Shown piece by piece: positions 1 to 64,000 of a DNA stretch of 64,000 nt. Numbering within the stretch: position 1 is the first letter of the stretch; every line of letters begins with the position of its first letter. The stretch covers positions 244,862 through 308,861 of the forward strand of contig OY970382.1 of assembly GCA_963719425.1 (NCBI GenBank). The letters run 5' to 3'. Origin of the DNA: an uncultured bacterium. Lineage in GTDB: Bacteria; Patescibacteriota; Minisyncoccia; UBA6257; 2-01-FULL-56-20. The translations under genes were made by a program, and so were the position numbers. The notes under the pieces are model-generated. The model made no database searches and was not told where the DNA came from. It worked only from the letters and a program-made list of their open reading frames with translations.

Positions 1-9
1 GGCGCAATT

Positions 10-729
10 TCATTTTTCAAAGGTATCGGTCGTGTGACGGCGCTTTGCGACCTTTTCATCGGAGTCCAGCCGACCGTCCAAAAGATGGAGGATACGTTCC
101 GCATGTTCTGCCGTATGCGTCTCGTGCGTGATGAGGATAATCGTATGGCCTTGTTCTTCGTTCAGCTGTTGGATCGTTTGCATGACCTGCTGTCCTGATT
201 TTGAATCTAGGTTGCCCGTCGGTTCATCGGCGAAGATCACCTGCGGCGAGAGGATGAGCGCCCGGGCGATCGCGACGCGTTGTCGTTCGCCACCGGAGAG
301 CTGGGACGAGTGGTGGTGGAGGCGGTGGGCGAGCCCCACCGTTTCTACGGCCTTCATTGCCATGTCATCCCACTGCGATTCCGGGATGTCCGAGTAGAGC
401 AGGGGAAGCTTCACGTTGTCCAGCACGGTTGAGCGCGCGAGTAGGTTGAATGCTTGGAACACGAATCCCATCTTATGATTGCGGATGTGGGCGAGTTCGT
501 CCTCGGTATATTCCGACATTTCTTTTCCGTCAAAAAAATAGGTGCCGCTTGTGTAGCGGTCAAGAAACCCGAGGATGTGGAGCAGGGTTGATTTGCCGGA
601 TCCGGAAGGTCCCATAATGGACACGAACTCTCCCGCTTTGATGGAAAGCGAAACATCTTCTACGGCAACGGTTTCCGACCCTTCCTCGCCGTACACTTTT
701 CGGAGTGACTTGGCTTCAATGAGTGCCAT
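10..729 (-). CDS. ABC transporter ATP-binding protein (MacB/LolD-like)
   Basis: Walker [13 protein letters not shown] signature [15 protein letters not shown], Walker [13 protein letters not shown]-loop ITHE. Lies downstream of the adaptor gene on the same strand. Confidence 0.9.
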
Positions 730-746
730 GGGCCATACGGGGGCGC

Positions 747-2315
747 TTATGATGACGTGGGCGACCGGAGCACGACCTCTCCTTCGTTCAATCCCGAAGT
801 AATTTCAATGTTGCCTTGCGTGTCGCGGACGCCGACCGTCACGGCGCGCGTTTCAAGCGGCTGGTTCACGCCGTGATAGACTTGGACCGTGCGGCTGCCG
901 TCGGCGTTCGTCACGACCGCCCGTTGGGGGACATAGATCACGTTCTCGTGCGTCGCAGTTGTAATATCAATATTCGTGGTCATACCGGGTTTTACGTCCG
1001 AGCCAAAGGCGAACTGGAACGTGGTCTTATACGTCGGTACGCCTTCAATCACGGTTTCGCCGGGATCAATGTACGTTACTTTTCCCGAGAAGGTTTGACC
1101 CTGGAAAGCGTCAAGGGTCATCACGGCTGCGTCGCCCACGGTCACTTTGCCGATATCGGCTTCGGGGATATCCGCGTCCACTTCAAGGCCTTGGTCGGAA
1201 AGAAGAGAGACGAGGACGACCCCCGGCGTCGCGATTTCGCCGACCTTCGCGTTTTGCGTCGTCACTACGCCAGAAACTGGCGCTATGAGGGACGCCTTCG
1301 CGATTTTCACTTGTATGCCTTGGACGGTCGCTTGCGCTTGTTCCACTTGCGCCTGTTGCGCCTGGATATCCTCCGTGGTCGGGCCGGCAATTGTTTTCTG
1401 AAGTGTGGCCTCCAGTCCCTGGATTGTGATTTTTTGCGAAGCGATGTTCTGCGCGGCACCGTTCACGCCATTCACCGCGTTCGTGGTTTCGGTAAGCGCC
1501 GCGGTGAGCGCGGTCTTGTAGGCATCGAGCGTCGCCGTGGGAAGCCCCGTTTGTTCCACAATGGCGGCGCTTGCCGTCGTGAGAAGATCGTTTACGACCG
1601 AAAGATGCATGGCGCCGCTTTGGAGCGCGGCCTCAAGCGTTGAGGTGGGGGAGGCGGCGTTGATGCCGCCGAGCTCCGCCTGCCACGCATTGAGCTCGGC
1701 ACTTGCTTGAATTCTCTGGAATTGGACACGGTTCATCGTTTGCGAGTCATTGAGGACGAACGTGAGTTGCGGGTTCACGCTTTCGGGGTTGGAGAAAAAG
1801 GGAGCGAGCTGGTTGCGAACGGCATCGTTTGTCTCTGCATACGCGCTCGTAAGCGCGCCGTCCACATTCCCATACATATTGATAAGGTCTTGTTCCGCCC
1901 CGTCCAGATTGGCCTGCGCGGTTTGAATATCCTCCGGCCGTGATCCGATCTGGAGCGATCGAAGATTCGCGGTCTGGGTATCTACGTCTGCTTGTGCTTG
2001 GGCGAGCTGGGCTGCAAGGTCGCTCGTATCCAAACGCGCGATGGCACCGCCCACATTCACGTGATCGCCCACGTCGGCATTGACCGCCGCAATCGTCCCA
2101 CCGATTTCAAAAGCAAGATCCACGCTGTGGACCGGTGCGGTATTGCCCGTCACGCTTACGATTTGGACGATCGTGCCGCGTGCGGCCGTCGCAAGCTGAT
2201 AGTCGGGATTTTTCGGAGCAAACCATAATTTATAAATGCCCCATCCGAGAAGTAGGACTATCACTGCTGCCACGATTTTTTTGGTGGTGCTGAGCCGCAC
2301 AAAGAATGATTTCAT
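747..2315 (-). CDS. HlyD/MacA-family periplasmic adaptor (membrane fusion protein)
   Basis: N-terminal TM helix (IVAAVIVLLLGWGIY), a long Q/A-rich coiled-coil and a C-terminal beta-rich region. The ORF-track 5' extension to 2591 was rejected in favour of the internal ATG (MKSFFVRL) just before the TM. Confidence 0.75.
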   Translation of the reverse strand: MKSFFVRLSTTKKIVAAVIVLLLGWGIYKLWFAPKNPDYQLATAARGTIVQIVSVTGNTAPVHSVDLAFEIGGTIAAVNADVGDHVNVGGAIARLDTSDLAAQLAQAQADVDTQTANLRSLQIGSRPEDIQTAQANLDGAEQDLINMYGNVDGALTSAYAETNDAVRNQLAPFFSNPESVNPQLTFVLNDSQTMNRVQFQRIQASAELNAWQAELGGINAASPTSTLEAALQSGAMHLSVVNDLLTTASAAIVEQTGLPTATLDAYKTALTAALTETTNAVNGVNGAAQNIASQKITIQGLEATLQKTIAGPTTEDIQAQQAQVEQAQATVQGIQVKIAKASLIAPVSGVVTTQNAKVGEIATPGVVLVSLLSDQGLEVDADIPEADIGKVTVGDAAVMTLDAFQGQTFSGKVTYIDPGETVIEGVPTYKTTFQFAFGSDVKPGMTTNIDITTATHENVIYVPQRAVVTNADGSRTVQVYHGVNQPLETRAVTVGVRDTQGNIEITSGLNEGEVVLRSPTSS

Positions 2316-2354
2316 ATCGCTAGTATACCACATTCCGATTGTCCACACGGTCGC

Positions 2355-2384
2355 TTGACATGCGCGGCCGATGCCGGCTATAAT
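2355..2384 (+). promoter_or_regulatory. sigma-70-type promoter, TTGACA-N18-TATAAT
   Basis: ttgaca tgcgcggccgatgccggc tataat sits about 37 nt upstream of the ABC-2 ATPase ATG at 2422. Confidence 0.5.
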
Positions 2385-2421
2385 AGTTAAGTATATTAAC
2401 CATTTAAATATACTAACCATT

Positions 2422-3228
2422 ATGGATAACATTATTGAGGTGAAGAATTTGGTGAAGCAGTTCGGCGGTTTTGTGGCAGTGAACCATATTTCCTTTGATG
2501 TCAAAAAAGGGGAGGTTTTCGCCTTTTTGGGGCCGAATGGGGCAGGGAAGTCCACTACGATCAAGATGCTCACCACGCTCCTGCATCCCACGGGCGGCTC
2601 GATCGTGCTCGACGGTCACAGCCCAACGGAGGACCCCGAAGAAGTGCGGCGCTCGTTCGGCATCGTGTTCCAGGACCCGAGTTTGGACGACGAACTTACG
2701 GCGAAAGAAAACATGGAATTCCATGGGATTCTGTATAATGTTCCTGCGGAATTGCGCAAAGAGCGCGTTGAACAACTTATGAAGTTCGTGGAATTGTGGG
2801 ACCGGCGCGACAGCTTGGTCAAGGAATTTTCCGGCGGCATGAAGCGGCGGTTGGAAATCGCGCGCGGGCTTTTGCACCATCCGAAAGTGATATTTTTGGA
2901 CGAGCCGACGCTCGGCCTTGATCCGCAGACGCGCAACCATATGTGGACCTATCTGCAGGACTTGAACAAGAAGGAAGGCGTCACGGTATTTTTCACGACC
3001 CACTACATGGAAGAGGCGGCGCGCATAGCCCAGCGGATCGCGATCATTGATCACGGGGAGATCGTCGCCATAGGAAGCACGCAAGAACTCATGAAGCAGA
3101 CGGGAACTCCTTCGCTTGAAGACGCATTCCTTAAGCTGACTGGCAACGTGATCCGAGAAGAGGAGTCCAACGCGGTTGACCGGTTGCGTTCGCGTGCGCG
3201 CGCATGGGGCAACCGGGGAAGAAGGTAA
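2422..3228 (+). CDS. ABC-2 type transporter ATP-binding protein
   Basis: Walker A GPNGAGKST, signature FSGGMKRRLEIARGL, Walker B IFLDEPTLGLD. Start taken at MDNIIEVKNL (ATG 2422). Confidence 0.9.
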   Translation: MDNIIEVKNLVKQFGGFVAVNHISFDVKKGEVFAFLGPNGAGKSTTIKMLTTLLHPTGGSIVLDGHSPTEDPEEVRRSFGIVFQDPSLDDELTAKENMEFHGILYNVPAELRKERVEQLMKFVELWDRRDSLVKEFSGGMKRRLEIARGLLHHPKVIFLDEPTLGLDPQTRNHMWTYLQDLNKKEGVTVFFTTHYMEEAARIAQRIAIIDHGEIVAIGSTQELMKQTGTPSLEDAFLKLTGNVIREEESNAVDRLRSRARAWGNRGRR

Positions 3229-3246
3229 CAATATAATTCATTCACC

Positions 3247-3993
3247 ATGAAAACCATCTATATAATGTGGCTCCGTGAGTTGAAGCGGTATTTCCGTTCA
3301 AGGTCGCGGATGATCGGTTCGCTTGGCCAGCCGCTTCTCTTTCTGCTTGCGCTCGGTTACGGCCTGGGATCCGTTTTCCAGGCCGCAGGCCAAGGGAATT
3401 ATTTTCAGTTTTTGGTGCCGGGCATTGTCGGCATGAGCATTATTTTTACCGCGATTTTTTCCGGTATCCAGCTCATTTGGGATCGGCAGTTCGGATTTTT
3501 GAAGGAGACGCTTGTCGCGCCGGTATCGCGGCTCAACATCATGATCGGCCGCACGCTCGGCGGCGCGACCGTCGCGACATTCCAGGGAATCATCGTTTTC
3601 TTGATCTCCATGGTGTTCGGTTTCCGTCCGGATAATTGGTGGCTTCTGCCCGTCGCAGTCATCTTTATGCTTCTCGTCGCGCTGCTCTTTACCGCGCTCG
3701 GCACCGGCATCGCTTCGCTCCTTGAAGACATGCAGGGCTTCCAACTCATCATGAACTTCCTTGTCATGCCTTTGTTCTTCCTGTCTGGGGCGCTTTTTCC
3801 GCTCACCGGCTTGCCCGCTATCCTTACTGGCCTCACGACGGTTGACCCGCTCTCGTATGGCATTGATTCCTTCCGCGCGCTCCTTGTGAATACCACGCAT
3901 TTCGGCCTCGGCATTGACTTCGTCGTGCTTGCCGTCATCACCGCCGTGTTCTTGGGTGTCGGGAGCTATCTCTTTTCAAAGATCGAGGTATAA
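3247..3993 (+). CDS. ABC-2 type transporter permease
   Basis: Six predicted TM helices, ABC-2 family length and hydropathy. Immediately downstream of the ATPase. Confidence 0.8.
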   Translation: MKTIYIMWLRELKRYFRSRSRMIGSLGQPLLFLLALGYGLGSVFQAAGQGNYFQFLVPGIVGMSIIFTAIFSGIQLIWDRQFGFLKETLVAPVSRLNIMIGRTLGGATVATFQGIIVFLISMVFGFRPDNWWLLPVAVIFMLLVALLFTALGTGIASLLEDMQGFQLIMNFLVMPLFFLSGALFPLTGLPAILTGLTTVDPLSYGIDSFRALLVNTTHFGLGIDFVVLAVITAVFLGVGSYLFSKIEV

Positions 3994-4012
3994 AGGATAT
4001 AATTGAGAGGTC

Positions 4013-4726
4013 ATGAAAGTGGAGTGGAACAAGGTGACGTGGTATTCCAAGGTCATTGCACTCATTCTTTTTGTGGCGTTGCCCTTCATCGGATTCTATT
4101 ACGGTGTTGGATATGGAATAGCTCTCCAGGAATCACGCGATATCTTGGCGCTCGCACAACAGAATGTCACTACGAGCGTGAGCTACTACGAAAACGTCGC
4201 TGCGTGGCAGGTCAGCGATAGGAGCGATGCGGGATTTTCTATCGCATATCCAATTGATTTTGATACAAACGATATTTATTCAATAGCGACGTCCACCGAT
4301 TGGCAGTTTGGCGCGGACGAGTCGCAGCCGGACGCTCTTGCCTTCACCCTTATGATACCGCGGGTTTTTGAACCGCAAACGAACTTTGCCGATGCGAAAC
4401 TCACCGTTGGCTATAGCGCAAACGGCGCTGCCGTTGCGCAGTGCCTTGCGACGGGTCCGGCATCCGGCCCTTCGAGTGCGACTTCCAGCGTTACGATGGA
4501 TGGCGTCCAGTTCACCGTGTTTCATTTCGCGGACGCCGGCGCGGGCAATTATTACGAGACGACAAGTTACCGGACGATTCGGGCGGGAAAATGCTGGGCG
4601 GTGGAATATACCATTCATTCGTCACAGATTGCGAACTATCCGGAATCCTACGGATTGCATCCGTTTGATCACGCAATGGTAACGGCCGTGCTCAACCGGA
4701 TCGTGAACACGTTCCGTTTTGAGTGA
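4013..4726 (+). CDS. hypothetical membrane-anchored extracytoplasmic protein
   Basis: N-terminal TM or signal anchor (VIALILFVALPFIGFYY). TATAAT at 3998-4003, nine nt before the ATG. Confidence 0.55.
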   Translation: MKVEWNKVTWYSKVIALILFVALPFIGFYYGVGYGIALQESRDILALAQQNVTTSVSYYENVAAWQVSDRSDAGFSIAYPIDFDTNDIYSIATSTDWQFGADESQPDALAFTLMIPRVFEPQTNFADAKLTVGYSANGAAVAQCLATGPASGPSSATSSVTMDGVQFTVFHFADAGAGNYYETTSYRTIRAGKCWAVEYTIHSSQIANYPESYGLHPFDHAMVTAVLNRIVNTFRFE

Positions 4727-4733
4727 TCATATC

Positions 4734-5399
4734 ATGCGAAGGACCAGTGCCATTGTCCTCGTCACCGTCATGTTCCTCGTCATTATTGTCGGCATGGGCC
4801 GGTTTTTTACGTATTCAAATCTGGCAGCGCCGGGGAGCCAGCCCTCGGGAAACCAATTACAGGAAACCCAGATCAACACCTATGTGCCGATAATGCCGGC
4901 GAGTTCTACGCCGGTGGTTGTGGGCTCCTGCTTTACGAACTCAATCGCGGCGCCCTACCGCTCGGACGCGTGGCGCTGTTCCGTCGGGAATGCTATAAGC
5001 GATCCTTGTTTTGAGATTCCCAATAGCAAAAATCTTTTCTGCGGCGCTGATCCCGCGGCACCGGCGGCGACTTCTTCCTTTGTGCTCAAGCTTACGAAAT
5101 CCCTCCCCGCATCCGAAGTGCCCTCAAGTACTGTTCCCTCAAACTGGGCGTGGCTTGTGGTGCTTTCGGACGGGACATTGTGTACGCCGTTCACCGGCAC
5201 GCGTCCGTTTGCCGCGGGCGGTGAAGTCGCCTTGTATGCCTGCAACGGCGGAGTGGGCGAGGAGATGATATTCGGCGATCTTCACAATGCTGGGGCAGTA
5301 TGGACGGCAATGGTTGGTTCGCTTTCGCGGTCAACTTCAACGTTCCCGCCTGTTATTGAGTCGTCGTCTACGGTTTCCGTGTCAGCCGTCTGGCAGTAG
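4734..5399 (+). CDS. hypothetical membrane-anchored Cys-containing protein
   Basis: N-terminal TM (AIVLVTVMFLVIIVGM) and several Cys. The ORF track starts at TTG 4719; the ATG at 4734 is preferred. Confidence 0.5.
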   Translation: MRRTSAIVLVTVMFLVIIVGMGRFFTYSNLAAPGSQPSGNQLQETQINTYVPIMPASSTPVVVGSCFTNSIAAPYRSDAWRCSVGNAISDPCFEIPNSKNLFCGADPAAPAATSSFVLKLTKSLPASEVPSSTVPSNWAWLVVLSDGTLCTPFTGTRPFAAGGEVALYACNGGVGEEMIFGDLHNAGAVWTAMVGSLSRSTSTFPPVIESSSTVSVSAVWQ

Positions 5400-5412
5400 T
5401 GGCAGCACCTCA

Positions 5413-5982
5413 CTAGTCGTTTTTCCCGTGCGTTGCAAGGAGCGCCGTGAATTCCTTTTCCAACTTTTGCACCTTTGGTTCAATGATAATTTGGCAGTAG
5501 GGCTGCGCGGGATTGTTTTTGAAATAATTCCGGTGATAATCCTCGGCTTCGTAAAATTTTTCCAAAGGCTTCACTTCGGTAACCACCGGCTTTCCGTGCG
5601 GATCGGAATCGTTTAATTTTTTGATAAACGTTTCTGCGGCGCGCTTTTGCGCGTCGTTTGCGTAGAGGATGATGGAACGATATTGCGGACCCACGTCATT
5701 GCCCTGGCGATTGATTGTCGTGGGGTCATGCGTGGCAAAGAAGACCGTTAAAAGATCATTAAAGGACACTTGACTCGGGTCAAATTTAATCCTCGCGACC
5801 TCGGCATGGCCCGTTTTGCCCGTGCAGACGGCCTCCCAAGAGGGGTTCGCGAGCGTTCCGCCGGCATAGCCCGGAACCACAGAAATAACACCTTTTAGGG
5901 ACTGGAAGACCGCCTCGGTGCACCAGAAGCATCCGCCGCCAAAGACCCCAATTTCGTGTTGATTTGAATGTTGGTTTTGCAT
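5413..5982 (-). CDS. msrA: peptide methionine sulfoxide reductase MsrA
   Basis: Catalytic motif [12 protein letters not shown], MsrA-length protein. Confidence 0.9.
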
Positions 5983-6000
5983 GGATTTTTATTCTAACAC

Positions 6001-6024
6001 AAATCCCCGCTGGGGCGGGGATTT
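6001..6024 (-). terminator. perfect 10-bp GC-rich hairpin (AAATCCCCGC-tggg-GCGGGGATTT) between the giant gene stop and the msrA start
   Basis: Palindrome visible in the sequence. No clean U-run follows, so it may be a terminator or processing/regulatory stem for the giant gene transcript. Confidence 0.3.
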
Positions 6025-6055
6025 GTGTCGCGTTTCGCACGTCCGCGCGGGCGTT

Positions 6056-9000
6056 CTACTGCGAGCAGAGCTGATTCAGGACTGATCGGGTCGCGGAACC
6101 TACGTAACCGTTGCCGGAAGTGAGGCCGTTCGGTGCAAGGATCTCATCGGCAAAGATGTTCTGGAAGATGATGACCGCATTCTTCGTGGCGTCGCCGAAG
6201 TAGGTGCTTTCATTGCCCGGCGAGCCCACGCCGCTCTGCGCCACTTGCGTGAGGTCGCTCATGTTCAGGACCGTTTGGAGCATTTTTACGTCGGCGTTGT
6301 TCATCCCTTGAGACAGGTTTTGGTTGAACTGGGCCGAACAAGAAGCGTCTTTCAGCTGCTGGGTGACCAGTTTTTTCTCAAGCGCGATAAGCTGTTGCAT
6401 CAAGCTTTGGAGAAGCTGGAGGAGTACTCCGGGATTCGTCGTTGAAGCGCCCAAGACCTGGCCGCCGCCCGTCGTGATCGTCGGTGGGTAATAGCCAGTA
6501 CCACCGCCCCCACCGCCTCCGCCGCCGGAAGTCACTACTATTCCACCTCCGTTGCCGGTATTACCTCCGGGCTGCGTTGCGCTGCCCGTAGTTGTTACTG
6601 TTATTTCGTTACCTACACTCTCCGGTGAGCCGTGCGAGACAGAGCGAAGATAGTAGGTGGTACCCGGCGTGAGGCCGGAAACCGTCACGCTGTGGTCGGT
6701 CGTCGTTGCTGCGTTCTCGTCCGTAGAGTTCGCGTAACCGTAGTTCGGCTCACCAGCTGCGGTGCTGGAAGCATCAGAAACCGATGCAGTGCCATATACC
6801 ACGCGGCTCGTCGCCGGATGATCGGTGGTCCAGGTGATCGTAACAGAGGTATCCGTCGGGTTGGTGGAGGTTTGTTCGGAAATGATCGGCGCTGGCAGAG
6901 CGAAGGTTTCTGTAAAGGCGCAAGGAATTGAATTGCCCGCAGGGGCCGTCTTGCCCTGACAGTCTCCATTGTTGCCCACCGTATAGTTGGTGAGCGATGA
7001 AATATTCGCGCCGTACGTCATTTTCTCATCCACCGTTACGAGTGTTCCTGAAGCGTTGCCTGGGAAGGTGGATGTGCTCGGGTGGCCTCCAATGATTGTC
7101 ACCGTAAAGTCGGAAGGCGTCGCCGAGCCACCTGCTGAGTTGTCAACTGTCACTGTAACGTTCAGGGTGCTTGTCGGCGTCGGCGGTGGGGGAGGCAGCT
7201 CGCTTATGATAAGCGTGTAGTGCTGCGCTGTTGAGAGCGAGCCATCCGAGACGCTTGTCGCTGTGATATCAAGCGGGAAGGTGCCTGTAGCCGTTGGGGT
7301 TCCGGAGAGAAGGCCGTCCGCAAAGTTCAAGCCAGGGATCGTGCCGCTCGCGTTCCAATTGAAGGTGTCAGAGGCGTTCCCGCTGTTCGTTGCCGTGAAG
7401 GTCTGCGAGTAGCTCGTGTCCGTCTCGGTGCCGGGAAGCGCGCCAGCCGCGGGGCTTATCGTAATGGTAGAGATGGAGGCCGGCGCTTCAACCACTTTGA
7501 TGCTGTAATCGCCGCTTGCGCTCTGCGAATTGTCCGAGTCGCTGGTCGCGTTCACGGAGAAGTTGAAGGTGCCGGTTGCGGTCGGCGTCCCCGAGATGCT
7601 CAGTGAGAAGCCGTCCGAAGAGGTGCTTACGTCCATGCCCGTCGGGATCGCGCCTGCGGTGATTGCGAAGATAAAGGTGTCAGTAGCATTCGCGGAGTTC
7701 GTTGCGTGGATCGTGGCCGGTGCCGGGTAGAGCACGTTCACTGTCGCGTCGTTGAATCCGCCGCTCGGAGGAGTAAGTGTCACCGTGGAGCTTGGCGTTG
7801 ACGTTGGAGCCGCAGCTTCCACCGTCAAGGTGTAGTTCTTGCTCGCCACGTTGCTTTGCACGTTACTGCCATTCACCGAGACGTTGATCGTCGAACTGCC
7901 AACATCACTCGCGTGCGGAGTGCCGCTCACCGTTGTGGTGTCACCGGCGGGCGTCGAGGTCGCCCATGCGGGCAGGCCCGCGATTTGCCAGGTCAAAGTG
8001 TCCGCCGGGTCGGTTGAAGTCGCAACGATGGTCGCGCTGTACGGGGTCTCCGCAGTCGCCGTGTCAGGCGTGAGGCCCGAGACGATCGTGATCGTTGGCG
8101 CGTTGCTTACCGCGAAGTCAAAGTGCTGGGTCGCTGTGCTCGCGCCGTTCGTGTTGTTTGTCGCGGTTACGTCAATCGGGAAGGTTCCGGTTGCGGCCGG
8201 GGTGCCAGTGAGGTTGCCATCGGTGAAGGTCAAGCCAGGGATTGTTCCGCTCGCGTTCCAGTTGAAGGTATCAGAAGCGTCCGCGTCAGAAGCCGTGAAG
8301 TTTCCGCTATAGGAAACGCCTATCGTCGCGTTGAGCGAGGGCGGTGTGATGGTTACTGCCGGCGCCGCAAGAACCGAGATCGAGAAATCCTGGGCCGTCG
8401 GGGCGCTCGCCGGGTTCGCGCCCGTTGCAGTCATATTCACCGTTGAGGAGCCGAGATCGGCTGATTCAGGCGTACCAGAGATGGTCGCTGTGTCGCCATT
8501 CACCGCAAACGATGTAATCCATGCAGGCAGCGGCGTTGAGGTGCTGAGAGTCAGGGTATCTGCTGGATTGGTTGAAGTGGCCGTAATCGTCGCCGTGTAG
8601 GGGATGCCAACTGTCGCATCCGGAAGCGGCGAGGTCGTTATGAAGGAAATGGCTGGAGCATTGCCAACCGTGATTGTGTCGGTCAAGGAGCCCGCGCTTG
8701 CGACATTTAAGGTACTCGTCGCATTCACGTTGAGAACAATTGAATCAGTCGTGGTCGGGGTGCCAGCGATGGTGAGCGTCGTTGGGGTTGAAGTGCTCGT
8801 GAAGCCGTCAGGCAAACCAGCCACACCGAAGGTAAAGGTGTCAGTCGCATTGCTGTCGCTTGCCGTGAAGGTTTGGCTGAAGGACACGCCTACTTCAGCT
8901 ACGTCAGGCGATGAGGTCGCGATCGTGATCGCCGGGGCGTCGCTTACCGTGAGGGGATAGGTTTGCGTTACGGTGGTTGAAGCGTTCGTTTCGTTCGTCG

Positions 9001-12000
9001 CGGTCACCGAGACCGTTGTTGAGGTCGGGGTCGTGGGCGTTCCGGAGATCGTGAGCGTGTTGCCCGTCGGGATGCTCGTTATGCCATCCGGCAAATCGCT
9101 CACTGTCCAGTTGAAGACACCAGTGTCAGTTGAAGAGACTGTGAGGATCGCGCCCGCGTAGGGGACACCCACCGTCGCCGTGTCGGGCACCTCGCCCGTG
9201 ATCGCTACATCCGCGGAGTTCACGGTGATTATATTCGGAGCGTTATTCACAGTGAAGGTCTGTGGAACGTTGGGAGCTGCCTCATGGTTCAAGTCGCTGG
9301 CCTGTTCTGCCGTGATCATGCAGCTGCCTGGGCCCATGAGGTGGACCGTGTTCGCAGAGATTGTACAGACGTCGGACGAGGTTGCGGTGAAGGTTACCGC
9401 GAGGCCCGAGGTTGATGTTGCGCTGATTGAGAAATCGGGATCGCCGATCGTCACATCAGCGAGGGGAGCGAACGCGATCGTCTGGCTCGCCTGTGCGATG
9501 ACGAGCGTGCCGGTAGCCGTACCCGCATAGTTCGGGTCAGTGATCGTGGCAGCTACTGCGTATGTTCCCGCGTCTACAGGAGTGGTCGTCGCATTATCGT
9601 ACGTCACAATATTTGCAAGGTTGTCCGGATTTGTCGTGACGCCAACCGTCTTCGGATTGCCATCATAAACCTGATTGAGATCTGCACTGTTCAGAGCAAT
9701 CGTAATAGACGATGGAGCGATCGCGTCAGCCACCGTGCCGGTCGCGTTGTTGTAGTTGCCGGTCGCGTCCGTGAAGGTCCAGGGATCGGTGGGGTAGCCC
9801 GCCGCGTCCGTGTGCGTCGTGCCCGTGAGATCAAGGCCGCTCAGGGCTTCGTCCAATACCCCTTTCGCGGTCCCGGTCGCGGTGTGGGCCGCGCCGTCAA
9901 ACGGCACTGCGTAGGGCGTGACTATGATGGTCGGGTTGGCTTTGGTGATCGCGATCGCTACCGTGCCGCTCGCATCGTTGTAGTTGGTACCGCCCGTGAA
10001 GGTCCAGGAGGCGGTGCCGCCAGGAACGTTCGTGAAGGAAGCACCGAGATCAAGCGAGGCCGCGAGGTCCGCACCGCCGATACCGGTCGCCGTCCCGGTC
10101 GCGCTGTGCGCCGCGCCATCGTAGACGCCGGTGTAGCCGGTGACATTGATGGTCGCATCCACCTTGCCGATCGCGTCAGCCACCGTGCCGGTCGCGTTGT
10201 TGTAGTTGCCGGTCGCGTCCGTGAAGGTCCAGGGATCAGTGGGGTAGCCCGCCGCGTCCGTGTGCGTCGTGCCCGTGAGATCAAGGCCGCTCAGGGCTTC
10301 GTCCAATACCCCTTTCGCGGTCCCGGTCGCGGTGTGGGCCGCGCCGTCAAACGGCACTGCGTAGGGCGTGACTATGATGGTCGGGTTGGCTTTGGTGATC
10401 GCGATCGCTACCGTGCCGCTCGCATCGTTGTAGTTGGTACCGCCCGTGAAGGTCCAGGAGGCGGTGCCGCCAGGAACGTTCGTGAAGGAAGCACCGAGAT
10501 CAAGCGAGGCCGCGAGGTCCGCACCGCCGATACCGGTCGCCGTCCCGGTCGCGCTGTGCGCCGCGCCATCGTAGACGCCGGTGTAGCCGGTGACATTGAT
10601 GGTCGCATCCACCTTGCCGATCGCGTCAGCCACCGTGCCGGTCGCGTTGTTGTAGTTGCCGGTCGCGTCCGTGAAGGTCCAGGGATCAGTGGGGTAGCCC
10701 GCCGCGTCCGTGTGCGTCGTGCCCGTGAGATCAAGGCCGCTCAGGGCTTCGTCCAATACCCCTTTCGCGGTCCCGGTCGCGGTGTGGGCCGCGCCGTCAA
10801 ACGGCACTGCGTAGGGCGTGACTATGATGGTCGGGTTGGCTTTGGTGATCGCGATCGCTACCGTGCCGCTCGCATCGTTGTAGTTGGTACCGCCCGTGAA
10901 GGTCCAGGAGGCGGTGCCGCCAGGAACGTTCGTGAAGGAAGCACCGAGATCAAGCGAGGCCGCGAGGTCCGCACCGCCGATACCGGTCGCCGTCCCGGTC
11001 GCGCTGTGCGCCGCGCCATCGTAGACGCCGGTGTAGCCGGTGACATTGATGGTCGCATCCACCTTGCCGATCGCGTCAGCCACCGTGCCGGTCGCGTTGT
11101 TGTAGTTGCCGGTCGCGTCCGTGAAGGTCCAGGGATCAGTGGGGTAGCCCGCCGCGTCCGTGTGCGTCGTGCCCGTGAGATCAAGGCCGCTCAGGGCTTC
11201 GTCCAATACCCCTTTCGCGGTCCCGGTCGCGGTGTGGGCCGCGCCGTCAAACGGCACTGCGTAGGGCGTGACTATGATGGTCGGGTTGGCTTTGGTGATC
11301 GCGATCGCTACCGTGCCGCTCGCATCGTTGTAGTTGGTACCGCCCGTGAAGGTCCAGGAGGCGGTGCCGCCAGGAACGTTCGTGAAGGAAGCACCGAGAT
11401 CAAGCGAGGCCGCGAGGTCCGCACCGCCGATACCGGTCGCCGTCCCGGTCGCGCTGTGCGCCGCGCCATCGTAGACGCCGGTGTAGCCGGTGACATTGAT
11501 GGTCGCATCCACCTTGCCGATCGCGTCAGCCACCGTGCCGGTCGCGTTGTTGTAGTTGCCGGTCGCGTCCGTGAAGGTCCAGGGATCAGTGGGGTAGCCC
11601 GCCGCGTCCGTGTGCGTCGTGCCCGTGAGATCAAGGCCGCTCAGGGCTTCGTCCAATACCCCTTTCGCGGTCCCGGTCGCGGTGTGGGCCGCGCCGTCAA
11701 ACGGCACTGCGTAGGGCGTGACTATGATGGTCGGGTTGGCTTTGGTGATCGCGATCGCTACCGTGCCGCTCGCATCGTTGTAGTTGGTACCGCCCGTGAA
11801 GGTCCAGGAGGCGGTGCCGCCAGGAACGTTCGTGAAGGAAGCACCGAGATCAAGCGAGGCCGCGAGGTCCGCACCGCCGATACCGGTCGCCGTCCCGGTC
11901 GCGCTGTGCGCCGCGCCATCGTAGACGCCGGTGTAGCCGGTGACATTGATGGTCGCATCCACCTTGCCGATCGCGTCAGCCACCGTGCCGGTCGCGTTGT

Positions 12001-15000
12001 TGTAGTTGCCGGTCGCGTCCGTGAAGGTCCAGGGATCAGTGGGGTAGCCCGCCGCGTCCGTGTGCGTCGTGCCCGTGAGATCAAGGCCGCTCAGGGCTTC
12101 GTCCAATACCCCTTTCGCGGTCCCGGTCGCGGTGTGGGCCGCGCCGTCAAACGGCACTGCGTAGGGCGTGACTATGATGGTCGGGTTGGCTTTGGTGATC
12201 GCGATCGCTACCGTGCCGCTCGCATCGTTGTAGTTGGTACCGCCCGTGAAGGTCCAGGAGGCGGTGCCGCCAGGAACGTTCGTGAAGGAAGCACCGAGAT
12301 CAAGCGAGGCCGCGAGGTCCGCACCGCCGATACCGGTCGCCGTCCCGGTCGCGCTGTGCGCCGCGCCATCGTAGACGCCGGTGTAGCCGGTGACATTGAT
12401 GGTCGCATCCACCTTGCCGATCGCGTCAGCCACCGTGCCGGTCGCGTTGTTGTAGTTGCCGGTCGCGTCCGTGAAGGTCCAGGGATCAGTGGGGTAGCCC
12501 GCCGCGTCCGTGTGCGTCGTGCCCGTGAGATCAAGGCCGCTCAGGGCTTCGTCCAATACCCCTTTCGCGGTCCCGGTCGCGGTGTGGGCCGCGCCGTCAA
12601 ACGGCACTGCGTAGGGCGTGACTATGATGGTCGGGTTGGCTTTGGTGATCGCGATCGCTACCGTGCCGCTCGCATCGTTGTAGTTGGTACCGCCCGTGAA
12701 GGTCCAGGAGGCGGTGCCGCCAGGAACGTTCGTGAAGGAAGCACCGAGATCAAGCGAGGCCGCGAGGTCCGCACCGCCGATACCGGTCGCCGTCCCGGTC
12801 GCGCTGTGCGCCGCGCCATCGTAGACGCCGGTGTAGCCGGTGACATTGATGGTCGCATCCACCTTGCCGATCGCGTCAGCCACCGTGCCGGTCGCGTTGT
12901 TGTAGTTGCCGGTCGCGTCCGTGAAGGTCCAGGGATCAGTGGGGTAGCCCGCCGCGTCCGTGTGCGTCGTGCCCGTGAGATCAAGGCCGCTCAGGGCTTC
13001 GTCCAATACCCCTTTCGCGGTCCCGGTCGCGGTGTGGGCCGCGCCGTCAAACGGCACTGCGTAGGGCGTGACTATGATGGTCGGGTTGGCTTTGGTGATC
13101 GCTGCAGTCGTTGTCGCTGTGTCGTTGAAGTTGTAGTTCGCCGCACTCGTTCCATTCAATATAATTCCCGTTACCGTGACGAGCTTCGCCGTGCCAGCAT
13201 TCGCGTCGGCAAATAATGCCGTGCCGCTTGCGGTCAGAAGGTCACCGTTCACGACGCCGTTCACCGTGAGATTGGCGGTCGCGTTCGTCGTGCCGTCGTA
13301 GACCTTATCGTGGCCGGTGGCCGAGACCGTGACCGAGGCCGCCGTGATGTTCAGTGTGCTTGTAACAAACGTCAGCGTGTAGTTGCCATTCAGGGCGAGA
13401 GTGCCCTGTTTGATAGCGTAAGCGCCGACGTTCTCGCCCGCATCGCGGATCAAGGCACCCGAAAAGGTATCACTTGCGATGAGTGTGCCGCTTGTGATCT
13501 GATAGGTCAAAGCCGGATCAACGGCGCCATATACCTTGGTCTTTGCGTCTGCTGTCACCGTAATCGCTCGCGGGATTACATTTACGGTGCGGACCACCGG
13601 AGTGGCGGCGTTGCCATGCGCGTCACTGACGTTATAGGTCACCGTGTACGCACCGAGCTGATTAATATTAACAGTACTCGTCGTAACGATGTGCGTGGTA
13701 AGGTCGCCGTCTATGTTATCAAGTGCGGTAGCGCCCGCGTCTACATAGGGAGTTCCCACTTCAGTGTTCACGGTGCTTGAGCCGATGAGTGTGATGACCG
13801 GCGGAGTGGTGTCATTTATATTTATGTATTGCGCCATCACGTCATGGATGGTGTCCACGCCGATCTGGCCGTTTCCCGTTCCCTTTTTGCCATTCAGATA
13901 GTCCACGGTGTCTTGGAGCACGGCCTGCGTCGTGCCATCCACTTCGGTGGCAAGCGGAGCAGTAGAGGTCTCTATCTGGTGGAAAAGTAGAATGAGCCAA
14001 ACCTTGTTCGCTGCTGCGTAATCAATCCATGAGTGTATCGTGTTCGTCGCAACCGATGCGTCAACAACTTGAACTTGGAGCGCATACGGATCGGTGTTTT
14101 TCAAGTTGTAACCCTGGATGACGCTGCGTCCGGCGGCGAAGTTATCAGCACTCAAAAGCCCTTCTATACTAGTGTTTCCCGCGCCTGAGCCGTAAGGATA
14201 CGCAAATGTGTCAACGGGCGTCACGCCTATGTCAGTGAGGGCGGTCTTGGATCCGTCTATCTGATCTTGGGCCGTTGACGGCGCTGGAAGCGGGTTATCG
14301 GGGCAGCCGACCGTTGTCATTGCCGAGTTGGGGTCATTGAAGAGCTGAACAAGGTCGCAGTGGTCTTCTGTGTGCGAACCGATTTCTTCTCCGTATGTGT
14401 TCTGGAGCGAGAGTACGCTTGAGGTGCTCATAAAGCTTAAATCTGGATCGTCAGGGCTGTTGAGCATCGCGTTGGTGATGATATAGAACGTTCCATGAAG
14501 ATGGGCGGCGTACAGCACCGGCACCGCATTGTCGAATTGCGATTGCCAACCATCGTCAAAAGTGAGCGAGACCAGTCCTTGGGGGAAAAGGTACGCACCC
14601 GGCTCTGCCACCAGGGTAAGCGAATAATTAGTAGTTGCGAGCGATCCATTGCCGCTGATGAAGTGATAGACCGTGACCGAAACAGCGTTCGGGGGCGCAG
14701 TAAACTGCTGCGTGGCGCTCGTCCATACACCGCCCGTCGAAGGAAGTGTGGCAAGGATGGGATATGTATTGGAGTTATCAGCGAGGGTGTATTCCGCAGC
14801 CAGGTAGCTCGTGTTTGTTGAGTTGTACCAGTCGGAGAACGAGTAGGTTGCGCCGCCTGTTATCGCCACGTGGTCAAAATACCAATCTGCGGCGCCATCC
14901 ACGTAGTTAGAGACGGAAACCTCGGCGGCTTTGTCTCCCGGATTCGGTCCGGCGAGCAGCGGGTAGCTGAATATTCTTGTGTTGTTGCCGTAACCGCCCT

Positions 15001-17881
15001 GATGCCAATAATCGGGATTGCTGGCTGATACCGTCGCGTCCAGCATGTTCGGATTCTGGATAAGGTTCGCTACTGCTGCGCTCACCGTGATGGTGTAGCC
15101 CTGCGTTGAGGATGTCAAACCGACAGTTGCTTTTATGGTGAAGTTGAATACTCCGGTCACACTTGGGGTTCCGGCGATGGAGGTTGTGGGGCCCGTGGCA
15201 GAAGTGAGCGAAAGCCCGTTAGGCAATGCGCCGGAAGTGAGTGTCCACGAAATCGTCCCCGTCGCCGCGGTTGTTGCCGTAAGCGTTTGCGCGTAGGGAG
15301 CGTCGATTGTGCCGTTCGCAAGCTCGGTCGGGCTGATGCCGAGCGGAGGCGGGACGAAAGTGTTCGTTATCGTACACGTGACCGTGCTCGTGCCCATCGT
15401 GCCCGTGCACGAAGCGGAGGGTGACACCGTGTAATATTGGGAGTTCGTGGTCGTTGCTTCAGCCACGCGGTATGTGTCGCCGACATTCAGCGTATAACTC
15501 TGCGTGCTTGAAGCAGAGCCGTTGAATACTGTTGTTGAGCCGTTCTTCAAAACGGTCAGGATGAAATCCCCATAGGTTGCGGAACCACTCGTACTGTTCA
15601 CGAGATTTACAACAAGCGTTGCGGAACTTATTTTAGTGGAGGTCAGCGAGCCCGATCCGGTGTTTCCAGCCGCATCCGTTTGCGATACGGTCGCGGTCAG
15701 GGTTCCGTCGGGAAGCGTGCTCAAATTAAGAACTTTTGACCACGCGCTTGAAGCGCAGGTTGAGGTGGCGTTCACACTGCTTGAAGCGTTCGTCACTGCA
15801 AGTGAAACCGTAAGGCCAGTTTCGCAGGCGCCCGAAAGGGTTACGGCGGTATTATTCGCGTTCGTGACCGCCGGGAATGAAGTGACCGTAACGCTCGGGG
15901 CGGTGTTATCCACCGTAAAAGTCGTGCTTGGTCCGGCAGCTGGAGCAGTGTTGCCCGCGTTGTCGCTTGCCGTTCCTGCCGCGATGCTGATGCCGAGCGT
16001 GCCGTCCCCAGTGATCGATGAGATCGTGACCGTTCTCGTGCTGGTCCCCGAGCCGGTCACCGCTACGGTGCCGGTGGTCGTTCCCGTCTTATTCAAAGCC
16101 ACATTGGCGTTCACAAGGGTAACGGTATCTGCGCCGCCATAGGTGATGGTGTAGGTGATCGGTCCGCTCTTTGTGAGTGACGCAGAGGGTGAGCCGATGG
16201 TAACGGTCGGCGCCGTGTTGTCGATTTGAATTTGTCGGTTCGCCGAAATTTGTGAATTGCCGACGGCATCCGCCACAGTGACCGTAAGCTGTTTGGCGCC
16301 GTCCGCGCCACCATTCGTGATCGTAAGGATGCCCGTGCATTTCTGCGTGGTAGTGCTGTAGGTGATCGATCCGGTAAACGATGTTACCCCGCTTATCGCT
16401 GGATTACAGCTTGTGCCATTTGTTATTCCCGAACCGGTTTCGGTGATTGAAACATCCACCGAGGTTGTCGCATTGTTTTTATAGCGTGAGTCCGTCGCAG
16501 GGGAGTTGAAGGAGTATGACGGAGCAGTCGTGTCGGGAGTTACTGCCACTGCAGTGCCGGTGCCGGTATTTCCCGCGTTGTCCGTTCCGCGGACGTTGAT
16601 TGAGGTCGCTGCGGCAGTGTTTACTCCGCTTGCACTACAGCTGCCGGCCGAAAATGTCCCCGCCGTCCACGTAGTGCCACCATTTATAGTGTATTGGCAG
16701 GAAGCAACGCCGCTTCCGGAGTCGCTCACCGTTGCGGAGATGGTTGAGGTTCCCGAGATATATTTCGGAGAAGAGCCGCTCGTCGGGGTTATTGTGACTG
16801 TTCCAATGGTCGGGGCGGCGGTGTCAATCTTCGCGACATTCGTAGACGTGTAGGTCGCCGTGTTGCCAGCGTTATCTGAGATAAGATATTGATATTCGTA
16901 ACAATTGCTGTTCGCAACAGTGGTGTCGTTATAGGGGCTCGTGGAGGTTGTTACGAGATTCGCGAAAGAGCCGAATGTTCCGCAGGAACCGTTGCTCAAT
17001 GTCGCCGAAGCCCGCTGGATTTTCCCCGAAGCCGTGTTTATGCCGGAACCACTATCGGTCCCAAGCGTAAAGGTGACGGAAACCGAAGTCGTCGTGGCGT
17101 AACCGTTGAGGTATGAGATGGAACCGCCGGAAGGAGGCGTTGTATCTGGGCGCAATGCAATGAGCTGTGCTTCCCAGGCGTCATTAGCTGCTCCGCTTGC
17201 AGTCTTTGCGCCGCTTGCACCTGTCGCGGACTGGACAGCGTCAGCTGTCTCTTCGTTTGGTCCGCTTGACTGAGTCTGGTCAAAACGCTCCGTCATACCG
17301 GTTGGGGGCGTCATCGATCCACTGCTATCGCTTGCAAAAGCCGCAACAAGCAAATCGTTTGCGACGGTAGTCGTAACATTTGAGGCAGATGGCGAAGCTG
17401 AAGTCCCTGTATTACCGCTCGAAGTATCAACTGGATTTGAAGTGTCAACGCCCGTATAGCGGAGAATGCCACCACCTGCTCGGTTCCCATGCGATCCATA
17501 GTTAAGGGTCCACGCGAAAGTAGATCCCTCTGAGCCGGTTACCACATGATAATAAGTAGCCAACGCATTATTAGTTCCATTGTTCGTCCTTAGTATCAGA
17601 GTCCAGCCGGACGGTGGTGTAATTGTGTCGTCGCTCCCACCATGGGCAGCAATGGTGGCGATGAGGATGTCGCCAGCTGCAGTGGATGCTGGCTTTGAAA
17701 TCGTGAGCGTGGTATTTGTGGTTGTCGCGTTCGCTTCCGTCCCGAAACTGATTGCTGCAAAGGCTTGTGGCACAACAAGTAGCATCCCGAGCGCCACCGC
17801 CGAACTGATTTTTATTAAATTTGTTTTTTGGAAAATGTTTTTCACTGATCTTTTATTTTTTATTTTTGTTTCTATTTTCAT
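6056..17881 (-). CDS. giant secreted cell-surface protein (3,941 aa)
   Basis: Signal peptide (KISSAVALGMLLVVPQAFAA). NodB motifs LVSLTFDDGW ... SHTEDH. DUF5011-like Ig domain (TPPVITLIGSSTVN...YNVSDAHGNAA). About 16 MBG/YDG domains (KVYDGTTNA...; YTGVYDGAAHSATG). Repeated He_PIG-like modules (LPDGIT ... ISGTPT). An FN3-like domain (TSVTITWTT ... GTTYYLRSV). A Gly9 run. C-terminal PG_binding_1-like domain (YFGDATKNAVIIFQ). Confidence 0.85.
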   Translation of the reverse strand: MKIETKIKNKRSVKNIFQKTNLIKISSAVALGMLLVVPQAFAAISFGTEANATTTNTTLTISKPASTAAGDILIATIAAHGGSDDTITPPSGWTLILRTNNGTNNALATYYHVVTGSEGSTFAWTLNYGSHGNRAGGGILRYTGVDTSNPVDTSSGNTGTSASPSASNVTTTVANDLLVAAFASDSSGSMTPPTGMTERFDQTQSSGPNEETADAVQSATGASGAKTASGAANDAWEAQLIALRPDTTPPSGGSISYLNGYATTTSVSVTFTLGTDSGSGINTASGKIQRASATLSNGSCGTFGSFANLVTTSTSPYNDTTVANSNCYEYQYLISDNAGNTATYTSTNVAKIDTAAPTIGTVTITPTSGSSPKYISGTSTISATVSDSGSGVASCQYTINGGTTWTAGTFSAGSCSASGVNTAAATSINVRGTDNAGNTGTGTAVAVTPDTTAPSYSFNSPATDSRYKNNATTSVDVSITETGSGITNGTSCNPAISGVTSFTGSITYSTTTQKCTGILTITNGGADGAKQLTVTVADAVGNSQISANRQIQIDNTAPTVTIGSPSASLTKSGPITYTITYGGADTVTLVNANVALNKTGTTTGTVAVTGSGTSTRTVTISSITGDGTLGISIAAGTASDNAGNTAPAAGPSTTFTVDNTAPSVTVTSFPAVTNANNTAVTLSGACETGLTVSLAVTNASSSVNATSTCASSAWSKVLNLSTLPDGTLTATVSQTDAAGNTGSGSLTSTKISSATLVVNLVNSTSGSATYGDFILTVLKNGSTTVFNGSASSTQSYTLNVGDTYRVAEATTTNSQYYTVSPSASCTGTMGTSTVTCTITNTFVPPPLGISPTELANGTIDAPYAQTLTATTAATGTISWTLTSGALPNGLSLTSATGPTTSIAGTPSVTGVFNFTIKATVGLTSSTQGYTITVSAAVANLIQNPNMLDATVSASNPDYWHQGGYGNNTRIFSYPLLAGPNPGDKAAEVSVSNYVDGAADWYFDHVAITGGATYSFSDWYNSTNTSYLAAEYTLADNSNTYPILATLPSTGGVWTSATQQFTAPPNAVSVTVYHFISGNGSLATTNYSLTLVAEPGAYLFPQGLVSLTFDDGWQSQFDNAVPVLYAAHLHGTFYIITNAMLNSPDDPDLSFMSTSSVLSLQNTYGEEIGSHTEDHCDLVQLFNDPNSAMTTVGCPDNPLPAPSTAQDQIDGSKTALTDIGVTPVDTFAYPYGSGAGNTSIEGLLSADNFAAGRSVIQGYNLKNTDPYALQVQVVDASVATNTIHSWIDYAAANKVWLILLFHQIETSTAPLATEVDGTTQAVLQDTVDYLNGKKGTGNGQIGVDTIHDVMAQYININDTTPPVITLIGSSTVNTEVGTPYVDAGATALDNIDGDLTTHIVTTSTVNINQLGAYTVTYNVSDAHGNAATPVVRTVNVIPRAITVTADAKTKVYGAVDPALTYQITSGTLIASDTFSGALIRDAGENVGAYAIKQGTLALNGNYTLTFVTSTLNITAASVTVSATGHDKVYDGTTNATANLTVNGVVNGDLLTASGTALFADANAGTAKLVTVTGIILNGTSAANYNFNDTATTTAAITKANPTIIVTPYAVPFDGAAHTATGTAKGVLDEALSGLDLTGTTHTDAAGYPTDPWTFTDATGNYNNATGTVADAIGKVDATINVTGYTGVYDGAAHSATGTATGIGGADLAASLDLGASFTNVPGGTASWTFTGGTNYNDASGTVAIAITKANPTIIVTPYAVPFDGAAHTATGTAKGVLDEALSGLDLTGTTHTDAAGYPTDPWTFTDATGNYNNATGTVADAIGKVDATINVTGYTGVYDGAAHSATGTATGIGGADLAASLDLGASFTNVPGGTASWTFTGGTNYNDASGTVAIAITKANPTIIVTPYAVPFDGAAHTATGTAKGVLDEALSGLDLTGTTHTDAAGYPTDPWTFTDATGNYNNATGTVADAIGKVDATINVTGYTGVYDGAAHSATGTATGIGGADLAASLDLGASFTNVPGGTASWTFTGGTNYNDASGTVAIAITKANPTIIVTPYAVPFDGAAHTATGTAKGVLDEALSGLDLTGTTHTDAAGYPTDPWTFTDATGNYNNATGTVADAIGKVDATINVTGYTGVYDGAAHSATGTATGIGGADLAASLDLGASFTNVPGGTASWTFTGGTNYNDASGTVAIAITKANPTIIVTPYAVPFDGAAHTATGTAKGVLDEALSGLDLTGTTHTDAAGYPTDPWTFTDATGNYNNATGTVADAIGKVDATINVTGYTGVYDGAAHSATGTATGIGGADLAASLDLGASFTNVPGGTASWTFTGGTNYNDASGTVAIAITKANPTIIVTPYAVPFDGAAHTATGTAKGVLDEALSGLDLTGTTHTDAAGYPTDPWTFTDATGNYNNATGTVADAIGKVDATINVTGYTGVYDGAAHSATGTATGIGGADLAASLDLGASFTNVPGGTASWTFTGGTNYNDASGTVAIAITKANPTIIVTPYAVPFDGAAHTATGTAKGVLDEALSGLDLTGTTHTDAAGYPTDPWTFTDATGNYNNATGTVADAIGKVDATINVTGYTGVYDGAAHSATGTATGIGGADLAASLDLGASFTNVPGGTASWTFTGGTNYNDASGTVAIAITKANPTIIVTPYAVPFDGAAHTATGTAKGVLDEALSGLDLTGTTHTDAAGYPTDPWTFTDATGNYNNATGTVADAIAPSSITIALNSADLNQVYDGNPKTVGVTTNPDNLANIVTYDNATTTPVDAGTYAVAATITDPNYAGTATGTLVIAQASQTIAFAPLADVTIGDPDFSISATSTSGLAVTFTATSSDVCTISANTVHLMGPGSCMITAEQASDLNHEAAPNVPQTFTVNNAPNIITVNSADVAITGEVPDTATVGVPYAGAILTVSSTDTGVFNWTVSDLPDGITSIPTGNTLTISGTPTTPTSTTVSVTATNETNASTTVTQTYPLTVSDAPAITIATSSPDVAEVGVSFSQTFTASDSNATDTFTFGVAGLPDGFTSTSTPTTLTIAGTPTTTDSIVLNVNATSTLNVASAGSLTDTITVGNAPAISFITTSPLPDATVGIPYTATITATSTNPADTLTLSTSTPLPAWITSFAVNGDTATISGTPESADLGSSTVNMTATGANPASAPTAQDFSISVLAAPAVTITPPSLNATIGVSYSGNFTASDADASDTFNWNASGTIPGLTFTDGNLTGTPAATGTFPIDVTATNNTNGASTATQHFDFAVSNAPTITIVSGLTPDTATAETPYSATIVATSTDPADTLTWQIAGLPAWATSTPAGDTTTVSGTPHASDVGSSTINVSVNGSNVQSNVASKNYTLTVEAAAPTSTPSSTVTLTPPSGGFNDATVNVLYPAPATIHATNSANATDTFIFAITAGAIPTGMDVSTSSDGFSLSISGTPTATGTFNFSVNATSDSDNSQSASGDYSIKVVEAPASISTITISPAAGALPGTETDTSYSQTFTATNSGNASDTFNWNASGTIPGLNFADGLLSGTPTATGTFPLDITATSVSDGSLSTAQHYTLIISELPPPPPTPTSTLNVTVTVDNSAGGSATPSDFTVTIIGGHPSTSTFPGNASGTLVTVDEKMTYGANISSLTNYTVGNNGDCQGKTAPAGNSIPCAFTETFALPAPIISEQTSTNPTDTSVTITWTTDHPATSRVVYGTASVSDASSTAAGEPNYGYANSTDENAATTTDHSVTVSGLTPGTTYYLRSVSHGSPESVGNEITVTTTGSATQPGGNTGNGGGIVVTSGGGGGGGGGTGYYPPTITTGGGQVLGASTTNPGVLLQLLQSLMQQLIALEKKLVTQQLKDASCSAQFNQNLSQGMNNADVKMLQTVLNMSDLTQVAQSGVGSPGNESTYFGDATKNAVIIFQNIFADEILAPNGLTSGNGYVGSATRSVLNQLCSQ
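9790..13101 (-). repeat. about 7.4 nucleotide-identical tandem copies of a 450-bp unit (150 aa, two MBG/YDG domains) inside the giant gene
   Basis: Identical sequence lines recur every 450 bp. Identical shadow ORFs fall at 9958, 10408, ..., 12658. Only the edge copies differ (e.g. cggt vs cagt at 9788 vs 10238). Confidence 0.9.
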
Positions 17882-18172
17882 TTTTATTTTTTGATTTTAG
17901 ATTTGATGTGATGTTATTCCCGACCCTTTCTTTTTGACTGCACCTGGAACATAAGAGGATTCGGCGGAGGAGATATGCACATGCCTCCTCTATGGACGCC
18001 GAAAAGCTCCCACAGAGGAGAGTTCCTGTATTGGCCACTTTCTGTGCCCTGGAAGGCCCGTAAATCCACACTCTTCATGGTTAATGATGGCCGTTTTAAT
18101 GCTCCTTTAATTTGCGGGGAGAATAGCATATTACAAGAAGGCGTGTCAAGGGCACTAAAACAGGAGCGAATG

Positions 18173-18202
18173 AAAAACCTCACTCGCACGAATGAGGTTT
18201 TT
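18173..18202. terminator. bidirectional intrinsic terminator (AAAAACCTCA-ctcgcacgaa-TGAGGTTTTT)
   Basis: A-tract/T-tract flanked hairpin 17 bp downstream of the GT2 gene stop. Separates the glycan operon from the giant gene promoter region. Confidence 0.45.
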
Positions 18203-18218
18203 CATTGCGGTGGGTAAT

Positions 18219-19610
18219 TTAAACCGCTCTCCTCGTCGGGCTAATCCACTGTCCGGAAGATTTGGTCAACAACGCCTTAGGCATCGCTCCCAGAAATGCC
18301 AGCGCGTCAAAAAAACGCACCAAAGGAAACGCGAGGCCTAACAATAAATATTGCGGTCTTCTTCGGGCTGCGATTAAGGTCATTAAATAATCGGGCAGCA
18401 AGACCGCGAACAGGACAATTCCGAGCAAAACCTTGGAAACTGCCGGGAAAGCAAAAAGAATCGAAAGACCTGCTGAGTGCTGTATTGTGATTTGGCCGGA
18501 AAAAATTATAAAGAGCAAAGCAAACGGCAGCAGTAAAAATGCTAAGCTAGCCAAAAATGTTTCCAGCAAAGTTATGCAAAGTGCGGCCCAGAATTTGCTT
18601 GGCCAAAAACCGTGCAAACGGATAGTTTGCCAAAATCCCAAATACCACCTTTTTACCTGACGGTAATAATCGCGCAAATTATCAGGATCCTGGGTATGAG
18701 CGATTATGCTGGGGTGGTGGGCTATGATCCCGAGGTGTTTATGGTGCAATTCAAACGTCATATTAAAATCTTCTATCACGGGCCCTTGCGGGTTCATATT
18801 CATTTTTTCCAGGACGGATGTCCGGTAAATACTGGCAAAGCCCGGCACTATGGGCGTAACGTTGGTATGCCGCCATGTCTGGCCGAATTTAATGAGGATC
18901 TGGCTTAGAAAATAGACCCGGTCTCTATGCGCCAGAAAAAGCATCTGCCGCCACGACTGCTTTTTTGGGTCCCATATTGTCCGCGCGTAACCGGCCACGG
19001 CAGCGACTTCTGGGTCGCGGAAAAAAGGCAGCGCGTTTTCCAGATAATCATTTTTGAGGCGCGTATCCGCATCCACAAACAATACGGCTTTGTAGGCATG
19101 ATATAAATTAAAATGCCTTAAACATTCTTCCAACGCGCCGGCTTTGCCGTGAGAGGCCTCCAGGTTCAGCACCTGAACATTAAAACTTTGGGCAATGGTT
19201 ACGGTTGAGTCTGTCGAGCCGTCCGAGACGACGAACAAATTTTTTGCGGGTACAATTTTTAAAAGCGCGTTCAAGGTGTCAGCAATGACCAGTTCCTCGT
19301 TGTGCGCCGGCACCAAGACCGCCACCTCGTCATGCGTAATACTTGGAGGTTCGTCCATCCCATCTTGTTTAGTCGGGGCTTTTTGAAAAAAAGTTTCGAA
19401 AATCAGCCTCGTGAGACCAATAGTGCCCCAAACAAAAAAATTTATTCCCCACGTAAGCACTATACCCAGCAGTAGCCACCAGATGTGCGCCCCCCTGCAA
19501 AAAAAAGAGCCGACTTGGCTTAAAACCGGCAATAAAACAGCCCCAAATCCAAACGGCCAACCTGAAATATGGTAATAGTATGAGATATGGGAAATAAAAG
19601 AATTAAACAT
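18219..19610 (-). CDS. integral-membrane family-2 glycosyltransferase (synthase-type, TM helices at both ends)
   Basis: GT2 motifs VLVPAHNEELVIADTL, VSDGSTDST, DADTRL and a QxxRW-like region (RQVKRWYLGFWQ), with N- and C-terminal TM bundles like HAS/Cps3S/PgaC-type synthases. Confidence 0.8.
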   Translation of the reverse strand: MFNSFISHISYYYHISGWPFGFGAVLLPVLSQVGSFFCRGAHIWWLLLGIVLTWGINFFVWGTIGLTRLIFETFFQKAPTKQDGMDEPPSITHDEVAVLVPAHNEELVIADTLNALLKIVPAKNLFVVSDGSTDSTVTIAQSFNVQVLNLEASHGKAGALEECLRHFNLYHAYKAVLFVDADTRLKNDYLENALPFFRDPEVAAVAGYARTIWDPKKQSWRQMLFLAHRDRVYFLSQILIKFGQTWRHTNVTPIVPGFASIYRTSVLEKMNMNPQGPVIEDFNMTFELHHKHLGIIAHHPSIIAHTQDPDNLRDYYRQVKRWYLGFWQTIRLHGFWPSKFWAALCITLLETFLASLAFLLLPFALLFIIFSGQITIQHSAGLSILFAFPAVSKVLLGIVLFAVLLPDYLMTLIAARRRPQYLLLGLAFPLVRFFDALAFLGAMPKALLTKSSGQWISPTRRAV

Positions 19611-20619
19611 TTTGTTCCGCTACTTCTTGCCCCGCCATAAAACCAGGCTTGGCTGAGGTCTTACCCATTTCGACAATGCGGTATTTAAACGCCTCCAAGG
19701 TCTGCTTGAGGCCATGCTTTAAGTCGATCTTGCTTTTCCAGCCCAAAGCTTGGATTTTTTGTAGGTCCGGCAAACGGCCCGAGTGGTCGTGGGCGGCTCT
19801 GGGAATGATAGTGATCTTGCTGGAAGAATTAGCCAAGCCAACTATTAAAACAACCAAGTCTTTTATTTTAATCGGTTGGTTGCTGCCTAGATTGTATACC
19901 TGTCCTGGCACGCCCTTTTCCATGATAATTTCAAACCCATCTAATATATCTTCCACGTAGCATAAGGTTCTGCTCTGCTCCCCGTCTCCATATAGGGTGA
20001 TGGGAAGATTGTTTAAAGCTTGCCATCCGAAGCGGGGCACCACGCGCATATCGGAAAAAGACATCCTCGGGCCATAGGCATTGAACAGTCTGACGATTTT
20101 AGCGTTAAGCCCATAGCGGCGCACGAACCAAGCCACCAAAGTTTCGGAAAAACGCTTGCCTTCTTCATAGTTGGCGCGCGGCCCGGTTGGGTCGACATTT
20201 CCTTCATAGCTTTCCTTTTGTGGAGAGACTAAGGCCTCTCCGTAAATTTCCGAACTGCTGGTAAAAAGCAATTCCGAGCCATGGTCAAGCGCCAGTCTTA
20301 ACACCTGCCAAGTGCCGGTGCTTGATGCCTGCAGCATTTCTTCGCCCAAAACTTGGATGTTCGGCACGCCTGTGGGACAGGCCAGATTGTAAATGCGCTG
20401 GAACTTAACCTTAGCGGCGGAGCAGAAGCCCAAAAATTGCGGGGTTTCTATGCCGCATTGGCCAAAAGAAAAATTAGGATATTTTTTCAAAAACTCAATG
20501 TTTTGCAGATCACCGGTGAGCAGGTTATCAACACCCCAGACGGTATGCCCCGCCCGAAGCAAGCGCTCGCATAAGCTTGAGCCCAAAAACCCTGCTGCCC
20601 CCGTAACGAGAATATCCAT
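19603..20619 (-). CDS. NAD-dependent epimerase/dehydratase, UDP-glucuronate decarboxylase (UXS)-like
   Basis: Rossmann GAAGFLGS and SDR-extended family features. Adjacent to a UDP-sugar dehydrogenase. Confidence 0.75.
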   Translation of the reverse strand: MDILVTGAAGFLGSSLCERLLRAGHTVWGVDNLLTGDLQNIEFLKKYPNFSFGQCGIETPQFLGFCSAAKVKFQRIYNLACPTGVPNIQVLGEEMLQASSTGTWQVLRLALDHGSELLFTSSSEIYGEALVSPQKESYEGNVDPTGPRANYEEGKRFSETLVAWFVRRYGLNAKIVRLFNAYGPRMSFSDMRVVPRFGWQALNNLPITLYGDGEQSRTLCYVEDILDGFEIIMEKGVPGQVYNLGSNQPIKIKDLVVLIVGLANSSSKITIIPRAAHDHSGRLPDLQKIQALGWKSKIDLKHGLKQTLEAFKYRIVEMGKTSAKPGFMAGQEVAEQNV

Positions 20620-20620
20620 G

Positions 20621-21916
20621 TTATCTTCCTATGCCGCCATAGAGAATGTTGGCGGCCAGAAATTCCTGTTTATTGAAGCAATTGCGTCCGTCAATTACTA
20701 TCCCGACGCCGTGCCGGGAAAAATATTCCGGCTTTAAATCTCTGAATTCTTTATGGGCGGTTGTAATAATGACTCCTTGGGTTCCCTGTAAAGCTTGGCG
20801 TAAGCTCTTTGTCGATTTGGCAGGCAGGTAGGGATCGTAGGCTGTCGTCTCTATCCCTTGAGCCTGTAAATGAGCGATAACTTCATAAGCCGGGCTTTCG
20901 CGATCGTCGGCCACATCCGGCTTGTACGCAAGCCCCAAAACGGCCACTTTTGAACCGGCAGGGGAAATATTTTTTTCTTTAAATTTTTTCAACAATAAAC
21001 CCACCGTAAAGTTGGGCATTTGATTGTTAATTTTTCTGGCTAGGGAAAGGAACTCATGCCGGAAGCCGTTTTGCTTGGCGTACTCTATTAAGTAGTAAGG
21101 GTCAACAGGAATACAATGGCCGCCAACACCTGCGCCGGGATAGTGCGCCATAAATGCGAATGGTTTTGTTGCCGCACCATTGATGACGTTCACCACGTCA
21201 ATACCAAGCTTCGCGAACGACATCGCGAGTTCGTTCACAAAGGCAATGTTGATATCACGGAAAGAGTTTTCTACGATTTTCACTGCTTCGGCCTCCTTGA
21301 GTGATTCCATTTCTTTTACGGGAGCTTTCACGATGGAACGATAAAATTTGGCGGCACGTTGGAGGCTCTCCGTATTAAAACCGCCGACAACGCGCGGAAT
21401 GTTCTCTACGTTCCATTTCAAGTCTCCGGGATTGATCCGCTCGGGACAATGTGCCATGAAGAAATCCTTCCCAACCGTGAGACCGGAGGTCTTTTCCAAA
21501 ATCGGGATTGCCACTTCATCACACACACCGGGGTTCACCGTTGATTCAAGAATAACGAGTTGTCCTTTTTTCAGATGTTTCCCGATTGATTCACACGCCT
21601 TTTGTACCGGACCAAGATCTGGACGATAGTCTTCGTGAACCGGAGTGGGTACACAAATTACGACGATGTCTACATTCCTAAGAACGCCAAAGTCGGCCGT
21701 TGCACGAAGCGACGACTTTTTGAGAAGCAGGGCCAACCCTCTCTCTGGGATTAAGGACGGGGGCAGCGTTCTCTTATTTATCGCTGCTATCTTTTTAGTA
21801 TCTAAATCAATACCGATCACGTCGTATCCTCTACGGTCAGCTAAAATGGCGAGGGGGAGCCCGACATAGCCCAGGCCAACAATTGCAACGTTTTTAGGCG
21901 TCCTTGCTTTTTTCAT
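20621..21916 (-). CDS. nucleotide-sugar dehydrogenase (UDP-glucose/UDP-GlcNAc 6-dehydrogenase family)
   Basis: N-terminal NAD fold VAIVGLGYVGLPLA, catalytic Cys region GGHCIPVDPYYL, about 431 aa. Confidence 0.85.
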   Translation of the reverse strand: MKKARTPKNVAIVGLGYVGLPLAILADRRGYDVIGIDLDTKKIAAINKRTLPPSLIPERGLALLLKKSSLRATADFGVLRNVDIVVICVPTPVHEDYRPDLGPVQKACESIGKHLKKGQLVILESTVNPGVCDEVAIPILEKTSGLTVGKDFFMAHCPERINPGDLKWNVENIPRVVGGFNTESLQRAAKFYRSIVKAPVKEMESLKEAEAVKIVENSFRDINIAFVNELAMSFAKLGIDVVNVINGAATKPFAFMAHYPGAGVGGHCIPVDPYYLIEYAKQNGFRHEFLSLARKINNQMPNFTVGLLLKKFKEKNISPAGSKVAVLGLAYKPDVADDRESPAYEVIAHLQAQGIETTAYDPYLPAKSTKSLRQALQGTQGVIITTAHKEFRDLKPEYFSRHGVGIVIDGRNCFNKQEFLAANILYGGIGR

Positions 21917-22048
21917 CGTTCGTTAAGGCTTTATTAAATCCCGCTACTTATACTCCATTACGAATGATTTGTAAAGGGGAGGAATGTATGCTCTTAGTGA
22001 TGCGGCGCATAGCTCGAATGCTATGCGCCGTTGTCCTCTTGCTCTGCC

Positions 22049-22831
22049 CTACTTGCAAAAGCCATTCATTTTCAGGATGAGATCCCGGGGGATCCCGAGA
22101 TCTTTGATCACCGTGAGGAGGGTCTGATATCCTACGAAGAGTCGCTTAGCCTGACTCGAAACTGTCTCGGAACTGTATTTCGTGTTAATTTTTTCGGAAA
22201 TGTGTGGTCCGTACAGTGCCGGATGGGGAATCTCGGTCACTCTCGCTTCCGGTTTGGCATCCCATATCCGGAGAACAATTTCCATCGGAACGCCATAGCC
22301 TGCGGTGATGAGATTGGATCCCAAGAGATGAGCGTAGCGGCCCGGAAAACCCACATACCCACTACGGACATCGGTCAGGTTCCACGATGTAATCGTCCGG
22401 ACCATCTTCGTAAACATCATGTTGAGGAGGATCCGGTCAGTGGGCGTATGTGTCTGTTTGGAAAACGGATGGAAACGTGAACAAATTACAAGATCGCTCC
22501 CGTCCTTCAGGTTGGAAACGACGCTTGGCAAAAGCTCGAGGTCATGCTGCCCGTCGCCATCGAGCTTCACGACCCACATAACACCCTTGAGCTTCGCCGC
22601 GATGAAGGCGAGGCCCGTGCGCGTAGCTGCCCCGACCCCCTCATGGACGTCTGACTCCAGAACGAAGTCGGTATACCTTTTGGCGATTCCTGCGGTTCCA
22701 TCAGTCGAGCGATCGTCCGAGACAACGATCGTTGTTAGATGGCCGCAAACACTTTTGGGAACCGCGGACAGAATATTCCCGATAGTCTCACACTCATTTC
22801 TTGCCGGTATCAAAATTACCAGCTTTCCCAT
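22049..22831 (-). CDS. family-2 glycosyltransferase, polyprenol-phosphate sugar transferase (DPM1-like)
   Basis: LVILIPARNECETI ... VVSDDRSTDGT, a GT-A DxD region, soluble of about 260 aa. Start taken at MGKLVIL. Confidence 0.7.
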   Translation of the reverse strand: MGKLVILIPARNECETIGNILSAVPKSVCGHLTTIVVSDDRSTDGTAGIAKRYTDFVLESDVHEGVGAATRTGLAFIAAKLKGVMWVVKLDGDGQHDLELLPSVVSNLKDGSDLVICSRFHPFSKQTHTPTDRILLNMMFTKMVRTITSWNLTDVRSGYVGFPGRYAHLLGSNLITAGYGVPMEIVLRIWDAKPEARVTEIPHPALYGPHISEKINTKYSSETVSSQAKRLFVGYQTLLTVIKDLGIPRDLILKMNGFCK

Positions 22832-23198
22832 GTTTTTACCCTCTCTTTCTGTGCGTTGCGGCAAGCCGCAAAACTGCTGGGAATCTAATGTAATTTTAAT
22901 CTTTTGTCAATAGCAGTGGCCCGCACATATCTGCTTCACAAAAAGCCGCGGGTTCTTGCGGTCCGCCTTCTCTGGAAACGAGTGGTCTTCGTTAGAACTC
23001 GGAGGATATTTGAGGGAGTTGCCAAAGCTGATAAATAGAACGTTGGTAATGGTGTAATTTCCAAAAATGATGTCGGTGTTGGCAGTGATGGCAAGGGTCT
23101 AGCGACATTCACAACGTACATACGTTCATTTGTCCGAATCCTGCGCAGATTATCATCTCGTCTTTGCAACGAGACTTTTTTTCATCTATGCTGTTTGT

Positions 23199-23963
23199 AT
23201 GGAAAACCTCGAAAAGCGAGAAATAAAAGAGGGGCGTCACTACCCATACGATGCCATTATTGTTTTCGGTGGCGGGTTGCATAAGCTCGGAGAAAAGTAT
23301 TATCCCACGGATTACCGCCAAGGCGATCAATTTGGGATGCTCGGCGCAGGAATACGCATGGCAGCGGCGCTTGAGCTTTATTTCCAAAAGAAAGCCAAAG
23401 AGTTTGTTTTTACGACCGGGGTCACTGAGAAAAGTAGGTCCGAATATGGCCCTGATGTGCCCACGGAGGCCGCGGTGTATAGAGAAAAATTTCTTCGTTC
23501 TTTAGACGCCCTGAAGAAGCGCGGAGATTATAAGGAAAAGTTTAAGGAAGTAGAAGCGCCAGATGTTATACTGGAAGATAAATCCTTTAGTACGCTGAGT
23601 AATATACAAGAAATTTTGCAGATTATTCAGAATAGGGGGTGGAAGAAGGTCGCCATTGTGAGTAGTGATTATCATATGCCCCGCGTTAGGGCGTTGTACC
23701 AGCAAGCCCTCGGGCAGCATAAAGAAATTCTTATCGACATTGATTTTCGTTCTGCGGAAGACATTGTCAAGGAAGCTGAGCCTGGCAAATACGATGACGT
23801 GATCAAGAGGGCTTACAAATCAGAAGAAGCCCGCAGGAGAGTATCAAATGAGGCTAGGGGTCTGGAAGATATAAAATCTGGCAAATACGCAGTTGGTGAA
23901 TTTCAATTGAAAAATGAGGGAGATCAGAAAACTGACTCCGACCAAAAGCACCGTAATGATTAA
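23199..23963 (+). CDS. DUF218/YdcF-like (SanA/ElyC family) protein
   Basis: YDAIIVFGGG ... KVAIVSSDYHMPRV pattern typical of DUF218. Start taken at MENLEKRE. Confidence 0.55.
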   Translation: MENLEKREIKEGRHYPYDAIIVFGGGLHKLGEKYYPTDYRQGDQFGMLGAGIRMAAALELYFQKKAKEFVFTTGVTEKSRSEYGPDVPTEAAVYREKFLRSLDALKKRGDYKEKFKEVEAPDVILEDKSFSTLSNIQEILQIIQNRGWKKVAIVSSDYHMPRVRALYQQALGQHKEILIDIDFRSAEDIVKEAEPGKYDDVIKRAYKSEEARRRVSNEARGLEDIKSGKYAVGEFQLKNEGDQKTDSDQKHRND

Positions 23964-24129
23964 TAGCTTGGAATAGCTTTCAAAATCGTTCGAAGATCGC
24001 CCGAGTTCAACTCCACTTGCTTCTCAGAGTTTTCTGGTCAAAAAACGCAAAAATGGCGCTCTGTGAGTATTGATTTTACTAGAGTTCCGATATCAATAGA
24101 ACTGTGGAAGTGCTGGGTCTTGAACGAAC

Positions 24130-26268
24130 CTACCAATTCACTTGACTCGTGGTTATAACCGTTGTCCAGGGACCAGAAGGGACGTTGCTCGCGGGGACAA
24201 ATTGCCAGTTAACCTGGTTTTCGGCGTTGTCTAATCCGTTGAAGCCCAAACAATCCCTCAAGGCCGGAGACACGTCCATGCCCGCACTGTTGGCTTGCTT
24301 GTTGAGTGGGCGCTGGTCATTCGTGCCAAAAACATAATTGTAGTCGGCGTAGTCAAAGGGTCCGGCGTCTTCGTTCTGGCCGTAGCAAACATTGCTGCCC
24401 TTGGTCAGCTTAACCCAGACGTTTTTCATATAGGAATAATTTTGTGAAGTGTTGCCGGTATACCAGGGAATATTCACTCTCCAGGCATAAGCCGTCGGAT
24501 TATTTATGTCGTCAAACGGCACATCCAAATAGAAAGGATTTTCTTTCGGGTAAAAACTCGTCGGGAAAAAAGGATAGGTACGGAGAGCGGTGTCATCCAC
24601 TCCGCCATAGTCCGCTTCCCACGAACCATCATACGTTGAGATGGTATTGACCTCGGTATAACCGGGAATGGAGCCTTCACCTATCCAAAACACGGTGGCG
24701 GTAATGTTAGTGTGCCAGGGATAAGGACTGCCGGTAGAAGTCGGGGTTGTTGAGGTCGGCGTTGAGGTCGGCGTGCTCTGCACGAAGGTGTTCGTGATAG
24801 CACAGGTGACCGCGCTCGCGCCCATCGTTCCCGCGCAGGCGTTGCCCAGCGCGATCGTGTAACTCGCAGAGTTTGTTGTTGTCGCTTCGGCCACGGAATA
24901 GGCGTCGCCTTGCGTGATCGCAAAGTTTTTGCTCGCTGCAGCGGCTCCGCTAAAGACGGTCGTCGCGGCATCCTTCACGGTAAGGTTAAAATTCGCAGCC
25001 GTTGCCGAACCGCCGTTTACGGAAATCGTCACGGTGAGCGTTGATGTCGGCGTGGGGGCCGGCGGGGTAACCGGCGCTGCAGCGATGCCTATCGTATAGC
25101 TCCGCGTGGATGAGCTCGCGCCGTTCGTGGCTTTTATGGAAAAGGTGGATGTTCCTGCCGTTCCTGGCATTCCTGCGATCGTGGTGGTAACGCTCACCGA
25201 GGAAGTATTGAGCGATAGACCGTTCGGCAAGCTTCCCGAATTTACGCTCCAGGCGAAAGGCCCGTTTGCGGTTGTTGAAGCAGTGAGAACGGCCGGCCCA
25301 TAGGCGACGCTTGCGGTGCCATTCGGGATCGTTGAAGGAATAATGGCGAGAGCGGGCGCGGGTGCGGGTGGGGGCGGGGGAACGTAGGTGTCCGTAATGG
25401 TGCAGTTTGTACTCGCGGTTCCCGCGGTGCCGGAACAGGCAGTGCTCATACTTATGGTATAGTTGGCCGAGTTTGAAGTGGTTGCTTCACTTACGAGATA
25501 GGCATCGCCCTGCGTGAGGGTAAAGGAAAGCGGTGTGGAAGATCCTGCGCCGGAGAAGAGAGTTAACGACGCGGTGTTGTCTATCGCCGTGACATTGAAG
25601 TCGCTCGCGGCCGCCGTACCTCCGTTCACAACAAGGTTAATGGTAAGGGTGGTCGTTGCGGGGGAGGGAGATGTGCCTGAACCACCACCACCCCTGCCAC
25701 CGCCACCGCCTCCTCCGGAAGGAGGAGTTGAAGTTGGCGTGGGAGTCGGTGTCGGAGTTTTGTGTTTATTCTGCAGCGACCAAAGTTGTTGGAAGAGACC
25801 ACCGATGCGTGCTTGGAGGAGCGTCACCGAATTCAAGCTGGTCGGGGTCTGAATCCCTGTCGGCGGCGTTGTCGTTGTAGAACTTGTCACTGGGCCGATT
25901 TGGAATGCGCCAAATTGGCTCTGATAGGTTTGCAGTTCCAATGCGAGCACGTCATTCGCTTTCGCCCGAGTGAGGGGGCCGAAGTAACCACTCACCGGCG
26001 AGATATTGTTCTTTGTCTGGAAATCCTTCACGCCCTTTAGCGTGAGCGAGAAGAAATTGCCGGTGATGGGGCCGGAGTAAGCTCCTTCGTTCGTAAGGAA
26101 TTGCTGGAGATTGGTAACGTCGGCGTTGTTCGTTAGTCCGAAATAAAGATTGTTCGCGAAAGATTGGCTCGCTGCGCCCACAGAGATCGGCGCGCCCAAA
26201 AGGCCGAAAGAAGCTACTCCCGCAACCCCAAGCGCTATACCGATAGAATAAGGCTTGCGCATGGTCAT
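24130..26268 (-). CDS. secreted peptidoglycan-binding protein with two Ig-like two-Cys modules and an unknown C-terminal domain
   Basis: Signal peptide. N-terminal PG_binding_1-like region (TNLQQFLTNEGAYSGPITGNF). PT-rich linkers. Two about 95-aa modules that resemble modules in the giant protein. Aromatic-rich C-terminal domain about 240 aa long. Confidence 0.75.
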   Translation of the reverse strand: MTMRKPYSIGIALGVAGVASFGLLGAPISVGAASQSFANNLYFGLTNNADVTNLQQFLTNEGAYSGPITGNFFSLTLKGVKDFQTKNNISPVSGYFGPLTRAKANDVLALELQTYQSQFGAFQIGPVTSSTTTTPPTGIQTPTSLNSVTLLQARIGGLFQQLWSLQNKHKTPTPTPTPTSTPPSGGGGGGGRGGGGSGTSPSPATTTLTINLVVNGGTAAASDFNVTAIDNTASLTLFSGAGSSTPLSFTLTQGDAYLVSEATTSNSANYTISMSTACSGTAGTASTNCTITDTYVPPPPPAPAPALAIIPSTIPNGTASVAYGPAVLTASTTANGPFAWSVNSGSLPNGLSLNTSSVSVTTTIAGMPGTAGTSTFSIKATNGASSSTRSYTIGIAAAPVTPPAPTPTSTLTVTISVNGGSATAANFNLTVKDAATTVFSGAAAASKNFAITQGDAYSVAEATTTNSASYTIALGNACAGTMGASAVTCAITNTFVQSTPTSTPTSTTPTSTGSPYPWHTNITATVFWIGEGSIPGYTEVNTISTYDGSWEADYGGVDDTALRTYPFFPTSFYPKENPFYLDVPFDDINNPTAYAWRVNIPWYTGNTSQNYSYMKNVWVKLTKGSNVCYGQNEDAGPFDYADYNYVFGTNDQRPLNKQANSAGMDVSPALRDCLGFNGLDNAENQVNWQFVPASNVPSGPWTTVITTSQVNW

Positions 26269-26320
26269 ATATTGGTACGGTAGAGGATACTTTATGTTAC
26301 ATAAAAGGTCAAGCACTCTT

Positions 26321-27073
26321 TTAAGGAACGGGTTTCGCGAGTTCTCTCGCGAGCCAAAGATGCTCGGCGGTGTTTACTCCGACGCCCTCGAGCGGATTGG
26401 CATCCATGGAGGCAACAGCATCGCCCCCATCAATAGCAATCCGCACAAGGTCGGTGAGGTAATATTCTTGCCGCGCGTTATCGTTCGTGAGTTTTTTGAG
26501 ATGCTCCCAAAGCCATTCAGCGTTGAAGCAGAAATAGGAGGGACTTATCTCACAAATCTCAAGTTCGTGTGGCAGTGCATCCTTTTTCTCAACGATTCGC
26601 ACGATGCGACCTTTGTTATCGCGCACGATCCGCCCGGAATCGTAAAATGGCGCACGCCACTCTTTGAAGTCGGGGACGAAGGTGGTCATCATCGTGAGCA
26701 TCGGCCCATCGCGGCGGTGGAGCGCCTCCAGATCTCTAATAGTGGAGGGACGAACGAAAGGGTGGTCTCCGTAAAGCACCACAACCGCGTCCGTTTTACC
26801 TTTCAGGACCGGCTCGGTCTGTTGCACGGCATGTCCCGTTCCCAATTGTGATTTTTGAAGCACGTACGTATAGCGTGGCCCGAAAGTTTGTTGCACCTCT
26901 GCGGCGCCATGCCCCACCACAATGACCGGCTCGCTATCAACACCCGACGATGCGACGGACTCAAGCAAATATGACATCATCGGTTTTCCTTGAAGGGGAA
27001 TAAGCACCTTCGGCTTTTCCGAGAGCATTCGCTTGCCTTTACCGCCGGCAAGCACGACAACGCGGGTTTTCAT
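26321..27073 (-). CDS. sugar-1-phosphate nucleotidyltransferase, GlmU N-terminal-domain-like (uridylyltransferase only)
   Basis: LAGGKGKRM, LGTGHAVQQ, VLYGDHPF motifs. No left-handed beta-helix acetyltransferase domain is present (250 aa). Confidence 0.7.
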   Translation of the reverse strand: MKTRVVVLAGGKGKRMLSEKPKVLIPLQGKPMMSYLLESVASSGVDSEPVIVVGHGAAEVQQTFGPRYTYVLQKSQLGTGHAVQQTEPVLKGKTDAVVVLYGDHPFVRPSTIRDLEALHRRDGPMLTMMTTFVPDFKEWRAPFYDSGRIVRDNKGRIVRIVEKKDALPHELEICEISPSYFCFNAEWLWEHLKKLTNDNARQEYYLTDLVRIAIDGGDAVASMDANPLEGVGVNTAEHLWLARELAKPVP

Positions 27074-27139
27074 TTACCCCATTTGTATATGGCGCCTTCC
27101 TATTTGTCAAGGGAGATTTTTTGTCCTACGCTTGAGGGG

Positions 27140-27275
27140 AAGGGAGTCCGGAAGAGCTTCGTGGGGTCCAACTCCACCGCCTGTGGGTGTGCCATACACA
27201 TACCACAAAAAGGAGTGGACCTCTCCGGACTCCCTCAAAAACAAAAACGCCCATTGGAGGGCGTCTTTGCGTTGT
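27140..27275 (+). ncRNA. candidate structured small RNA with downstream hairpin
   Basis: A 14-bp outer helix GGGAGTCCGGA(A)GAG (27142-27156) pairs with CTCTCCGGACTCCC (27221-27234). It encloses nested helices (GTCCAACTCC with GGAGTGGAC). The ACGCCC-attgga-GGGCGT hairpin follows at 27247-27266. A possible TTGTCA-N17-TACGCT promoter lies at 27104-27132. Confidence 0.2.
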
Positions 27276-27316
27276 ATACGTTTTTCTTTGGGGTTGTGTT
27301 GCGCTATAATCACGGT

Positions 27317-28684
27317 ATGGATGCCATACAGGGCATTTTGAATGCGGCAGGCGAGGTGTTTTGGTATGCGTGGTGGCTATGGATCCCCCTCATTTTGTTC
27401 CCGCTCTTTGAGTCCACGTGGCTTTTCTGGCGGCAGCAGGTTTTCAAGCGCGAATTGGAGTTCGTGCACATGGAGATCCGCATTCCCCGCGAGGTCAAGA
27501 GGAGCCCGAGGGCGATGGAGCAGGTACTCATGACCATCCACCAACTCCGGAACGAAGCGGCAGACCCGGAAGAAAAATGGTGGGACGGCGAGGTCACGCG
27601 CTGGTACGCGCTGGAGTTAGTAAGCTTCGGCGGAGATATCCACCTGTACGTACGCGCGTGGAGAAAGCAGAAGGAGATTATCCAGGCGGCGTTCTTTGCC
27701 CACTATCCTGACGTGGAGATCGTGGAAACGGATGATTATATTGACCGATTGCCTGCGAGCGTAGGAGAAATGTATAAAAGTGGCTACGACCTTTGGGGGT
27801 CCGAATTCGTCCTCGCGCGCGAACCTGCCTACCCTATCAGGAGCTACATGGATTTTGAATCGCCGGATGAGGAAAAACAGTTTGATCCCATGTCCACCTT
27901 CCTTGAGGTTCTCGGTAAGGTGAAGCGCGAGGAGGTTATATGCATTCAGTATCTCATCGCGCCGGCGAGCATGGATTGGAGAGACAGGTATCAACCCTTG
28001 GTTGAAGATTTGCGCACGAGGCATCAAAAGATTGGCGCGGCCGGAGGAGCGAAACACACCCTCGGGATGGAATTCCCGCACATCCTCCCAACATTCCCGG
28101 TGAAAAAGAGCGGAGAAGGTGAGGATAGTCTGCGCGTCATTGGAAGGGCGATCATGACGCGGACGCCGGGCGAGACAGATGTTTTAAAGGCGGTGGAGGA
28201 GAACATCGCTCTCCCGCCGTTTAATACCCTCATCCGGTTCGTCTATCTCTCGCCGAAGGAACTGTATTTTGACACGCTGCCGCGCCGTGGATTGCGCGGC
28301 GCATTCAACCAATATGCCGCTGCTGACCTTAACTGGTTTGAGCGGAACGAGAAAATCAGCACGAGGGTGAAGATATGGGACTTTCCGTTCTTTTTTCCGC
28401 ATGCACGCCTTGATCGCAGAAAAAACCGCGTGCTTGCGGACTATCGCGCGCGGGAAATCCCGCCGGAGACCTCCGTGGGGAAGCTTATCCGCTCCAAATT
28501 TTTGCATTGGGAGCATTCCCGTCGGGTTCTTTTGAGTGTGCGGTCGCTTGCGACGCTCTTCCATCCGCCAACCTATCAGGTGCTCACGGCACCACACATC
28601 AAACGGGTGGAGAGCAGGAAGGCGGGCGCGCCGGCGGGTCTTGCGATCTACGGCGGGGAAGAGGAAATGGAAAAGTTCAAATAA
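27317..28684 (+). CDS. hypothetical membrane-anchored protein (455 aa), first gene of the ATPase-1 operon
   Basis: N-terminal TM (VFWYAWWLWIPLILFPLF). No recognisable domain. TATAAT at 27305-27310 lies exactly 6 nt before the ATG. The ORF-track 5' extension to 26990 would overlap the divergent GlmU-like gene and was rejected. Confidence 0.6.
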   Translation: MDAIQGILNAAGEVFWYAWWLWIPLILFPLFESTWLFWRQQVFKRELEFVHMEIRIPREVKRSPRAMEQVLMTIHQLRNEAADPEEKWWDGEVTRWYALELVSFGGDIHLYVRAWRKQKEIIQAAFFAHYPDVEIVETDDYIDRLPASVGEMYKSGYDLWGSEFVLAREPAYPIRSYMDFESPDEEKQFDPMSTFLEVLGKVKREEVICIQYLIAPASMDWRDRYQPLVEDLRTRHQKIGAAGGAKHTLGMEFPHILPTFPVKKSGEGEDSLRVIGRAIMTRTPGETDVLKAVEENIALPPFNTLIRFVYLSPKELYFDTLPRRGLRGAFNQYAAADLNWFERNEKISTRVKIWDFPFFFPHARLDRRKNRVLADYRAREIPPETSVGKLIRSKFLHWEHSRRVLLSVRSLATLFHPPTYQVLTAPHIKRVESRKAGAPAGLAIYGGEEEMEKFK

Positions 28685-29259
28685 TGGTAATACTCACAAT
28701 TATCAAGTGGATCTGCATTGTGATTGTGATACTGCTCATTGTGGGCTTCATCTTTGCGTTTTATACGGGCTGGTTTTACCACCCGTTCATGGTGATTATC
28801 ACAATTATCAAGTGGATCTGCATTGTGATTATGATACTGCTCGCCGGGGGCTTCATCTTTGCGTTGTATAAGGGTTGGTCGTACCACCCGCGTTATGAAT
28901 TGGAAACGCGGAAAGCGAAGAAAATATTCACCCTGCGCGACGTGGTGACGAAGGAGCACTGGGAATCCATTGTGAGGAAGTTCTCGCTGGGAACGCCGGA
29001 GGCCGCGCGGGAAGCCGTCATTGAGGCCGATGCGCTCGTGGACACAGTGTTGAAGAGTATGGAAATTCCCGGGCAGCATCTCGCCGACCGGTTGTCCAAT
29101 CTGGAGCCGGAGGAAATTGCGTCGCTCGATCGGGCATGGCGGGCGCACCGCACGCGGAACGATCTCGTGCACACGCCGGGATTTGCGCTGACCGAAAAGG
29201 AGGCGCAAAAGACGCTTGAGGACTACGAGGCTTTTCTCAAAGATTTGGGAGTGCTATAA
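28684..29259 (+). CDS. two-TM membrane protein with duplicated TM segment and helical cytoplasmic C-terminal domain
   Basis: TAATG overlap with the upstream gene. Two near-identical segments (TIIKWICIVI(V/M)ILL..GFIFA.Y.GW.YHP). Confidence 0.55.
   Translation: MVILTIIKWICIVIVILLIVGFIFAFYTGWFYHPFMVIITIIKWICIVIMILLAGGFIFALYKGWSYHPRYELETRKAKKIFTLRDVVTKEHWESIVRKFSLGTPEAAREAVIEADALVDTVLKSMEIPGQHLADRLSNLEPEEIASLDRAWRAHRTRNDLVHTPGFALTEKEAQKTLEDYEAFLKDLGVL
28690..28893 (+). repeat. approximately 102-bp tandem direct duplication (about 90% identical) encoding two TM helices
   Basis: atcacaattatcaagtggatctgcattgtgatt ... appears at about 28693 and again at about 28796. Confidence 0.6.
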
Positions 29260-29266
29260 CGAGGCC

Positions 29267-30745
29267 ATGCCAAGAGCGGGAAAAATACAGATCATCAGAT
29301 ACGCGCCGCCGCCGCCGGAGCTGCCAATCTACGGGCAAGTGGATCCGGCGGAGGTTTCTTTCATCGGCCGCACGAACTATGTAGCGCAGCTTGAGGAGAA
29401 GAAATTTGTCTTTGGCATCAAGCGCCACGACCGGCGCCGGCATCTCTACATCGTGGGAAAAAGCGGCGTGGGGAAATCCAAGTTGCTTGAACTCCTCATC
29501 CGGCAGGATGTTGCGTACGGTCACGGGATGTGCATTATGGACCCGCACGGGGATGTGATAGACGCCGTCCTCGATTTCATTCCGGAGAATCGGATTAACG
29601 ACGTCGTGATCATTGATCCGACCGATATGAGCTATCCATCGTCCTTCAATCCTTTGCAGAACGTGGATCCCAGTTTCAAACACCAACTTGCGCAGGGATT
29701 GATCGAGGTGATGGAGAAGCAGTTCGGCGCGAACTGGACACCGCGCCTGGAGCATGTGTTCCGCTTCAGCGTCCTCGCACTCCTTGATTATCCGCATGCA
29801 ACGATGCGCGGGATGATTTCCATGCTCACGGACAGGAACTATCGACAGAAGGTGGTGGAATACATAGAGGACGACATGGTGAAGCGCTTCTGGGCCATTG
29901 AGTTCGCCGACTGGTCGGAAAAATTTGATACGGACGCGATCATCCCGCTCGTGAATAAGCTCGGCCAGTTCCTTTCCGACCCGCTTCTGCGGAACATCTT
30001 CGGCCAGAAAGAGAACAAGATCAATCTGGAAGAATTGATGGAGCAGAAAAAACTGATCTTCATCAATCTTTCCAAGGGTCGCCTCGGGGAAGAAAATTCA
30101 AGCTTCTTGGGCGCAATGTTCATTACGAAGATCAAGCAGGCCGGCATGGCACGCGCATCCATTCCCGAAAAGGACCGGCACGATTTTTATCTCTATGTGG
30201 ACGAGTTCCACAATCTCGTTACGGAAACCTTTGAGAACATTCTTACCGAAGCGCGGAAGTACGCATTGTGCCTTACGATAGCGCATCAATATATGGGCCA
30301 GCTTATCCAGCGCGTGCAGGCGGCAGTACTCGGGAACGTAGGAAGCATCATCATCTTCCGCATCGGCGGCGAGGATGCGGTCCACTTGAAGCCCGAAATG
30401 GCACCGATCTTTGACGTGAAAGACATGATCAACCTCGGCATGCAGGAATTTTTCATCAAAATGATGATTGACGGTGAAAGCTACGATCCTTTCTCTGCCG
30501 AAACACTCAAAGTGCTTCCGCCGCCGCACCGCTCGTTCCGAAAGGAAATCGTGGAACAGTCCCGGAAGAAGTACACCATCCCCGCCGACGCCGCGAAGAA
30601 ACTTATTCAAGAAGAAGAGGCCACCATCCTCCGGAGCGCTCAGGAAAAAGCCATTATTGAAGGCAAGCCGAGAGGCGGCGCGGGAGGCGGGGCGGGTGCC
30701 GCAAAAGAAGAGGCAGTAGACAAGACCCCCGAGCCTTTGATATAA
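29267..30745 (+). CDS. soluble FtsK/HerA-superfamily P-loop ATPase, VirD4/TraD (type IV coupling protein)-like, copy 1
   Basis: Walker A IVGKSGVGKSKLL, Walker B LYVDEFHNL, C-terminal sensor region LTIAHQYMGQL. No N-terminal TM. Paralogous to the gene at 40469..42430. Confidence 0.75.
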   Translation: MPRAGKIQIIRYAPPPPELPIYGQVDPAEVSFIGRTNYVAQLEEKKFVFGIKRHDRRRHLYIVGKSGVGKSKLLELLIRQDVAYGHGMCIMDPHGDVIDAVLDFIPENRINDVVIIDPTDMSYPSSFNPLQNVDPSFKHQLAQGLIEVMEKQFGANWTPRLEHVFRFSVLALLDYPHATMRGMISMLTDRNYRQKVVEYIEDDMVKRFWAIEFADWSEKFDTDAIIPLVNKLGQFLSDPLLRNIFGQKENKINLEELMEQKKLIFINLSKGRLGEENSSFLGAMFITKIKQAGMARASIPEKDRHDFYLYVDEFHNLVTETFENILTEARKYALCLTIAHQYMGQLIQRVQAAVLGNVGSIIIFRIGGEDAVHLKPEMAPIFDVKDMINLGMQEFFIKMMIDGESYDPFSAETLKVLPPPHRSFRKEIVEQSRKKYTIPADAAKKLIQEEEATILRSAQEKAIIEGKPRGGAGGGAGAAKEEAVDKTPEPLI

Positions 30746-30752
30746 TAATGTC

Positions 30753-30932
30753 ATGTTCGTGCACCCCGTTATTTTTGTCATTGGTGTTCTGTTCATCATT
30801 TACCTCGTTGCGGTCGATGTTCACATGCACCGGCGTGTCAAGCATTTGGAAAAGACCATGAGGAAGATGGAGGGCATGAACAGCGTGGAACATAAAAAGC
30901 CTCGCTGGGAGAATAAGGAGGATCTTTCATAG
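30753..30932 (+). CDS. small single-TM protein (59 aa)
   Basis: MFVHPVIFVIGVLFIIYLVAVDVHMHRRVKHLEK... Preceded by TATAAT (30741-30746) 6 nt before the ATG. Below the ORF-track size cutoff. Confidence 0.3.
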   Translation: MFVHPVIFVIGVLFIIYLVAVDVHMHRRVKHLEKTMRKMEGMNSVEHKKPRWENKEDLS

Positions 30933-31017
30933 CGCGACCAGCACCTCGCATTAAAAAAACATTAAAAACTATTTGACGCGGGATGTGGCGTTGCTATAAT
31001 TAAGGAAATCTTTGGGA

Positions 31018-31461
31018 TTACCCACCGATCCCCGCCTCACGAGAGGCGGGGTGAAGATTTTTTGGGGGATTATAAAACGCAAGAAAGGCCTCAATTATCT
31101 CCCGAAAGTTGCCGGCGCTCAACATGCCGATCTTTTTGATAAGACGTTTCGCGTCCAAAACCCTGACTTGGTTAAGAATCGCCATACGTTTCTTCTCGCC
31201 GTGTGCGACAGGAACATACCAGTTGCCAGTTTTTTGTTGCGTGGTGAGCGGGATGCCAAAAAAGGAATCGGCACTGAATTTTTTGAATATGATGACTGGA
31301 CGCGCGAACCGCTCGCCTTTGCCGTAAATCTCCACGCCGATATTCATCCCGATGCTGCACCACCAGATTTCGCCTTCCTTGAAAAGCGTTTTTGGTTTGG
31401 CGGTTTGCAGTATGACCGCTGTCCGCCACCAGCCAAGCAGCGCGGGAAAATATTTCAGCAT
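31018..31461 (-). CDS. MazF/PemK-family endoribonuclease toxin-like protein
   Basis: GEIWWCSIGMNIGVEIYGKGERFARPVIIF ... GIPLTTQQKTGNWYVPV ... ILNQVRVLDAKRL follows the PemK/MazF core pattern. No cognate antitoxin ORF is evident. Confidence 0.55.
   Translation of the reverse strand: MLKYFPALLGWWRTAVILQTAKPKTLFKEGEIWWCSIGMNIGVEIYGKGERFARPVIIFKKFSADSFFGIPLTTQQKTGNWYVPVAHGEKKRMAILNQVRVLDAKRLIKKIGMLSAGNFREIIEAFLAFYNPPKNLHPASREAGIGG
31031..31063 (+). terminator. intrinsic terminator (CCCCGCCTC-acga-GAGGCGGGG followed by TGAAGATTTTTTGG)
   Basis: GC-rich 9-bp stem plus a U-run downstream of the ATPase-1 operon. Lies inside the 3' end of the convergent MazF-like ORF. Confidence 0.5.
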
Positions 31462-31516
31462 ATCGCCACCCTATCACATCACCCGTTAAAACTTTGTTAA
31501 ATGTCCGACCCACAAC

Positions 31517-31527
31517 GGTGTTATACT
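31517..31527 (+). promoter_or_regulatory. extended -10 element TGtTATACT, 6 nt upstream of the ATG at 31534 (leaderless-type geometry)
   Basis: Read directly. The same -10/N6/ATG geometry occurs at 27305/27317 and 30741/30753. Confidence 0.35.
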
Positions 31528-31533
31528 GTTTCT

Positions 31534-33318
31534 ATGGCGGGCGAGACCAGAATTTGCCAAAACTGCAAGCAATCGTTCACGATTGAAGTCGAAGACTTTG
31601 ATTTCTATAAGCGAGTCGCCGTCCCGCCGCCGACCTTCTGCCCAGAGTGCCGAGCACAAAGAAGGATGCTGTGGCGAAACGAACGCGCCCTATATAAGAG
31701 AGCCTGCAACGCTCCCGGCCATACCGAAATGCTCATTGCGAACATTTCTGCCCAAACCCCAACGCCGGTGTACGATCAAGATTACTGGTGGTCAGATAAC
31801 TGGGATCCTCTTTCCTATGGCAGAGAATACGATTTCAGCAAACCTTTCTTTAATCAGTTGAAAGATCTTTTCCGCGTTTTCCCGCTTCCCAATGTAGTTA
31901 ACCTGGAATCGGTGAACAGCGACTATTGCAATTTCACCTATCAGTGCAAAAATTGCTATCTTGCCTTCGCGAGCAATCTCAACGAAGATAGTGCCTATCT
32001 TTGCCATGCGGAAAGCTGCAAAAGCTCCTTTGATCTTCTCGGCTGCAATTCGGATCAGTTTTGTTACGAATCCATTCATTCTCATAATTCGTACCAATCC
32101 GCATATTTGTTCTACTCCAACGGCTGCATACATTGCCGCTTTCTCTATAACTGTCGGAACTGCCACGATTGCTTTGGCTGTGTGAATTTGAGGAATGCGG
32201 AATATCAGATCTTCAATACGCAATACTCAAGAGACGAGTACGAGAGGAAGGTCAAAGAATTGGATTTGGGCAATTACTACACTAAGGAGGGCGTAGCGGC
32301 GCGATTCGGGAATCACATAAAGGCCTATCCCAAAAAGTACGCGACGGCCGTTCAAACCGTCGGGAGCACAGGGGACTACATTAGCCAACTAAAAAACTCT
32401 CATTTTTGCTTTGACTGCGAAGGTCCTCTTGAGGATTCAAAATATCTCATTTACGGTGTGCCGAATGCTAAGGATTGTTTTGACGGATATGGGATCGGGG
32501 AGGGAGCGGAACTCATTTATGACACGACTGTCGCCGGTGCATCTGCCAGCAGATCGCTCTTCTCCTTTGCGGCGGTCGGTGGTCGTTCCCATCAATATTC
32601 GTACTTTTGCCGCGGGTGCTCGAATATATTCGGCTGCATCGGCATCCGCAATAAGGAATATTGCATTCTCAATAGACAGTATAGTAAAGACCAGTATCTC
32701 GCATTGCTTCCGAAAATAATTGACCACATGAACGCGATACCTTACGTTGACGCGAAGGGCCGAACCTACGCGTACGGCGAGTTTTTCCCTTACGAGATAG
32801 GCCATTTTGCTTACAACGAAACAATCGCGCAGGAATATTTTCCACTGACGAAAGAGCAAGCTATATCTCAGGGCTACCGATGGTTGGATGTTGAAGAAAA
32901 GAGCCACGGAAAGACCAAGGATCCCGCCCATCTCCCCGCCCACACAAGAGACGTATCCGATGACATTCTCAAAGAAACGATCGGCTGTGCCCATGAGGGG
33001 AAGTGTGCCGAACAGTGCACTGTCGCCTTCAAGATAATCCCACAAGAACTTCAGTTTTACAAAGCGATGAATTTGCCATTGCCGCGCCTTTGCCATAATT
33101 GCCGCCACTACGAAAGATTGAAGCAACGCAACCCCTTCAAGCTTTGGGAAAGAGAGTGCAGCTGCAATGGCAGGGCGTCAAAAGATGGTATATATACCAA
33201 TGCCACTAACCATTTTCACAATGAGAATCGTTGTCCCAACACTTTTCAGACCTCCTATGCCCCGGACCGGCCGGAGATCGTCTACTGCGAACAGTGTTAC
33301 AACACGGAGGTAGCATAG
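31534..33318 (+). CDS. Cys-rich multi-zinc-ribbon protein, array member 1
   Basis: N-terminal ribbon CQNCKQSFTIEVEDFDFYKRVAVPPPTFCPECRAQRRM. Trp-rich YDQDYWWSDNWDP..YGREYDF. Two Cys-ladder repeats ending CFGC.NLRN..Y.IFN.QYS..EY. Conserved YGEFFP..FAYNET.AQ.YFPLTK. A second ribbon C..C..AFKIIPQELQFYKAMNLPLPRLCHNCR. C-terminal knuckle RPEIVYCEQCYN. Start chosen at MAGETRICQNC by analogy with its paralogs; an alternative ATG lies at 31501. Confidence 0.75.
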   Translation: MAGETRICQNCKQSFTIEVEDFDFYKRVAVPPPTFCPECRAQRRMLWRNERALYKRACNAPGHTEMLIANISAQTPTPVYDQDYWWSDNWDPLSYGREYDFSKPFFNQLKDLFRVFPLPNVVNLESVNSDYCNFTYQCKNCYLAFASNLNEDSAYLCHAESCKSSFDLLGCNSDQFCYESIHSHNSYQSAYLFYSNGCIHCRFLYNCRNCHDCFGCVNLRNAEYQIFNTQYSRDEYERKVKELDLGNYYTKEGVAARFGNHIKAYPKKYATAVQTVGSTGDYISQLKNSHFCFDCEGPLEDSKYLIYGVPNAKDCFDGYGIGEGAELIYDTTVAGASASRSLFSFAAVGGRSHQYSYFCRGCSNIFGCIGIRNKEYCILNRQYSKDQYLALLPKIIDHMNAIPYVDAKGRTYAYGEFFPYEIGHFAYNETIAQEYFPLTKEQAISQGYRWLDVEEKSHGKTKDPAHLPAHTRDVSDDILKETIGCAHEGKCAEQCTVAFKIIPQELQFYKAMNLPLPRLCHNCRHYERLKQRNPFKLWERECSCNGRASKDGIYTNATNHFHNENRCPNTFQTSYAPDRPEIVYCEQCYNTEVA

Positions 33319-33341
33319 TAGCTCTGGAGTAAAATAAAGAC

Positions 33342-35126
33342 ATGACCGCCGAGACCAAGACCTGCCAGAACTGCAAGCATTCGTTTGTGATAGAGCAGGA
33401 GGATGTGAATTTTTATCAGAAGATGACTGTCCCGCCGCCGACGTTCTGTCCGCTCTGCCGCGCCCAGCGGCGGATGGCATGGCGCAACGAGCGGGCGCTC
33501 TTCAAGCGGAAAAGCGATTTTGCAGGGAAGGAGATCTTTTCCGCGTTTGCGCCGGACGCACCAGTCAAGGTTTATGAGAAAGAGGTGTGGCTTACTGACC
33601 AGTGGGATCCGATGACGTACGGGCGCGATTATGATTTTTCGCGGCCGTTCTTTGAGCAATTCAAGGAGTTGCTCTATACTGTCCCACTCAAAAACCTGAA
33701 TTTGGTCGGCGGCACAAACAGCGATTATTGCAACAACTTTACCGACGCGAAAAATTGCTACTTGATTTTCAATGGAAATTATTCGGAGGATTGCATGTAC
33801 GGGAACGGCTTTACTAATTCAAAGCATTGCTTTGACACCTCGCATGTTGCAAAGTGCGAGCGTTGTTACGGCAGCTTTTGGCTCACCGGATGTCACAATG
33901 TCGTTTATTCTTCGCAGTGCGAGAATTCCTACGACCTGGCGTTTTGCCGCGATTGTGTAGGGTGTAACAGTTGCTTTGGATGTGCGGGGCTTCGCAACAA
34001 GTCATACCGTATTTTTAATGCGCAATACTCAAAAGAGGATTATGTGAAAAAAATAAAGGAGTTTGATCTGGGGTCGTATGAGGTCGTAGAGCAGCTGAAG
34101 CGGAAGGCGGGCGAGTTTTGGAGCACTGTTCCGATCAAATACATTGAAGGATTGCAAAATACCAACGTTTCCGGCAACTACATTGACCACTCGCGGAATG
34201 TGAAGCAAAGTTTCTTGGTGCGCGAGAGTGAGAACATCCATTACAGCCAGTATGTGCATGAACTGCCGGGAAGCCGCGATGTATGGGATTACACCGCATG
34301 GGGCGATTCCAACGAGCTTGTGTATGAGTGTTCCGCTTGTGGCATCGGCACGCACAACATAAAGTTTTGCTATAACGCACAGGAGAACGTGCACAACATT
34401 GAGTATTCCTATATGTGCGCCGGCTCCTCAGACCTTTTTGCCTGCGTGGGATTGCGGAAAAAACAATACTGCGTTTTTAATAAGCAATATTCAAAAGAGG
34501 AGTATGGCGCGTTAGTAGCTAAGATAAAATCCCATATGGACGCGATGCCGTATGCGGACAAAAAGGGGAGAGTATATAAATATGGTGAATTCTTTCCGGT
34601 TGAGCTCTCGCCCTTCGCGTACAACGAGACGCTCGCCCAACAGTATTTTCCCCTTACAAAACAAGCGGTGGAGGCAGCGGGTTTCTTCTGGCGTGATCCC
34701 GCCGAACGCAGTCACACTGCAACCGTTGAGGCCGCGAACCTGCCCGAAAATATCAAGAACGTAAAGGACGATATCGCCACAGCAACGATTGGTTGCGCGC
34801 ACAAGGGTTCATGCAACGACCAGTGCACCATCGCGTTCCGTATCATTCCCGACGAACTGAACTTCTACCGTTCCATGGGTATTCCGCTGCCGCGCCTCTG
34901 TCCCAACTGCCGCTTTGAGGAACGTATAGCGCAGCGGACGAAGCTCGCGGTGTTTCCTCGCGATTGCGAGTGCGCGGGAATCGCATCTGATAACGGGAAA
35001 CACAAAAACGCCGGTAAACATTTTCACGGCGAGGGCCATTGCCCCAATAAATTTGAAACTTGTTATCCGCCGGAGAGACCGGAGATCGTCTACTGCGAGC
35101 AGTGCTATAATGCCGAGGTGGCATGA
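33342..35126 (+). CDS. Cys-rich multi-zinc-ribbon protein, array member 2
   Basis: Same architecture: CQNCKHSFVIEQEDVNFYQKMTVPPPTFCPLCRAQRRM ... RPEIVYCEQCYNAEVA. Confidence 0.75.
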   Translation: MTAETKTCQNCKHSFVIEQEDVNFYQKMTVPPPTFCPLCRAQRRMAWRNERALFKRKSDFAGKEIFSAFAPDAPVKVYEKEVWLTDQWDPMTYGRDYDFSRPFFEQFKELLYTVPLKNLNLVGGTNSDYCNNFTDAKNCYLIFNGNYSEDCMYGNGFTNSKHCFDTSHVAKCERCYGSFWLTGCHNVVYSSQCENSYDLAFCRDCVGCNSCFGCAGLRNKSYRIFNAQYSKEDYVKKIKEFDLGSYEVVEQLKRKAGEFWSTVPIKYIEGLQNTNVSGNYIDHSRNVKQSFLVRESENIHYSQYVHELPGSRDVWDYTAWGDSNELVYECSACGIGTHNIKFCYNAQENVHNIEYSYMCAGSSDLFACVGLRKKQYCVFNKQYSKEEYGALVAKIKSHMDAMPYADKKGRVYKYGEFFPVELSPFAYNETLAQQYFPLTKQAVEAAGFFWRDPAERSHTATVEAANLPENIKNVKDDIATATIGCAHKGSCNDQCTIAFRIIPDELNFYRSMGIPLPRLCPNCRFEERIAQRTKLAVFPRDCECAGIASDNGKHKNAGKHFHGEGHCPNKFETCYPPERPEIVYCEQCYNAEVA

Positions 35127-36835
35127 CGACCGGAATCGAAACGCGCACGTGCCAGAATTGCAAGCAGGCGTTTGTCATTGATCCGGAGGACTTTCAGTTC
35201 TACGGGAAAGTTAGCGTCCCTCCGCCGACCTTTTGCCCGGACTGCCGTTTTCAACGGCGGCTTTTATTTTGGAATCCAATCTATCTTTACAAGCGGCCCT
35301 GCGATTTGTGTAAGAAGTTTAATGTGTCGGCGTATGCACCTGACGCGCCCTATACCGTGTATTGTCCTTTGTGTTGGTGGAGCGACAGCTGGGACCCATT
35401 GGAATACGGACGGGAGTACGATTTCAAACGCCCATTCTTTGAACAACTGAACGAGCTATGGCACACGGTGCCGTTGTGCGGCTTGTCTATGGATTTGCCG
35501 ACCGCGCGCTCCTCGCCCTATAATCACGACGCCGGCTATCTAAAAAATTGTTATCTCCTTTTTCATGCCGATACTTGCGAGGATTGTGCGTACGGTTACT
35601 TCTTGGACAAATCTCGAATGCTTTTTGATTGCACCGCCATGGAGCAGAGCGAGTACGGTTATGACTCCATGCACTCGTACAAAACAAACCGGTGTATCGG
35701 AACGCGGGACCAGCTCTCGGAATCGGTAGAGTGCCTCTTCTGCCGCGACTGCCAGGGCTGCCAGAGCTGTTTCGCCTCCGCGAACCTGAAGGGTCAGAAA
35801 TATTATGCGTGGAACAAGCCGCTTTCCAAACAAGAATATCTTACGGAAATCGGTAAGTATGATTTGGGATCCTACCGCGCCTATCAAGCGTTGCAGAAAA
35901 AAGCCGCGGAGCACTGGAAGACGCAGATACCCAAATCGGAATACAACGAGTTCGTGGAGAACTGCACCGGCTCAAATGTTTTCTTCTCCAGGAACGCCAA
36001 GGATTGCATTGAGGTGTACAACGTGGAGGATGGTCGGTATTGTTACCGCATGTTCGCGCCTACCAACAAGGATTGCTATGACGTTTCCATGTGGGGGAAG
36101 AATCTCTCGTTGACGTACGATAGCTGTGTGGTAGGAGAAGATTCCACACGGCTCCGGTTTTCCTATCAGTCCGGCATCAACCTTAGCGATGCTGAATATT
36201 GTCAACTGTCCACGGGTGGTTCCCACCATTTTGGCTGCGTTTCAATCAAGAAAGGGGAATATCGGATTTTCAACAGGGCATATTCCGCAAAGGAGTATGA
36301 GGCGCTAACGGGAAAAATCCGGAAGCATATGAATGAAATGCTGTATGCGGATGCGCGAGGTAACGTCTATCGCTATGGCGAGTTTTTCCCACCGGAGATG
36401 TCACCCTTCGCCTATAATGAAACGCTGGCGCAGAATTTCTTTCCGCTCACGAAGGAAAAAATCGCCGCAAAGAAATACGTGTGGCGAAATATTGAAGTGA
36501 AAGAAATGGAGGCAACCATGTCGTCAGCCGATTTGCCCGATCATATAAAAGATGTCCCTGACGACATTCTCCAGGAAACCATAAAGTGCGAAACGTGCAG
36601 CCGCTCGTATCGGATCGCTGAGATGGAACTGGCCTTCCTTCGGCAGATGAAGCTGTCCTTGCCGCGCCGCTGCCCTTTCTGCCGGGTAAACGAGAAATTG
36701 AACATTTGGGTGAAGGACAATGAACGCAACCGGCGCACGTGTGCCGATTGCGGCGTCGCGATGGAGTCAAAGTATCGGGAAGACGAAGCGCCGGAGGTAT
36801 ATTGCCGGAAGTGTTATTTGCAAAGGATAATGTAG
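35123..36835 (+). CDS. Cys-rich multi-zinc-ribbon protein, array member 3
   Basis: ATGA overlap with member 2. N-terminal ribbon plus a second ribbon PCDLCKK...PYTVYCPLCWWSD. C-terminus diverged (EVYCRKCYLQRIM). Confidence 0.75.
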   Translation: MTTGIETRTCQNCKQAFVIDPEDFQFYGKVSVPPPTFCPDCRFQRRLLFWNPIYLYKRPCDLCKKFNVSAYAPDAPYTVYCPLCWWSDSWDPLEYGREYDFKRPFFEQLNELWHTVPLCGLSMDLPTARSSPYNHDAGYLKNCYLLFHADTCEDCAYGYFLDKSRMLFDCTAMEQSEYGYDSMHSYKTNRCIGTRDQLSESVECLFCRDCQGCQSCFASANLKGQKYYAWNKPLSKQEYLTEIGKYDLGSYRAYQALQKKAAEHWKTQIPKSEYNEFVENCTGSNVFFSRNAKDCIEVYNVEDGRYCYRMFAPTNKDCYDVSMWGKNLSLTYDSCVVGEDSTRLRFSYQSGINLSDAEYCQLSTGGSHHFGCVSIKKGEYRIFNRAYSAKEYEALTGKIRKHMNEMLYADARGNVYRYGEFFPPEMSPFAYNETLAQNFFPLTKEKIAAKKYVWRNIEVKEMEATMSSADLPDHIKDVPDDILQETIKCETCSRSYRIAEMELAFLRQMKLSLPRRCPFCRVNEKLNIWVKDNERNRRTCADCGVAMESKYREDEAPEVYCRKCYLQRIM

Positions 36836-36881
36836 CCCACTTGGCAGCTTGTGAAAAGGAGTAAAATGGAGGGGTAAGGCC

Positions 36882-38624
36882 ATGGCTGCAGAGGCTAAAA
36901 CTGAAGCTGAGACCAAGGTCTGCGAGGCTTGCAAGGGAGAGTTCGCGGTTGAACCGGAGGACCTTGCGTTCTACGGGAAGTTCGGTGTGCAGGTGCCGAA
37001 GATGTGCCCGCGGTGCCGCGCGCGGCGGCGGATGGCGTTCCGGAACGAGCGCGTGTTCTACAAGCGTAAGTGCGACAAGTGCGGGCGCGAGGTGGTTTCC
37101 ATGTACAGTCCGGGGAAGCCGTATATGGTGTATTGCTATGAGTGCTGGTTCGCGGACGATTGGGATGCGTTGAGCTACGGGATGGAATACGATCCCGCGC
37201 GGCCGTTCATGGAACAGTTCCGCGAACTTTGGGAAAAGGTGCCGAAAGTCGCGCTGGTTTACATGCGGAGCGTGAACTCGGAATACGTGAACATCTCGGC
37301 GGACAACAAGGACTGCTACATGCTGGTGGAATCGTCCAACAACGAGGGGTGCATCAATTGTTATTGGGTTCAGCAGTGCCGTGATCTTGTGGATGTCTCG
37401 TTCTCGCATCAGACGGAGCTTTCCTATGAGTGCGACGATTGCTTCAATTGCTACGGACTGCAGTATGCGAAAGGTTGCCACGATTGCCGCAATGGTTATT
37501 TCTTGTTTGACTGCGTGGGATGCTCGGATTGCATCGGTTGCACGAACCTCCGCAGCAAGCAGTATCATATTTGGAACGAGCCGCACTCTAAAGAGGAATA
37601 TGAAGAGCTTCTCGCGGAGATGAAGCTTGATACGCACGCCGGGGTGGAGGCGGCGCACAGAAAGTTTGAGGAATTCTTGAAAACCCAGCCGCACAAGTTC
37701 GCGGAGATTATCAATGCGCCCGGTTCAACCGGCAATTACATCAAGAACGCCAAGAATTGCCGGCAGATTTTCCACTGCTACGACGCGGAGGATGCGAAAT
37801 ACGGCATCCACGTGTGGCGCGACGCAAAGGACTGCATGGATGTGGATACGGCGGGCCGTGGCGCCCGATTGATCTACAACTCCATCAATTCGGGCATTGA
37901 GGTTTCAAATTATGTCGCCTGTGCGCAGTGCTGGACGTGTTCGTTCATGGAATATTCCTATTATTGCTTCAACTGCAACCATTGCTTCGGCTGTGCCGGA
38001 CTTCGGAAGAAAGATCGCTGCATTCTGAACCACGAGTACGATAAGGCGTCGTATGAACGTTTGCGCGACGCCATCGTGTCCGAGATGAAAGCAAAAAGGG
38101 AGTACGGCGAGTTTTTCCCGATTGCGATTAGCGCGTTCGGTTACAACGAGAGTGCCGCACAGGAGCAGTTTCCACTCACGAAGGCGGAGGCGATTGCGCG
38201 CGGGTGCAAGTGGGAGGATACTCCGCGCGGCACGTATGGGAAGGGAACAATCGGATGGGACAAGGTTCCCGATACCTATGATGGGTTCAATCCGACCAAG
38301 CACGTTTTCACCTGCACGAATTGCAAAAGGAATTATCTTGTCATTCCCAACGAGGCCACGTTCTACAAGAAGCTCGCGATTCCCGTGCCGCGCCTATGCC
38401 CCGATTGCCGCCACGAACGCCGCTTTGCCGCCCGCGGCCCGAACCGTGTTTCGCGGCAGCACTGCGATTGCGCGGGCACGACGTCGGAGAACGGACGATA
38501 TCGCAACACGCGGGCCCATGCCCACGCAAACGCCCCATGCCCCAACGAGTTTTGGACAAGCTATGCTGCAAACGACGAGCGGATCGTCTACTGCGAGCAG
38601 TGCTACAATGCAGAGGTGGTGTAG
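36882..38624 (+). CDS. Cys-rich multi-zinc-ribbon protein, array member 4 (GC-richer)
   Basis: VCEACKGEFAVEPEDLAFYGKFGVQVPKMCPRCRARRRM, CDKCGREVVSMYSPGKPYMVYCYECW ... RIVYCEQCYNAEVV. Noticeably higher GC than its siblings. Confidence 0.75.
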   Translation: MAAEAKTEAETKVCEACKGEFAVEPEDLAFYGKFGVQVPKMCPRCRARRRMAFRNERVFYKRKCDKCGREVVSMYSPGKPYMVYCYECWFADDWDALSYGMEYDPARPFMEQFRELWEKVPKVALVYMRSVNSEYVNISADNKDCYMLVESSNNEGCINCYWVQQCRDLVDVSFSHQTELSYECDDCFNCYGLQYAKGCHDCRNGYFLFDCVGCSDCIGCTNLRSKQYHIWNEPHSKEEYEELLAEMKLDTHAGVEAAHRKFEEFLKTQPHKFAEIINAPGSTGNYIKNAKNCRQIFHCYDAEDAKYGIHVWRDAKDCMDVDTAGRGARLIYNSINSGIEVSNYVACAQCWTCSFMEYSYYCFNCNHCFGCAGLRKKDRCILNHEYDKASYERLRDAIVSEMKAKREYGEFFPIAISAFGYNESAAQEQFPLTKAEAIARGCKWEDTPRGTYGKGTIGWDKVPDTYDGFNPTKHVFTCTNCKRNYLVIPNEATFYKKLAIPVPRLCPDCRHERRFAARGPNRVSRQHCDCAGTTSENGRYRNTRAHAHANAPCPNEFWTSYAANDERIVYCEQCYNAEVV

Positions 38625-38631
38625 TTAAGAC

Positions 38632-40425
38632 ATGGGGCCTGAAACGAAAACCTGTCAAAATTGCAAGCAGCCGTTCGTCATTGATCTGGAGGATTTTCGG
38701 TTTTACGAGAAAATTAATGTCCCGCCGCCCACGTGGTGCCCAGATTGCCGGCTGCAACGGCGGCTTTCGTTTCTGAACCACCGCACGCTTTATAAGCGGA
38801 ATTGCAGCTCTTGCGGGAAAAGCATGGTGTCGCTGTATGACACCGGCGCGCCTTTTCCCGTGTATTGCCCGGACTGCTGGTGGTCGGACAAATGGGATTC
38901 AAAAAGCTACGGGCGGCCGTATGATTTTTTGCTGCCGTTCTTTGAGCAATTCAAGCGGCTAAGCATGGGAGTTCCGCGCATGTCACTTGAGGGGCTCCAT
39001 GAGACGTGGATCAATAGCGAATACAACAACCTTGCCCACGAACTCAAAAATTGCTATCTGCTTTTCAATTCGGACGTGGACGAGAATTGCCTGTATGGTT
39101 CGGAGGTGGAGAGCTCAAATAATTGCGTGGATACGACCATGATAGAGTCATCGGAACTTTGCTATGGAAGCATCAATCTCGTGAACTGCCACCGCGTGTT
39201 TTTCTCCGCCGATTGTGTGGACTGCCACAATGTGTGGTTCGGAAGAGACCTCGCGAATTGCAACGACTGCTTCGGCTGCACGAATTTGCGCAACCGAAAG
39301 TATCATATTTTCAACAAATCATATTCCAAGGAAGATTATGCAAAGGAGATAGCGACATTCGGTTTAAGTTCGCGGGCCGGCATCGCAGAATGCATGAAGC
39401 GGACGCAGGCGCTTTCTCTAAGTTTCCCCCGCAAGTTCATGCACGGGAGGCACAACGTGAATGTGTCGGGCGACTATGTGAATTACTCAAAAAATACCCA
39501 CGATGCCTACATTGCCCTCGGCGCCGAGGACTGCCGCTATGCGATGTGGCTCATTATAAAGCCGAACAGGGACTGCTACGATTTTACCCAATTCGGCGGC
39601 AATGCCGAGCGCGTGTACGAGTCACTCGTGTGCGGGAAGGGCGTGAGCGATACCAAATTCAGCATAAATTGCGTTGATGAGATTTCTTCTGTGACATACT
39701 CCGACCATTCCTTTTGTTCAAATGCCTTCGGCTGCGTGTCACTGAAGAAAGGGAACAAGTACTGCATTTTGAACAAGCAGTATGCCGAGGATGAATATCG
39801 AGCGCTCGTGCCGAAGATCGTCGCCCATATGAACGAGATGCCGTATGTTGACCGACAAGGAAGAGAATATCGCTACGGGGAATTTTTCCCGCCGGAGTTG
39901 TCTCTCTTCGCCTACAACGAAACGGAGGCGCAGGGATATTTCCCGCTTACGAAAGCAGAGGCGCTGCGGCAGGGCTTCTTGTGGAAAGAGCCGGATACGA
40001 AAAGCTATAAAATTACGTTAAGCGGTGCGCAGATTCCTGACTCGCTTCGGGATACGCCGGATGCCATCGTGGACGTGGACGAGGTGCTTGAATGCGCCCA
40101 CAAAGGACAATGTAACGAGCAGTGCGCCACGGCATTCCGCATCATCCCCGACGAACTTACGTTCTACAAGAAATTTTCGCTGCCGATTCCCAATCTGTGC
40201 TCCAATTGCCGCTCCGCAGCGCGGCTTGCGCTACGAAACGGACACAAACTTTGGCACAGGAAATGCGAGTGCGCCAGACAAAAGTCCGATAACGGCGCGT
40301 ATCAAAATGCGGCGGCACATTTCCACGCCCAAGGCCACTGTCCCAACGAATTTGAAACTTCCTACGCTCCCGACCGACCCGAGATCGTCTACTGCGAGCA
40401 GTGCTATAACGCGGAGGTGGTATAG
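38632..40425 (+). CDS. Cys-rich multi-zinc-ribbon protein, array member 5
   Basis: CQNCKQPFVIDLEDFRFYEKINVPPPTWCPDCRLQRRL, CSSCGKSMVSLYDTGAPFPVYCPDCWW ... RPEIVYCEQCYNAEVV. Confidence 0.75.
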   Translation: MGPETKTCQNCKQPFVIDLEDFRFYEKINVPPPTWCPDCRLQRRLSFLNHRTLYKRNCSSCGKSMVSLYDTGAPFPVYCPDCWWSDKWDSKSYGRPYDFLLPFFEQFKRLSMGVPRMSLEGLHETWINSEYNNLAHELKNCYLLFNSDVDENCLYGSEVESSNNCVDTTMIESSELCYGSINLVNCHRVFFSADCVDCHNVWFGRDLANCNDCFGCTNLRNRKYHIFNKSYSKEDYAKEIATFGLSSRAGIAECMKRTQALSLSFPRKFMHGRHNVNVSGDYVNYSKNTHDAYIALGAEDCRYAMWLIIKPNRDCYDFTQFGGNAERVYESLVCGKGVSDTKFSINCVDEISSVTYSDHSFCSNAFGCVSLKKGNKYCILNKQYAEDEYRALVPKIVAHMNEMPYVDRQGREYRYGEFFPPELSLFAYNETEAQGYFPLTKAEALRQGFLWKEPDTKSYKITLSGAQIPDSLRDTPDAIVDVDEVLECAHKGQCNEQCATAFRIIPDELTFYKKFSLPIPNLCSNCRSAARLALRNGHKLWHRKCECARQKSDNGAYQNAAAHFHAQGHCPNEFETSYAPDRPEIVYCEQCYNAEVV

Positions 40426-40448
40426 CGCTGGCAAAATCGCCGAAACCG

Positions 40449-40457
40449 TGGTATAAT
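40449..40457 (+). promoter_or_regulatory. extended -10 promoter TGgTATAAT, 11 nt upstream of the ATPase-2 ATG
   Basis: gtggtataatgggagcagaat ATG, read directly. Confidence 0.4.
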
Positions 40458-40468
40458 GGGAGCAGAAT

Positions 40469-42430
40469 ATGGAGGAAGCCCCTGACAAAAACGTAATTTA
40501 TTTCGCACGAACCGATTTTCGCAATCAAGATCGGCTTTTTGGTATCAAGCGGACCGACCGGCGCCAGCACATGTACGTCATAGGAAAAACGGGCACTGGT
40601 AAAAGCGCGCTCCTCAACAATATGGCTGTGCAGGACATCGCGAACGGCGAGGGGCTTTGCGTCGTTGATCCGCACGGCGAGCTTGTGGAGGGACTCATGA
40701 GAAGGATCCCGGAGGAGCGAATGAAAGACGTTATCTATTTCAATCCGGCCGATACGGATTTTCACATCGGCTTCAACGTGCTGGAGCTGCCTGACCCGAG
40801 GTACAAGCACCTTGTGGCGTCGGGACTCATGGGAATTTTCACGAAGATCTGGGCAGGTGTCTGGTCGCCGCGCATGGAATACATTTTGAATAATTGCGTG
40901 CTCGCGCTCTTGGATACTCCAGGTTCCACGCTCCTTGGTATCCCTCGGCTTCTGACCGACAAAGATTACCGGCAGAAGATCATCGCGAACATAAAGGACC
41001 CCGTCGTGAAGGCCTTCTGGATCCATGAATTTGAAGGATGGCAGGACCGGTTCAGGAACGAAGCCATCGCGCCGATACAAAACAAGGTAGGCCAATTTCT
41101 TTCCACCTCTCTCGTCCGCAACATCGTCGGTCAGTCAAAGAGCACCGTGGACATTTTTGACGTGATGAACGAGGGGAAGATTTTCCTCGTGAACGTTTCC
41201 AAGGGCCGCATCGGAGAGGATAACTCCGCGCTTTTGGGTGCCATGCTCATCACGAAGATTCAGCTTGCTGCCATGGAACGCGTCCGCATTCCCGAAGAGG
41301 AACGCGTGGACTTTTACCTTTATGTGGACGAGTTTCAGAACTTCGCTACGGATTCCTTCGCGGGAATTCTTTCCGAAGCGCGAAAGTACCGTTTGGACCT
41401 TATCCTTGCGCACCAGTATGTCGGGCAGCTCGTTACTGATACTTCCACGAGGGTGCGCGACGCGATCTTCGGCAACGTGGGGACGATGATCATATTCCGC
41501 GTGGGTGCCACCGATGCAGAATTTCTGGAGAACGAGTTTACACCAGAGTTCACGATAGAAGACATCGTGAACCTCCCGAACTACTCCATCTATCTGAAGC
41601 TCATGGTGAGCGGGGTGACCTGCCGCCCGTTTTCTGCGATCACGCTCCCACCGCTTCAGGTGAAAACCTCCGCGGTGGTGGAATCCGAGATCATCAAAAT
41701 GGCGCAGAAGCGCTATTCCCGGCCGCGCGAGGTTGTGGAAGAGGAAATTAACCGTTGGAGCGGGGTAATGGGACCGCCTGCGTCTGCGGAAGGAGAAAAG
41801 AAAGAGGGAGGCGCAACAAGATACGAAGCGATATGCTCTTCGTGTGGCAAGATGACGACGTTGCCGTTTGAACCGACCCCCGGCCGGCCGGTGTATTGCC
41901 GCGAGTGTCTGAAAAAAATTGAGGCCGGCGAACTTCAGCCGGTGCGGATGCCGCGCGTGCCGGTCGCACGCGCAAGGCCGCAAAAGAAATACGCGGAAGA
42001 TTTGAGTTATCTCGGCATTGAATTCCCGGAACAGGGAGCGCCAAGCGAATCGCAGCCAGCGGTGAGAAGGGCGCCCGCGCCAGTGCGTCCCATGGGCGAA
42101 GGGGCGGGGACATGGACGCCGGTTTCCGGACCAAAAGCAGCTACCGTGCCAGCCGCCGCACCGGCTGCCGCGCCATCCGAGCCGGTTGGGCCGACACTTT
42201 CGCTGTCCGAATTGAAGTCGGCCGACCGGAAACCGAAGTTGAAGAAAACACAACAGCGCGAGGAGATTAATATTTCCGAGCTTCGGGAGGCGATCAAGGC
42301 GTCTTTGAACGCAGATGCCGGTGCGAGCTCCACGCAAACCGCCGGGACAGAGAAGGATGGTACTGCCCCCGCTCCCGTCCACGCTGGCGAGGAGGAGGAA
42401 AACGGCGAAGAGGAGCACTTGACGCGCTAA
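40469..42430 (+). CDS. VirD4/TraD-like P-loop ATPase copy 2, with C-terminal zinc ribbon and a long Ala/Pro/Glu-rich tail
   Basis: Walker A VIGKTGTGKSALL, Walker B LYVDEFQNF, sensor LILAHQYVGQL. C-terminal CSSCGKMTTLPFEPTPGRPVYCRECL (C-x2-C-x17-C-x2-C), then an approximately 180-aa low-complexity tail. Confidence 0.75.
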   Translation: MEEAPDKNVIYFARTDFRNQDRLFGIKRTDRRQHMYVIGKTGTGKSALLNNMAVQDIANGEGLCVVDPHGELVEGLMRRIPEERMKDVIYFNPADTDFHIGFNVLELPDPRYKHLVASGLMGIFTKIWAGVWSPRMEYILNNCVLALLDTPGSTLLGIPRLLTDKDYRQKIIANIKDPVVKAFWIHEFEGWQDRFRNEAIAPIQNKVGQFLSTSLVRNIVGQSKSTVDIFDVMNEGKIFLVNVSKGRIGEDNSALLGAMLITKIQLAAMERVRIPEEERVDFYLYVDEFQNFATDSFAGILSEARKYRLDLILAHQYVGQLVTDTSTRVRDAIFGNVGTMIIFRVGATDAEFLENEFTPEFTIEDIVNLPNYSIYLKLMVSGVTCRPFSAITLPPLQVKTSAVVESEIIKMAQKRYSRPREVVEEEINRWSGVMGPPASAEGEKKEGGATRYEAICSSCGKMTTLPFEPTPGRPVYCRECLKKIEAGELQPVRMPRVPVARARPQKKYAEDLSYLGIEFPEQGAPSESQPAVRRAPAPVRPMGEGAGTWTPVSGPKAATVPAAAPAAAPSEPVGPTLSLSELKSADRKPKLKKTQQREEINISELREAIKASLNADAGASSTQTAGTEKDGTAPAPVHAGEEEENGEEEHLTR

Positions 42431-42555
42431 AGAGATGCGATTAGGATAAAAGAAATGAAACCTTTCACCCCCAAGTTTTACTTCTGGTTTAGCACGCAAC
42501 CTCTCTCGAAGAAGGGGCACTTTGTTTAACCGTTCACACGCGATTTCCCAACAAA

Positions 42556-42586
42556 CAACCTCTTCTTCGGAAGAGGTTGTTTCGTT
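42556..42586 (+). terminator. intrinsic terminator (CAACCTCTTC-ttcg-GAAGAGGTTG + TTTCGTT)
   Basis: Perfect 10-bp stem with a UUCG loop, about 125 bp downstream of ATPase-2. Confidence 0.4.
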
Positions 42587-42637
42587 CCAACAGCACTTTT
42601 CCGAGAAGTTCTTCAAATCCAAATACGAGAGGAAGAT

Positions 42638-42946
42638 ATGATACGAAAGATATGGTTGTGGGGGAAGAAAGAGTTCGCTAAGATAAGATACAAAATTTGT
42701 CTCCTGATAGCACGGGCAGAGGCAAAATGGTGGCTAGCTGGAATCCCAAAGGACCAGCGGAAGTCGGCCGGCGATTACTTGCACGCATTTCGGTGCGAAA
42801 GCCGCGAGCACAGAATTGAGGCGATGAGGGACAATAGGCTTGCTTTGCCAACCTCAGTCGCCCATCCCAAAATGACCTCACCGCGCCGTTTCCAATTATT
42901 TTGGGGAGCAGCGATGGGGATGACGAGGCAAAAAGGAAAGAAGTAG
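42638..42946 (+). CDS. hypothetical small basic protein (102 aa)
   Basis: An ORF that is directly followed by a hairpin+T-run terminator, which supports its expression. No recognisable domain. An overlapping antisense ORF 42678..43169 is the alternative. Confidence 0.35.
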   Translation: MIRKIWLWGKKEFAKIRYKICLLIARAEAKWWLAGIPKDQRKSAGDYLHAFRCESREHRIEAMRDNRLALPTSVAHPKMTSPRRFQLFWGAAMGMTRQKGKK

Positions 42947-42985
42947 GAAGCTGTTCCTCCGCATTTATTAAGGGTATTGCCCCCC

Positions 42986-43034
42986 CCTGGCGCATGCATG
43001 CACGATCGCACGACGCGCCAGGGGTTGCTTTTTT
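42986..43034 (+). terminator. intrinsic terminator (CCCTGGCGC ... GCGCCAGGG + GTTGCTTTTTT)
   Basis: 9-bp GC stem with a 20-nt loop, followed by a T6 run. Confidence 0.45.
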
Positions 43035-43083
43035 ATAAGGGTGTATAATGGAGGTAAAAAGGTCGGGAATAAAAACCACGCAT

Positions 43084-43374
43084 ATGGCGAAACAGGTTAT
43101 TAAGAAAGGCGGAAAGCGCGAGCCGTTTCGGGCCGAGAAGTTGAAAAAGTCCGTCCGCATGGCGTGCAAGGATGCTCATGTGGGTGCAGTGCGGGCGAGG
43201 AAAGTGGTGACGAAGGTCGCGGGCCCCGTGCTGCGCTTTGCGGCAAAGAGGAAAACCGTCAAGGTCGCAACATTGCGGAAGAAAGTGATCGCGGGATTGC
43301 GAAAGATTGAACCGACTGTGGCGAAGGCATGGCTTCGGTACGAGCGTAGGCGGCGGGTCCACAGACGCCGGTGA
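43084..43374 (+). CDS. stand-alone ATP-cone domain protein with a basic C-terminal tail
   Basis: MAKQVIKKGGKREPFRAEKLKKSVRMACKDA matches the ATP-cone consensus (V.KR.G..E.F...KI..S...A). TATAAT at 43044-43049. The ORF-track start at 43048 overlaps the -10 element. Confidence 0.5.
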   Translation: MAKQVIKKGGKREPFRAEKLKKSVRMACKDAHVGAVRARKVVTKVAGPVLRFAAKRKTVKVATLRKKVIAGLRKIEPTVAKAWLRYERRRRVHRRR

Positions 43375-43440
43375 TGGCCGGGGCGCGAGACGCGCAACAA
43401 AAAACGGCGCCCATGCGCCGTTTTTTGTTGAGAACTTTTT

Positions 43441-44589
43441 TTATCGCCCGAATCTGTTCTTAAAAAGGTTTTGCAGATTCTGCATCTGTTGGAAGAGCTG
43501 GTTCAGGCGATTAGTGAAGTCGTTTGTGTTGGGACCGTTGGGACCACTTGTGCTGTTTCCATTTCCATTCTCATTTCCGTAGTGATTCCCATTATTTTCG
43601 TTGCCGCCGAACGAACCGTTCATGTTCCCGTGCGGCGGCATGTTCGTACGCCGAACGGTGATACTGTAATCGCGAATGACGGTTGCGTTCACAACGAGCG
43701 GGGAGCCGGCAGAGACCAATCCCGAAACGCCAAGCTGATCTCCTGTTTGGAGCTGACTCACGTCAAATGCCCCACCGCTTCCGCCTCCGCGGAGATAGAA
43801 TTCAGGCCTCGCACCTCCGTTGGTGGACGATGCGACATTCACCGTATAGGTGATGCCCCAGATCGTTGCCGTGAATAAATTCCCGCTTACGCTCTGCACA
43901 ATGAGATCGCGCGCAAGGAAGTTGCCGTTCGGGCCGATTTGGAGCTCCGGTGGAAGATTGACCGAGGTATGCGTCGGAGGAGTGGTAGATGCACTCGTGC
44001 CGAAATACGTGACTGTCCCATAACACGAACCGTTGGCTATGGTTGAGGAAGCATCCGTTGCACGGACGCTCGCGCTATATGTGCCATTTGCTCCGTACGT
44101 TGCCGTGATCGAGGTGCTCGTGCTGCCCGCGACGCTCGCATCGCCCGACCAGAGGTAGGTATAAGGAGCGACACCGCCGCTCGAGGATGCTGTCCAGACA
44201 ATCGTATTATTGAATACGCTGGCTGTGCAGGACGCCTGGAGGGGAGGAGGGGTAACAATAGAGGTGATAACCCCGTAACACGAACCAGTGGCCACACTTG
44301 AAGATGCATCCGTTACTTTAACGCTTGCGCTGTAGGTGCCGTTTGCGCCATAGGTTCCCGTGATCGAGGTGCTCGTGCTGCCCGCGACGCTCGCATCGCC
44401 CGACCAGAGGTAGGTATAAGGAGCAACGCCGCCGCTCGTGGGAGCCGTCCAGGTAATCGTGTTGTTAGACACCGAAGCTACGCAATTTGTTTGGAGCGTA
44501 GCGGTTTGGGCACTGGCGAAGGATACGCCGATAATGATCGCTGCAAATGCAGTAGTAACTATTGCACCGATAATAATCTTACGTTTCAT
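43441..44589 (-). CDS. secreted protein with two near-identical Ig-like modules and an Asn/Gly-rich C-terminal tail
   Basis: Signal peptide MKRKIIIGAIVTTAFAAIIIGVSFASA. Duplicated SGGVAPYTYLWSGDASVAGSTSTSIT.TYGANGTYSASV..TDASS module. Confidence 0.7.
   Translation of the reverse strand: MKRKIIIGAIVTTAFAAIIIGVSFASAQTATLQTNCVASVSNNTITWTAPTSGGVAPYTYLWSGDASVAGSTSTSITGTYGANGTYSASVKVTDASSSVATGSCYGVITSIVTPPPLQASCTASVFNNTIVWTASSSGGVAPYTYLWSGDASVAGSTSTSITATYGANGTYSASVRATDASSTIANGSCYGTVTYFGTSASTTPPTHTSVNLPPELQIGPNGNFLARDLIVQSVSGNLFTATIWGITYTVNVASSTNGGARPEFYLRGGGSGGAFDVSQLQTGDQLGVSGLVSAGSPLVVNATVIRDYSITVRRTNMPPHGNMNGSFGGNENNGNHYGNENGNGNSTSGPNGPNTNDFTNRLNQLFQQMQNLQNLFKNRFGR
44040..44480 (-). repeat. approximately 240-bp tandem direct repeat (2 copies, near-identical) inside the secreted-protein gene
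   Basis: gtgatcgaggtgctcgtgctgcccgcgacgctcgcatcgcccgaccagaggtaggtataaggagc occurs at about 44107 and again at about 44347. Confidence 0.6.
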
Positions 44590-44664
44590 GGTAGTGATTT
44601 ACTTGATCGACCTTTCGCTTGGATTATACGAAGATTGCTGCCGATTAGTTACACGAACGGTGTT

Positions 44665-46494
44665 TTAGTGAATCCACCCTGGCTCATCCGTCTCGTCGAG
44701 CGGGCTTGCCCCTTCGCCTTCGCGGAATCCTCCGGCCTGGATGCTCCAGAGTTTCTTATAGAGGCCACCTTGTGCAAGGAGTTTCCGATGGCTTCCTTGT
44801 GCCACGATTTTTCCCCGTTCAATGACGATGATGCGGTCCATTTTCATGATGGTGGAAAGGCGATGGGCGATCACGAGGACGGTTTTCCCCTTCATAAGGG
44901 TTTGAAGGGCGTCCTGAATGAGCGCTTCGGATTCGGAATCCAGGCTGGAAGTGGCTTCGTCCAACATGAGAATCGGCGCGTTTTTCAAGATCGCACGCGC
45001 GATTGCTACACGTTGGCGTTCGCCGCCCGAAAGTTTTACACCACGCTCTCCCACAAAGGTTTGGTATCCTTCCGGCAGCGCCGAAATGAATTCATGGCAG
45101 TGCGCTTTCTTGGCGGCTGCTATTACTTCTTTATCGCTTGCTTCGCGGCGGCCGTAGCGAATGTTTTCCATAAGCGTTCTATGAAAGAGAATAGGTTCCT
45201 GCGGCACGAAGGCGATGGCGTTCCGCAAGCTGTCTTGCGTAACTGCGGTAATGTTCTGCCCGTCTATTTCAATTCCGCCCTTTTGCATGTCATAGAGACG
45301 CAAGAGGAGTTTTGTGATGGTTGTTTTGCCGGCTCCCGACGGCCCCACAAACGCAAGCTTTTCGCCGCTCTTCACAAGCAGATCGAAATCCTGCAGTACG
45401 GGCCTGCCTTTGTAAAAATAGAAATCAACGTGCTTGAACGCGAGCTCCGCATGAGTCACCTTAAGCTGCGCGGCATTCGGGCGATCCTGGATCTCGTGGG
45501 GAGTTTTCAAGATTTCCACCATTTCCACCGCATCCGCGTAGGCGTCGTAGAAGCGACGGATATCCCGATTCATTCCTGCCAGCTGGTCAAAAAGGCCAAG
45601 GAGATAGCTTTGGATCAATACGAAATCGCCAATGGTGATGAGCTGCCGTTCCCAAAAGATCACCGCGCCATAGAGAAGGCCAATGTTGATGCCAAGCATG
45701 AGGATGCCCTGTACGGACCAGATGAGCTCGTCGGCGTTCCAGGAGCGCATCACCGTCTTGCGCCAAAATTCCACGACGCCCCCGAAAAGATTGAGTTCAA
45801 ACGCACTGCCGGAGAAAAGCGTGATTGTGTTCTGGTTTGAAATAGCGTCCGCAAGCGCCCCTACCATCCTGCTGTCCGCTTCGGAGCGCGCGACGCGGAG
45901 CGGTTGCCGCAGGCGTGCCACGAAGACCTGGAAAGCAACGAAACAAATGACCCAGATGCCGAGCGCGATGCCGAGCGTGTGATTGCGGAGAAAAAGAACC
46001 GCTACGACGCCGATCACGAAGATAATAGCAGGAAAGAACGTGACCATGACGCCGTCCATCATCGTCTCAAAGGAGGCGGCGAACTTACTCACCCTGCGCG
46101 TGAGGGTTCCGCTGAAACGGGAAATGAAAAAATGGTATGAGTGTTTGATGAGATAATCAAATGCGGTTGAGTAAAGCGACGCCATTACCCCGGAGTCCAG
46201 ATAGTTGAGGCCGTAAATCTGCGCGCGGCGCATGAGCCAGCCGCCGAGAGAAATAGCGGCGATGATGCCGACGAGAATAAGAAGATGCGGCGCCGTGTCT
46301 GGCGCGCCGTTGTAAGCGACGAGGATATTGAAAAGTTGGCGTAAGTAGAGAGGCGAGATAAGGCTCGCCGCTTGGATGCCGATGGAGCCCGCGAGCACCA
46401 GCACAAAAAGCCGCCAATGCTTGCGCACTTCGCGGATGTATGCGCCAAATACATCATTTGCCCGTACGACGGGTTTTTCGGGAACGTCCGCCAT
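44665..46494 (-). CDS. ABC exporter, fused TMD-NBD (MsbA-like type I exporter)
   Basis: Six TM helices then Walker A GPSGAGKTT, signature [16 protein letters not shown], Walker B LMLDEATSSLD. Confidence 0.9.
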   Translation of the reverse strand: MADVPEKPVVRANDVFGAYIREVRKHWRLFVLVLAGSIGIQAASLISPLYLRQLFNILVAYNGAPDTAPHLLILVGIIAAISLGGWLMRRAQIYGLNYLDSGVMASLYSTAFDYLIKHSYHFFISRFSGTLTRRVSKFAASFETMMDGVMVTFFPAIIFVIGVVAVLFLRNHTLGIALGIWVICFVAFQVFVARLRQPLRVARSEADSRMVGALADAISNQNTITLFSGSAFELNLFGGVVEFWRKTVMRSWNADELIWSVQGILMLGINIGLLYGAVIFWERQLITIGDFVLIQSYLLGLFDQLAGMNRDIRRFYDAYADAVEMVEILKTPHEIQDRPNAAQLKVTHAELAFKHVDFYFYKGRPVLQDFDLLVKSGEKLAFVGPSGAGKTTITKLLLRLYDMQKGGIEIDGQNITAVTQDSLRNAIAFVPQEPILFHRTLMENIRYGRREASDKEVIAAAKKAHCHEFISALPEGYQTFVGERGVKLSGGERQRVAIARAILKNAPILMLDEATSSLDSESEALIQDALQTLMKGKTVLVIAHRLSTIMKMDRIIVIERGKIVAQGSHRKLLAQGGLYKKLWSIQAGGFREGEGASPLDETDEPGWIH

Positions 46495-46503
46495 AAGAAA
46501 ATA

Positions 46504-47424
46504 CTAAAGCACGGAGCGGAGAAGCGCCATCCGGACGTAGACGCCGTTCTTGGTCTGCCGGAAGTATGCCGCCCGCACATCGTCATCCACTTCCTTTGCG
46601 ATCTCGTGCACGCGGGGCAGGGGATGCATGATAATGGCTTCTTTCTTCAACATCGCAAGCACTGCACTGTCTATAGTGTAGGAATCCTTCACCTTGTTAT
46701 ATTCCGCTTCCGATTGGAATCGTTCTTTTTGAACCCGCGTGACGGATAGCACGTCGGTTTTTCCCGCAATTGTTTTGATGTCGGGGGATTCCTCAATGGG
46801 GATATTATGTTGCGCGAGGTATGCGGTGTATTCCTCGGGAAGCCGCAACTGCGCGGGCGTGACGCAGTGCACACGCACGTTGCGGAAAAGCGGCAGAAGA
46901 TACACCGTGGAGTGAACGGTGCGGCTGTAGCGCAGATCACCGACGAACGTGATTACCAAGTCATCTATTCTCCCCAGCTCTTTTTGTATCGTGTAGAGAT
47001 CCAGAAGTGCCTGCGTGGGGTGCTCTTTGCTGCCATCGCCTGCGTTGATGACGGGTACGGGCGAGGTGGACGCCATTCGCTCTGCGGCGCCCTCCTCCGG
47101 ATGACGAACAATGATCGCGTTTGCATAGCCTCCGACCACGCGCGCCGTATCCTCCAGGGTCTCGCCTTTCTTCGCGGAAGAGAATTCCTCGGCGCTTTCG
47201 GCAGAAATAACGTGGCCCCCGAGTTTGTACATTGCGGTTTCAAATGAAAATCGCGTGCGCGTGCTCGGTTCATAGAAAATAGTGGCCGCGATCTTGTCGC
47301 GGCATTCTACCGATGAAGGTTTTCCTTCTTGGTCTTTTTTTTCCATCTCGCCGGCGGTTCGGAAGAGTTCTTCAAGGAGTGATCGGTCCAGAAATTGTTT
47401 TGCGCTTAAAATGTGTTTCATCAA
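46504..47424 (-). CDS. pyrB: aspartate carbamoyltransferase catalytic subunit
   Basis: STRTRFSFE carbamoyl-phosphate binding motif and HPLPR motif, about 306 aa. Confidence 0.9.
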   Translation of the reverse strand: MMKHILSAKQFLDRSLLEELFRTAGEMEKKDQEGKPSSVECRDKIAATIFYEPSTRTRFSFETAMYKLGGHVISAESAEEFSSAKKGETLEDTARVVGGYANAIIVRHPEEGAAERMASTSPVPVINAGDGSKEHPTQALLDLYTIQKELGRIDDLVITFVGDLRYSRTVHSTVYLLPLFRNVRVHCVTPAQLRLPEEYTAYLAQHNIPIEESPDIKTIAGKTDVLSVTRVQKERFQSEAEYNKVKDSYTIDSAVLAMLKKEAIIMHPLPRVHEIAKEVDDDVRAAYFRQTKNGVYVRMALLRSVL

Positions 47425-48671
47425 GAATTATTATACACCTTTCCTCCGACAATGGTGTGCGTGACGCTTCCGGGGAATCTCACGCCTTCAAATGGCGACC
47501 AGCCGCACTTTGTTTTTAATTCGTCGGCCCGAACTATTGTCGGACAGTTAAGGTTTATGATGGTGAACGAACCGTAGTATCCCTCTTCGATCACGCAGAA
47601 GCCTTTCCCGTATTTTGGGGGAAGATAGGGATTTACGAAATTGCCCGGATTGAATGCGGAAACGCGTGCGACCTCGCTTGGAGTGAATTTGTGTTCTCGC
47701 ATCAGCCACGTTGCGAACGGCCCGTACGTATCAAGATGCGGCATTCCCGAAGTGCCTTTCAATTTTTCTTCTCTTGTATGCGGCGCGTGGTCGGTTGCGA
47801 GATAATCAATGTCTCCCGTGCGGAGAAGCGCAATGAGCTCCTTTCGCTCTGCGGGATTTGTGCGCAGTGCCGGATTTACCTGGAGCCAACGCCGCTTTTC
47901 GTCGCTCACCGAGGCAGCATCAAAATAGAGGTGGTGCGGCGCGATCTCAATCGTGACCGGGACGCCGCGCTTCTTCGCCTCAATAATTTTTCGCACGGCA
48001 GACAGCGTGGAGGCGTGGCATATTTTTCCTTTAAGATCATATTTATGGATGAGCGTAAGCGCGAAGTCAACGGCGATGGTCTCTGTTTCGGGCGGGCGGC
48101 GCAGTTCGTGCGTAGGTTCGTGCTCATGCGCCTTGAGCGTTACCGGATCTTCGCAATGGAAGCTTACGTTTTGGCCGCGGTAGCTTTTGATGACCGATTC
48201 CAGTTCTTCCTGCGAGGTAAAGAAGAGATCTCCGACTGACGGTCCCATAAATACCTTGTAGGGAACAGGGAATGAGAGTGGTTTCGTTTTCGGCCCGATG
48301 CCGCCATAGAGGACGACGGGGACGAGCGACTGTTTGGTAAGCTTCTCCTTTTCCCAATAGCGTTCGTCAGTGACAGGCGCCACGGGATTGTTCGGCATTT
48401 CAGCGAAAAACGTGACCCCGCCGTGAACTGCCGCCTCCGAGGCCGTCCGGAAGGTTTCTTTATACGATTGCGTGCCGCCTGCGTCCTCGCGTGCGTGGAC
48501 ATGGATATCGCCGAAACCGGGAAAAATGAGGCAGCCGGCGGTATCAATATCGGATGATCCCTGCGCGCGGCCCACGCGCCCAATCAGTCCCGTTTCCCGG
48601 TTCACTTCCACCCGCCCGTCAAATTCCCTGTCGTGGTTGGCAAATTTTCCTTCCAGAATAAGCGTGCTCAT
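47421..48671 (-). CDS. pyrC: dihydroorotase (amidohydrolase superfamily)
   Basis: DIHVHAREDAGG metal-binding motif plus pyr-operon context. Overlaps pyrB by 4 nt. Confidence 0.8.
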   Translation of the reverse strand: MSTLILEGKFANHDREFDGRVEVNRETGLIGRVGRAQGSSDIDTAGCLIFPGFGDIHVHAREDAGGTQSYKETFRTASEAAVHGGVTFFAEMPNNPVAPVTDERYWEKEKLTKQSLVPVVLYGGIGPKTKPLSFPVPYKVFMGPSVGDLFFTSQEELESVIKSYRGQNVSFHCEDPVTLKAHEHEPTHELRRPPETETIAVDFALTLIHKYDLKGKICHASTLSAVRKIIEAKKRGVPVTIEIAPHHLYFDAASVSDEKRRWLQVNPALRTNPAERKELIALLRTGDIDYLATDHAPHTREEKLKGTSGMPHLDTYGPFATWLMREHKFTPSEVARVSAFNPGNFVNPYLPPKYGKGFCVIEEGYYGSFTIINLNCPTIVRADELKTKCGWSPFEGVRFPGSVTHTIVGGKVYNNS

Positions 48672-49753
48672 TTGTTTTTTGTGCCGATTACTTCTTCTAT
48701 AGAAGAGAAACCGTCCCGTTCAAGAAGTCTTATCAATCCCATTTTTATTTTCTTTACGAGCCCCGGTCCTTCATACACAAGACCGGTATAGATTTCAACC
48801 AGCGAAGCTCCCGCCTGTATTTTCTCATATGCGTCCTCCGCGGAAAAGATGCCGCCGGCGCCCACGAGCGGAATGGCCCCGTGCGATCTTTTATAAAGGT
48901 AGCGGATGACTTCGCTGGAACGTTCCCGGAGCGGTCGCCCGCTTAATCCACCGGCGCCCATAGCGGCTACTTTCGCTTCGGGTGTTCCGAGATTCAGGCG
49001 GGCAATCGTCGTATTCGTCGCGACGATGCCGCTCGCGCCGGTTTCGCGGACGATATCCACAATGTCGTTGAGTTGCCCTTCGGTGAGGTCCGGCGCGATC
49101 TTCAACAAGATCGGTTTCGGGTCTTTTAGCGCACGATCGAGCTTCTGTAGCGCCCTTAAGAGCTTTGTGAGCGCATCTTTTTCCTGAAGTTCGCGGAGTC
49201 CCGGGGTATTGGGAGAACTCACATTCACGACCATATAATCGGCGAGGGGAGAGAGCGTGCGGAAACATGTCATGTAGTCATCCACCGCGTTTTCGTTTGG
49301 TGTGACCTTGTTCTTGCCGATGTTAATGCCGAGTACGCAGTCCCGCTTTCCCGCGTGCGCCATAAGATTATTTCTTGCCGCTTCTGCGCCGTGCCCGTTG
49401 AATCCCATCCGATTGATGATCGCTCCGTCTTTGGGAAGCCGGAAGAGGCGCGGCTTGGGGTTGCCCGGTTGGGGCCGCGGCGTGATAGTGCCCACTTCCA
49501 CGAATCCGAAGCCGAGCGCGGAGAGGATAGGGGTGATCTCTGCATTCTTATCAAACCCTGCCGCGAGGCCGACCGGGTTCTTGAACGAAAGGCCGAAGGC
49601 ATTCACGCGGAGCCGCTCGTCCTCAAACGCATAGAGCGACTTCACCATTCCGCGGAAAGGGGAATGCCCGAGACCCCTTCCAAGCGTGTGGGTTCTCTCG
49701 TGCGCCACCTCGGCGTCCGGCAGGAAAAGGAACGGCCTTATGAGCTTATACAT
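48668..49753 (-). CDS. pyrD: dihydroorotate dehydrogenase, class 2 (quinone) type
   Basis: N-terminal membrane-association extension, FGLSFKNPVGLAAGFDKN ... GIVATNTT motifs. Confidence 0.85.
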   Translation of the reverse strand: MYKLIRPFLFLPDAEVAHERTHTLGRGLGHSPFRGMVKSLYAFEDERLRVNAFGLSFKNPVGLAAGFDKNAEITPILSALGFGFVEVGTITPRPQPGNPKPRLFRLPKDGAIINRMGFNGHGAEAARNNLMAHAGKRDCVLGINIGKNKVTPNENAVDDYMTCFRTLSPLADYMVVNVSSPNTPGLRELQEKDALTKLLRALQKLDRALKDPKPILLKIAPDLTEGQLNDIVDIVRETGASGIVATNTTIARLNLGTPEAKVAAMGAGGLSGRPLRERSSEVIRYLYKRSHGAIPLVGAGGIFSAEDAYEKIQAGASLVEIYTGLVYEGPGLVKKIKMGLIRLLERDGFSSIEEVIGTKNK

Positions 49754-49756
49754 AGA

Positions 49757-50554
49757 TTACCGGAACGCATTTATCGCATCTTTCAGTCGCCGGGTTTCAT
49801 GAGCCGGGTCTTTTGCAAAGATGATGCCGCGGGAGGAGTTCACGATCATTCCCTTTTTCTCGGCGTTCAGGCCCGCTTGCACCATCTTTTTAACATCGCC
49901 GCCTTGTATACCAACGCCGGGCACAAGGAAGGTCATATCGCCCGTGAGTTTTCTAAGCATCGCCATTTCTTCCGGATAGGTAGCGCCTACGACGAGCAGG
50001 CAATTCCCGTTCTCATTCCATTCGTCCCGCACCTTTTCCGCGATGATCTGCCAGAGCGGCTTCCCGTCAGTTTTGAGATCTTGCACCTCGCGCGCGCCGG
50101 GGTTAGAAGTGCGGCAGAGGATGATACATCCTTTGTCCTTTCGCGCGAGAAATGGCGTGAGCGGTTCTTTTCCGAGATAGGGAGAGACCGTAACGGCATC
50201 AAAGCCGAACCAGTCAAAGAGTTCCTTTGCGTACTGTTCGTTGGTGTTTGCGGTATCTCCGCGTTTGGCGTCGCAGATGGTGACGATACCAGGATGATTT
50301 TTTTGGATGTATTCCACGGTGAGTTTCAGTTCGTGCATGCCCTTGTCGCCTCGGGATTCATAAAAGGCGATGTTCGGCTTGTAGGCGGCGACGTCCTCGT
50401 GGGTGAGGTCAACAATATGTTTATTGAACGCGAACTGCGGGAATTTTTCCTTGCGGAAGGAGGCGGGGATCTGCTCAAAATCGGAATCCAACCCGGCGCA
50501 GACGAGCGATTGTGCCGCATCCGCGCGAAGGTTGTACTTTTGGACCATATTCAT
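49757..50554 (-). CDS. pyrF: orotidine 5'-phosphate decarboxylase
   Basis: LVCAGLDSD ... ICDAKRGDTANT catalytic Lys region, long (type 2-like) form. Confidence 0.85.
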   Translation of the reverse strand: MNMVQKYNLRADAAQSLVCAGLDSDFEQIPASFRKEKFPQFAFNKHIVDLTHEDVAAYKPNIAFYESRGDKGMHELKLTVEYIQKNHPGIVTICDAKRGDTANTNEQYAKELFDWFGFDAVTVSPYLGKEPLTPFLARKDKGCIILCRTSNPGAREVQDLKTDGKPLWQIIAEKVRDEWNENGNCLLVVGATYPEEMAMLRKLTGDMTFLVPGVGIQGGDVKKMVQAGLNAEKKGMIVNSSRGIIFAKDPAHETRRLKDAINAFR

Positions 50555-50566
50555 GGAGTCGCGCGG

Positions 50567-51292
50567 TTAAAATTTCAGCGGTTGCTCGCCGTATTTTGCA
50601 AATGCATTTTCCAATTCCTTTTTTATGAACTCGCTCGGCTGGAGTTTGTGAAGCAGCTTGGGCAAAAACGCTTTTGCGTCCGTAAGGGCGTAATAGGGAA
50701 TATTTTTTTCTTTGAGCGCCTGGGCAACCGTGGTGCCGTCGTCGCGCTTTTCGTTGCGGTGGGTAAGTGCGATGGCAGCAATGATATTTACTTTTGCCTC
50801 AAGCAGCGCGTCCGCGGTGGTGAGTAGCGAGCCGCCGGTGGTGACGGCATCCTCCAAAACAACGGTTTTTCCGGAGGGGATACCAACAAAGTGCCGATCT
50901 TTGACCTCGCCGTGGTCCTTCGGCTTGCCGCGGCCCATTGCAAGTGGATACGACCGGGTTGTGTAATCCGGTTGCCGCTTCGCCCATTTGTATTGCGCGA
51001 GGATCCCGAGTTTCGTCGCGCCCTCCGGCACTCCATAAAAACAATCCGGCGAGAGCCCCAAATCTTCCACGAATGCAATCACGAAGTCAGTAAGTTCGTC
51101 CATGGCATGTACATCGCCTGCGACCGTCCGCCAGTTTGCATACCACGGAGAGAGCCGCCCCGATACCAATTTGATCGGCGTTTCGTAAAACCCAGCCACG
51201 TTATGATCCAGCATAAACGCCTCAAACGCTTGTTGGTCGAAGTTGCGTCCACGGTCCATTGAACTAAGTATACAAAACTGGCGTAATTGCAA
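50567..51292 (-). CDS. pyrE: orotate phosphoribosyltransferase
   Basis: PRPP-binding VVLEDAVTTGGS motif of type I PRTases. Confidence 0.85.
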   Translation of the reverse strand: MQLRQFCILSSMDRGRNFDQQAFEAFMLDHNVAGFYETPIKLVSGRLSPWYANWRTVAGDVHAMDELTDFVIAFVEDLGLSPDCFYGVPEGATKLGILAQYKWAKRQPDYTTRSYPLAMGRGKPKDHGEVKDRHFVGIPSGKTVVLEDAVTTGGSLLTTADALLEAKVNIIAAIALTHRNEKRDDGTTVAQALKEKNIPYYALTDAKAFLPKLLHKLQPSEFIKKELENAFAKYGEQPLKF

Positions 51293-51333
51293 AAAGTTAG
51301 CACCAGGTGTAGTTTGCTTGCAGGGGGTGCGCT

Positions 51334-51504
51334 ATGACAAGAGAAGAACGGAAAAAAGAGCAGCAAGTTGAGGCAAGGTTGCGGGAGCAACGCAGGGTAA
51401 TGGAAGCATATTCTCAAGCAGTGGCCAATGAGGATTTCGCGAAAGCCAAAGAACTTGTTACGAAAGGTCTTGGGATGGGAATTTCACTGGGGCGTCTCCG
51501 ATGA
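51334..51504 (+). CDS. possible small ORF (56 aa, Lys/Glu-rich helical) in the carB-pyrE gap
   Basis: ATG at 51334 is preceded by GGGGGTG 5 nt upstream. Below the ORF-track cutoff and on the opposite strand to the pyr genes. Confidence 0.2.
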   Translation: MTREERKKEQQVEARLREQRRVMEAYSQAVANEDFAKAKELVTKGLGMGISLGRLR

Positions 51505-51651
51505 GATTTCAAGACTTTTACCTCGCTTGGAGTGCTCCCGAGTGGAAGGGCGGGCAATGGATATTTTCTCCACCTGCACCGCCCTCCAAACCTGAATCCA
51601 CAAACGCGTTGCGGATTGAGGTTTGGAAAGGATCGCACGGAGAAATTTGCC

Positions 51652-54600
51652 CTAATTCTTTTTCTGTTTTCTCCTCCCAAGATATTCCTGCCAAGAGCGG
51701 ATCGCGATGTCGCGGAGGCCATAGGTCACGCGGGCGCGGACGAAAGCCCGCGCGAGCTGAAGATCGGTGAAGAGAGGGATGTTCGTGTCCACGGCGGCAC
51801 GGCGGATGAGATAGCCGTCGGTCCGCCGCGCGCGCGATTCCTTTGAGTGGTTCATGTGGTTCTCGTGATTGCTCACGTTCACTACGAACGCGATCTTTTT
51901 CTTTCGGATGAGCTCAAGCACGTTTGGATTTCTTCCTTCGCTTACTTTATATATCCGCGTTGCGCGGATGCCGCGGTTATTAAGGAACTCGGCGGTGCCC
52001 TGGGTGGCGTACAGCGTGAAACCGTTCGCGGCGAGCGCCTGTGCCGATTCTAGAAATTCCCGCTTGTTGGTAGACCCACCAAGTGAGATGAATGCACCTT
52101 TTCCTTCGCTTAATGGCATGCTTGCCGCAACGGAGGTGAGCAATGCCTCTTCAAAATCGCGGCCGAAGCAGGCGACCTCTCCGGTGGAGGCCATTTCCAC
52201 GTGGAGCACCGGATCGGAACCGGGGAGCCGGCCGAAGGAGAATTGCGGCGACTTTACAACGGCGTATTCGGGATAGTGGAGCGCAACGGCGCGCGCGTGA
52301 CCGTAGAACGCGTCCACGATCATGTCGGCGAAATTTACGCCGCTCGCCTTGCTGATAAAGGGGAATGTGCGGGACGCCCGCGCATTAAGCTCTATCACAT
52401 ATACCTTATTATCCTTCACGAGGCATTGCAGGTTGAAGGGGCCGGTGATGCGGAGCGCGCGGGCGAGTTTCACAGCGACGGTTTGGATCTCGTTCGCGGT
52501 TTTTGCGTACACCTTCTGCGGCGGATAGACGATGGTGGCGTCGCCGGAGTGCACGCCGGCGTTTTCAATATGCTCGGCGATTGCGGAAACTTTGACGGTC
52601 CCGTTCTGCGCAACCGCGTCAAACTCTATTTCCTTGGCGCCGCGGATGAACTTGGAGATTGTTACCGGGTGCTCGCGGTTCAGAAGGATCGCACGCTTCA
52701 CGAATTCCTTGAGTTCCGCCGCATCGGTGCACACGCGCATAGCGCTTCCCGAGAGCACATACGAGGGTCGGACAAGCACAGGATAATCGACTTTCTCGGC
52801 GAAGTGCGCAGCGGCTTTTACGGTGGTGAAGGTATCCCACTCCGGCTGGGCGATGCGAAGCGAATCAAGCAGTGCGGAGAATTTGCTGCGATCTTCGGCG
52901 CGATCAATGTTCTGGGGGTCGGTGCCCATGATCGGTACGCTGAGTGCGGATAATTTCTGGACGATGTTGTTCGGCGCCTGACCGCCGACCGATACTACAA
53001 TCCCCGACGCACGTTCAAATTCATAAATGTCCGCCACCGATTCCAAACTGACGTTTTCAAAATAGAGACGGTCGGAAATGTCGTAATCGGTGGAAACCGT
53101 TTCGGGATTGCAGTTCACGATCACGGCCTGCTTGCCATGCTTTTTGAGTGCAAGGGCGGTGTGTACCGCCGACCAGTCAAATTCAACGGAAGAGCCAATG
53201 TGATAGGGCCCCGAGCCAAGCACCATGACGCTCTTTTTGCCGAGCGGGACGACGTCATTATGGGAACCGTTGTACGTGAGGTAAAGATAATTCGTCCGCG
53301 CGGGAACCTCGCCCGCGAGCGTGTCAATCTGGAACACCGACGGCACGACGCGGAATTGTTTTCTCAGAGCGCGGATTTCCATTTCTGCGGCTCCGCGAAG
53401 GTGGCCGATGTGCGCGTCGGAAAAGCCGAACTGCTTCGCGCGGAGGAGTTTGTCCTTCGTGAGCCCTCCGCTTTTTGTTTCTTTTTCCGTCCGGACGATG
53501 TTCTGAATGCGGTAGAGAAACCAGGGATCAATGCCCGTCAGTTTGTAAATGGTTTTCGGCGAGATCCCGGCGCGAAGTCCCGCTGCGATTGCAAAGAGCC
53601 GGTGGGGAGTAGGGATCTTGAGGCGCCGTACGATGGGAACCTCCGCTTCACCCGGCACTTCGTCCGTCACGCCCTGGAGATGGAGGTGGAGCATACGGAC
53701 TGCTTTCTGAATGGCTTCCTCAAATGTCCGCCCGATCGCCATCACTTCACCCACCGATTTCATTGCGCTCGTGATGGTTTCCTCGGCGCGCGCGAACTTG
53801 CTGATGTCCCAGCGGGGGATTTTCACGACCACATAGTCCAGCGCAGGCTCAAAGAACGATTGCGTCACTTTTGTGATCTGGTTCGGCACGTCGTGGAGGG
53901 CGTGGCCCAGGGCGAGCTTCGCCGCAACGTAGGCAAGAGGATAACCGGTTGCCTTTGAAGCGAGCGCGGAAGACCGCGAGAGCCGCGCATTTACTTCAAT
54001 CACATAGTAATCGAGCGCGCCGTTCTTTGGCTTCGGGTTCAGCGCGAACTGTACGTTGCACTCGCCGATGATCCCCAAACTTTTCACGATCTTGATTGAT
54101 GCCGCACGCAACTCGTGATATTCGGTATTTGTGAGCGTTTGACTCGGCGCGATAACGATGGAATCGCCAGTATGAATGCCCAAGGGATCCATGTTTTCCA
54201 TGTTGCAGACCGTGACGCAGTTGTCGTACCTATCCCGCACCACTTCGTATTCAATTTCTTTGTAATGATGCAGATATTTTTCAATGAGCACTTGCGGCGA
54301 GAGGGCGAGCGCTCCCGAAACGATGGTGCGGAGTTCTTGGCTGTTTTTTGCGACGCCGGATTTCTGCCCGCCGAGTGCGAAGGCTGCGCGTACCATGACG
54401 GGGAAGCCAACGGTTTTCGCAATGTTTTCCGCTTCGCGGACGCTCACCGCCGCTCCGGACGGCGGCACAGGAAGGCCGATTTTTTTTAGATGGTGAGCAA
54501 ATTTCTCGCGGTCTTCCGTAAGGATGATGCTTTTGAGCGGCGAACCCAGCACCTCAATGCCGTATTTTTTGAGGATGCCGCGCTCGCCAAGACGCACACC

Positions 54601-54891
54601 GCAATTCAGGGCCGTCTGCCCGCCGAATGCGAGCGCGATGCCCTGAGGGCGCTCTTTCTTGATTATTTTTTCCACGAAATAATCCGTGACCGGCAGGAAA
54701 TATATTTTGTCGGCAAGGAGGGGCGAGGTCTGGATCGTCGCGATGTTCGGGTTCACGAGCATCGTCACAAGCCCCGCTTCCTTGAACGCCTTCATCGCCT
54801 GCGAGCCGGAGTAGTCGAATTCACCCGCTTCGCCGATCTTGAGCGCGCCCGAGCCGAGCACCAGAACTTTTTTGATTTTCTTTGGCGGCAT
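51652..54891 (-). CDS. carB: carbamoyl-phosphate synthase large subunit
   Basis: 1,079 aa, duplicated ATP-grasp halves, MGS-like C-terminal domain. The N-terminus MPPKKIKKVLVLGSGALKIGEAGEFDYSG is canonical CarB. Confidence 0.95.
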   Translation of the reverse strand: MPPKKIKKVLVLGSGALKIGEAGEFDYSGSQAMKAFKEAGLVTMLVNPNIATIQTSPLLADKIYFLPVTDYFVEKIIKKERPQGIALAFGGQTALNCGVRLGERGILKKYGIEVLGSPLKSIILTEDREKFAHHLKKIGLPVPPSGAAVSVREAENIAKTVGFPVMVRAAFALGGQKSGVAKNSQELRTIVSGALALSPQVLIEKYLHHYKEIEYEVVRDRYDNCVTVCNMENMDPLGIHTGDSIVIAPSQTLTNTEYHELRAASIKIVKSLGIIGECNVQFALNPKPKNGALDYYVIEVNARLSRSSALASKATGYPLAYVAAKLALGHALHDVPNQITKVTQSFFEPALDYVVVKIPRWDISKFARAEETITSAMKSVGEVMAIGRTFEEAIQKAVRMLHLHLQGVTDEVPGEAEVPIVRRLKIPTPHRLFAIAAGLRAGISPKTIYKLTGIDPWFLYRIQNIVRTEKETKSGGLTKDKLLRAKQFGFSDAHIGHLRGAAEMEIRALRKQFRVVPSVFQIDTLAGEVPARTNYLYLTYNGSHNDVVPLGKKSVMVLGSGPYHIGSSVEFDWSAVHTALALKKHGKQAVIVNCNPETVSTDYDISDRLYFENVSLESVADIYEFERASGIVVSVGGQAPNNIVQKLSALSVPIMGTDPQNIDRAEDRSKFSALLDSLRIAQPEWDTFTTVKAAAHFAEKVDYPVLVRPSYVLSGSAMRVCTDAAELKEFVKRAILLNREHPVTISKFIRGAKEIEFDAVAQNGTVKVSAIAEHIENAGVHSGDATIVYPPQKVYAKTANEIQTVAVKLARALRITGPFNLQCLVKDNKVYVIELNARASRTFPFISKASGVNFADMIVDAFYGHARAVALHYPEYAVVKSPQFSFGRLPGSDPVLHVEMASTGEVACFGRDFEEALLTSVAASMPLSEGKGAFISLGGSTNKREFLESAQALAANGFTLYATQGTAEFLNNRGIRATRIYKVSEGRNPNVLELIRKKKIAFVVNVSNHENHMNHSKESRARRTDGYLIRRAAVDTNIPLFTDLQLARAFVRARVTYGLRDIAIRSWQEYLGRRKQKKN

Positions 54892-54896
54892 AGGCG

Positions 54897-56003
54897 TCAG
54901 TGGTGCGGGATGCGTTCTAGGAAGTAGTCAAAAATCCAGCCCGTATCAAGGGGCCCTGGACTCGCTTCCGGATGGAACTGTGTGGACATAAATGGCAAGC
55001 GCTCGTGGATCAGACCCTCGTTCGTGCCGTCGTTCGCATTCACAAACCAGGGACGGAAACCGCGCGGGATCCGTTTCACCGCAAAACCATGATTTTGGGT
55101 TGTGAGGTACGAGCGATTGGTACCTATGAGCCGGCAGGGTTGGTTCTGCCCGCGGTGGCCGAATTTAAGTTTATAGGTGGTACCGCCGGCCGCGAGCGCC
55201 AAAATTTGATTGCCGAGACAAATACCCAGCATCGGGACCTTTTGGAGAAGTGCCTCGCGGACGTTTGCGATAGTGGCGCGGGCCATCATGGGATCACCCG
55301 GGCCGTTTGAGATTACAATGGCGTCAAAGGCGGGGGCATCTTTTTTAAAGATCGGATAATTCCACGGCACAGTGAGAACCCGCGCGCCGCGTGCAAGCAA
55401 GTTGCGACGGATGTTTTCCTTCACACCGCAGTCAATGAGCGCGACCGTTCGGGTGCCCCTGCCTTCAGAGGTCACTCTCTTTATGGAAACCTCATTCACG
55501 AGGTTCCGCCGGTTTGGGTCGTCAAATGGAATATTTTTCCCACCGGTCAAAATCTTTCCGAGCATCGCGCCTTCCCCCCGTATCTTTTGCGCAAGCGCGC
55601 GGGTGTCTTTTATTTCAAGCGCGGGTACGCCTTCGCGCCGAAGCCATTCGCCCAGGGTCATCGTACTTGTGGGGTGCGATGGCGTGTCAACGTAATGCGA
55701 TACGATGACTCCTGCCACATGAATTCTTTTTGATTCCCAATGCGCTCTGTCTGGTACGCCGTAATTGCCAAGCAGGGGATAGGTGAAAATAAGGATCTGA
55801 CCCTCGTACGAAGGGTCAGTGAGCGATTCCGGATATCCGACCATGCCGGTCGTAAAAACGATTTCGCCGGCAACGGAGATTGGTTTGCCGAAACTTACCC
55901 CCTCAAAAACTACGCCGTCTTTAAAGACAAGTTCGCCGCGCTTCATATAAATGGGCATCCGCCCGTTCGTACGATTATAGCAAAGCGATGATGGTTCGCA
56001 CAA
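54897..56003 (-). CDS. carA: carbamoyl-phosphate synthase small subunit (glutamine amidotransferase)
   Basis: Class I GATase triad region (LGICLGNQILALAAGG ... H.E). The ORF track starts at TTG 56003; the true start is probably MKRGELVF at about 55946. Confidence 0.9.
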   Translation of the reverse strand: MCEPSSLCYNRTNGRMPIYMKRGELVFKDGVVFEGVSFGKPISVAGEIVFTTGMVGYPESLTDPSYEGQILIFTYPLLGNYGVPDRAHWESKRIHVAGVIVSHYVDTPSHPTSTMTLGEWLRREGVPALEIKDTRALAQKIRGEGAMLGKILTGGKNIPFDDPNRRNLVNEVSIKRVTSEGRGTRTVALIDCGVKENIRRNLLARGARVLTVPWNYPIFKKDAPAFDAIVISNGPGDPMMARATIANVREALLQKVPMLGICLGNQILALAAGGTTYKLKFGHRGQNQPCRLIGTNRSYLTTQNHGFAVKRIPRGFRPWFVNANDGTNEGLIHERLPFMSTQFHPEASPGPLDTGWIFDYFLERIPHH

Positions 56004-56062
56004 GGACGCCCGTTTGCTTTTCCTCGTTTTTCTGCTCTTTCTGGGTCTTGAGATAGCTCCCT

Positions 56063-56692
56063 TTATAGATCAATACCGTAACTCCTTAGATCTCTTTCTA
56101 ATCGTTGTTTGCTTGTAAAGAGGATTGTTTGAAAACCCATCTCTCTGGCTGGAACAAGCAGAGACTTCTTATTGTCTATAAAAAGGCAGTCCCCGGCTTT
56201 CGCATCCGCTCTTTCAATGAGAATTTCATAAATTCTCTTATCTGGTTTTGCATACCCGACATACCCAGATGTTATAAAATCTTTAAAAAATCTTTTTAAT
56301 CCAAACTTTCTTATTCTGATATTCATCCACTCTTTCCCTTCGTCGTTTAAGGCGTAGAGGGGTAAAACAGGATATTTTTTGTGTAACCTCTCAATAATCT
56401 CGAACGCATCTTTTTTAAGAATGCATCCATAATAAAGCTTCCTCAATTCTTTTAAAGAAATTCTTCTTTTGGCAACATTTATCAAACCTTGAAAAAACGC
56501 GTTTTCGCCTTCTTTACCAACCCTTATTCCAGGCCAGTATTTATGGAAAATTTCATTTCCTCTTTCCTTACTTATTCCCAGTCTTTTGGGAATAACATCG
56601 TACGACGGCTCTCCCCCTCTGCTATTCCAAGCGTTAGACAAAATTACGCCACCACAATCAAAAGCTATTGCTTTTACGGTCGGAAGACTCAT
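56063..56692 (-). CDS. HAD-superfamily hydrolase (subfamily IA-like)
   Basis: Motif I AIAFDCGGVIL, Lys/Asp motifs of HAD phosphatases. Confidence 0.75.
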   Translation of the reverse strand: MSLPTVKAIAFDCGGVILSNAWNSRGGEPSYDVIPKRLGISKERGNEIFHKYWPGIRVGKEGENAFFQGLINVAKRRISLKELRKLYYGCILKKDAFEIIERLHKKYPVLPLYALNDEGKEWMNIRIRKFGLKRFFKDFITSGYVGYAKPDKRIYEILIERADAKAGDCLFIDNKKSLLVPAREMGFQTILFTSKQRLERDLRSYGIDL

Positions 56693-56806
56693 TTTCTAAC
56701 TTTTTGCTTTTAATGATTTTTTATTTCGCAAACCTCCATAAAAATCGAGTCCTAGTATTGTTCTTTACAGAGAAACTTTTTTCTTCTATAAATTATACAC
56801 AACTCC

Positions 56807-58636
56807 ATGTGCGGGATTGTGGGGTATAAAGGGGACAAACAGGCGGCGCCTATACTGCTGGACGGCTTGAAGCGCCTGGAATATCGTGGTTACGATTCCG
56901 CCGGCTTGAATGTCATTGACGGCAACGCTGTGGCGAAAACCGTGAAATCGGTTGGGAAAGTAAGCGCGCTTGAAGAGCTTGCAAAGAATGCCGATTTGAA
57001 CGGGAATATCGGGATTGCGCACACGCGGTGGGCGACGCACGGGATTCCGTCCCAAAAAAATGCCCATCCTCATTCCGACTGCAAAGAAGAAATTTTCATT
57101 GTGCATAACGGGATCGTAGAAAATTACCGGGAACTCAAAGAACAACTCGTAAAGGAGGGTCATGTTTTTTCTTCAGAGACCGACTCCGAAGTGATTGCGC
57201 ACCTTGTTGAGAAGTTTTTTAAAACCGACCTTGAGGATGCGGTGATAGAGGCCTTGAAAATCGTGAAAGGCACCTATGGCCTCATCGTTATTTCAAAGAA
57301 GGAGCCCGGCACGATGGTTGTGGCGAGGAACTCGTCGCCGATCGTGATCGGAATGGGAAACAATGAATTCGTGGTTGCCTCTGACGCATCGGCGATTTTG
57401 ACGCATACCAAACAGGTTGCGTATTTGAATGACGGGGAAGCGGCGGTGATAGATTCCCGCGGGATACGCTTTACGAACTTGGCTCGGGAAAAGCTGCTGA
57501 AGCGCGCGGTGACGCTTGAGTGGAGCATCAAAGAAGCGAAAAAAGGCGGATACCCTCATTTCATGCTCAAAGAAATATTTGAACAGCCGGAGAGCGTAAA
57601 AATCTCAATGGCGGGCAGGATGGTAGAAAGCGAAGGATTGGCAAAGCTCGGCGGGTTGGAAAGCGTGGAAAAAAGATTGAGAGAAGTGGAAAGAATTATC
57701 ATCGTGGGCTGCGGAACGGCCTACTTTGCGGGATTGGTCGGGGAATACATGCTTGAGGAATATGCGGGCATTCCGGTGGAGGTTGAGTACGCATCTGAAT
57801 TCAGATACCGAAAACCCGTTTTAGACAAAAATACCGCTCTTCTCTGCATCTCCCAGTCGGGAGAAACGGCGGATACCTTAGCCGCCCTGAACGAGGCGAA
57901 GAGAAAAGGCGTTTTGACTCTGGGAATCGTAAATGTCGTTGGTTCCACGATCGCGCGGGAAACGGATGCCGGAGTGTACAATCACATCGGCCCGGAAATT
58001 GGCGTGGCTTCAACCAAGGCATTCACTTCGCAGTTGGTCATATTGGCGCTCCTTACCTTGTTTTTAGGGAGGCAACGAGCGATGTCTCTCGCAACCGGCC
58101 AGAGGATGATAAGAGAGTTGAAACGCCTGCCTGATGCAATGAAGATGGTTCTCAAGAGAGAGAGCCAAATAAAGAAACTGGCTGAAAAATATCATCGCTA
58201 CGGAAACTTCTTGTACATAGGAAGGAAATATAATTTCCCCATTGCGCTTGAAGGTGCTTTGAAGCTCAAGGAGGTGTCCTATCTCCATTCGGAAGGGTAT
58301 GGCGCCGGCGAGATGAAGCATGGCCCCATTGCGCTTATCAATGAGAATTTCCCAACGGTGGGGATAGCCCCATCGGACAGCGTCTATGAAAAGATGATTT
58401 CAAATCTTGAGGAGGTGAAGGCAAGAAAGGGACCGATTATCGCGATCGCCTCGGAAGGCGACGAAGCAATCAAAAGGATATCCGACGATGTGATTTATAT
58501 TCCCAAAACGCTGGAGATGCTCACCCCCATCGTATCGGTAGTGCCCCTGCAATTATTCGCGTATTATTGCAGCGTCTTGAACGGCGTGGATCCGGATAAG
58601 CCCAGAAACTTGGCAAAGAGCGTTACGGTTGAGTAG
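56807..58636 (+). CDS. glmS: glutamine--fructose-6-phosphate aminotransferase (isomerising)
   Basis: N-terminal MCGIVGY (Cys1 Ntn amidotransferase), two SIS domains, 609 aa. Confidence 0.95.
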   Translation: MCGIVGYKGDKQAAPILLDGLKRLEYRGYDSAGLNVIDGNAVAKTVKSVGKVSALEELAKNADLNGNIGIAHTRWATHGIPSQKNAHPHSDCKEEIFIVHNGIVENYRELKEQLVKEGHVFSSETDSEVIAHLVEKFFKTDLEDAVIEALKIVKGTYGLIVISKKEPGTMVVARNSSPIVIGMGNNEFVVASDASAILTHTKQVAYLNDGEAAVIDSRGIRFTNLAREKLLKRAVTLEWSIKEAKKGGYPHFMLKEIFEQPESVKISMAGRMVESEGLAKLGGLESVEKRLREVERIIIVGCGTAYFAGLVGEYMLEEYAGIPVEVEYASEFRYRKPVLDKNTALLCISQSGETADTLAALNEAKRKGVLTLGIVNVVGSTIARETDAGVYNHIGPEIGVASTKAFTSQLVILALLTLFLGRQRAMSLATGQRMIRELKRLPDAMKMVLKRESQIKKLAEKYHRYGNFLYIGRKYNFPIALEGALKLKEVSYLHSEGYGAGEMKHGPIALINENFPTVGIAPSDSVYEKMISNLEEVKARKGPIIAIASEGDEAIKRISDDVIYIPKTLEMLTPIVSVVPLQLFAYYCSVLNGVDPDKPRNLAKSVTVE

Positions 58637-58664
58637 AGATCTTTCCTAATGCTGCCCTTGTCGC

Positions 58665-59018
58665 TTACTCCCGTTTTCCCCTTGGGCCCTTTCCCAAAAT
58701 CGCATCGAGTAGTTTCCGCTCTGACTTTGTGAGGGGAGGTTCATTTCGAATTGATTCGCGAGTAAGAATTCGCCAGGTAACACTTTTAAGAGCGCTTTTT
58801 CTTTTCTGTTCTTCAGAATAATCACCCCAATATCGAAAAGGTACTTCATCAACCCGCGCATTCGCATCTTGGATAACCCGCTGGATTTCATCCTCTGTTA
58901 TTCCCTTAAGCACGCGCTCCCTCAGGGACGCACCTGCCTTTCGCCACTCTTCATGCTGCTCAAGTTCACGTGCCGCTTCTTCTCGCAAGGACATCTTTGG
59001 CCCTCCTTCCATATTCAT
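58665..59018 (-). CDS. hypothetical protein (117 aa), charged and helical
   Basis: ORF with plausible coding composition. No recognisable motif. Confidence 0.4.
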   Translation of the reverse strand: MNMEGGPKMSLREEAARELEQHEEWRKAGASLRERVLKGITEDEIQRVIQDANARVDEVPFRYWGDYSEEQKRKSALKSVTWRILTRESIRNEPPLTKSERKLLDAILGKGPRGKRE

Positions 59019-59182
59019 ATGAGGAGTATATCAACTGAAGATATTTTTGGTCAATTGTAGGAGCCATCAATTCCCAACTCACTTCCCATAGGGAAAAAGC
59101 GGAAAAAGTAGGTTTACGGGGTTATCCACAGGAGGTATTGACTTTTTTGTAACTCGGAGCGTACAATACTAGTGTCATTCGG

Positions 59183-59207
59183 AAAACGCCACGCTTCGTG
59201 GCGTTTT
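59183..59207. terminator. bidirectional intrinsic terminator (AAAACGCCACG-ctt-CGTGGCGTTTT)
   Basis: Perfect 11-bp stem flanked by A4/T4, 10 bp downstream of the NYN gene stop. A TTGACT-N18-TACAAT promoter-like sequence lies just upstream on the + strand. Confidence 0.5.
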
Positions 59208-59216
59208 CTATTTATG

Positions 59217-59843
59217 TTAGTTTGTCGGCACCACGTCTCTTTTAATTCTAAACTTCAGCGAATCAATATCTATAAGATCAACTTGTGTAGGAAATTCCCG
59301 AAAGAGATCTTTTAATTTTTTTGCTAATCTTTTATTTGGTATTGTTACACCAAGAGGCATAAAACTTTTACTGCTAGAAACTATATGAACTTTGCTCACG
59401 CCCTTGTCCAAAGACTTTCTCACTAAAGGTGCGAAATCTCCATCTCCGGTGAAAAAATAAAACTCATTGTCCGCTCCGGCGTTTTCAAGTGCATCTATGG
59501 TTAAATCAACATCACAATTTCCTTTCCTTTCATATCCCATATCTACTATAACAACATTATTTTCTCCACACTTTGAACATTGATTATTTACCATCCGATT
59601 CGGCTTTTTATAAATCTGTATCGTCTTCGTTCTTACTATGCCACAATCAAGCTTGGAAATGGAATCAAACTCTCTCGCTGTTGTATCATCACCATTTTCA
59701 ATCCCTGCATAAAAGAACGTTTTTTCGCAGCCCCATTCTATTTTCAGATACACACACAATTTGTGCCAATCCACCGAAAAACCGCATAGCTTGTGCGTTG
59801 TTCCCTCAGTGTTGTGAATATCAACAAACGCGAATTTTGCCAC
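59217..59843 (-). CDS. NYN (LabA-like) domain protein with an inserted zinc ribbon
   Basis: NYN/PIN-like acidic motifs (FVDIHN, NCDVDLTIDA, FFTGDGDFAPLV) and a CSKCGE insert. Lower GC than its neighbours. Confidence 0.65.
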   Translation of the reverse strand: MAKFAFVDIHNTEGTTHKLCGFSVDWHKLCVYLKIEWGCEKTFFYAGIENGDDTTAREFDSISKLDCGIVRTKTIQIYKKPNRMVNNQCSKCGENNVVIVDMGYERKGNCDVDLTIDALENAGADNEFYFFTGDGDFAPLVRKSLDKGVSKVHIVSSSKSFMPLGVTIPNKRLAKKLKDLFREFPTQVDLIDIDSLKFRIKRDVVPTN

Positions 59844-59972
59844 GCACCCATTTTACTATAAAAATCGATAAAAATCGACAACTAGCAATTTTAGGGTAAC
59901 TTTGTATATCATTCCCGAAAAATCCCCACTGGAGGGATTTTATTCTGACTCTTCAAAGCATCTTCTGCTTGC

Positions 59973-60750
59973 TTATGGAGGTGCCGAAATGCCGGCGTCG
60001 CGCACGAGTGCGAGAAAGTCGTTATGGATGACGCCGTTTGAGGCGATGAAGAAATTTTCTTCAAAGTGCCACGGGTTGCCGTAGAAGTCGGTGGCCATCC
60101 CGCCACCTTCTTGGACGAGGAGCATCCCGCCCGCATAGTCCCATTTTGCGTTCCCTAAGCTTATGAACCCCTCCGTGCCGCCGCGCGCGAGGATGGCAAG
60201 TTCAAGTGCGGCGGAGCCGACGTAGCGATAGGTTTTCACGTGGTTGGGGCTTTCACGAAAGAGCGCCGCGAGTTTTTCCTTGACACCGGGAATTCTCCCG
60301 ACGCCTGCGGTGATCATCGCGGCGTCTTTTCCCTGCGACGAAACGTGCGAGCGTATTCCGTTGGACCAAAGCCCTTTGCCCCGTTCCGCGTGGACGAGAA
60401 GATTGATGAGAGGATTGTGGACGACGGCGCACTCAATGATGCCGTCTTTCACAAGTGCGACGGAGACCGCCCAGAGCGGGAGGCCATTCACGAAGTTCGC
60501 GGTGCCATCCAGCGGATCAATAACCCAGGTATAGGGCGACTTGTTTTCCGATGCCCCCGTTTCTTCGGCGAGAAAGGCATGATCAGGAAATCGCGACTTG
60601 AGAACGCCAAGGATCGCGTCCTCGGACTCGCGGTCGGCCTTCGTGACGAAAGTTTTGTCGTCTTTCACCTCGTGCTCAAGCTCGGTCTCAAAGTAACCGA
60701 GGAGAATATCGCCGCCCTTCTTCGCTGCTTCAATGGCAGTTTCTATCATT
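59973..60750 (-). CDS. inositol monophosphatase family protein (SuhB/IMPase-like)
   Basis: WVIDPLDGTANFVNG metal-binding motif. Start at MIETAIEAAKKGG, a 4-nt overlap with the upstream fba stop. The ORF-track extension to 60848 was rejected. Confidence 0.8.
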
Positions 60751-61765
60751 GTGCAGCGTATTTCCCCTCGCGTGCAAGCGCGGTTTCCCGTACCCGCGTC
60801 GCAAAGATTTCTTGGGCCTTTGCAACATTGGCATCCTGCCCCGCCCACGCGTCCATGGCAGGCTCTTGTAGCGCGCGGGCGTAGGAAAAAGAAAGTTGCC
60901 AGGGATATTCTCCCGTTTTTACCGTCGCGCTCTGAACGATCACATTCAAGTTCTCGGTTGCCTCGCGGGGGGATTGGCCTCCCGAGAGGAAGACGATGCC
61001 GGGGATTTCGGGCGGCACCGACGCCTTGAGCGCGCGGAGCGTGGCCGCCGCCACTTCCTGCGGCGTCGCCCTTATGCCCGATTCTTTTCCCGGGAGCGCC
61101 ATGCTGCTTTTCAAGATTACGCCTGGGAGGGAGACGCGATATTTTTTGAGCGCGGCAAAGACCGTCGTGAGCGTTCGTACGAGCGCCGCTTCGGATTGAG
61201 CGAGGGTATGATCGCCGTCAATCAGCACTTCCGGCTCCACAATGGGCACGAGCCCCGCCTCCTCCGAAAGCACGGCATATTGCGCAAGCAGATATGCGTT
61301 CGCTTCAAGGCATTCCGCCGTGGGGATTCCATTCCCGATTTTCATAACCGCGCGCCACTTTGTGAAGCGCGCACCCATTGTTGCATATTCCTGAAGCCGC
61401 TTCAGAAGCCCGTCCAGCCCCTCCGTCACTTTCTCTTCGGGAAAGTTCGGAAGCGCGACCGTCCCCTTGTCCACCTTGATCCCGACCGCGATGCCGCGCT
61501 TCGCGAGAACTTCCCGCAAAGGAGTGCCGTCCTTAGCGTTTTGCCGAATGGTTTCATCATAGAGAATTACGCCGCCAAGGCCTTTCTCAATTTCCAGTGC
61601 CGTAAAGAGAAGCTCGCGCCATCGCCGCCGCATCTCTTCGCTTTGCGGGATGTTGCGCGCGGCAAAGCGCTTATCGGCCGTGCCCGTGCTTTCGTCCGCC
61701 GCTAGGATACCTTTTCCTGGCGCAAGGAGGCGCGACACGGTTTCTTGAAGTGAGTGAATATCCAC
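60746..61765 (-). CDS. fba: fructose-bisphosphate aldolase, class I
   Basis: GKGILAADESTGT ... GGVILYDET ... GIKVDKG: classic class I (Schiff-base) aldolase motifs. GTG start. Confidence 0.85.
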   Translation of the reverse strand: MDIHSLQETVSRLLAPGKGILAADESTGTADKRFAARNIPQSEEMRRRWRELLFTALEIEKGLGGVILYDETIRQNAKDGTPLREVLAKRGIAVGIKVDKGTVALPNFPEEKVTEGLDGLLKRLQEYATMGARFTKWRAVMKIGNGIPTAECLEANAYLLAQYAVLSEEAGLVPIVEPEVLIDGDHTLAQSEAALVRTLTTVFAALKKYRVSLPGVILKSSMALPGKESGIRATPQEVAAATLRALKASVPPEIPGIVFLSGGQSPREATENLNVIVQSATVKTGEYPWQLSFSYARALQEPAMDAWAGQDANVAKAQEIFATRVRETALAREGKYAAQ

Positions 61766-62144
61766 GTACTCAAGTATATCAAAGACAGCCTTTCAAAGAC
61801 ATCAGGCCCCCCCCTTGCCCTCCGCACGCATTGATTTTCCTAAAAATTTTCGCCTTGACTTGAGTGAACAGGCGACGAGGCGTATGATGAAAATGATAAA
61901 GAAATGAGAGGCGGCAAAAAAACAAAAATCAAGCGCAACCGGAAAGCGCGGCCAAAGTTTAATAGTCGGGTTATTTACCCATCAGAAAGAAGGAGATGAT
62001 ACAGGAACTAAGAGACCTGGTCGAATTTCTAGTCTAGAACGCCACGAACGTTACGCGCGCATAAACGCTTGGTTTTACAAAAAACCACCGCTGAGAAAGC
62101 AAAGCTTACCTGATGATTGAGAATAGCAGCAGATAGAGCGGGCG

Positions 62145-62399
62145 TTGCTCCCGGTGATTCCGTTCACGGCCGCGAAGGACAGACGAACGCGGCTTGAGGT
62201 GATCGCGCCGTACGTGAAGAACGGCATGGTGCTCTTCCCGCGCACGGGTTGCGAGGAACTTTTGCAGCAGATTTTCTCGCTCGGAGCGGAGAAGCACGAC
62301 GATCTCTGTGACGCCTTCGTGTGGTTCGTTTGGGGCATGGCCATCACCCATGATCAAGCCAGCCAGCACGTTTGCTTTAATAAATCCTTAAGCGTATAA
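62145..62399 (+). pseudogene. C-terminal remnant of a phage terminase large subunit (nuclease-domain end)
   Basis: Ends ...GCEELLQQIFSLGAEKHDDLCDAFVWFVWGM, resembling the C-terminal HDD..DA motif of terminase large subunits (TIGR01630-like). An in-frame stop lies just upstream and there is no N-terminal ATPase domain. Confidence 0.35.
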
Positions 62400-62408
62400 C
62401 TAAACTAT

Positions 62409-62741
62409 ATGAGCAAGGGCTTTGGCATTGCGGCGTTGGTTCTTGCGATACTTGGCATCTTTGTCCCCATTGTTTCCATTTATGTTGTGTGGCTTGCCCT
62501 CATTCTAACCGCCGTAGCCGCCTTTGCTGGAGACAGGTCGTTGAGCATCGCCGCGTTCGTTATTTGTTTGGTCAACGTGCTCTTTCTGAGTCCTGCTACA
62601 TTGGTTGAGTTCGGGGCTAAACAGGGTGGTTCCGGCCTTGCGACATTCACCGTGATTCTTTTTGTAATCCCGCTCATCGGATTTATTGTGAAATACAAGA
62701 AGAAACCACTGACAACTGGCGAGAAACAAAAAAGCGTATAG
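62409..62741 (+). CDS. small membrane protein (3 TM, 110 aa)
   Basis: Hydrophobic segments ALVLAILGIFVPIVSIYVVWLALILTAVAAFA etc. Confidence 0.45.
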   Translation: MSKGFGIAALVLAILGIFVPIVSIYVVWLALILTAVAAFAGDRSLSIAAFVICLVNVLFLSPATLVEFGAKQGGSGLATFTVILFVIPLIGFIVKYKKKPLTTGEKQKSV

Positions 62742-62752
62742 TCTCTGTAAAT

Positions 62753-63277
62753 ATGAATTATTGCAAAAAATGCGGGGACCAGGTTAAGGCAGATGATGAT
62801 TTTTGTCCATCTTGCGGCATAAAAGTTTCGAATACAGAAAAAAGAGCCATCGCCCGGCCGGGCTGGCTGAAGAGAAGATGGGTGAAGTATGCAATAGCCC
62901 TTGTTGCACTGGTAGCCATACTCTGCCTTTTCAGTTTCTACATTTGGCAGCAAGTGGCAGTGGTGGTGACATTTAATTCGGGTGTAACGGAAAGCGCCGC
63001 ATTACAAACTCTCTCGAAATATGTTGGAGGAATAGAATCAAGAACGCCGCGAGATTACGACTATAATTTTTTTCGCGTGTTCAACGGGTTTAAAATGAAC
63101 GCGATTGAATTTGCAACATGCAGGTTGTGTGGGTACGTAATGGAAGGCCACATTGCAGCGGAGACGGGCGTTCGAAAGACGATTATCGTTGAACATCCTC
63201 CCACGATGCAGGAAGATCAAGAATTTTACAACAAGTATTTTGCATCTCAGATTACGACCACGACAAATGTTCAATAA
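62753..63277 (+). CDS. zinc-ribbon plus single-TM protein
   Basis: N-terminal CKKCGDQVKADDDFCPSCG zinc ribbon, then a TM (YAIALVALVAILCLFSFYIW) and an extracytoplasmic domain. Confidence 0.5.
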   Translation: MNYCKKCGDQVKADDDFCPSCGIKVSNTEKRAIARPGWLKRRWVKYAIALVALVAILCLFSFYIWQQVAVVVTFNSGVTESAALQTLSKYVGGIESRTPRDYDYNFFRVFNGFKMNAIEFATCRLCGYVMEGHIAAETGVRKTIIVEHPPTMQEDQEFYNKYFASQITTTTNVQ

Positions 63278-64000
63278 GCCGAATCTTCTTCTATTATTTG
63301 CTGCTTGTACGATCGTGGTTGTTGGATTCTCATTCCGTCAGCCGGTTGCGAATGCAAGCATTTGGGACGCTTTTACGAATCTATTCAATTTTGCCCAAAA
63401 CGGCAACCAAGCGGTCAGCGCGGTTTCAAACGCCGCAAATCAAGGCGTTGTCTCTGCGCAGGTTGAAGCGCAATTGAAGGCAAGCGGTCGCTGGGATGAT
63501 GCACAATCTCTCATTGACGGGGTGTGCGGACCGAGCGATTCAGCCTGCGCCGACCACATCATGGCCTATTACGTCGGATTGGATGAGGTCAGCAATCCAA
63601 ACTCTTCATTTAACCAATCCGTATCAAATGCCATAAACGCGGATGCCTCTCTGCAAACGTCTTTAGGAACAATAGGCGTTTCGAATAACATCGCACCATC
63701 AGTTCAAGAAATTGCGGCGCCATCGCCATGGTTGCAGATAGCCAAAATCGTCAGCAACGTGATCGACGGGACAAAAGCGGCCTTAAATCTAGTCGGCCAT
63801 CAACAGCCCAACGCAACAGTCGCACAAGGAAATTCCTCGGCTGCGTCTCTGCCACAGAATAATCCGTCCTCCCCACCGCCGCCGACTTTGCTTCCTAAAG
63901 TGCCGCCGTCCGTAAACAATCCACTCATTCCTACTCCACCCGCGCAATCGGGGAATTATGACATCACCGCACTGGTAGTCGATCAGTTCGACAATCCGGT
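63267..64000 (+). CDS. secreted protein, 5' part (runs off the window)
   Basis: ATG at 63267 overlaps the upstream stop. Signal peptide-like LLLLFAACTIVVVGFSF and a Pro-rich segment near the window end. No stop codon within the window. Confidence 0.4.
   Translation, partial: MFNKPNLLLLFAACTIVVVGFSFRQPVANASIWDAFTNLFNFAQNGNQAVSAVSNAANQGVVSAQVEAQLKASGRWDDAQSLIDGVCGPSDSACADHIMAYYVGLDEVSNPNSSFNQSVSNAINADASLQTSLGTIGVSNNIAPSVQEIAAPSPWLQIAKIVSNVIDGTKAALNLVGHQQPNATVAQGNSSAASLPQNNPSSPPPPTLLPKVPPSVNNPLIPTPPAQSGNYDITALVVDQFDNP

Follow-up and report, generated by a model that had tools for sequence, protein, structure and literature searches.

Type IV coupling proteins (T4CPs) of the VirD4/TrwB/TraD type, among them TrwB of R388 (PDB 1E9R), combine a P-loop domain carrying Walker A and B motifs with an all-alpha domain and have an N-terminal transmembrane (TM) domain in the same chain, and T4CPs that dock adaptors possess a C-terminal extension. 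The N-terminal domain of VirB4 is wrapped by VirB3 and mediates VirB4 dimerisation (PMC9259494), and in TrsC-TrsD-TrsE of pGO1 a separate VirB4-N-terminal-like protein (TrsD) is found beside a small TM protein and an ATPase (PMC12102498). The locus described here lies in a 64-kb stretch of DNA (hereafter, the window) from a small-genome bacterium of the Paceibacteria/Minisyncoccia (Patescibacteria), and its core (27317–30745) probably encodes a VirD4/TrwB-family T4CP whose parts are carried by separate genes. The ATPase shares the P-loop and all-alpha domains of the T4CPs named above, whereas its chain has no N-terminal TM domain, the anchor being a separate protein, and the genes are chromosomal, highly conserved, and have no relaxase or channel genes nearby. 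The division of the T4CP into two genes would account for the seemingly missing TM anchor of the ATPase. This reading is based on homologies, a fold match, the conservation of a gene triad, and the occurrence of the modules fused or side by side in other phyla. All of the ORFs listed in an earlier note on this DNA were found where it had placed them; unless indicated otherwise, the features given below are on the + strand.

The first gene of the core (27317–28684) encodes a 455-aa protein in which a single aromatic-rich membrane helix at the N-terminus is followed by a cytoplasmic alpha/beta domain. Its only hydrophobic segment, residues 13–31, gave a borderline Kyte-Doolittle value of 1.42 and a Wimley-White octanol value of −17.5 kcal/mol, and was modelled as a long helix by AF2. 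The N-terminal anchor proposed earlier for this protein is present, but the protein is not an unknown one: its orthologues carry PF26449 (DUF8128), and it corresponds to the N-terminal DUF8128 module of T4CPs. Structure comparison of the AF2 model (pLDDT 79) revealed a VirB4-like fold, and the list of structural matches, read without residue alignments, suggests that the likeness is to the N-terminal domain of VirB4, the partner of VirB3 (TrwK/TrwM of R388). The similarity to VirB4 is structural only, as hhalign found nothing between DUF8128 and TrwK or TrsD; the locus also differs from the VirB4 systems in that its motor is nearer to TrwB, and from the pGO1 arrangement in its order of N-terminal module, small TM protein, and ATPase. 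A much weaker similarity was seen to EccE of mycobacterial type VII secretion (ESX-3, ESX-5), a different secretion system. A TATAAT box (27305–27310), located 6 nt before the first ATG (27317), may belong to a promoter of the leaderless type; the −10 element reported previously at 27305 is therefore there, but its −35 is poor and no sigma-70 promoter was called by the consensus scan.

The DUF8128 gene is followed by a gene for a small membrane protein (191 aa; 28684–29259), and the two overlap in a TAATG sequence (TAA, 28682–28684; ATG, 28684–28686). As had been noted, two TM segments are present, and they are joined to a helical cytoplasmic domain that is conserved and contains the motif AHRxRNxLVH. 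The second TM helix derives from a 105-nt tandem duplication (28694–28890; 1.9 copies, 89% matches by Tandem Repeats Finder), and most orthologues, judged by eye from the family alignment, have one TM helix. No sequence match was found in the PDB, and weak matches to HEPN_Swt1, HepT-like_2, and Hypoth_Ymh in 3 of 20 family members (best E-value, 0.0013) hint that the cytoplasmic domain could be HEPN-like.

The third gene of the core (29267–30745) encodes ATPase-1 (492 aa), a soluble TrwB/VirD4-type protein with a nucleotide-binding and an all-alpha domain, its Walker A and B motifs being at residues 64 and 308, respectively. A paralogous T4CP-type protein, ATPase-2 (653 aa; 40469–42430), is 43% identical to it and has a C-terminal CxxC-x17-CxxC zinc ribbon (aa 451–483; nt 41819–41917); by eye, the remainder of its C-terminus is a long low-complexity tail with an acidic end, an extension comparable to that of adaptor-docking T4CPs. 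The Walker A motifs of the two proteins are GKSGVGKS and GKTGTGKS, and Walker B is YLYVDE. ATPase-1 exceeds the cut-offs of the Pfam models TrwB_AAD_bind, T4SS-DNA_transf, and DUF87; ATPase-2 matches zf_Tbcl_2 (55.8 bits), a type of domain for which zinc binding was shown experimentally (PMC12704099), TrwB_AAD_bind (46.8 bits), and TIGR04272. The hhalign comparison of ATPase-1 with TrwB yielded a probability of 95.9% (E-value, 5.7e-9; 265 columns), while the probabilities for the ATPase elsewhere were 52% for TrwK, 87% for TrsE (113 columns), and 43% for TrsK, and TrwB ranked first in the PDB profile search. Neither ATPase has an FtsK_SpoIIIE Pfam match or a TM segment, and their scores for the NCBIfam T4CP equivalogs are far under the cut-offs. 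At the level of sequence, the ATPases are closest to TrwB, not to FtsK or VirB4, in agreement with their earlier description as VirD4-like ATPases devoid of an N-terminal TM anchor. The promoter and terminator previously assigned to ATPase-2 fared differently, as a promoter-like site with an extended −10 (40428–40457; 10/12 matches with TG) was recovered by the scan, but the terminator is weak.

Eight plasmid loci (767 ORFs), picked solely for the similarity of their ATPases or to serve as T4SS references, were scanned with an HMM built from 252 DUF8128 proteins, which gave three matches in all at E < 0.01. One is the gene directly 5′ of the homologous ATPase on a Bacillus subtilis plasmid (E-value, 6.9e-15), and the other two are the N-terminal ~400 aa of fused proteins of Streptomyces (4.9e-7) and Embleya (2.3e-6). 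According to precomputed Pfam matches, PF26449 + PF10412 + PF01935 + PF12696/PF02534 architectures occur in about 100 actinobacterial proteins, which are named T4CP or T4SS DNA-binding protein. In these Actinomycetota fusions, e.g., that of Embleya sp. (WP_331738717.1; 812 aa), the homologous ATPase follows a DUF8128 part at the N-terminus, in the same linear order as here; the homology of the Embleya T4CP extends to both ATPase-1 (E-value, 1.5e-57) and ATPase-2 (1.6e-64). The fusions are single polypeptides, that of Embleya lying in a conjugation-type cluster with TrbL_4, PrgI, a Replic_Relax protein, and a VirB4-like ATPase, whereas the locus studied is split, has a small membrane-protein gene between the halves, and is without T4SS or relaxase neighbours. 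The Bacillus plasmid module comprises a 171-aa protein, a 696-aa DUF87 ATPase (ATPase E-values, 2.2e-31 to 1.2e-36), and a Replic_Relax protein encoded 3′ of the pair. It resembles the locus in having a DUF8128-type gene directly 5′ of the homologous ATPase, but its separate gene covers the N-terminal half of DUF8128 only, and the module is plasmid-borne with a relaxase-like gene next to it; a C-terminal DUF8128 motif on the Bacillus ATPase is a weak, non-significant match (domain i-E-value, 0.036). Taken as the N-terminal module of a subfamily of T4CPs, here detached, DUF8128 would, together with ATPase-1, quite likely make up one split T4CP. The earlier proposal of an uncharacterised kind of device is not supported, as the ATPases have clear homologues that are annotated T4CPs (E-values, 1e-57 to 1e-64). 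Placement among T4CPs of complete T4SSs, which had been named as evidence against that proposal, was found in part, with one homologue located inside a T4SS cluster (PrgI/VirB3, VirB4-like, TrbL-like, and Replic_Relax).

The genes for the DUF8128 protein, the small membrane protein, and the ATPase are contiguous in 66 of 70 related loci, which ties the ATPase to its two upstream membrane proteins, in line with the co-localisation noted earlier; the small membrane protein adjoins DUF8128 in 68 of the 70. The upstream neighbours of the triad vary by lineage, and in Ryanbacteria loci the triad is flanked by housekeeping genes. Across species, the median identity is 80% for ATPase-1 (65 loci) and 50% for DUF8128. 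The former value is far above what we expected for conjugation proteins and hints at a different, housekeeping-type role.

Downstream of ATPase-1, an ORF for a 59-aa peptide with one TM segment (30753–30932) was present, as suspected before; it is found at eight loci (about six independent genomes; 32–77% identity), directly 3′ of the ATPase. The terminator placed after it is represented by a GC-rich hairpin with a U-run (31030–31063; −27.9 kcal/mol, z −2.8), the hairpin (31030–31051) having a 9-bp GC stem and the U-run lying 6 nt further 3′, but this site was not called by the scan. A strong promoter-like site (30973–31000; 11/12 matches with TG) lies 5′ of the hairpin. The convergent gene on the − strand (31018–31461), antisense to the direction of the locus, is indeed PemK/MazF-like (Pfam, 39.1 bits; cut-off, 23.1), and no plausible antitoxin ORF was noticed near it. 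Since the MazF gene occurs in only three loci from the two closest relative genomes, it is an unrelated, recent, lineage-specific insertion outside the unit.

Between the MazF gene and ATPase-2 lies the array of five Cys-rich genes reported in the earlier note, whose products are zinc-ribbon/beta-helix proteins that are 33–47% identical to one another and contain 34–42 Cys each. Paralogue 1 (31501–33318; likely true start, ATG 31534) has Zn-ribbons and two beta-helix-like repeat regions, paralogue 2 (594 aa; 33342–35126) was chosen for a structure model, and paralogue 3 (35123–36835) shares as much as 85% identity with its orthologues in related loci; paralogues 4 (36882–38624) and 5 (38632–40425) were recognised by their ORFs, Cys content, and orthologues in related loci. 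Of 50 loci, 36 have Cys-rich genes downstream of the triad, always on the same strand, compared with 1 of 48 that have them upstream, so the linkage claimed earlier is frequent. The array may nevertheless be functionally unrelated to the ATPases and owe its position simply to a gene order inherited within small, syntenic genomes, a real possibility that falls somewhat short of an even chance. In line with it, the Cys-rich gene is missing downstream in 14 of the 50 loci, ATPase-1 and the first Cys-rich gene are more than 1.5 kb apart in 8 of 45, and neither DUF8128 nor a T4CP-type ATPase lies within 10 kb of the orthologues from three other lineages. Against it stand the strong downstream asymmetry, gaps of ≤100 bp in nine loci, adjacency that is kept where upstream neighbours vary, and 7 of 24 ATPase-2-like genes directly 3′ of a Cys-rich gene, as well as the zf_Tbcl_2 domain of ATPase-2, to whose model paralogue 3 has a sub-threshold C-terminal match and some Cys-rich orthologues have weak or faint precomputed ones. 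The link between the Cys-rich genes and the ATPase is real, but it is not obligate because these genes lie elsewhere in the three other lineages.

Other functions for the triad were also weighed. A T4CP-derived motor could have been exapted for an essential housekeeping process independent of any T4SS, for example the handling of the nucleoid or chromosome during division, the uptake of DNA, or the export of particular proteins or their insertion into the membrane, with DUF8128 and the small membrane protein forming its own membrane platform. The identity of ATPase-1 relative to that of DUF8128 fits this well, as do a chromosomal triad kept in 66 of 70 sampled loci, beside housekeeping genes in Ryanbacteria, the lack of T4SS genes nearby, and the literature, which places these T4CPs far from virB4 as possibly exapted. 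We nonetheless regard such a translocase as unlikely, as the ATPases lack an FtsK_SpoIIIE match and all homologues with an interpretable context adjoin relaxase-like or T4SS genes. To our knowledge, no T4CP has a housekeeping function of this kind. Evidence against an essential role also comes from Ca. Southlakia epibionticum, whose T4CP homologue is non-essential for epibiotic growth while other T4SS genes are essential (PMC12102498); this difference from the other T4SS genes counts against the split-T4CP reading as well.

The conflict or defence system offered earlier as an alternative, in which a HerA/T4CP-like ATPase would act together with the MazF toxin and with the small membrane protein as a HEPN RNase effector, and the paralogues would serve as sensors or decoys, received no support and is very improbable. 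The HEPN-type matches and R-N-x3-H motif of the small membrane protein, the MazF gene within the locus, and plasmid-borne ATPase relatives might speak for it, but PADLOC gave no specific defence-family match to any component, only generic, weak, and partial matches to HerA and mad8 of MADS, with which the ATPases share the P-loop core of the FtsK-HerA superfamily, and partner effector genes are missing. Defence islands are patchy and fast-evolving, the opposite of a triad that is found in nearly all sampled related genomes with varied flanks and an ATPase ~80% identical across species; the restriction of MazF to three loci and a GC content without marked shift across the locus argue in the same direction. 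Least probable of all is that an integrated conjugative or mobilisable element has decayed here, leaving a T4CP module without its relaxase and channel among unrelated neighbours. Although the Bacillus and Actinomycetota plasmid modules pair the ATPase with Replic_Relax, and relaxase and channel genes were not found here, all of the genes are intact and apparently under strong purifying selection, the arrangement is identical in 66 of 70 loci of different species, a second intact ATPase paralogue is present, and neither an integrase (ORF listings of the window, no dedicated search) nor a marked GC shift was noticed.

In the split T4CP favoured here, ATPase-1 would form a hexameric soluble motor, tethered to the membrane by DUF8128 and the small membrane protein in a manner resembling the hold of VirB3 on the N-terminal domain of VirB4, and ATP hydrolysis would drive a DNA or protein substrate into a membrane channel. 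A low-sensitivity search detected no T4SS channel gene or relaxase in the window, and among the T4SS components of R388 and pGO1, only the coupling proteins matched any of its ORFs; the reported lack of VirB4, VirB6, relaxase, and pilin genes is borne out to this extent, but the 455-aa protein does have a VirB4-like fold. Patescibacteria usually encode a monoderm-type T4SS near the replication origin (PMC12102498), and we infer that such a system, encoded elsewhere in the genome, would be the likeliest channel to which the split T4CP is coupled. ATPase-2 would be a second, paralogous motor with its zinc ribbon and long tail where canonical T4CPs dock substrates or adaptors, and the five Cys-rich proteins encoded between both motors are, speculatively, the best adaptor or cargo candidates. 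Thus, rather than a wholly new machine, the locus represents a concrete entry point to the many orphan coupling ATPases of Patescibacteria.

The earlier note's gene-level claims were all borne out, and the ORFs were found as given. On the plus strand, the gene for a 455-aa protein (27317–28684; hereafter the DUF8128 protein) is followed by those for a 191-aa small membrane protein (28684–29259) and a 492-aa ATPase (ATPase-1; 29267–30745), these three making up the triad. Further downstream on the same strand lie a 59-aa ORF (30753–30932), five genes for Cys-rich paralogues of 570–605 aa (between 31501 and 40425) and the gene for a 653-aa ATPase (ATPase-2; 40469–42430); a PemK/MazF gene (31018–31461) is the only minus-strand gene listed for the region. 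The TAATG overlap between the first two triad genes is real, and TM segments were found in the 191-aa and 59-aa proteins. The promoter proposed for the 455-aa gene was sustained in part: a TATAAT box is present at 27305–27310, 6 nt 5' of the ATG, but its −35 region is poor and the site was not called by the scan. Behind the 59-aa ORF, the proposed terminator corresponds to a 9-bp GC hairpin with its U-run 6 nt downstream. The promoter of the ATPase-2 gene corresponds to a promoter-like site bearing an extended −10. TATAAT boxes lie 6–11 nt 5' of the ATG in the DUF8128 gene (27305–27317), the 59-aa ORF (30741–30753) and the ATPase-2 gene (40452–40469), which suggests that these three may be expressed from leaderless or near-leaderless mRNAs. 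Rfam and tRNA scans of the window returned no matches.

ATPase-1 and ATPase-2 are paralogues with 43% identity (E-value, 1e-136), both having Walker A and B motifs (GKSGVGKS and YLYVDE in ATPase-1, GKTGTGKS and YLYVDE in ATPase-2). Both exceed the Pfam gathering cut-offs for TrwB_AAD_bind (40.7 and 46.8 bits, respectively, vs. 20.5; profile positions 13–309/311), T4SS-DNA_transf (30.8 and 24.9 bits vs. 20.1) and DUF87, and ATPase-2 additionally does so for TraG-D_C; the latter protein also carries a zinc ribbon and ends in a long tail. When a ten-sequence profile was used as the hhalign query, TrwB, the type IV coupling protein (T4CP) of R388, was matched with a probability of 95.9% (E-value, 5.7e-9) over 265 columns covering TrwB residues 118–393, that is, the nucleotide-binding and all-alpha domains, compared with 52% over 91 columns for the R388 VirB4 protein TrwK, and 87% over 113 columns and 43% for TrsE and TrsK of pGO1, respectively. 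TrwB also ranked best in a PDB profile search, from which FtsK was absent, and neither ATPase matched PF01580 (FtsK_SpoIIIE) at E <= 0.01; FtsK/SpoIIIE membership was rejected on these two results. Among the NCBIfam T4CP equivalogs, the best score was 61 bits vs. a cut-off of 250 (conju_CD1115), and the remaining scores in the CD1115/SXT TraD/TOL TraD/F TraD set were below 50 bits vs. cut-offs of 366–647. The all-alpha domain inserted in the nucleotide-binding domain appears to be present in both ATPases. Since TrwB is the best match, FtsK is absent and the equivalog scores are far under their cut-offs, the two ATPases are assigned, by sequence, to a broadly defined VirD4/TrwB family of coupling proteins, outside all of the curated subfamilies.

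The P-loop and the all-alpha domain are common to T4CPs and the window ATPases, but the N-terminal TM anchor on the same chain is not, as neither ATPase contains any TM segment. Moreover, T4CPs are encoded or act together with a type IV secretion system (T4SS) channel and a relaxase, whereas no genes for these were detected in the 64-kb window. In a phmmer comparison of low sensitivity with R388 VirB1–VirB11 (except for VirB7, which is missing from the plasmid) and 11 Trs proteins of pGO1, no window ORF matched any component besides the T4CPs, in agreement with the absence of canonical T4SS parts claimed earlier.

The 455-aa protein is 91% identical to a relative encoded in GCA_049997875.1 (Minisyncoccia/Paceibacteria), and the closest relatives of the window proteins are found in metagenome-assembled genomes of Minisyncoccia/Paceibacteria (Patescibacteria, former 'Parcubacteria'). 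Local Pfam and NCBIfam scans with a model set lacking PF26449 (DUF8128) returned no matches; in precomputed annotation, PF26449 is assigned to the 91%-identical orthologue and to all of the 120 homologues listed. Among 1.84 billion representative proteins, a profile search detected 2,371 matching clusters. The N-terminal segment of the 455-aa protein is rich in aromatic residues; its Kyte-Doolittle value (1.42) is borderline, and its Wimley-White octanol value (−17.5 kcal/mol) strongly favours the membrane.

The AlphaFold2 model of the protein (pLDDT 79, pTM 0.77) was submitted to two independent fold searches, which gave R388 TrwK as the single outstanding match, the best 13 Foldseek matches all being TrwK chains (E-values, 9e-6 to 2e-3). 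Full-length TrwK chains include the VirB4 N-terminal domain (residues 15–400), of which they are the first structures, and this domain is wrapped by VirB3 and mediates VirB4 dimerisation (PMC9259494). Because the separately solved C-terminal ATPase domain of VirB4 (4AG5) was not matched by the fold search, and a Walker motif is absent from DUF8128 by sequence inspection, we infer that the modelled fold corresponds to the VirB4 N-terminal domain. In hhalign, the probability of a DUF8128–TrwK match was 0.1%, with no detectable profile similarity to TrwK or to TrsD, the VirB4-N-terminal-like protein of pGO1, and TIGR00929 (VirB4) scored 14.5 bits vs. a cut-off of 643. DUF8128 would thus share with VirB4 the fold of the N-terminal domain, but not membership by sequence with an ATPase on one chain.

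A tblastn search of 72,556 plasmids with ATPase-1 yielded 383 records, mainly from Bacillus, Streptomyces, Staphylococcus, haloarchaea and Sulfolobus. An Embleya plasmid among them encodes a protein of 812 aa annotated as a T4CP (WP_331738717.1), whose C-terminal half was the region matched and whose neighbours are TrbL_4 (just below cut-off), PrgI, Replic_Relax and a VirB4-like ATPase (P-loop_TraG, AAA_10, TraC_F_IV); one homologue of the window ATPases therefore does sit within a T4SS-type cluster. DUF8128 gave no match to plasmids by tblastn, and nothing significant when compared with the lone Embleya sequence by hhalign, so the link required, in addition to the fold search, an HMM of 252 family members, which was run against 767 ORFs from eight plasmid loci. 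This HMM matched a 171-aa gene directly 5' of the gene for a homologous 696-aa ATPase on a B. subtilis plasmid (E-value, 6.9e-15) and the N-terminal ~400 residues of fused proteins from Streptomyces (4.9e-7) and Embleya (2.3e-6, in two colinear pieces), together with a marginal match to a haloarchaeal 1193-aa protein (0.076). The Embleya N-terminal region, when compared with a large protein database, returned ~100 actinobacterial proteins with precomputed PF26449 plus PF10412, PF01935, PF12696 or PF02534, their source names being 'type IV secretion system DNA-binding domain-containing protein' or 'DUF8128 domain-containing protein'. Given the HMM matches and these precomputed architectures, DUF8128 is best described, at the level of homology, as the N-terminal module of a T4CP subfamily, fused to the ATPase in Actinomycetota, partly split from it on Bacillus plasmids and fully split in the window. 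The ATPase would lack the classical T4CP anchor because this part resides in the separately encoded DUF8128 protein.

The C-terminus of the DUF8128 protein, SRKAGAPAGLAIYG (28600–28684), resembles the N-terminus of ATPase-1, IRYAPPPPELPIYG (29267–29340), and both align by eye with the segment ARSVVPPARIPTPG (residues 380–392) of the Embleya fused T4CP. This is, as judged by eye, what one would expect if the junction had been duplicated when the DUF8128–ATPase gene split; alternatively, the two termini may carry a shared docking motif. Small Bacillus plasmids (24–28 kb, typed as non-mobilisable) encode a 171-aa protein corresponding to the N-terminal half of DUF8128, a 696-aa T4CP-like ATPase and Replic_Relax (5117–8651 in B. 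subtilis plasmid CP025942), and this three-gene set may represent an unrecognised mobilisation module.

As for the third member of the triad, remote-homology searches yielded only weak HEPN matches for the small membrane protein: HEPN_Swt1 was matched by 3 out of 20 members (best E-value, 0.0013), and HepT-like_2 and Hypoth_Ymh by one member each. Residues W93, A115, D116, L123, G130, H155 and N159 of the cytoplasmic domain are invariant, and a consensus motif AHRxRNxLVH is present, with RNxLVH as majority consensus and conservation of 90% or more at R158 and N159. A PDB profile search returned no HEPN protein and only chance-level matches, e.g., Rpb5, and the term 'HEPN-like' is offered as a lead only. 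No relative was found when the HMM of the small membrane protein was run against the plasmid loci. A 105-nt tandem duplication (28694–28890; 1.9 copies, 89% matches) has doubled the TM helix; the doubled helix is also present in a 91%-identical relative (191 aa) and absent from an 89%-identical one (156 aa), and therefore the helix copy number was altered recently, apparently leaving the cytoplasmic domain unmoved.

Conservation was assessed by blastp against simple ORF calls in 80 loci, with one genome taken per species. The order DUF8128 protein/small membrane protein/ATPase is intact in 66 of the 70 loci with enough downstream sequence, and linkage of the triad is thereby confirmed; in a few loci, an ATPase-2-type gene takes the position immediately 3' of the small membrane protein gene (5 out of 24 ATPase-2-like genes). 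Median identity to the window protein is 80% for ATPase-1, 68% for ATPase-2, 50% for the DUF8128 protein and 41% for the small membrane protein. The upstream neighbours vary by lineage: a nucleotidyltransferase (read by eye) in the window, a PG_binding_1 protein in the 91%-identical relative, and sigma-70 and SecDF in Ryanbacteria. Cys-rich genes are located downstream of the triad on the same strand in 36 out of 50 loci, and upstream in 1 out of 48. Of 45 loci, 9 have a gap of at most 100 bp between ATPase-1 and the first Cys-rich gene, 23 have one of at most 400 bp and 8 have one exceeding 1.5 kb, and 7 of the 24 ATPase-2-like genes lie directly 3' of a Cys-rich gene.

The five-gene Cys-rich array is genuine, its paralogues being 33–47% identical with 34–42 Cys residues apiece; one of the Cys-rich proteins has a 100%-identical counterpart encoded on an 888-kb contig. 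The family has more than 7,000 matches and no Pfam domain, with only weak matches to zf_Tbcl and zf_Tbcl_2; identity among the matches listed is 55–70%, and all of those bearing a source name are from Patescibacteria. In the alignment, a CxxC...CPxCR zinc ribbon stands at the N-terminus and recurs in nearly the same form close to the C-terminus, with a '...VYCEQCY' ribbon at the very end, and a PDB sequence search returned no matches. The family is wider than the triad and its linkage lineage-specific, since no gene for DUF8128 or a T4CP-type ATPase lies within 10 kb of three orthologues sampled from other lineages. Other lineages of Patescibacteria carry the Cys-rich genes in isolation or as small tandem groups next to inconsistent neighbours (ABC transporter, SMC-like ATPase and GH130 genes), and therefore the gene context gives no functional clue there. 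Comparison with the other paralogues points to the second ATG, 31534 (MAGETRICQNCK), and not to 31501, as the probable start of Cys-rich paralogue 1.

The PemK toxin domain of the MazF gene product was identified with 39.1 bits vs. a cut-off of 23.1, and no plausible antitoxin ORF was found on either side of the gene. As MazF was confined to three loci, all of them in the two closest relative genomes, it was rejected as a component of the unit. The gene lies antisense within the plus-strand gene flow, and a stable hairpin and U-run (31030–31063) lie 3' of a strong promoter-like site (30973–31000, +; 11/12 matches, TG). Together, these elements would give either a short RNA complementary to the 3' end of mazF or, on read-through, a transcript antisense to all of mazF that extends into the Cys-rich genes.

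Elsewhere in the window, a 3,941-aa ORF (6056–17881, −) contains about eight near-identical tandem repeats ('...ANPTIIVTPYAVPFDGAAHTATGTAKG...' units), and a signal-like sequence at the N-terminus and a region resembling a polysaccharide deacetylase are recognisable by eye; its product is presumably a giant surface protein. At 46504–56003 (−), a run of ORFs resembles, by eye only, pyrimidine biosynthesis genes (aspartate carbamoyltransferase, dihydroorotase, dihydroorotate dehydrogenase, OMP decarboxylase and carbamoyl-phosphate synthase), which, if true, would be notable in a Patescibacterium.

The observed homologies, fold match and gene linkage best support a reading of the locus as a chromosomal, strongly conserved split T4CP together with a small membrane partner specific to the lineage and a second, paralogous motor, the one with the zinc ribbon and long C-terminal tail. 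The interpretation given in the earlier note thus holds for the VirD4-type ATPases and the linked membrane proteins, but the locus is not a new kind of machine. The motor would form a hexamer, with DUF8128 docking it at the membrane, and substrate would be delivered to a T4SS encoded elsewhere; a role of the Cys-rich proteins as adaptors or cargo is speculative. A bolder reading, which seems rather unlikely, is that the Cys-rich proteins are dedicated adaptors or cargo of the split coupling ATPase, recognised by the ATPase-2 zinc ribbon, in which case the operon would be a Patescibacteria-specific, T4CP-driven export or nucleoprotein-delivery pathway of the epibiotic lifestyle; as a separate part of this reading, DUF8128-bearing T4CPs would be a lineage with a retained VirB4-type N-terminal domain, bridging VirB4 and VirD4 in evolution.

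Because ATPase-1 is very highly conserved and relaxase and channel genes are absent from the window, a T4SS-independent housekeeping role is the main rival to the split T4CP acting with a distant T4SS. According to the literature, Patescibacteria genomes have about two 'orphan' VirD4-like ATPases apiece, far from T4SS genes; TrsD, the VirB4-N-terminal-like protein, is the commonest T4SS component; and a Southlakia T4CP homologue is not essential, exaptation having been raised as possible (PMC12102498). The conflict or defence system suggested earlier is poorly supported and was rejected, as in PADLOC the ATPases gave only partial mad8 and HerA matches, the DUF8128 and Cys-rich proteins were unmatched and the small membrane protein had one weak unrelated match (Cas11e; E-value, 0.0032), and the conservation pattern also speaks against it. 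A decayed mobile element is likewise poorly supported, for the genes are all intact, the layout is identical in dozens of species and there is no marked GC shift.

Literature searches on DUF8128, zf_Tbcl and Cys-rich Patescibacteria families yielded no description of the operon and no mention of DUF8128. At least in Paceibacteria, one of the orphan VirD4-like ATPases makes up a split coupling protein together with DUF8128, the half that has the VirB4-like fold; the two are accompanied by a fixed small membrane partner and often followed by members of a huge unannotated zinc-protein family, which is flagged as a possible partner. A vague annotation is thereby turned into a defined, testable four-part unit, which provides a framework for the orphan T4CPs of Patescibacteria, so far unexplained. 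A Pfam DUF likewise gains a function-linked context, with ties to the biology of VirB4 and T4CPs, and the locus hints at how ATPases of the VirB4 and VirD4 types may be related.

Follow-up and report, generated by a model that had tools for sequence, protein, structure and literature searches.

A large cysteine-rich protein family encoded alongside VirB4/VirD4-type ATPases in Patescibacteria

Introduction

What is the role of five large, mutually related and extremely cysteine-rich proteins that are encoded side by side next to ATPases of the type IV secretion superfamily? Patescibacteria, which account for much of bacterial diversity, are ultra-small and mostly uncultured, with genomes of about 1 Mb. 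The window analyzed here, meaning the whole 64-kb stretch of DNA (64,000 nucleotides), stems from an organism with a genome of less than 1 Mb, and about 9 kb of it is devoted to these five genes. For the ATPases, a 2025 survey counted 5,713 VirD4-type homologues across 2,918 Patescibacteria genomes, of which just 148 lay near virB4, and did not settle what they do (PMC12102498). Our 64-kb window contains no virB4, channel or relaxase genes, and the absence of virB4 near its ATPases is consistent with most Patescibacteria coupling-protein homologues being far from virB4 (PMC12102498).

Results

A Five-Gene Array of Cysteine-Rich Paralogs

A sequence-only reading had described the region 31534..40425 as a run of five co-directional paralogs, and ORF calls together with full-length alignment bear this out: all five lie on the plus strand, encode proteins of 570-597 aa and share 33-47% pairwise identity. 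Paralog 1 (31534..33318, 594 aa, 35 Cys), for which starts at 31501 and 31534 are both possible and alignment with the other paralogs favors the latter, is followed by paralog 2 (33342..35126, 594 aa, 34 Cys), paralog 3 (35123..36835, 570 aa, 34 Cys), paralog 4 (36882..38624, 580 aa, 42 Cys) and paralog 5 (38632..40425, 597 aa, 36 Cys). The intervening gaps measure 23, -4, 46 and 7 nt, the negative value being the ATGA overlap of paralogs 2 and 3; this overlap had been recognized correctly, whereas the range of 8 to 47 nt first given for the gaps was off by one. Likewise, the richness in cysteine is real, at 5.7-7.2% of residues against 0.3-1.1% in seven neighboring proteins, although the original figure of about 40 per protein was slightly high for counts of 34-42. 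Neither a TM segment nor a hydrophobic N-terminus is present in the family proteins (maximum KD19 1.05), in line with the initial view that signal peptides and TM segments are lacking.

A recent amplification or gene conversion as the origin of the array is ruled out: DNA repeats between the copies are just 60-80% identical and limited to the conserved ends, and each paralog resembles orthologs from other genomes more closely than it does its array neighbors. Orthologs of paralog 2 reach 70% identity elsewhere, and those of paralog 4, the most divergent of the five, are 58-64% identical in other genomes; an order of paralog types that is colinear across genomes was not found. A promoter and terminator scan returned 19 against 13.2±3.7 in shuffled sequence and 30 against 20.9±4.8, not clearly above expectation, so that no operon boundaries are claimed from it. 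Rfam and tRNA scans found no RNA genes in the 64-kb window.

Domain Architecture

The layout of the proteins is pseudo-symmetric, with a zf_Tbcl-like and a CxxC-x17-CxxC-like ribbon followed by a Cys ladder (R1), a degenerate second ladder (R2), a YGEFFP block and the same ribbon pair again. In paralog 5, these modules occupy residues 1-52 (N1 ribbon), 53-85 (N2 ribbon), 121-245 (R1), 271-400 (R2), 405-452 (YGEFFP block), 485-536 (C1 ribbon) and 537-597 (C2 ribbon), with a W/D-rich linker at 86-120. The motif blocks by which the proteins had been described are all present, except that the C-terminus of paralog 3 is divergent and the first ribbon of paralog 4 deviates. The internal repeats proposed at the outset are genuine, as hhalign relates R1 to R2 with a probability of 99.6% (E 6e-24) and the N-terminal to the second ribbon with 98.9% (E 2e-17); the loss of the cysteines of the second N-terminal ribbon from paralogs 1 and 2 is equally evident in the alignment.

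Conservation peaks in the YGEFFP block and the terminal ribbons, where the top residue has a mean frequency of 0.65-0.69, and is lowest in the ladder bodies (0.44-0.48). The Cys4 sets of N1, C1 and C2 are conserved at 89-100%. The cysteines of R1 all stand in a strict three-residue register that ends in CxxCxxCxxC; for most ladder cysteines, conservation is only 30-70%, and R2 retains few of those it would have had. An AF2 model of paralog 5, the member chosen for modeling, is of moderate confidence (pLDDT 82.2, pTM 0.84, R bodies 60-72). R1 and R2 could represent two coil-stack modules, built of units of about 12 residues that bear a Cys/Asn/aromatic ladder and leading into the conserved YGEFFP...FAYNET block. 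Such bodies invite comparison with narrow beta-solenoids that carry residue ladders, such as insect and plant antifreeze or ice-binding proteins and curli CsgA; unlike these, however, the family lacks a signal peptide and has zinc ribbons on either side of its ladders; it shares no sequence homology with them, and the model shows few regular strands.

Relation to Known Zinc-Domain Families

Can the ribbons be assigned to a named family? Searches of Pfam-A and NCBIfam with the five proteins, and of Pfam with 60 family members, yielded sub-threshold treble-clef matches alone, and the earlier statement that the combination of motifs fits no named family stands. The N1 ribbon and its second copy (residues 485-536) meet the pattern of zf_Tbcl (PF13451), in which about 24 residues separate two CxxC pairs and F, FY, K and P are conserved between them. 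In N1, C8, C11, C36 and C39 are conserved at 98-100% across 190 members, and F15, F24, Y25, P31, P33 and R40 at 90% or more. Nevertheless, paralogs 1, 2 and 5 score 17.0-18.1 bits against PF13451 and do not reach its gathering cutoff of 24 bits; across 60 family members, 22 give a match, the best at E 3e-4. For the CxxC-x17-CxxC domain (TIGR04272/PF23477 zf_Tbcl_2), zinc binding has been demonstrated experimentally in small proteins of M. mazei (PMC12704099). The C-terminus of paralog 3 has its canonical form (CADC...CRKC; Pfam zf_Tbcl_2 E 0.0098) with exact spacing, but at 16 bits remains below the cutoffs of 27 and 36; the other paralogs carry a Cys/His variant. The terminal ribbons resemble both families in Cys spacing and flanking motif, but differ in scoring below the curated cutoffs, in capping a 590-aa protein as a duplicated pair and in a second ribbon (N2) that is devoid of cysteines in 44% of family members. 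That these are multi-zinc proteins is inferred from sequence alone, which reveals no more than the Cys4 geometry of the terminal ribbons.

The Neighboring Motor Genes

The conserved cluster opens with a gene for a membrane-anchored protein of about 456 aa (27314..28684, plus strand); the ORF is listed from 26990, and homolog alignment places the start near 27314. This upstream partner resembles the N-terminal domain of VirB4, and in relatives and in phrog_5156 it forms a fusion with the ATPase. The product of the following gene (28681..29259, plus strand) is a small membrane protein that combines two hydrophobic helices with a soluble tail of about 100 aa; profile searches found no family for it. 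The gene carries a 102-nt tandem duplication in this window (28684-28785 and 28789-28890, 87% identity) and occupies the same position, after the membrane protein and before ATPase 1, in 64 related loci.

ATPase 1 (29264..30745, plus strand) is a soluble P-loop ATPase of the VirD4/TrwB/VirB4 superfamily with the Walker A motif GKSGVGKS. It matches phrog_5156 (E 1e-56), Pfam TrwB_AAD_bind above cutoff (E 2e-10) and the NCBIfam VirD4-like CD1115 model below cutoff (E 9e-17), and is very highly conserved, with 67-96% identity across related loci. ATPase 2 (40469..42430, plus strand), a paralog of ATPase 1 at 43% identity by BLASTP with a low-complexity tail, matches TrwB_AAD_bind (E 2.6e-12) and bears a C-terminal CxxC-x17-CxxC zinc ribbon (aa 451-483, nt 41819..41917) that is recognized by Pfam zf_Tbcl_2 (E 3.6e-15) and TIGR04272 (E 9e-16). 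This ribbon is present in 26 of 33 ATPase-2-type proteins of related loci, and the N2 and C2 profiles of the Cys-rich family align to it with about 80% probability (E 1e-5). ATPases 1 and 2 score 40.6 and 46.8 bits for TrwB_AAD_bind (cutoff 20.5) and 30.6 and 24.9 bits for T4SS-DNA_transf (cutoff 20.1); the NCBIfam VirD4/VirB4 equivalog cutoffs are far from being reached, and there is no PDB sequence match. Neither has a hydrophobic window that could serve as an N-terminal TM anchor, the TM helices being found in the two upstream proteins.

The array had been described as bracketed by two VirD4-like ATPases. Both ATPases are real, but a PemK/MazF-like toxin gene on the minus strand (31018..31461, Pfam PF02452 E 9e-10) separates ATPase 1 from the array. 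This toxin gene does not belong to the conserved cluster; its place in related loci is either vacant or, in 32 of them, taken by a CutA1-like "divalent ion tolerance" gene, which is absent in this window.

Linkage of the Family to the ATPases

The sequence-only reading had proposed a survey of gene neighborhoods for co-occurrence of array and ATPases. Linkage of the two is conserved and reciprocal: family-seeded loci contain an ATPase within 10 kb in 26 of 79 cases, and ATPase-seeded loci contain family genes in 60 of 80, always on the same strand. Where at least 2.5 kb of sequence is available downstream of an ATPase-1 gene, a family gene starts within 2.5 kb in 47 of 62 cases, all same-strand, and in each of the 186 pairs of adjacent family genes the two run in the same direction, with a median spacing of 16 nt. 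The family genes may stand between ATPase 1 and ATPase 2 in either order, both layouts being recurrent, or on both sides; conservation extends upstream to the membrane partner and the small TM protein. The ATPase is the sole strongly recurrent neighbor of family genes outside housekeeping functions, which are represented by MreB, a sigma-70 region 4/HARE-HTH protein, a SecF-like protein and an aminoacyl-tRNA synthetase-like protein, the last named from sequence alone without a Pfam scan.

Extent of the Family

The family is specific to Patescibacteria and uncharacterized, and with at least 5,000 clusters at 50% identity it is large and unannotated. A cluster holds 1 to 10 copies, and the paralogs are old and conserved; many further copies lie far from any ATPase. 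One divergent member additionally carries a fused GNAT-like domain. A literature search found no description of the family in Patescibacteria or CPR papers. The CPR "cysteine-rich" proteins of an earlier report are large, extracellular and equipped with a signal peptide (PMC4736985), and were rejected as members of the same family.

Discussion

What can be concluded about the function of these proteins? Their conserved, operon-like cluster with VirB4/VirD4-like motor ATPases makes them the first candidate partners for those motors, and the initial interpretation of the locus is supported overall. Our leading reading, which we hold tentatively and at not quite an even chance, is that the paralogs are zinc-stabilized clients, as cargo or adaptors, of a secretion-system-derived, Paceibacteria-specific translocase; zinc binding, contact with the ATPases, localization and translocation are all inferred here. 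The motor would derive from a type IV secretion system, its components being the VirB4-N-like membrane protein, the two-TM protein and a pair of soluble P-loop ATPases of the VirB4/VirD4 type that are paralogs of each other. Constant handles that engage the motor could be provided by the conserved terminal ribbons, which are of the same type as that on ATPase 2, and the more variable ladder bodies might carry the paralog-specific function. Most likely, the proteins would then be motor clients, either cargo that is translocated, by analogy to the substrate paralogs arrayed next to T7SS and T4SS ATPases, or adaptors through which cargo is presented. A copy number of 1 to 10 with old, conserved paralogs is typical of substrate families. 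A bolder and rather unlikely version is that the cluster is an unrecognized T4SS-derived protein-export or fiber-assembly system specific to Paceibacteria, in which the split VirB4-like motor and the ribbon-bearing ATPase export Cys-ladder solenoid proteins that polymerize on or decorate the cell surface, for instance in host attachment.

Alternatively, the treble-clef ribbons might bind DNA or RNA and deliver or process it for the ATPases in uptake or export, as relaxosome accessory proteins do for conjugative coupling proteins. We consider this unlikely without dismissing it. VirD4, VirB4 and FtsK-type ATPases include DNA translocases, each family protein has four treble-clef-type ribbons, with the same ribbon on ATPase 2, and ATPase 1 has a weak NCBIfam match to the DNA-translocating ATPase CedD (E 3e-8, far under cutoff). 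However, the family proteins are near-neutral to slightly acidic (pI 6.1-6.5, net charge -2 to -8) without a markedly basic region, the cluster encodes no relaxase or nuclease, and profile searches with the five proteins and 60 members matched no nucleic-acid-binding family.

Less probable still is that family and ATPases are merely co-located by passive synteny in a reduced genome, the family working on its own, for instance as a scaffold in the cytoplasm or as an enzyme relying on the invariant YGEFFP...NET block. The recurrence of housekeeping genes beside the family, the many copies distant from any ATPase and the GNAT-like fusion would allow for this; yet gene order around the ATPases varies while adjacency and strand are kept, which is unexpected for passive synteny, and ATPase 2 and the family have the ribbon domain in common.

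Similarly improbable is a role in metal handling, with the proteins as high-capacity thiolate buffers or chaperones for Zn, Cu or Cd and the neighbors reflecting metal homeostasis. The 34-42 cysteines per protein, the strict register of R1 and the CutA1-like gene of related loci point this way, but most ladder cysteines are just 30-70% conserved, the majority of those in R2 being lost, and at 6-7% the cysteine content is far below that of metallothioneins. VirB4/VirD4-type ATPases are not known to transport metal, and the function of CutA1 is itself unsettled.

We give hardly any weight to iron-sulfur redox proteins with a [4Fe-4S] center at the CxxCxxCxxC end of R1; no Fer4 family matched among 60 members at E up to 1 and the motif lacks the Pro of CxxCxxCxxxCP. 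An anti-phage or conflict system, pairing HerA/MADS-like ATPases with diversified sensor or effector paralogs, is just as remote: the ATPases match mad8 (E 7e-11 and 2e-14) and, weakly, HerA models in PADLOC, a MazF toxin lies within the locus and distant ATPase relatives occur in large Bacillus phages, but the family itself has no PADLOC match and no relative in an IMG/VR scan or, by tblastn, in GenBank phages, its paralogs are ancient instead of rapidly diversifying, and the strong conservation of ATPase 1 with stable operon partners across many genera is unlike patchy defense islands.

How does the proposed motor with its presumed Cys-rich clients compare with known systems? Closest are the type IV coupling proteins (VirD4/TrwB/TraD) and VirB4 (TrwK), including the "orphan" homologues of Patescibacteria (PMC12102498), and TrsD, a homolog of the VirB4 N-terminus. 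Here, however, N-domain and ATPase are separate genes, the ATPase polypeptides have no TM anchor, and channel, pilin and relaxase genes are missing near the locus; our literature search found no adjacent array of Cys-rich proteins described for any T4SS. The likeness to type VII secretion loci, with their FtsK-like ATPase EccC, membrane protein EccE and Esx/PE/PPE substrate arrays, is organizational only, as the family has no Esx/WXG100 homology, EccB/C/D are absent, and Cys-rich proteins of about 590 aa are not small helical hairpins.

The family and its architecture merit a Pfam entry. Should the export or fiber reading hold, it would account for thousands of "orphan" VirD4-type ATPases in Patescibacteria. 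At least in the Paceibacteria/Minisyncoccia lineage, the locus places VirD4-type ATPases in a conserved operon with a VirB4-N-domain-like membrane protein, a small TM protein and 1-10 copies of a large Cys-rich family. The puzzle of the orphan coupling proteins is thereby turned into testable questions: whether the ribbons dock on the ATPases, whether the Cys-rich proteins are exported, and which metal they bind.

Results

A tandem array of cysteine-rich paralogs

Five consecutive open reading frames on the forward strand, at 31501/31534..33318 (paralog 1, for which the paralog alignment favours the ATG at 31534), 33342..35126, 35123..36835, 36882..38624 and 38632..40425 (paralogs 2 to 5), encode paralogous proteins, as the sequence-only reading had claimed; they align end to end with pairwise identities of 33-47%. 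Of the gaps of 8 to 47 nt and the ATGA overlap it had described, the overlap stands, but the measured distances are 23, -4 (the overlap), 46 and 7 nt; its figure of about 40 cysteines is slightly high, with actual counts of 34-42 per paralog (5.7-7.2%, against 0.3-1.1% in seven neighbouring proteins). All of its motif blocks were recovered, the C-terminus of paralog 3 being divergent, and the alignment bears out the loss of the second N-terminal ribbon's cysteines in paralogs 1 and 2. The proteins have a pI of 6.1-6.5 and, in line with the proposed absence of signal peptide and TM segments, neither a hydrophobic segment (maximum Kyte-Doolittle 19-residue mean 1.05) nor a signal-like N-terminus. 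DNA repeats among the genes are limited to the conserved ends, at only 60-80% identity. Reading frames, full-length alignment, cysteine content, motifs and weak DNA repeats thus confirm the array far beyond chance.

Module architecture

Profile-profile comparison with slices of a 60-sequence family alignment delineates the modules, numbered here on paralog 5. The two Cys-ladder bodies, R1 (residues 121-245) and R2 (271-400), match each other with a probability of 99.6% (E 6e-24), the central region being a duplication. The N-terminal ribbon N1 (1-52) is homologous to the C1 ribbon (485-536; 98.9%, E 2e-17), and the second N-terminal ribbon N2 (53-95) weakly to the C-terminal knuckle C2 (541-597; 87%). 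N2 and C2 each align to the CxxC-x17-CxxC domain of the downstream ATPase 2 (~80%, E 1e-5), a genuine C-terminal ribbon of this type (E 4e-15), and paralog 3 has a CxxC-x17-CxxC with the exact spacing at its C-terminus. From these homologies, the ATPase 2 alignments and the end of paralog 3, we deduce a layout of a zf_Tbcl-like plus zf_Tbcl_2-like ribbon pair, R1, R2, the YGEFFP block and a second such pair.

Over 190 full-length members, the cysteines of N1 (C8/11/36/39), C1 (C488/498/523/526) and C2 (C545/570/588/591) are 89-100% conserved, whereas only 56-76% of members have the four of N2. R1 ends in a near-invariant CxxCxxCxxC (207-216; 73-97%), and R2 retains only C368 and C378 (94% and 90%). 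All R1 cysteines share one 3-residue register, spaced 12, 12, 12, then 6, 3, 9, 3, 9, 3, 3, 3, and (K/E)(N/D)C.(Y/F) opens each ~12-residue unit, a pattern that reads as that of tightly stacked coils bearing ladders of Cys, Asn/Asp and aromatic residues. Conservation is highest (0.65-0.69) in the termini, the R2 tail and the YGEFFP...FAYNET...FPLTK block, and lowest (0.44-0.48) in the ladder bodies. An AlphaFold2 model of paralog 5 from the same alignment has a mean pLDDT of 82 and a pTM of 0.84, but since the ladder bodies reach only 60-72 and R1 shows few regular strands, a solenoid fold is consistent with sequence and model without being established.

A large family without annotation

The claim of an unrecognised family holds: Pfam and NCBIfam gave nothing above cutoff for any of the five paralogs, and over 60 members the only recurrent Pfam matches are the sub-threshold zf_Tbcl (22/60, best E 3e-4) and zf_Tbcl_2 (5/60). 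PDB sequence and profile searches with the family returned no match, PHROGs a single weak one (R1 to phrog_15341, of unknown function); neither relatives in IMG/VR and GenBank phages nor a description in the literature searched were found. Database relatives are all named 'hypothetical protein' and come from Patescibacteria. The family forms 5,144 clusters (50% identity) at E <=1e-3 and 2,169 at E <=1e-30. One representative at 50% identity, P0362 (731 aa), is a divergent member with cysteine-less ribbons, whose N-terminal ~150 aa resemble a GNAT acetyltransferase by eye; it could represent an uncommon gene fusion or an error of gene calling.

Scanning a single genome for each species yielded >583 relatives. 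Almost all of the 79 loci retained carry a Patescibacteria label (Jorgensen-, Staskawicz-, Nomura-, Giovannoni-, Lipton-, Sungii-, Magasanik- and Moranii-bacteria, Minisyncoccia and, as labelled, 'Saccharibacteria'), and two short contigs with family genes are binned as Proteobacteria or Bdellovibrionales. Tandem arrays are usual, with a maximum of 10 copies in 17 kb, and adjacent genes are co-directional in 186/186 pairs (median gap 16 nt). Colinear paralog order between genomes was not found. As each window paralog has closer relatives in other genomes (50-66% identity in the scan, 70% in the large database) than within the array, the paralogs are inferred to be ancient and maintained; recent duplication is ruled out by the same comparison.

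Linkage to a putative split VirB4-like machinery

The genes flanking the array, ATPase 1 (29264..30745, +) and ATPase 2 (40469..42430, +), had been called VirD4-like, and both products exceed the Pfam TrwB_AAD_bind cutoff. They are paralogs (43% identity) with intact Walker motifs; neither has TM segments or PDB sequence relatives. Between loci, ATPase 1 keeps 67-96% identity.

An ATPase homolog, the top recurrent neighbour, lies within 10 kb in 26/79 family-seeded loci, against a rough chance expectation of ~5% (assuming ~2 such genes in ~850). Other recurrent neighbours are MreB, a sigma-70 region 4/HARE-HTH protein, a SecF-like protein, CutA1 and a ~720-aa protein named aminoacyl-tRNA-synthetase-like from sequence alone. 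In the other direction, family genes are present in 60/80 metagenomic loci seeded on ATPase 1, the remainder being mostly short contigs. Where at least 2.5 kb is available downstream, 47/62 ATPase-1 genes have a family gene within that distance, in every case co-directional, and an array sits directly upstream of most others. The proposed co-occurrence of array and ATPases thus recurs both ways, with the caveat that the sample seeded on ATPase 1 is made up of close relatives (75-96% identity). ATPase 1-array-ATPase 2 (the window, L023, L040, L097, L109, L142, L155) and the opposite order are both recurrent.

Upstream of ATPase 1 lie genes for a membrane protein of ~456 aa with N-terminal hydrophobic helices (27314..28684; 66 related loci), whose homologs carry PF26449, and a small 2-TM protein (28681..29259; 64 related loci). 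The latter measures ~192 aa here against ~170 aa in relatives; a 102-nt tandem duplication in its gene (28684..28890, +; 87% identity) doubles the hydrophobic helix. A third ATPase type of 790-800 aa, with VirB4-N-like and P-loop parts fused, adjoins family genes in related genomes (L029:3178-5550, L073:10654-13059, L079:12983-15355, L102:15674-18052); the N-terminal 360 aa of its 790-aa form are homologous to the 27314..28684 protein (hhalign 98.2%, E 4e-14), and the phrog_5156 profile (824 positions) spans both partner and ATPase. On these two grounds the membrane protein and ATPase 1 are predicted to be a split VirB4-like unit, split and fused forms apparently both existing among related genomes. 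phrog_5156, which both ATPases match together with the VirB4-N-like partner, is an unknown-function family from Bacillus phages of the SPO1-like and giant kinds; its phage records, such as Bacillus phage G gp156 (JN638751.1:91999-93177), all carry the annotation hypothetical.

Neighbouring genes

The window lacks virB4 proper as well as any relaxase, pilin or channel gene; the cluster is surrounded by genes for glycosylation, an operon for pyrimidine biosynthesis and genes of ABC transporters. A PemK/MazF-like toxin gene (31018..31461, -; E 9e-10) separates ATPase 1 from the array, leaving too little space for an antitoxin gene upstream of it. A strong promoter-like site (30973-31000, +) would read antisense across the toxin gene into the array. 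Immediately 3' of ATPase 1, a 59-aa ORF of uncertain gene status with one hydrophobic helix (30753..30932, +) follows an 11/12 promoter-like site (30717-30746).

The complete-looking de novo pyrimidine operon (46504..56003, -) encodes carbamoyl-phosphate synthase small and large chains, aspartate carbamoyltransferase, a dihydroorotase-like protein, dihydroorotate dehydrogenase, OMP decarboxylase and a phosphoribosyltransferase, and deserves mention because Patescibacteria are usually described as lacking nucleotide synthesis (PMC12857230). A giant 3,941-aa ORF in a higher-GC stretch (6056..17881, -; GC up to 0.67), with Ig-like, MBG, polysaccharide-deacetylase and purple-acid-phosphatase-N domains, probably encodes a surface protein; an NTF2-fold immunity domain is matched only weakly in it, below threshold.

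Discussion

What can be inferred about the role of these proteins? The best-supported reading, with function unproven, is that they are dedicated clients of a secretion-system-derived motor. The elements that all paralogs use to dock on the motor would be the conserved ribbon pairs and YGEFFP block, one ribbon type being common to family and ATPase 2, and whatever property is specific to each paralog would reside in the variable ladder bodies. Given the linkage, we favour cargo over adaptor, at somewhat less than an even chance, because variable copy number, old conserved paralogs and the lack of a Sec signal resemble the T7SS/T4SS substrate families found beside ATPases. Cytoplasmic adaptors are the somewhat less likely form of the client reading. 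Nucleic-acid adaptors are a rival to it.

Metal buffering, another rival, draws support from a CutA1-like gene (PF03091, 'divalent ion tolerance') that separates ATPase 1 from the first Cys-rich gene, in the same direction, in 32 of ~160 related loci (e.g. L011:4373-4687, L040:619-972, L146:11523-11828). This gene, absent from the window, might be a fourth member of the cluster and a pointer to metal biology. A further rival has the Cys-rich proteins as Fe-S proteins. That the four terminal Cys4 sites bind zinc is inferred from their motif and from zinc binding measured in CxxC-x17-CxxC proteins (PMC12704099), an inference that does not cover the ligand of the ladder cysteines. The cluster as a defence system is a further rival; PADLOC returned no match for the family. 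Mere co-location of family and ATPases is the reading that the adjacency, persisting despite rearrangement, argues against, favouring a functional link over passive synteny.

The original proposal of an undescribed module of Cys-rich array and ATPases holds up and is extended here. The family is unannotated, large and lineage-specific, with a definable new architecture, and the VirB4/VirD4-type machinery that houses it is a variant not described before. With function unproven, the finding's worth lies in naming specific candidate partners for the puzzling orphan homologues of coupling proteins in Patescibacteria.

Follow-up and report, generated by a model that had tools for sequence, protein, structure and literature searches.

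Genomes of Patescibacteria carry about two VirD4-like coupling-protein homologs each, which hardly ever lie close to a type IV secretion system, and the role of these proteins is an acknowledged open question (PMC12102498); 5,713 such homologs were counted in 2,918 genomes, with only 148 near virB4, and exaptation was "not ruled out" (PMC12102498). The window analyzed here, a 64-kb stretch of DNA, raises this question in a particular form. In it, two VirD4-like ATPases bracket five cysteine-rich array proteins, A1 to A5, and the second ATPase, ATPase-2, carries a zinc ribbon whose C-x2-C-x17-C-x2-C spacing (CxxC-x17-CxxC, or x17 below) recurs in array proteins. The initial annotation suggested that this shared ribbon could be a homotypic docking module, ATPase-2 directly binding the like ribbons of array proteins that may serve as its clients, adaptors, or regulators. 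Is the ribbon such a module, or does it point to another relationship between motor and array? The genes of the locus are listed below; ATPase-2 starts 43 bp downstream of the A5 stop codon.

27314..28684, + strand: up564, the upstream partner protein, 456 aa, with an aromatic-rich hydrophobic N terminus
28684..29259, + strand: small protein with two membrane segments (two hydrophobic 19-mers) between up564 and ATPase-1; its start is placed only roughly and overlaps with the stop codon of up564
29267..30745, + strand: ATPase-1, the ribbon-less paralog, about 43% identical to ATPase-2 and matching PF10412, PF02534, and PF01935
30753..30932, + strand: candidate ORF of 59 aa immediately following ATPase-1, with a single membrane segment
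31501..33318, + strand: array protein A1, 605 aa with 36 Cys, N-proximal x17 ribbon degenerate
33342..35126, + strand: array protein A2, 594 aa with 34 Cys, N-proximal x17 ribbon without any of the four Cys
35123..36835, + strand: array protein A3, 570 aa, an x17 ribbon at either end
36882..38624, + strand: array protein A4, 580 aa with 42 Cys, N-proximal x17 ribbon
38632..40425, + strand: array protein A5, 597 aa, N-proximal x17 ribbon
40469..42430, + strand: ATPase-2, a soluble TrwB/VirD4-like P-loop ATPase, 653 aa

ATPase-2 has the hexameric-type core of a coupling protein, i.e., Walker A (GKTGTGKS, residue 39) and Walker B (YLYVDE, residue 283) motifs together with the nucleotide-binding and all-alpha domain fold shared by TrwB, VirD4, TraD, and DotL. 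The protein matches PF10412 at 46.8 bits (cut-off, 20.5; residues 30 to 346) as well as PF12696, PF02534, and PF01935, and the top Foldseek match of its model is TrwBdeltaN70 (E 2e-12; target-normalized TM-score, 0.6), followed by DndH-C, HerA, Cag-beta, and DotL. The best scores against NCBIfam equivalog and subfamily models of coupling proteins fall far below the cut-offs (SXT_TraD, 47.2 against 366 bits; CD1115, 39 against 250; CedD, 18.6 against 600). Unlike canonical coupling proteins, neither ATPase has an N-terminal transmembrane domain: Walker A of ATPase-2 starts already at residue 39, and no 19-residue window of ATPase-1 or ATPase-2 reaches a Kyte-Doolittle mean of 1.6, hence no membrane segment is assigned. 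Canonical members need this domain, as TrwB, PcfC, and MobB mutants devoid of it are non-functional in conjugation (PMC7431656). A further difference is that a scan of the window ORFs, including most but not every one of the small ones, turned up neither a VirB4-type nor a relaxase family. ATPase-2 does share with these proteins a long, variable C-terminal extension behind the motor, but here the extension bears a zinc ribbon, and the partners are a PF26449 protein and a ribbon-less paralog. The domain order is core, tether, ribbon, and disordered tail, the last three of which map as follows.

41768..41815, + strand: predicted disordered tether from core to ribbon, ATPase-2 residues 434-449 (AF2 pLDDT below 50)
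41834..41908, + strand: CxxC-x17-CxxC zinc ribbon, residues 456-480, a canonical PF23477 zf_Tbcl_2/TIGR04272 domain
41951..42430, + strand: Pro/Ala/Glu-rich C-terminal tail, residues 495-653, mostly disordered as judged by AF2 pLDDT and composition

In the AF2 model of ATPase-2, which is of only moderate confidence (mean pLDDT, 64.5), the ribbon reaches a pLDDT of about 80 to 83 and is built of strands 452-455 and 462-465 and helix 478-485, with values below 50 for residues 434-449 and 495-600. The tail retains short conserved motifs (DL..LGIEF and SLSELKP), conserved columns (L512, G516, I517, E518, L579, L582, L605, and L613), and one predicted helix (602-621). According to this model, the ribbon is an autonomously folded module on a disordered tether of approximately 15 residues, with a disordered tail of approximately 160 residues behind it. 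The related translocase FtsK ends in its gamma domain, a C-terminal winged helix of known DNA specificity on a flexible linker; the predicted arrangement in ATPase-2 is alike in that a small autonomous domain follows a disordered linker C-terminal of an FtsK/HerA-superfamily motor, although the module is a zinc ribbon instead of a winged helix. ATPase-2 has more than 8,000 homologs, with PF23477 present in all of the best 120, and its conservation is very strong (identities of 65-88%, with many columns invariant). The four ribbon cysteines, C456, C459, C477, and C480, are found in 60/60 complete Paceibacteria-type homologs, and these residues plus F467, P469, and Y476 are invariant across 43 homologs; the basic residues K461, R473, and K483 are also conserved. 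The core-plus-ribbon architecture is strongly conserved among Paceibacteria-type Patescibacteria.

The 25-residue motif of ATPase-2, CSSCGKMTTLPFEPTPGRPVYCREC (residues 456-480 of the 653-aa ORF at 40469-42430, + strand), is an ordinary member of the catalogued and very widespread PF23477/TIGR04272 zinc-ribbon family. Against PF23477 it scores 55.8 bits within the full-length protein and 62.5 bits when searched alone, covering profile positions 3-35 of 37, and against TIGR04272 57.3 bits; the curated cut-offs are 27 and 36 bits, respectively. Public annotation already names these ATPases "CxxC-x17-CxxC domain-containing protein," and zinc binding by Methanosarcina mazei proteins of this family has been demonstrated by ICP-MS (PMC12704099). 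When the ribbon alone was used as the query, 2,800 cluster representatives were matched at E <= 0.001, bacterial and archaeal proteins being among the best matches. The best 150 of these scored 60-116 bits and were short proteins (87-423 aa), almost every one of which had 2-5 ribbons in tandem, and most of the best-matching ribbons of such short multi-ribbon proteins, some of them archaeal, are 38-59% identical to that of ATPase-2. All 10 of the best matches that were sampled matched PF23477, with no other family above its cut-off, and two were named Thermoplasmatota proteins. That PF23477 members outside the ATPase-2 and array families are artefacts is excluded by the present data. What sets ATPase-2 apart from its mostly tandem, small-protein relatives is a single copy placed behind a TrwB-like ATPase. 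ATPase-1 lacks both a C4 motif and a PF23477 match, and no ribbon was found in approximately 35 ATPase-1 homologs examined from other genomes, in line with the initial description of ATPase-1 as ribbon-less. Within the window, a six-frame scan of the whole 64 kb returned only seven occurrences of the x17 spacing, namely five ribbons (ATPase-2, A3 twice, A4, and A5), one site within the Cys-rich core of A4, and one at 116-190 in a non-coding frame; the motif is thus rare and clustered at this locus. The ribbon sites and modules of the array proteins are listed below.

31705..31785, + strand: A1 degenerate ribbon site, residues 69-95, first Cys only, loop longer by 2 residues, no Pfam match
33513..33587, + strand: A2 degenerate ribbon site, residues 58-82, zero Cys, frame ...PVKVY...W.TD.W retained
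35300..35374, + strand: A3 N-proximal CxxC-x17-CxxC ribbon, residues 60-84, no PF23477 match
36740..36814, + strand: A3 C-terminal compact CxxC-x17-CxxC ribbon, residues 540-564, PF23477 19.6 bits, LIM 22.2 bits
37071..37145, + strand: A4 N-proximal CxxC-x17-CxxC ribbon CDKCGREVVSMYSPGKPYMVYCYEC, residues 64-88, PF23477 17.2 bits (sub-threshold)
38803..38877, + strand: A5 N-proximal CxxC-x17-CxxC ribbon CSSCGKSMVSLYDTGAPFPVYCPDC, residues 58-82, PF23477 20.0 bits (sub-threshold)
38653..38748, + strand: A5 N-terminal CxxC-x24-CxxC ribbon, weakly like PF13451 zf_Tbcl
31555-31650 (A1), 33363-33458 (A2), 35150-35245 and 36587-36682 (A3), 36921-37016 and 38313-38408 (A4): x24 ribbons equivalent to that of A5
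40264..40422, + strand: A5 expanded C-terminal module, CxC...HxH...C-x17-C-x2-C
33157-33315 (A1), 34965-35123 (A2), 38463-38621 (A4): expanded C-terminal modules equivalent to that of A5

The identical spacing that the initial annotation had reported for ATPase-2, A4, and A5 was confirmed, with two further copies in A3 that had been missed. The ATPase-2 site is real but lies 1-2 bases away from the 41835-41910 first given, and the A5 ribbon has the exact spacing but maps to the coordinates listed above rather than to 38811-38880. As for the proposed common CGK start and P..VYC knuckle, the latter pattern is not matched by ATPase-2, whose sequence is GRPVYC; common to ATPase-2 and A5 are CSSCGK and PVYC. 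The RPEIVYCEQC knuckle attributed to every array protein occurs literally only in A1, A2, and A5 (A4 has ERIVYCEQC and A3 has APEVYCRKC), and the C-terminal knuckle is not of the plain x17 type in A1, A2, A4, and A5, where it belongs to the expanded module.

The array family has more than 6,000 members, all annotated as "hypothetical." In its double-ribbon module, an x17 ribbon comes after an x24 ribbon, and the N- and C-terminal modules are duplicates (hhalign, 98.9%; BLASTP E 1e-12 over 83 aa). The x24 ribbons of A1, A2, and A5 score 17.0-18.1 bits against PF13451, under the cut-off of 24, and two family homologs carry a precomputed PF13451 match. The A1 and A2 sites retain the sequence frame of the N-proximal ribbon, with 3/4 and 4/4 cysteines lost, respectively. 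Among 112 family ORFs, the N-proximal 4-Cys x17 ribbon was kept in 59 and lost in 51, and the C-terminal site had the compact x17 form in 26 ORFs and the expanded form in 62; four cysteines of the expanded A5 module (C545, C570, C588, and C591) are conserved or invariant family-wide. Locus L001 has orthologs of A3 and A4 that are 86% and 90% identical, respectively. The AF2 model of A5 (pTM, 0.89; residues 1-120 at pLDDT >= 90) shows a rigid core of beta-solenoid type flanked by a double-ribbon module on each side; the array ribbons are rigid in this model and built into the body of the protein. Its repetitive, strand-rich core resembles cysteine-rich and other beta-solenoid proteins, which are the sole structural neighbors of the model (Tenebrio antifreeze protein, 1ezg; curli CsgA, 8c50; phi29 gp12, 3gq7; and left-handed beta-helix acyltransferases). 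No signal peptide, membrane segment, or recognized secretion signal was found in the array proteins.

How alike are the two sets of ribbons? Over 25 positions, the ATPase-2 ribbon shares 11 identities with that of A5, 9 with A4, and 8 each with the N-proximal and C-terminal ribbons of A3, four of which are cysteines in each case. At the profile level they belong to one fold family: hhalign gave probabilities of 96-97%, with 96% for 60 ATPase ribbons against 59 array N-proximal ribbons, above all 100 column shuffles in which the four Cys columns were kept (mean, 8; maximum, 79.7). This speaks for docking, as does the finding that ribbon profiles match only the ATPase-2 and array families within 2.2 Mb of sampled neighborhoods. 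The initial claim of one ribbon type stands, but not that of a specific likeness: a ribbon this generic and widespread is the very outcome that the initial annotation had named as refuting its proposal. Scored against the ATPase-2 ribbon, array ribbons reach at most 12.7 bits (A5), whereas thousands of unrelated proteins reach at least 60 bits. The generic PF23477 model gives 14-20 bits (cut-off, 27) for 4/5 array ribbon modules tested, including 14.1 bits at profile positions 11-35 for the A1 C-terminal module; it is the best Pfam match for that module and for the A4 and A5 ribbons, and the second best for the A3 C-terminal ribbon. A profile specific to the ATPases does worse on array ribbons than this generic model (6.6-13.5 bits). 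A few array homologs elsewhere, such as P0154 and P0180, do reach the PF23477 cut-off. By sequence comparison, then, the array ribbons, unlike that of ATPase-2, are divergent relatives of the same fold that are not PF23477 members by the curated criterion and not a specific match; they have their own consensus, LYKRxCxLCGKxxISxYxxxxPxxVYCxxCWWSDKW, and are often Cys-less. Since "CGK" and "VYC..C" are family-wide consensus, the resemblance stems from common domain ancestry and not from a matched docking pair. Retention of the N-proximal ribbon is unrelated to adjacency to ATPase-2 (14 kept and 16 lost when adjoining, 40 and 32 elsewhere; Fisher P = 0.51), and ATPase ribbons are near-identical with or without adjacent arrays (L004 versus L012, L041 versus L038); both results argue against docking, as does the loss of the N-proximal ribbon from 51 of the 112 ORFs.

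The gene neighborhood shows that the ATPase-2 and array families are genuine conserved neighbors in many Patescibacteria genomes. Among loci of different species that had flanks of 8 kb or more to either side, array genes were found at 22/29 with a ribbon-bearing ATPase-2 and at 0/7 with a ribbon-less homolog. The latter comparison, suggested as a check in the initial annotation, came out as predicted, but the ribbon-less homologs are without exception distant ones (40-58% identity), which confounds it with phylogeny. Array genes lie on the same strand as ATPase-2, usually between the ribbon-bearing ATPase and the ribbon-less paralog, in either gene order of the two ATPases, and at 27 of the 42 loci that hold them, the gap between ATPase-2 and an array gene is at most 150 bp. 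Seven ribbon-bearing ATPases (L012, L014, L021, L038, L040, L049, and L071) and the single-ATPase lineages (L049-L056) have no adjoining arrays. The functional link proposed between ATPase and array gains independent support from the 22 loci; with 7/29 ribbon-bearing loci lacking adjacent arrays, the ligand of the ribbon cannot be array-specific everywhere. Viewed from the array side, the ATPases are the sole recurrent neighbor, found in 16/80 array-seeded loci, any other family occurring in at most 4 of the 61 array-seeded loci without an ATPase. When only array-seeded loci of at least 15 kb are considered, 7/24 hold either ATPase and 17/24 neither; most array genes are thus not beside the ATPase machine. 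Array copy number ranges from 1 to 6 or more among close relatives (six in L001, five in the window, and one in L003).

Two of the remaining genes are conserved with the motors. up564 has 612 homologs, with a precomputed PF26449 match in 119 of 120 among the matches listed, and it lies directly upstream of the ATPase in single-ATPase and two-ATPase lineages alike. The gene order up564-mem250-ATP1 is co-conserved in L003, L011, L070, L110, and L119. Housekeeping and cell-envelope genes flank the locus in the window. When PADLOC defense-system models were used, array proteins and up564 matched none, both ATPases gave only generic mad8/HerA P-loop matches, and the protein with two membrane segments gave one marginal Cas11e match (E 0.003).

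On balance, we lean toward the reading that ATPase-2 is an orphan, anchor-less coupling-protein-like ATPase with a tethered recruitment ribbon, and that the fast-evolving array proteins are likely its clients; gene neighborhood and analogy suggest the recruitment-arm and client roles. ATPase-2, ATPase-1, the PF26449 protein, and the small membrane proteins would together make up a machine that is specific to Patescibacteria, descends from a type IV coupling protein, and is uncoupled from any secretion system of that type. Ribbon and tail of ATPase-2 would act as a flexible recruitment arm, like the C-terminal extensions of DotL and TraD, that of DotL being a substrate-recognition module that recruits adaptors and effectors (PMC7251119). 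Such an arm would bind a partner or substrate heterotypically, and the co-oriented, tightly spaced, fast-turnover array genes would most likely supply the machine with variable clients or adaptors. Counting against this reading are the many array loci without either ATPase, the ribbon-bearing ATPases without adjacent arrays, the array proteins' lack of signal peptides, membrane segments, and recognized secretion signals, the strong conservation of ATPase-2, and the moderate confidence of its model. The ribbons of the array proteins are probably integrated structural end modules, with zinc ligation at the N-proximal site seemingly dispensable in about half of the family.

Among the alternatives, the one that survives best, though we regard it as unlikely, is that the ribbon binds DNA or RNA as an appendage of a translocase, in the manner of the FtsK gamma domain, with the array proteins binding nucleic acid as well, so that the two families would share a class of ligand without binding each other. 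The closest structural matches of the ATPase-2 core are DNA-handling motors (TrwB, DndH, and HerA), the conserved K461, R473, and K483 lie in its ribbon, and Arg-rich segments such as CRLQRRLSFLNHRTLYKRNC occur within the array double-ribbon modules, where ribbons sit next to Arg/Lys-rich helices. TIGR04272 is described as frequent at the C termini of DEAD-box helicases, which also counts for this reading, and the very high conservation of ATPase-2 is compatible with a core cellular process and with a housekeeping role on nucleic acids. It is weighed down by the locus, where no relaxase, nuclease, or recombinase suggests DNA processing, by the searchable literature, which gives no nucleic-acid-binding evidence for PF23477, and by the many PF23477 members that are stand-alone small multi-ribbon proteins of unknown role.

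An absence of any functional link is improbable. In that case, a dispersed, expanding array family would have piled up in a permissive spot between duplicated ATPases, and the ribbon likeness would be chance reuse of a common domain. The array loci without ATPases, the variable copy number, the generic nature of the ribbon, and ATP1-ATP2 pairs with nothing between them (L038, L040, and L071) are what one would expect from such a history. Yet the adjacency holds across species whose ATPase-2 is just 56-86% identical and in two gene orders, array and ATPase genes are always co-directional with gaps often below 50 bp, and the array family has no other recurrent neighbor. By a rough estimate for a 20-kb window, a genome of approximately 0.9 Mb, and 3-4 array loci, chance would account for adjacency in less than 10% of genomes against the 76% observed. 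The homotypic docking first proposed is the least probable of all: although the two families are conserved neighbors, the tethered ATPase ribbon is predicted to be free to dock, and the immediate neighbor of an array gene is very often the ribbon-bearing paralog and not just ATPase-1, single-ATPase lineages carry the ribbon without arrays, the array ribbons are modelled as rigid and integrated, and the comparisons above leave the proposal unsupported.

The recruitment reading bears on the orphan VirD4-like proteins with which we began. This analysis adds that both Paceibacteria-type homologs are a pair of paralogs, one ribbon-bearing and one ribbon-less; that neither has a membrane anchor and a PF26449 protein accompanies both; and that the pair brackets a fast-evolving, undescribed family of cysteine-rich zinc-ribbon/beta-solenoid proteins. 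The array proteins are concrete candidates for what these orphan Patescibacteria motors act on. More speculatively, and as a decidedly long shot, the locus may represent an unrecognized transport or remodelling system of Paceibacteria-type Patescibacteria that is independent of type IV secretion, in which two soluble ATPases of coupling-protein descent, a PF26449 partner, and small membrane proteins would handle rapidly diversifying, zinc-ribbon-capped beta-solenoid cargo or adaptors, the ribbon modules serving as a handle for the ribbon and tail of ATPase-2. If this were true, such a system could deliver variable host-interaction proteins in these epibionts.

Between 27.3 and 42.4 kb of the window, the + strand carries, in this order, up564 (a 456-aa protein upstream of ATPase-1), a protein with two membrane segments, the ribbon-less ATPase-1, a 59-aa ORF, the five paralogous cysteine-rich array proteins A1 to A5 (570-605 aa), and the ribbon-bearing VirD4-like ATPase-2:

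27314-28684, + strand, up564, 456 aa
about 28684-29259, + strand, small protein with two membrane segments
29267-30745, + strand, ATPase-1
30753-30932, + strand, 59-aa ORF with one membrane segment
31501-33318, + strand, array paralog A1
33342-35126, + strand, array paralog A2
35123-36835, + strand, array paralog A3
36882-38624, + strand, array paralog A4
38632-40425, + strand, array paralog A5
40469-42430, + strand, ATPase-2
41834-41908, + strand, ATPase-2 ribbon (residues 456-480), which reads CSSCGKMTTLPFEPTPGRPVYCREC

The initial annotation had noted that ATPase-2, A4, and A5 share a zinc-binding ribbon of C-x2-C-x17-C-x2-C (x17) spacing and that ATPase-1 lacks it. Both observations were borne out by motif scanning, with the spacing found in A5 (residues 58-82), A4 (64-88), and also A3 (60-84), and no x17 motif detected in the ATPase-1 sequence; the ribbons are present as described, albeit with small errors in coordinates and motif wording, and a fourth array copy at the C-terminus of A3 (residues 540-564) had been overlooked. 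Across the six frames of the whole window the spacing occurs only seven times, five of which are the ATPase-2 and array ribbons.

By curated criteria, the ATPase-2 ribbon is a canonical member of PF23477/TIGR04272. The PF23477 model (zf_Tbcl_2; cut-off 27) gave ATPase-2 55.8 bits at full length and 62.5 bits when only the ribbon fragment was scanned, and the NCBIfam model TIGR04272, named 'CxxC-x17-CxxC domain', scored 57.3 bits on ATPase-2 (cut-off 36). The same domain was present in all of the best 120 of more than 8,000 ATPase-2 homologs (64-100% identity), and several sources already label such homologs 'CxxC-x17-CxxC domain-containing protein'. When the 40-residue ribbon alone was searched against 1.84 billion cluster representatives (E <= 0.001), 2,800 proteins matched, the best 150 of which are non-ATPases of 87-423 aa scoring 60-116 bits, and almost every one has two to five copies in tandem. 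Ten sampled matches, two of them named Thermoplasmatota proteins, all hit PF23477, with no other Pfam family above its cut-off. In small proteins of Methanosarcina mazei, experiments have demonstrated that this domain binds zinc (PMC12704099). Against solved structures the ribbon sequence gave chance-level matches only and hence no structure-based function, and the searchable literature under TIGR04272, PF23477, zf_Tbcl, DUF8128/PF26449, and DEAD-box with C-terminal zinc yielded no match.

The array ribbons are not members of PF23477/TIGR04272 by the same criteria, being sub-threshold and often Cys-less, and are related to it at the profile level. As isolated fragments, the N-proximal ribbons of A4 and A5 and the C-terminal module of A1 had PF23477 as their top Pfam match, and the A3 C-terminal ribbon had it as second best, with scores of 14-20 bits on these four modules, under the cut-off of 27; the same fragment scan gave no PF23477 match for the A3 N-proximal ribbon. 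With profiles built from ribbon sequences extracted from 160 related loci, profile-profile comparison returned probabilities of 96.0% for ATPase ribbons against array N-proximal ribbons, 96.8% for ATPase against array C-terminal ribbons, and 98.9% between the two array sites. Over 100 column shuffles with the four Cys columns fixed, the mean probability was 8 and the maximum 79.7; because the true match exceeds all Cys-preserving shuffles, the relatedness goes beyond cysteine spacing alone, which bears out the initial proposal of one shared ribbon type.

The likeness between ATPase-2 and array ribbons is non-specific. An ATPase-specific profile gave the window array ribbons 6.6-13.5 bits, scoring the four modules that Pfam detects below the generic Pfam model, and in the ATPase-2 ribbon search A5 reached 12.7 bits and the other array ribbons less, versus at least 60 bits for the best 150 unrelated proteins. 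The ATPase-2 and A5 ribbons share 11 of 25 residues, including the four Cys, a level that does not exceed the 38-59% identity between the ATPase-2 ribbon and most top-scoring multi-ribbon proteins, and 'CGK' and 'VYC..C' belong to the consensus of the domain family. The specific match proposed initially therefore did not hold, as the profile comparison reveals a generic ribbon. TIGR04272 is described as common on DEAD-box helicases, and the ribbon could be a nucleic-acid handle, the ATPase and array families sharing a class of ligand, a reading that we consider possible, if rather unlikely.

The N-terminal module of the array proteins consists of an x24 ribbon (weakly PF13451-like) followed by the x17 ribbon. 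A second copy of this double-ribbon module lies at the C-terminus (BLASTP E 1e-12 over 83 residues; 38632-38920 versus 36560-36835), a duplication found in each of the five array genes, and these end-modules might cap a beta-solenoid. The C-terminal x17 ribbon takes an expanded form in A1, A2, A4, and A5, CxC-(about 15 residues)-HxH-(3-4 residues)-C-x17-C-x2-C with conserved His, a pattern that may form a two-metal site:

33157-33315, + strand, expanded C-terminal module of A1
34965-35123, + strand, expanded C-terminal module of A2
38463-38621, + strand, expanded C-terminal module of A4
40264-40422, + strand, expanded C-terminal module of A5

Each window paralog contains 34-42 cysteines, with pairwise identities of 34-48%. 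Two central array repeats share the terminal motif FGCxxLRxKxYxIxNxxYSKEEY. More than 6,000 proteins make up this family, for which there is no Pfam family; every source-named member is 'hypothetical', and wherever a source is named it is from the Patescibacteria. Turnover of array content far outpaces that of the flanking ATPases: the window has five array genes and the nearest genomes, represented by loci L001 and L003 (ATPase-2 86% identical), have six and one, respectively, with A1, A2, and A5 reaching 46-51% identity at best. In L001, the A3 and A4 orthologs are 86-90% identical and the best matches of A1, A2, and A5 are at 46-49%, while in L003 (ATPase-1 94%, ATPase-2 86%) the sole array gene shares no more than 51.5% identity with any array member in the window.

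To survey the genomic association, loci were seeded on ATPase-2, with one genome per species, and ATPase-1, ATPase-2, array genes, and up564 were identified by tblastn and ORF analysis. Limited to loci flanked by 8 kb or more in each direction, the contingency was as follows:

Ribbon-bearing ATPase-2 loci: array genes present in 22, absent from 7
Ribbon-less ATPase-2 homolog loci: array genes present in 0, absent from 7

Ribbon and array presence were associated (Fisher's exact p = 4e-4). The expectation that ATPase homologs lacking the ribbon also lack array neighbors was thus upheld (0/7 versus 22/29), but the comparison is confounded with phylogeny because every homolog without a ribbon is only distantly related (40-58% identity, mostly long proteins of the Saccharimonadia type). 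Locus L069 is an exception: at 12925-16275, two array genes on the opposite strand lie ~1.6 kb away from a long ATPase homolog (734 aa) that lacks the ribbon and itself has an up564-like neighbor.

An array gene lies at most 150 bp from ATPase-2 in 27 of the 42 array-containing loci, always on the same strand. Two gene orders recur, up564-membrane protein-ATPase-1-array(n)-ATPase-2, as in the window, and ATPase-2-array(n)-ATPase-1, so that arrays lie between the ATPase paralogs in both. Three loci (L038, L040, and L071) have ATPase-1-ATPase-2 pairs with no gene between them, and single-ATPase lineages with up564 followed by ribbon-bearing ATPase-2 (L049-L056) have no arrays. Since up564, whose homologs carry precomputed Pfam PF26449, immediately precedes the ATPase even in lineages that have just one, up564 and the ATPase look like an ancestral pair. 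A DnaK/Hsp70 gene (~640-aa ORF) lies directly upstream (~2 kb), on the same strand, of the ATPase-2 homolog in four Nomurabacteria-type loci (L017, L029, L030, and L042), with further array genes beyond it; it was rejected as a cluster component and treated as lineage-specific synteny.

In the converse survey of metagenomic loci seeded on the array family, either ATPase was present in 16 of all 80 loci, and in 7 of the 24 that span 15 kb or more, indicating that the array family is dispersed and multi-copy. The ATPases are the only recurrent neighbor in these loci. In the 61 that have no ATPase, the commonest neighbors are housekeeping-type genes, resembling MreB and ribonucleotide reductase in sequence, and neither these nor any other gene family is present in more than 4. 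In the searchable literature, no account of this locus architecture was found. Altogether, the conserved gene order provides independent support for the proposed functional connection of the array proteins with ATPase-2; that arrays simply accumulate between duplicated ATPase genes, with no functional link, appears improbable.

The evidence says that the ribbon is of no importance for this link. All four Cys of the N-proximal ribbon are lost, with the sequence frame kept, in 51 of 112 array-family ORFs with a recognizable N-terminus. Preferential retention in ATPase-2-adjacent members was rejected, with the ribbon kept versus lost in 14 versus 16 adjacent members and 40 versus 32 elsewhere (p = 0.51), and ATPase ribbons are near-identical whether or not the genome has adjacent arrays. 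These three observations argue against a ribbon-to-ribbon docking code, but not against docking via the universally retained array C-terminal module. The homotypic docking module envisaged initially is very unlikely: it is mostly explained away, because the ATPase-2 ribbon is an already catalogued, generic domain that lacks any specific resemblance to those of the array.

The window flanks encode chromosomal housekeeping and envelope functions (carbamoyl-phosphate synthase, dihydroorotate dehydrogenase, GlmS-type and sugar-nucleotide enzymes, and an ABC transporter), and a defense system was rejected, PADLOC assigning no membership. Further features are the following:

6056-17881, - strand, 3,941-aa giant ORF with bacterial Ig-like surface, MBG, polysaccharide deacetylase, and purple-acid-phosphatase N-terminal domains, probably a cell-surface protein
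30973-31000, + strand, sigma-70-like site (11/12, extended -10 TG), ~500 bp before A1
31018-31461, - strand, PemK/MazF-like toxin gene (PF02452, E 9e-10) between ATPase-1 and the array
40428-40457, + strand, sigma-70-like site (10/12, extended -10 TG) immediately before ATPase-2
43048-43374, + strand, stand-alone ATP-cone protein, 108 aa, just downstream of ATPase-2
43441-44589, - strand, 382-aa protein with repeated PKD domains, just downstream of ATPase-2

No obvious antitoxin partner was identified for the PemK/MazF-like gene. Both sigma-70-like sites come from a promoter and terminator scan and, as evidence on operon structure, are no more than matches to the consensus; given the site just before it, ATPase-2 may also be transcribed on its own.

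The AF2 model of ATPase-2 (mean pLDDT 64.5) places the ribbon on a predicted tether behind the core:

residues 1-433, core, pLDDT about 60-86
residues 434-449, linker, pLDDT below 50
residues 451-490, ribbon, two strands and a helix, pLDDT about 80-83
residues 495-600, tail, pLDDT below 50
residues 602-621, predicted tail helix

The tail (41951-42430) is Pro/Ala/Glu-rich and disordered, and short motifs kept across 43 homologs (DL..LGIEF at ~510-518 and SLSELKP at ~579-585) are, together with the predicted helix, candidate linear docking motifs. In structural comparison the core came closest to the soluble domain of TrwB, a conjugative coupling protein (E 2e-12), with DndH-C, HerA, Cag-beta, and DotL next in rank. 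ATPase-2 shares the core fold with type IV coupling proteins, whereas the membrane domain, T4SS/relaxase association, and equivalog score of canonical members (PMC7431656) are absent; a sequence scan found no hydrophobic segment in either ATPase paralog, and neither VirB4 nor relaxase was found among the window ORFs scanned. ATPase-2 is thus coupling-protein-like and should not be filed as VirD4 or TraD.

In Patescibacteria, 5,713 VirD4-like homologs have been counted in 2,918 genomes, 148 of them near virB4, and the authors state that exaptation cannot be ruled out (PMC12102498); the ATPase-1/ATPase-2 pair fits this 'orphan' population. The C-terminal extension of DotL binds IcmSW, DotN, and LvgA and recognizes effectors (PMC7251119). 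By analogy, and in the most probable reading, the ribbon and tail of ATPase-2 would constitute a recruitment arm, with the array proteins as likely variable clients or adaptors.
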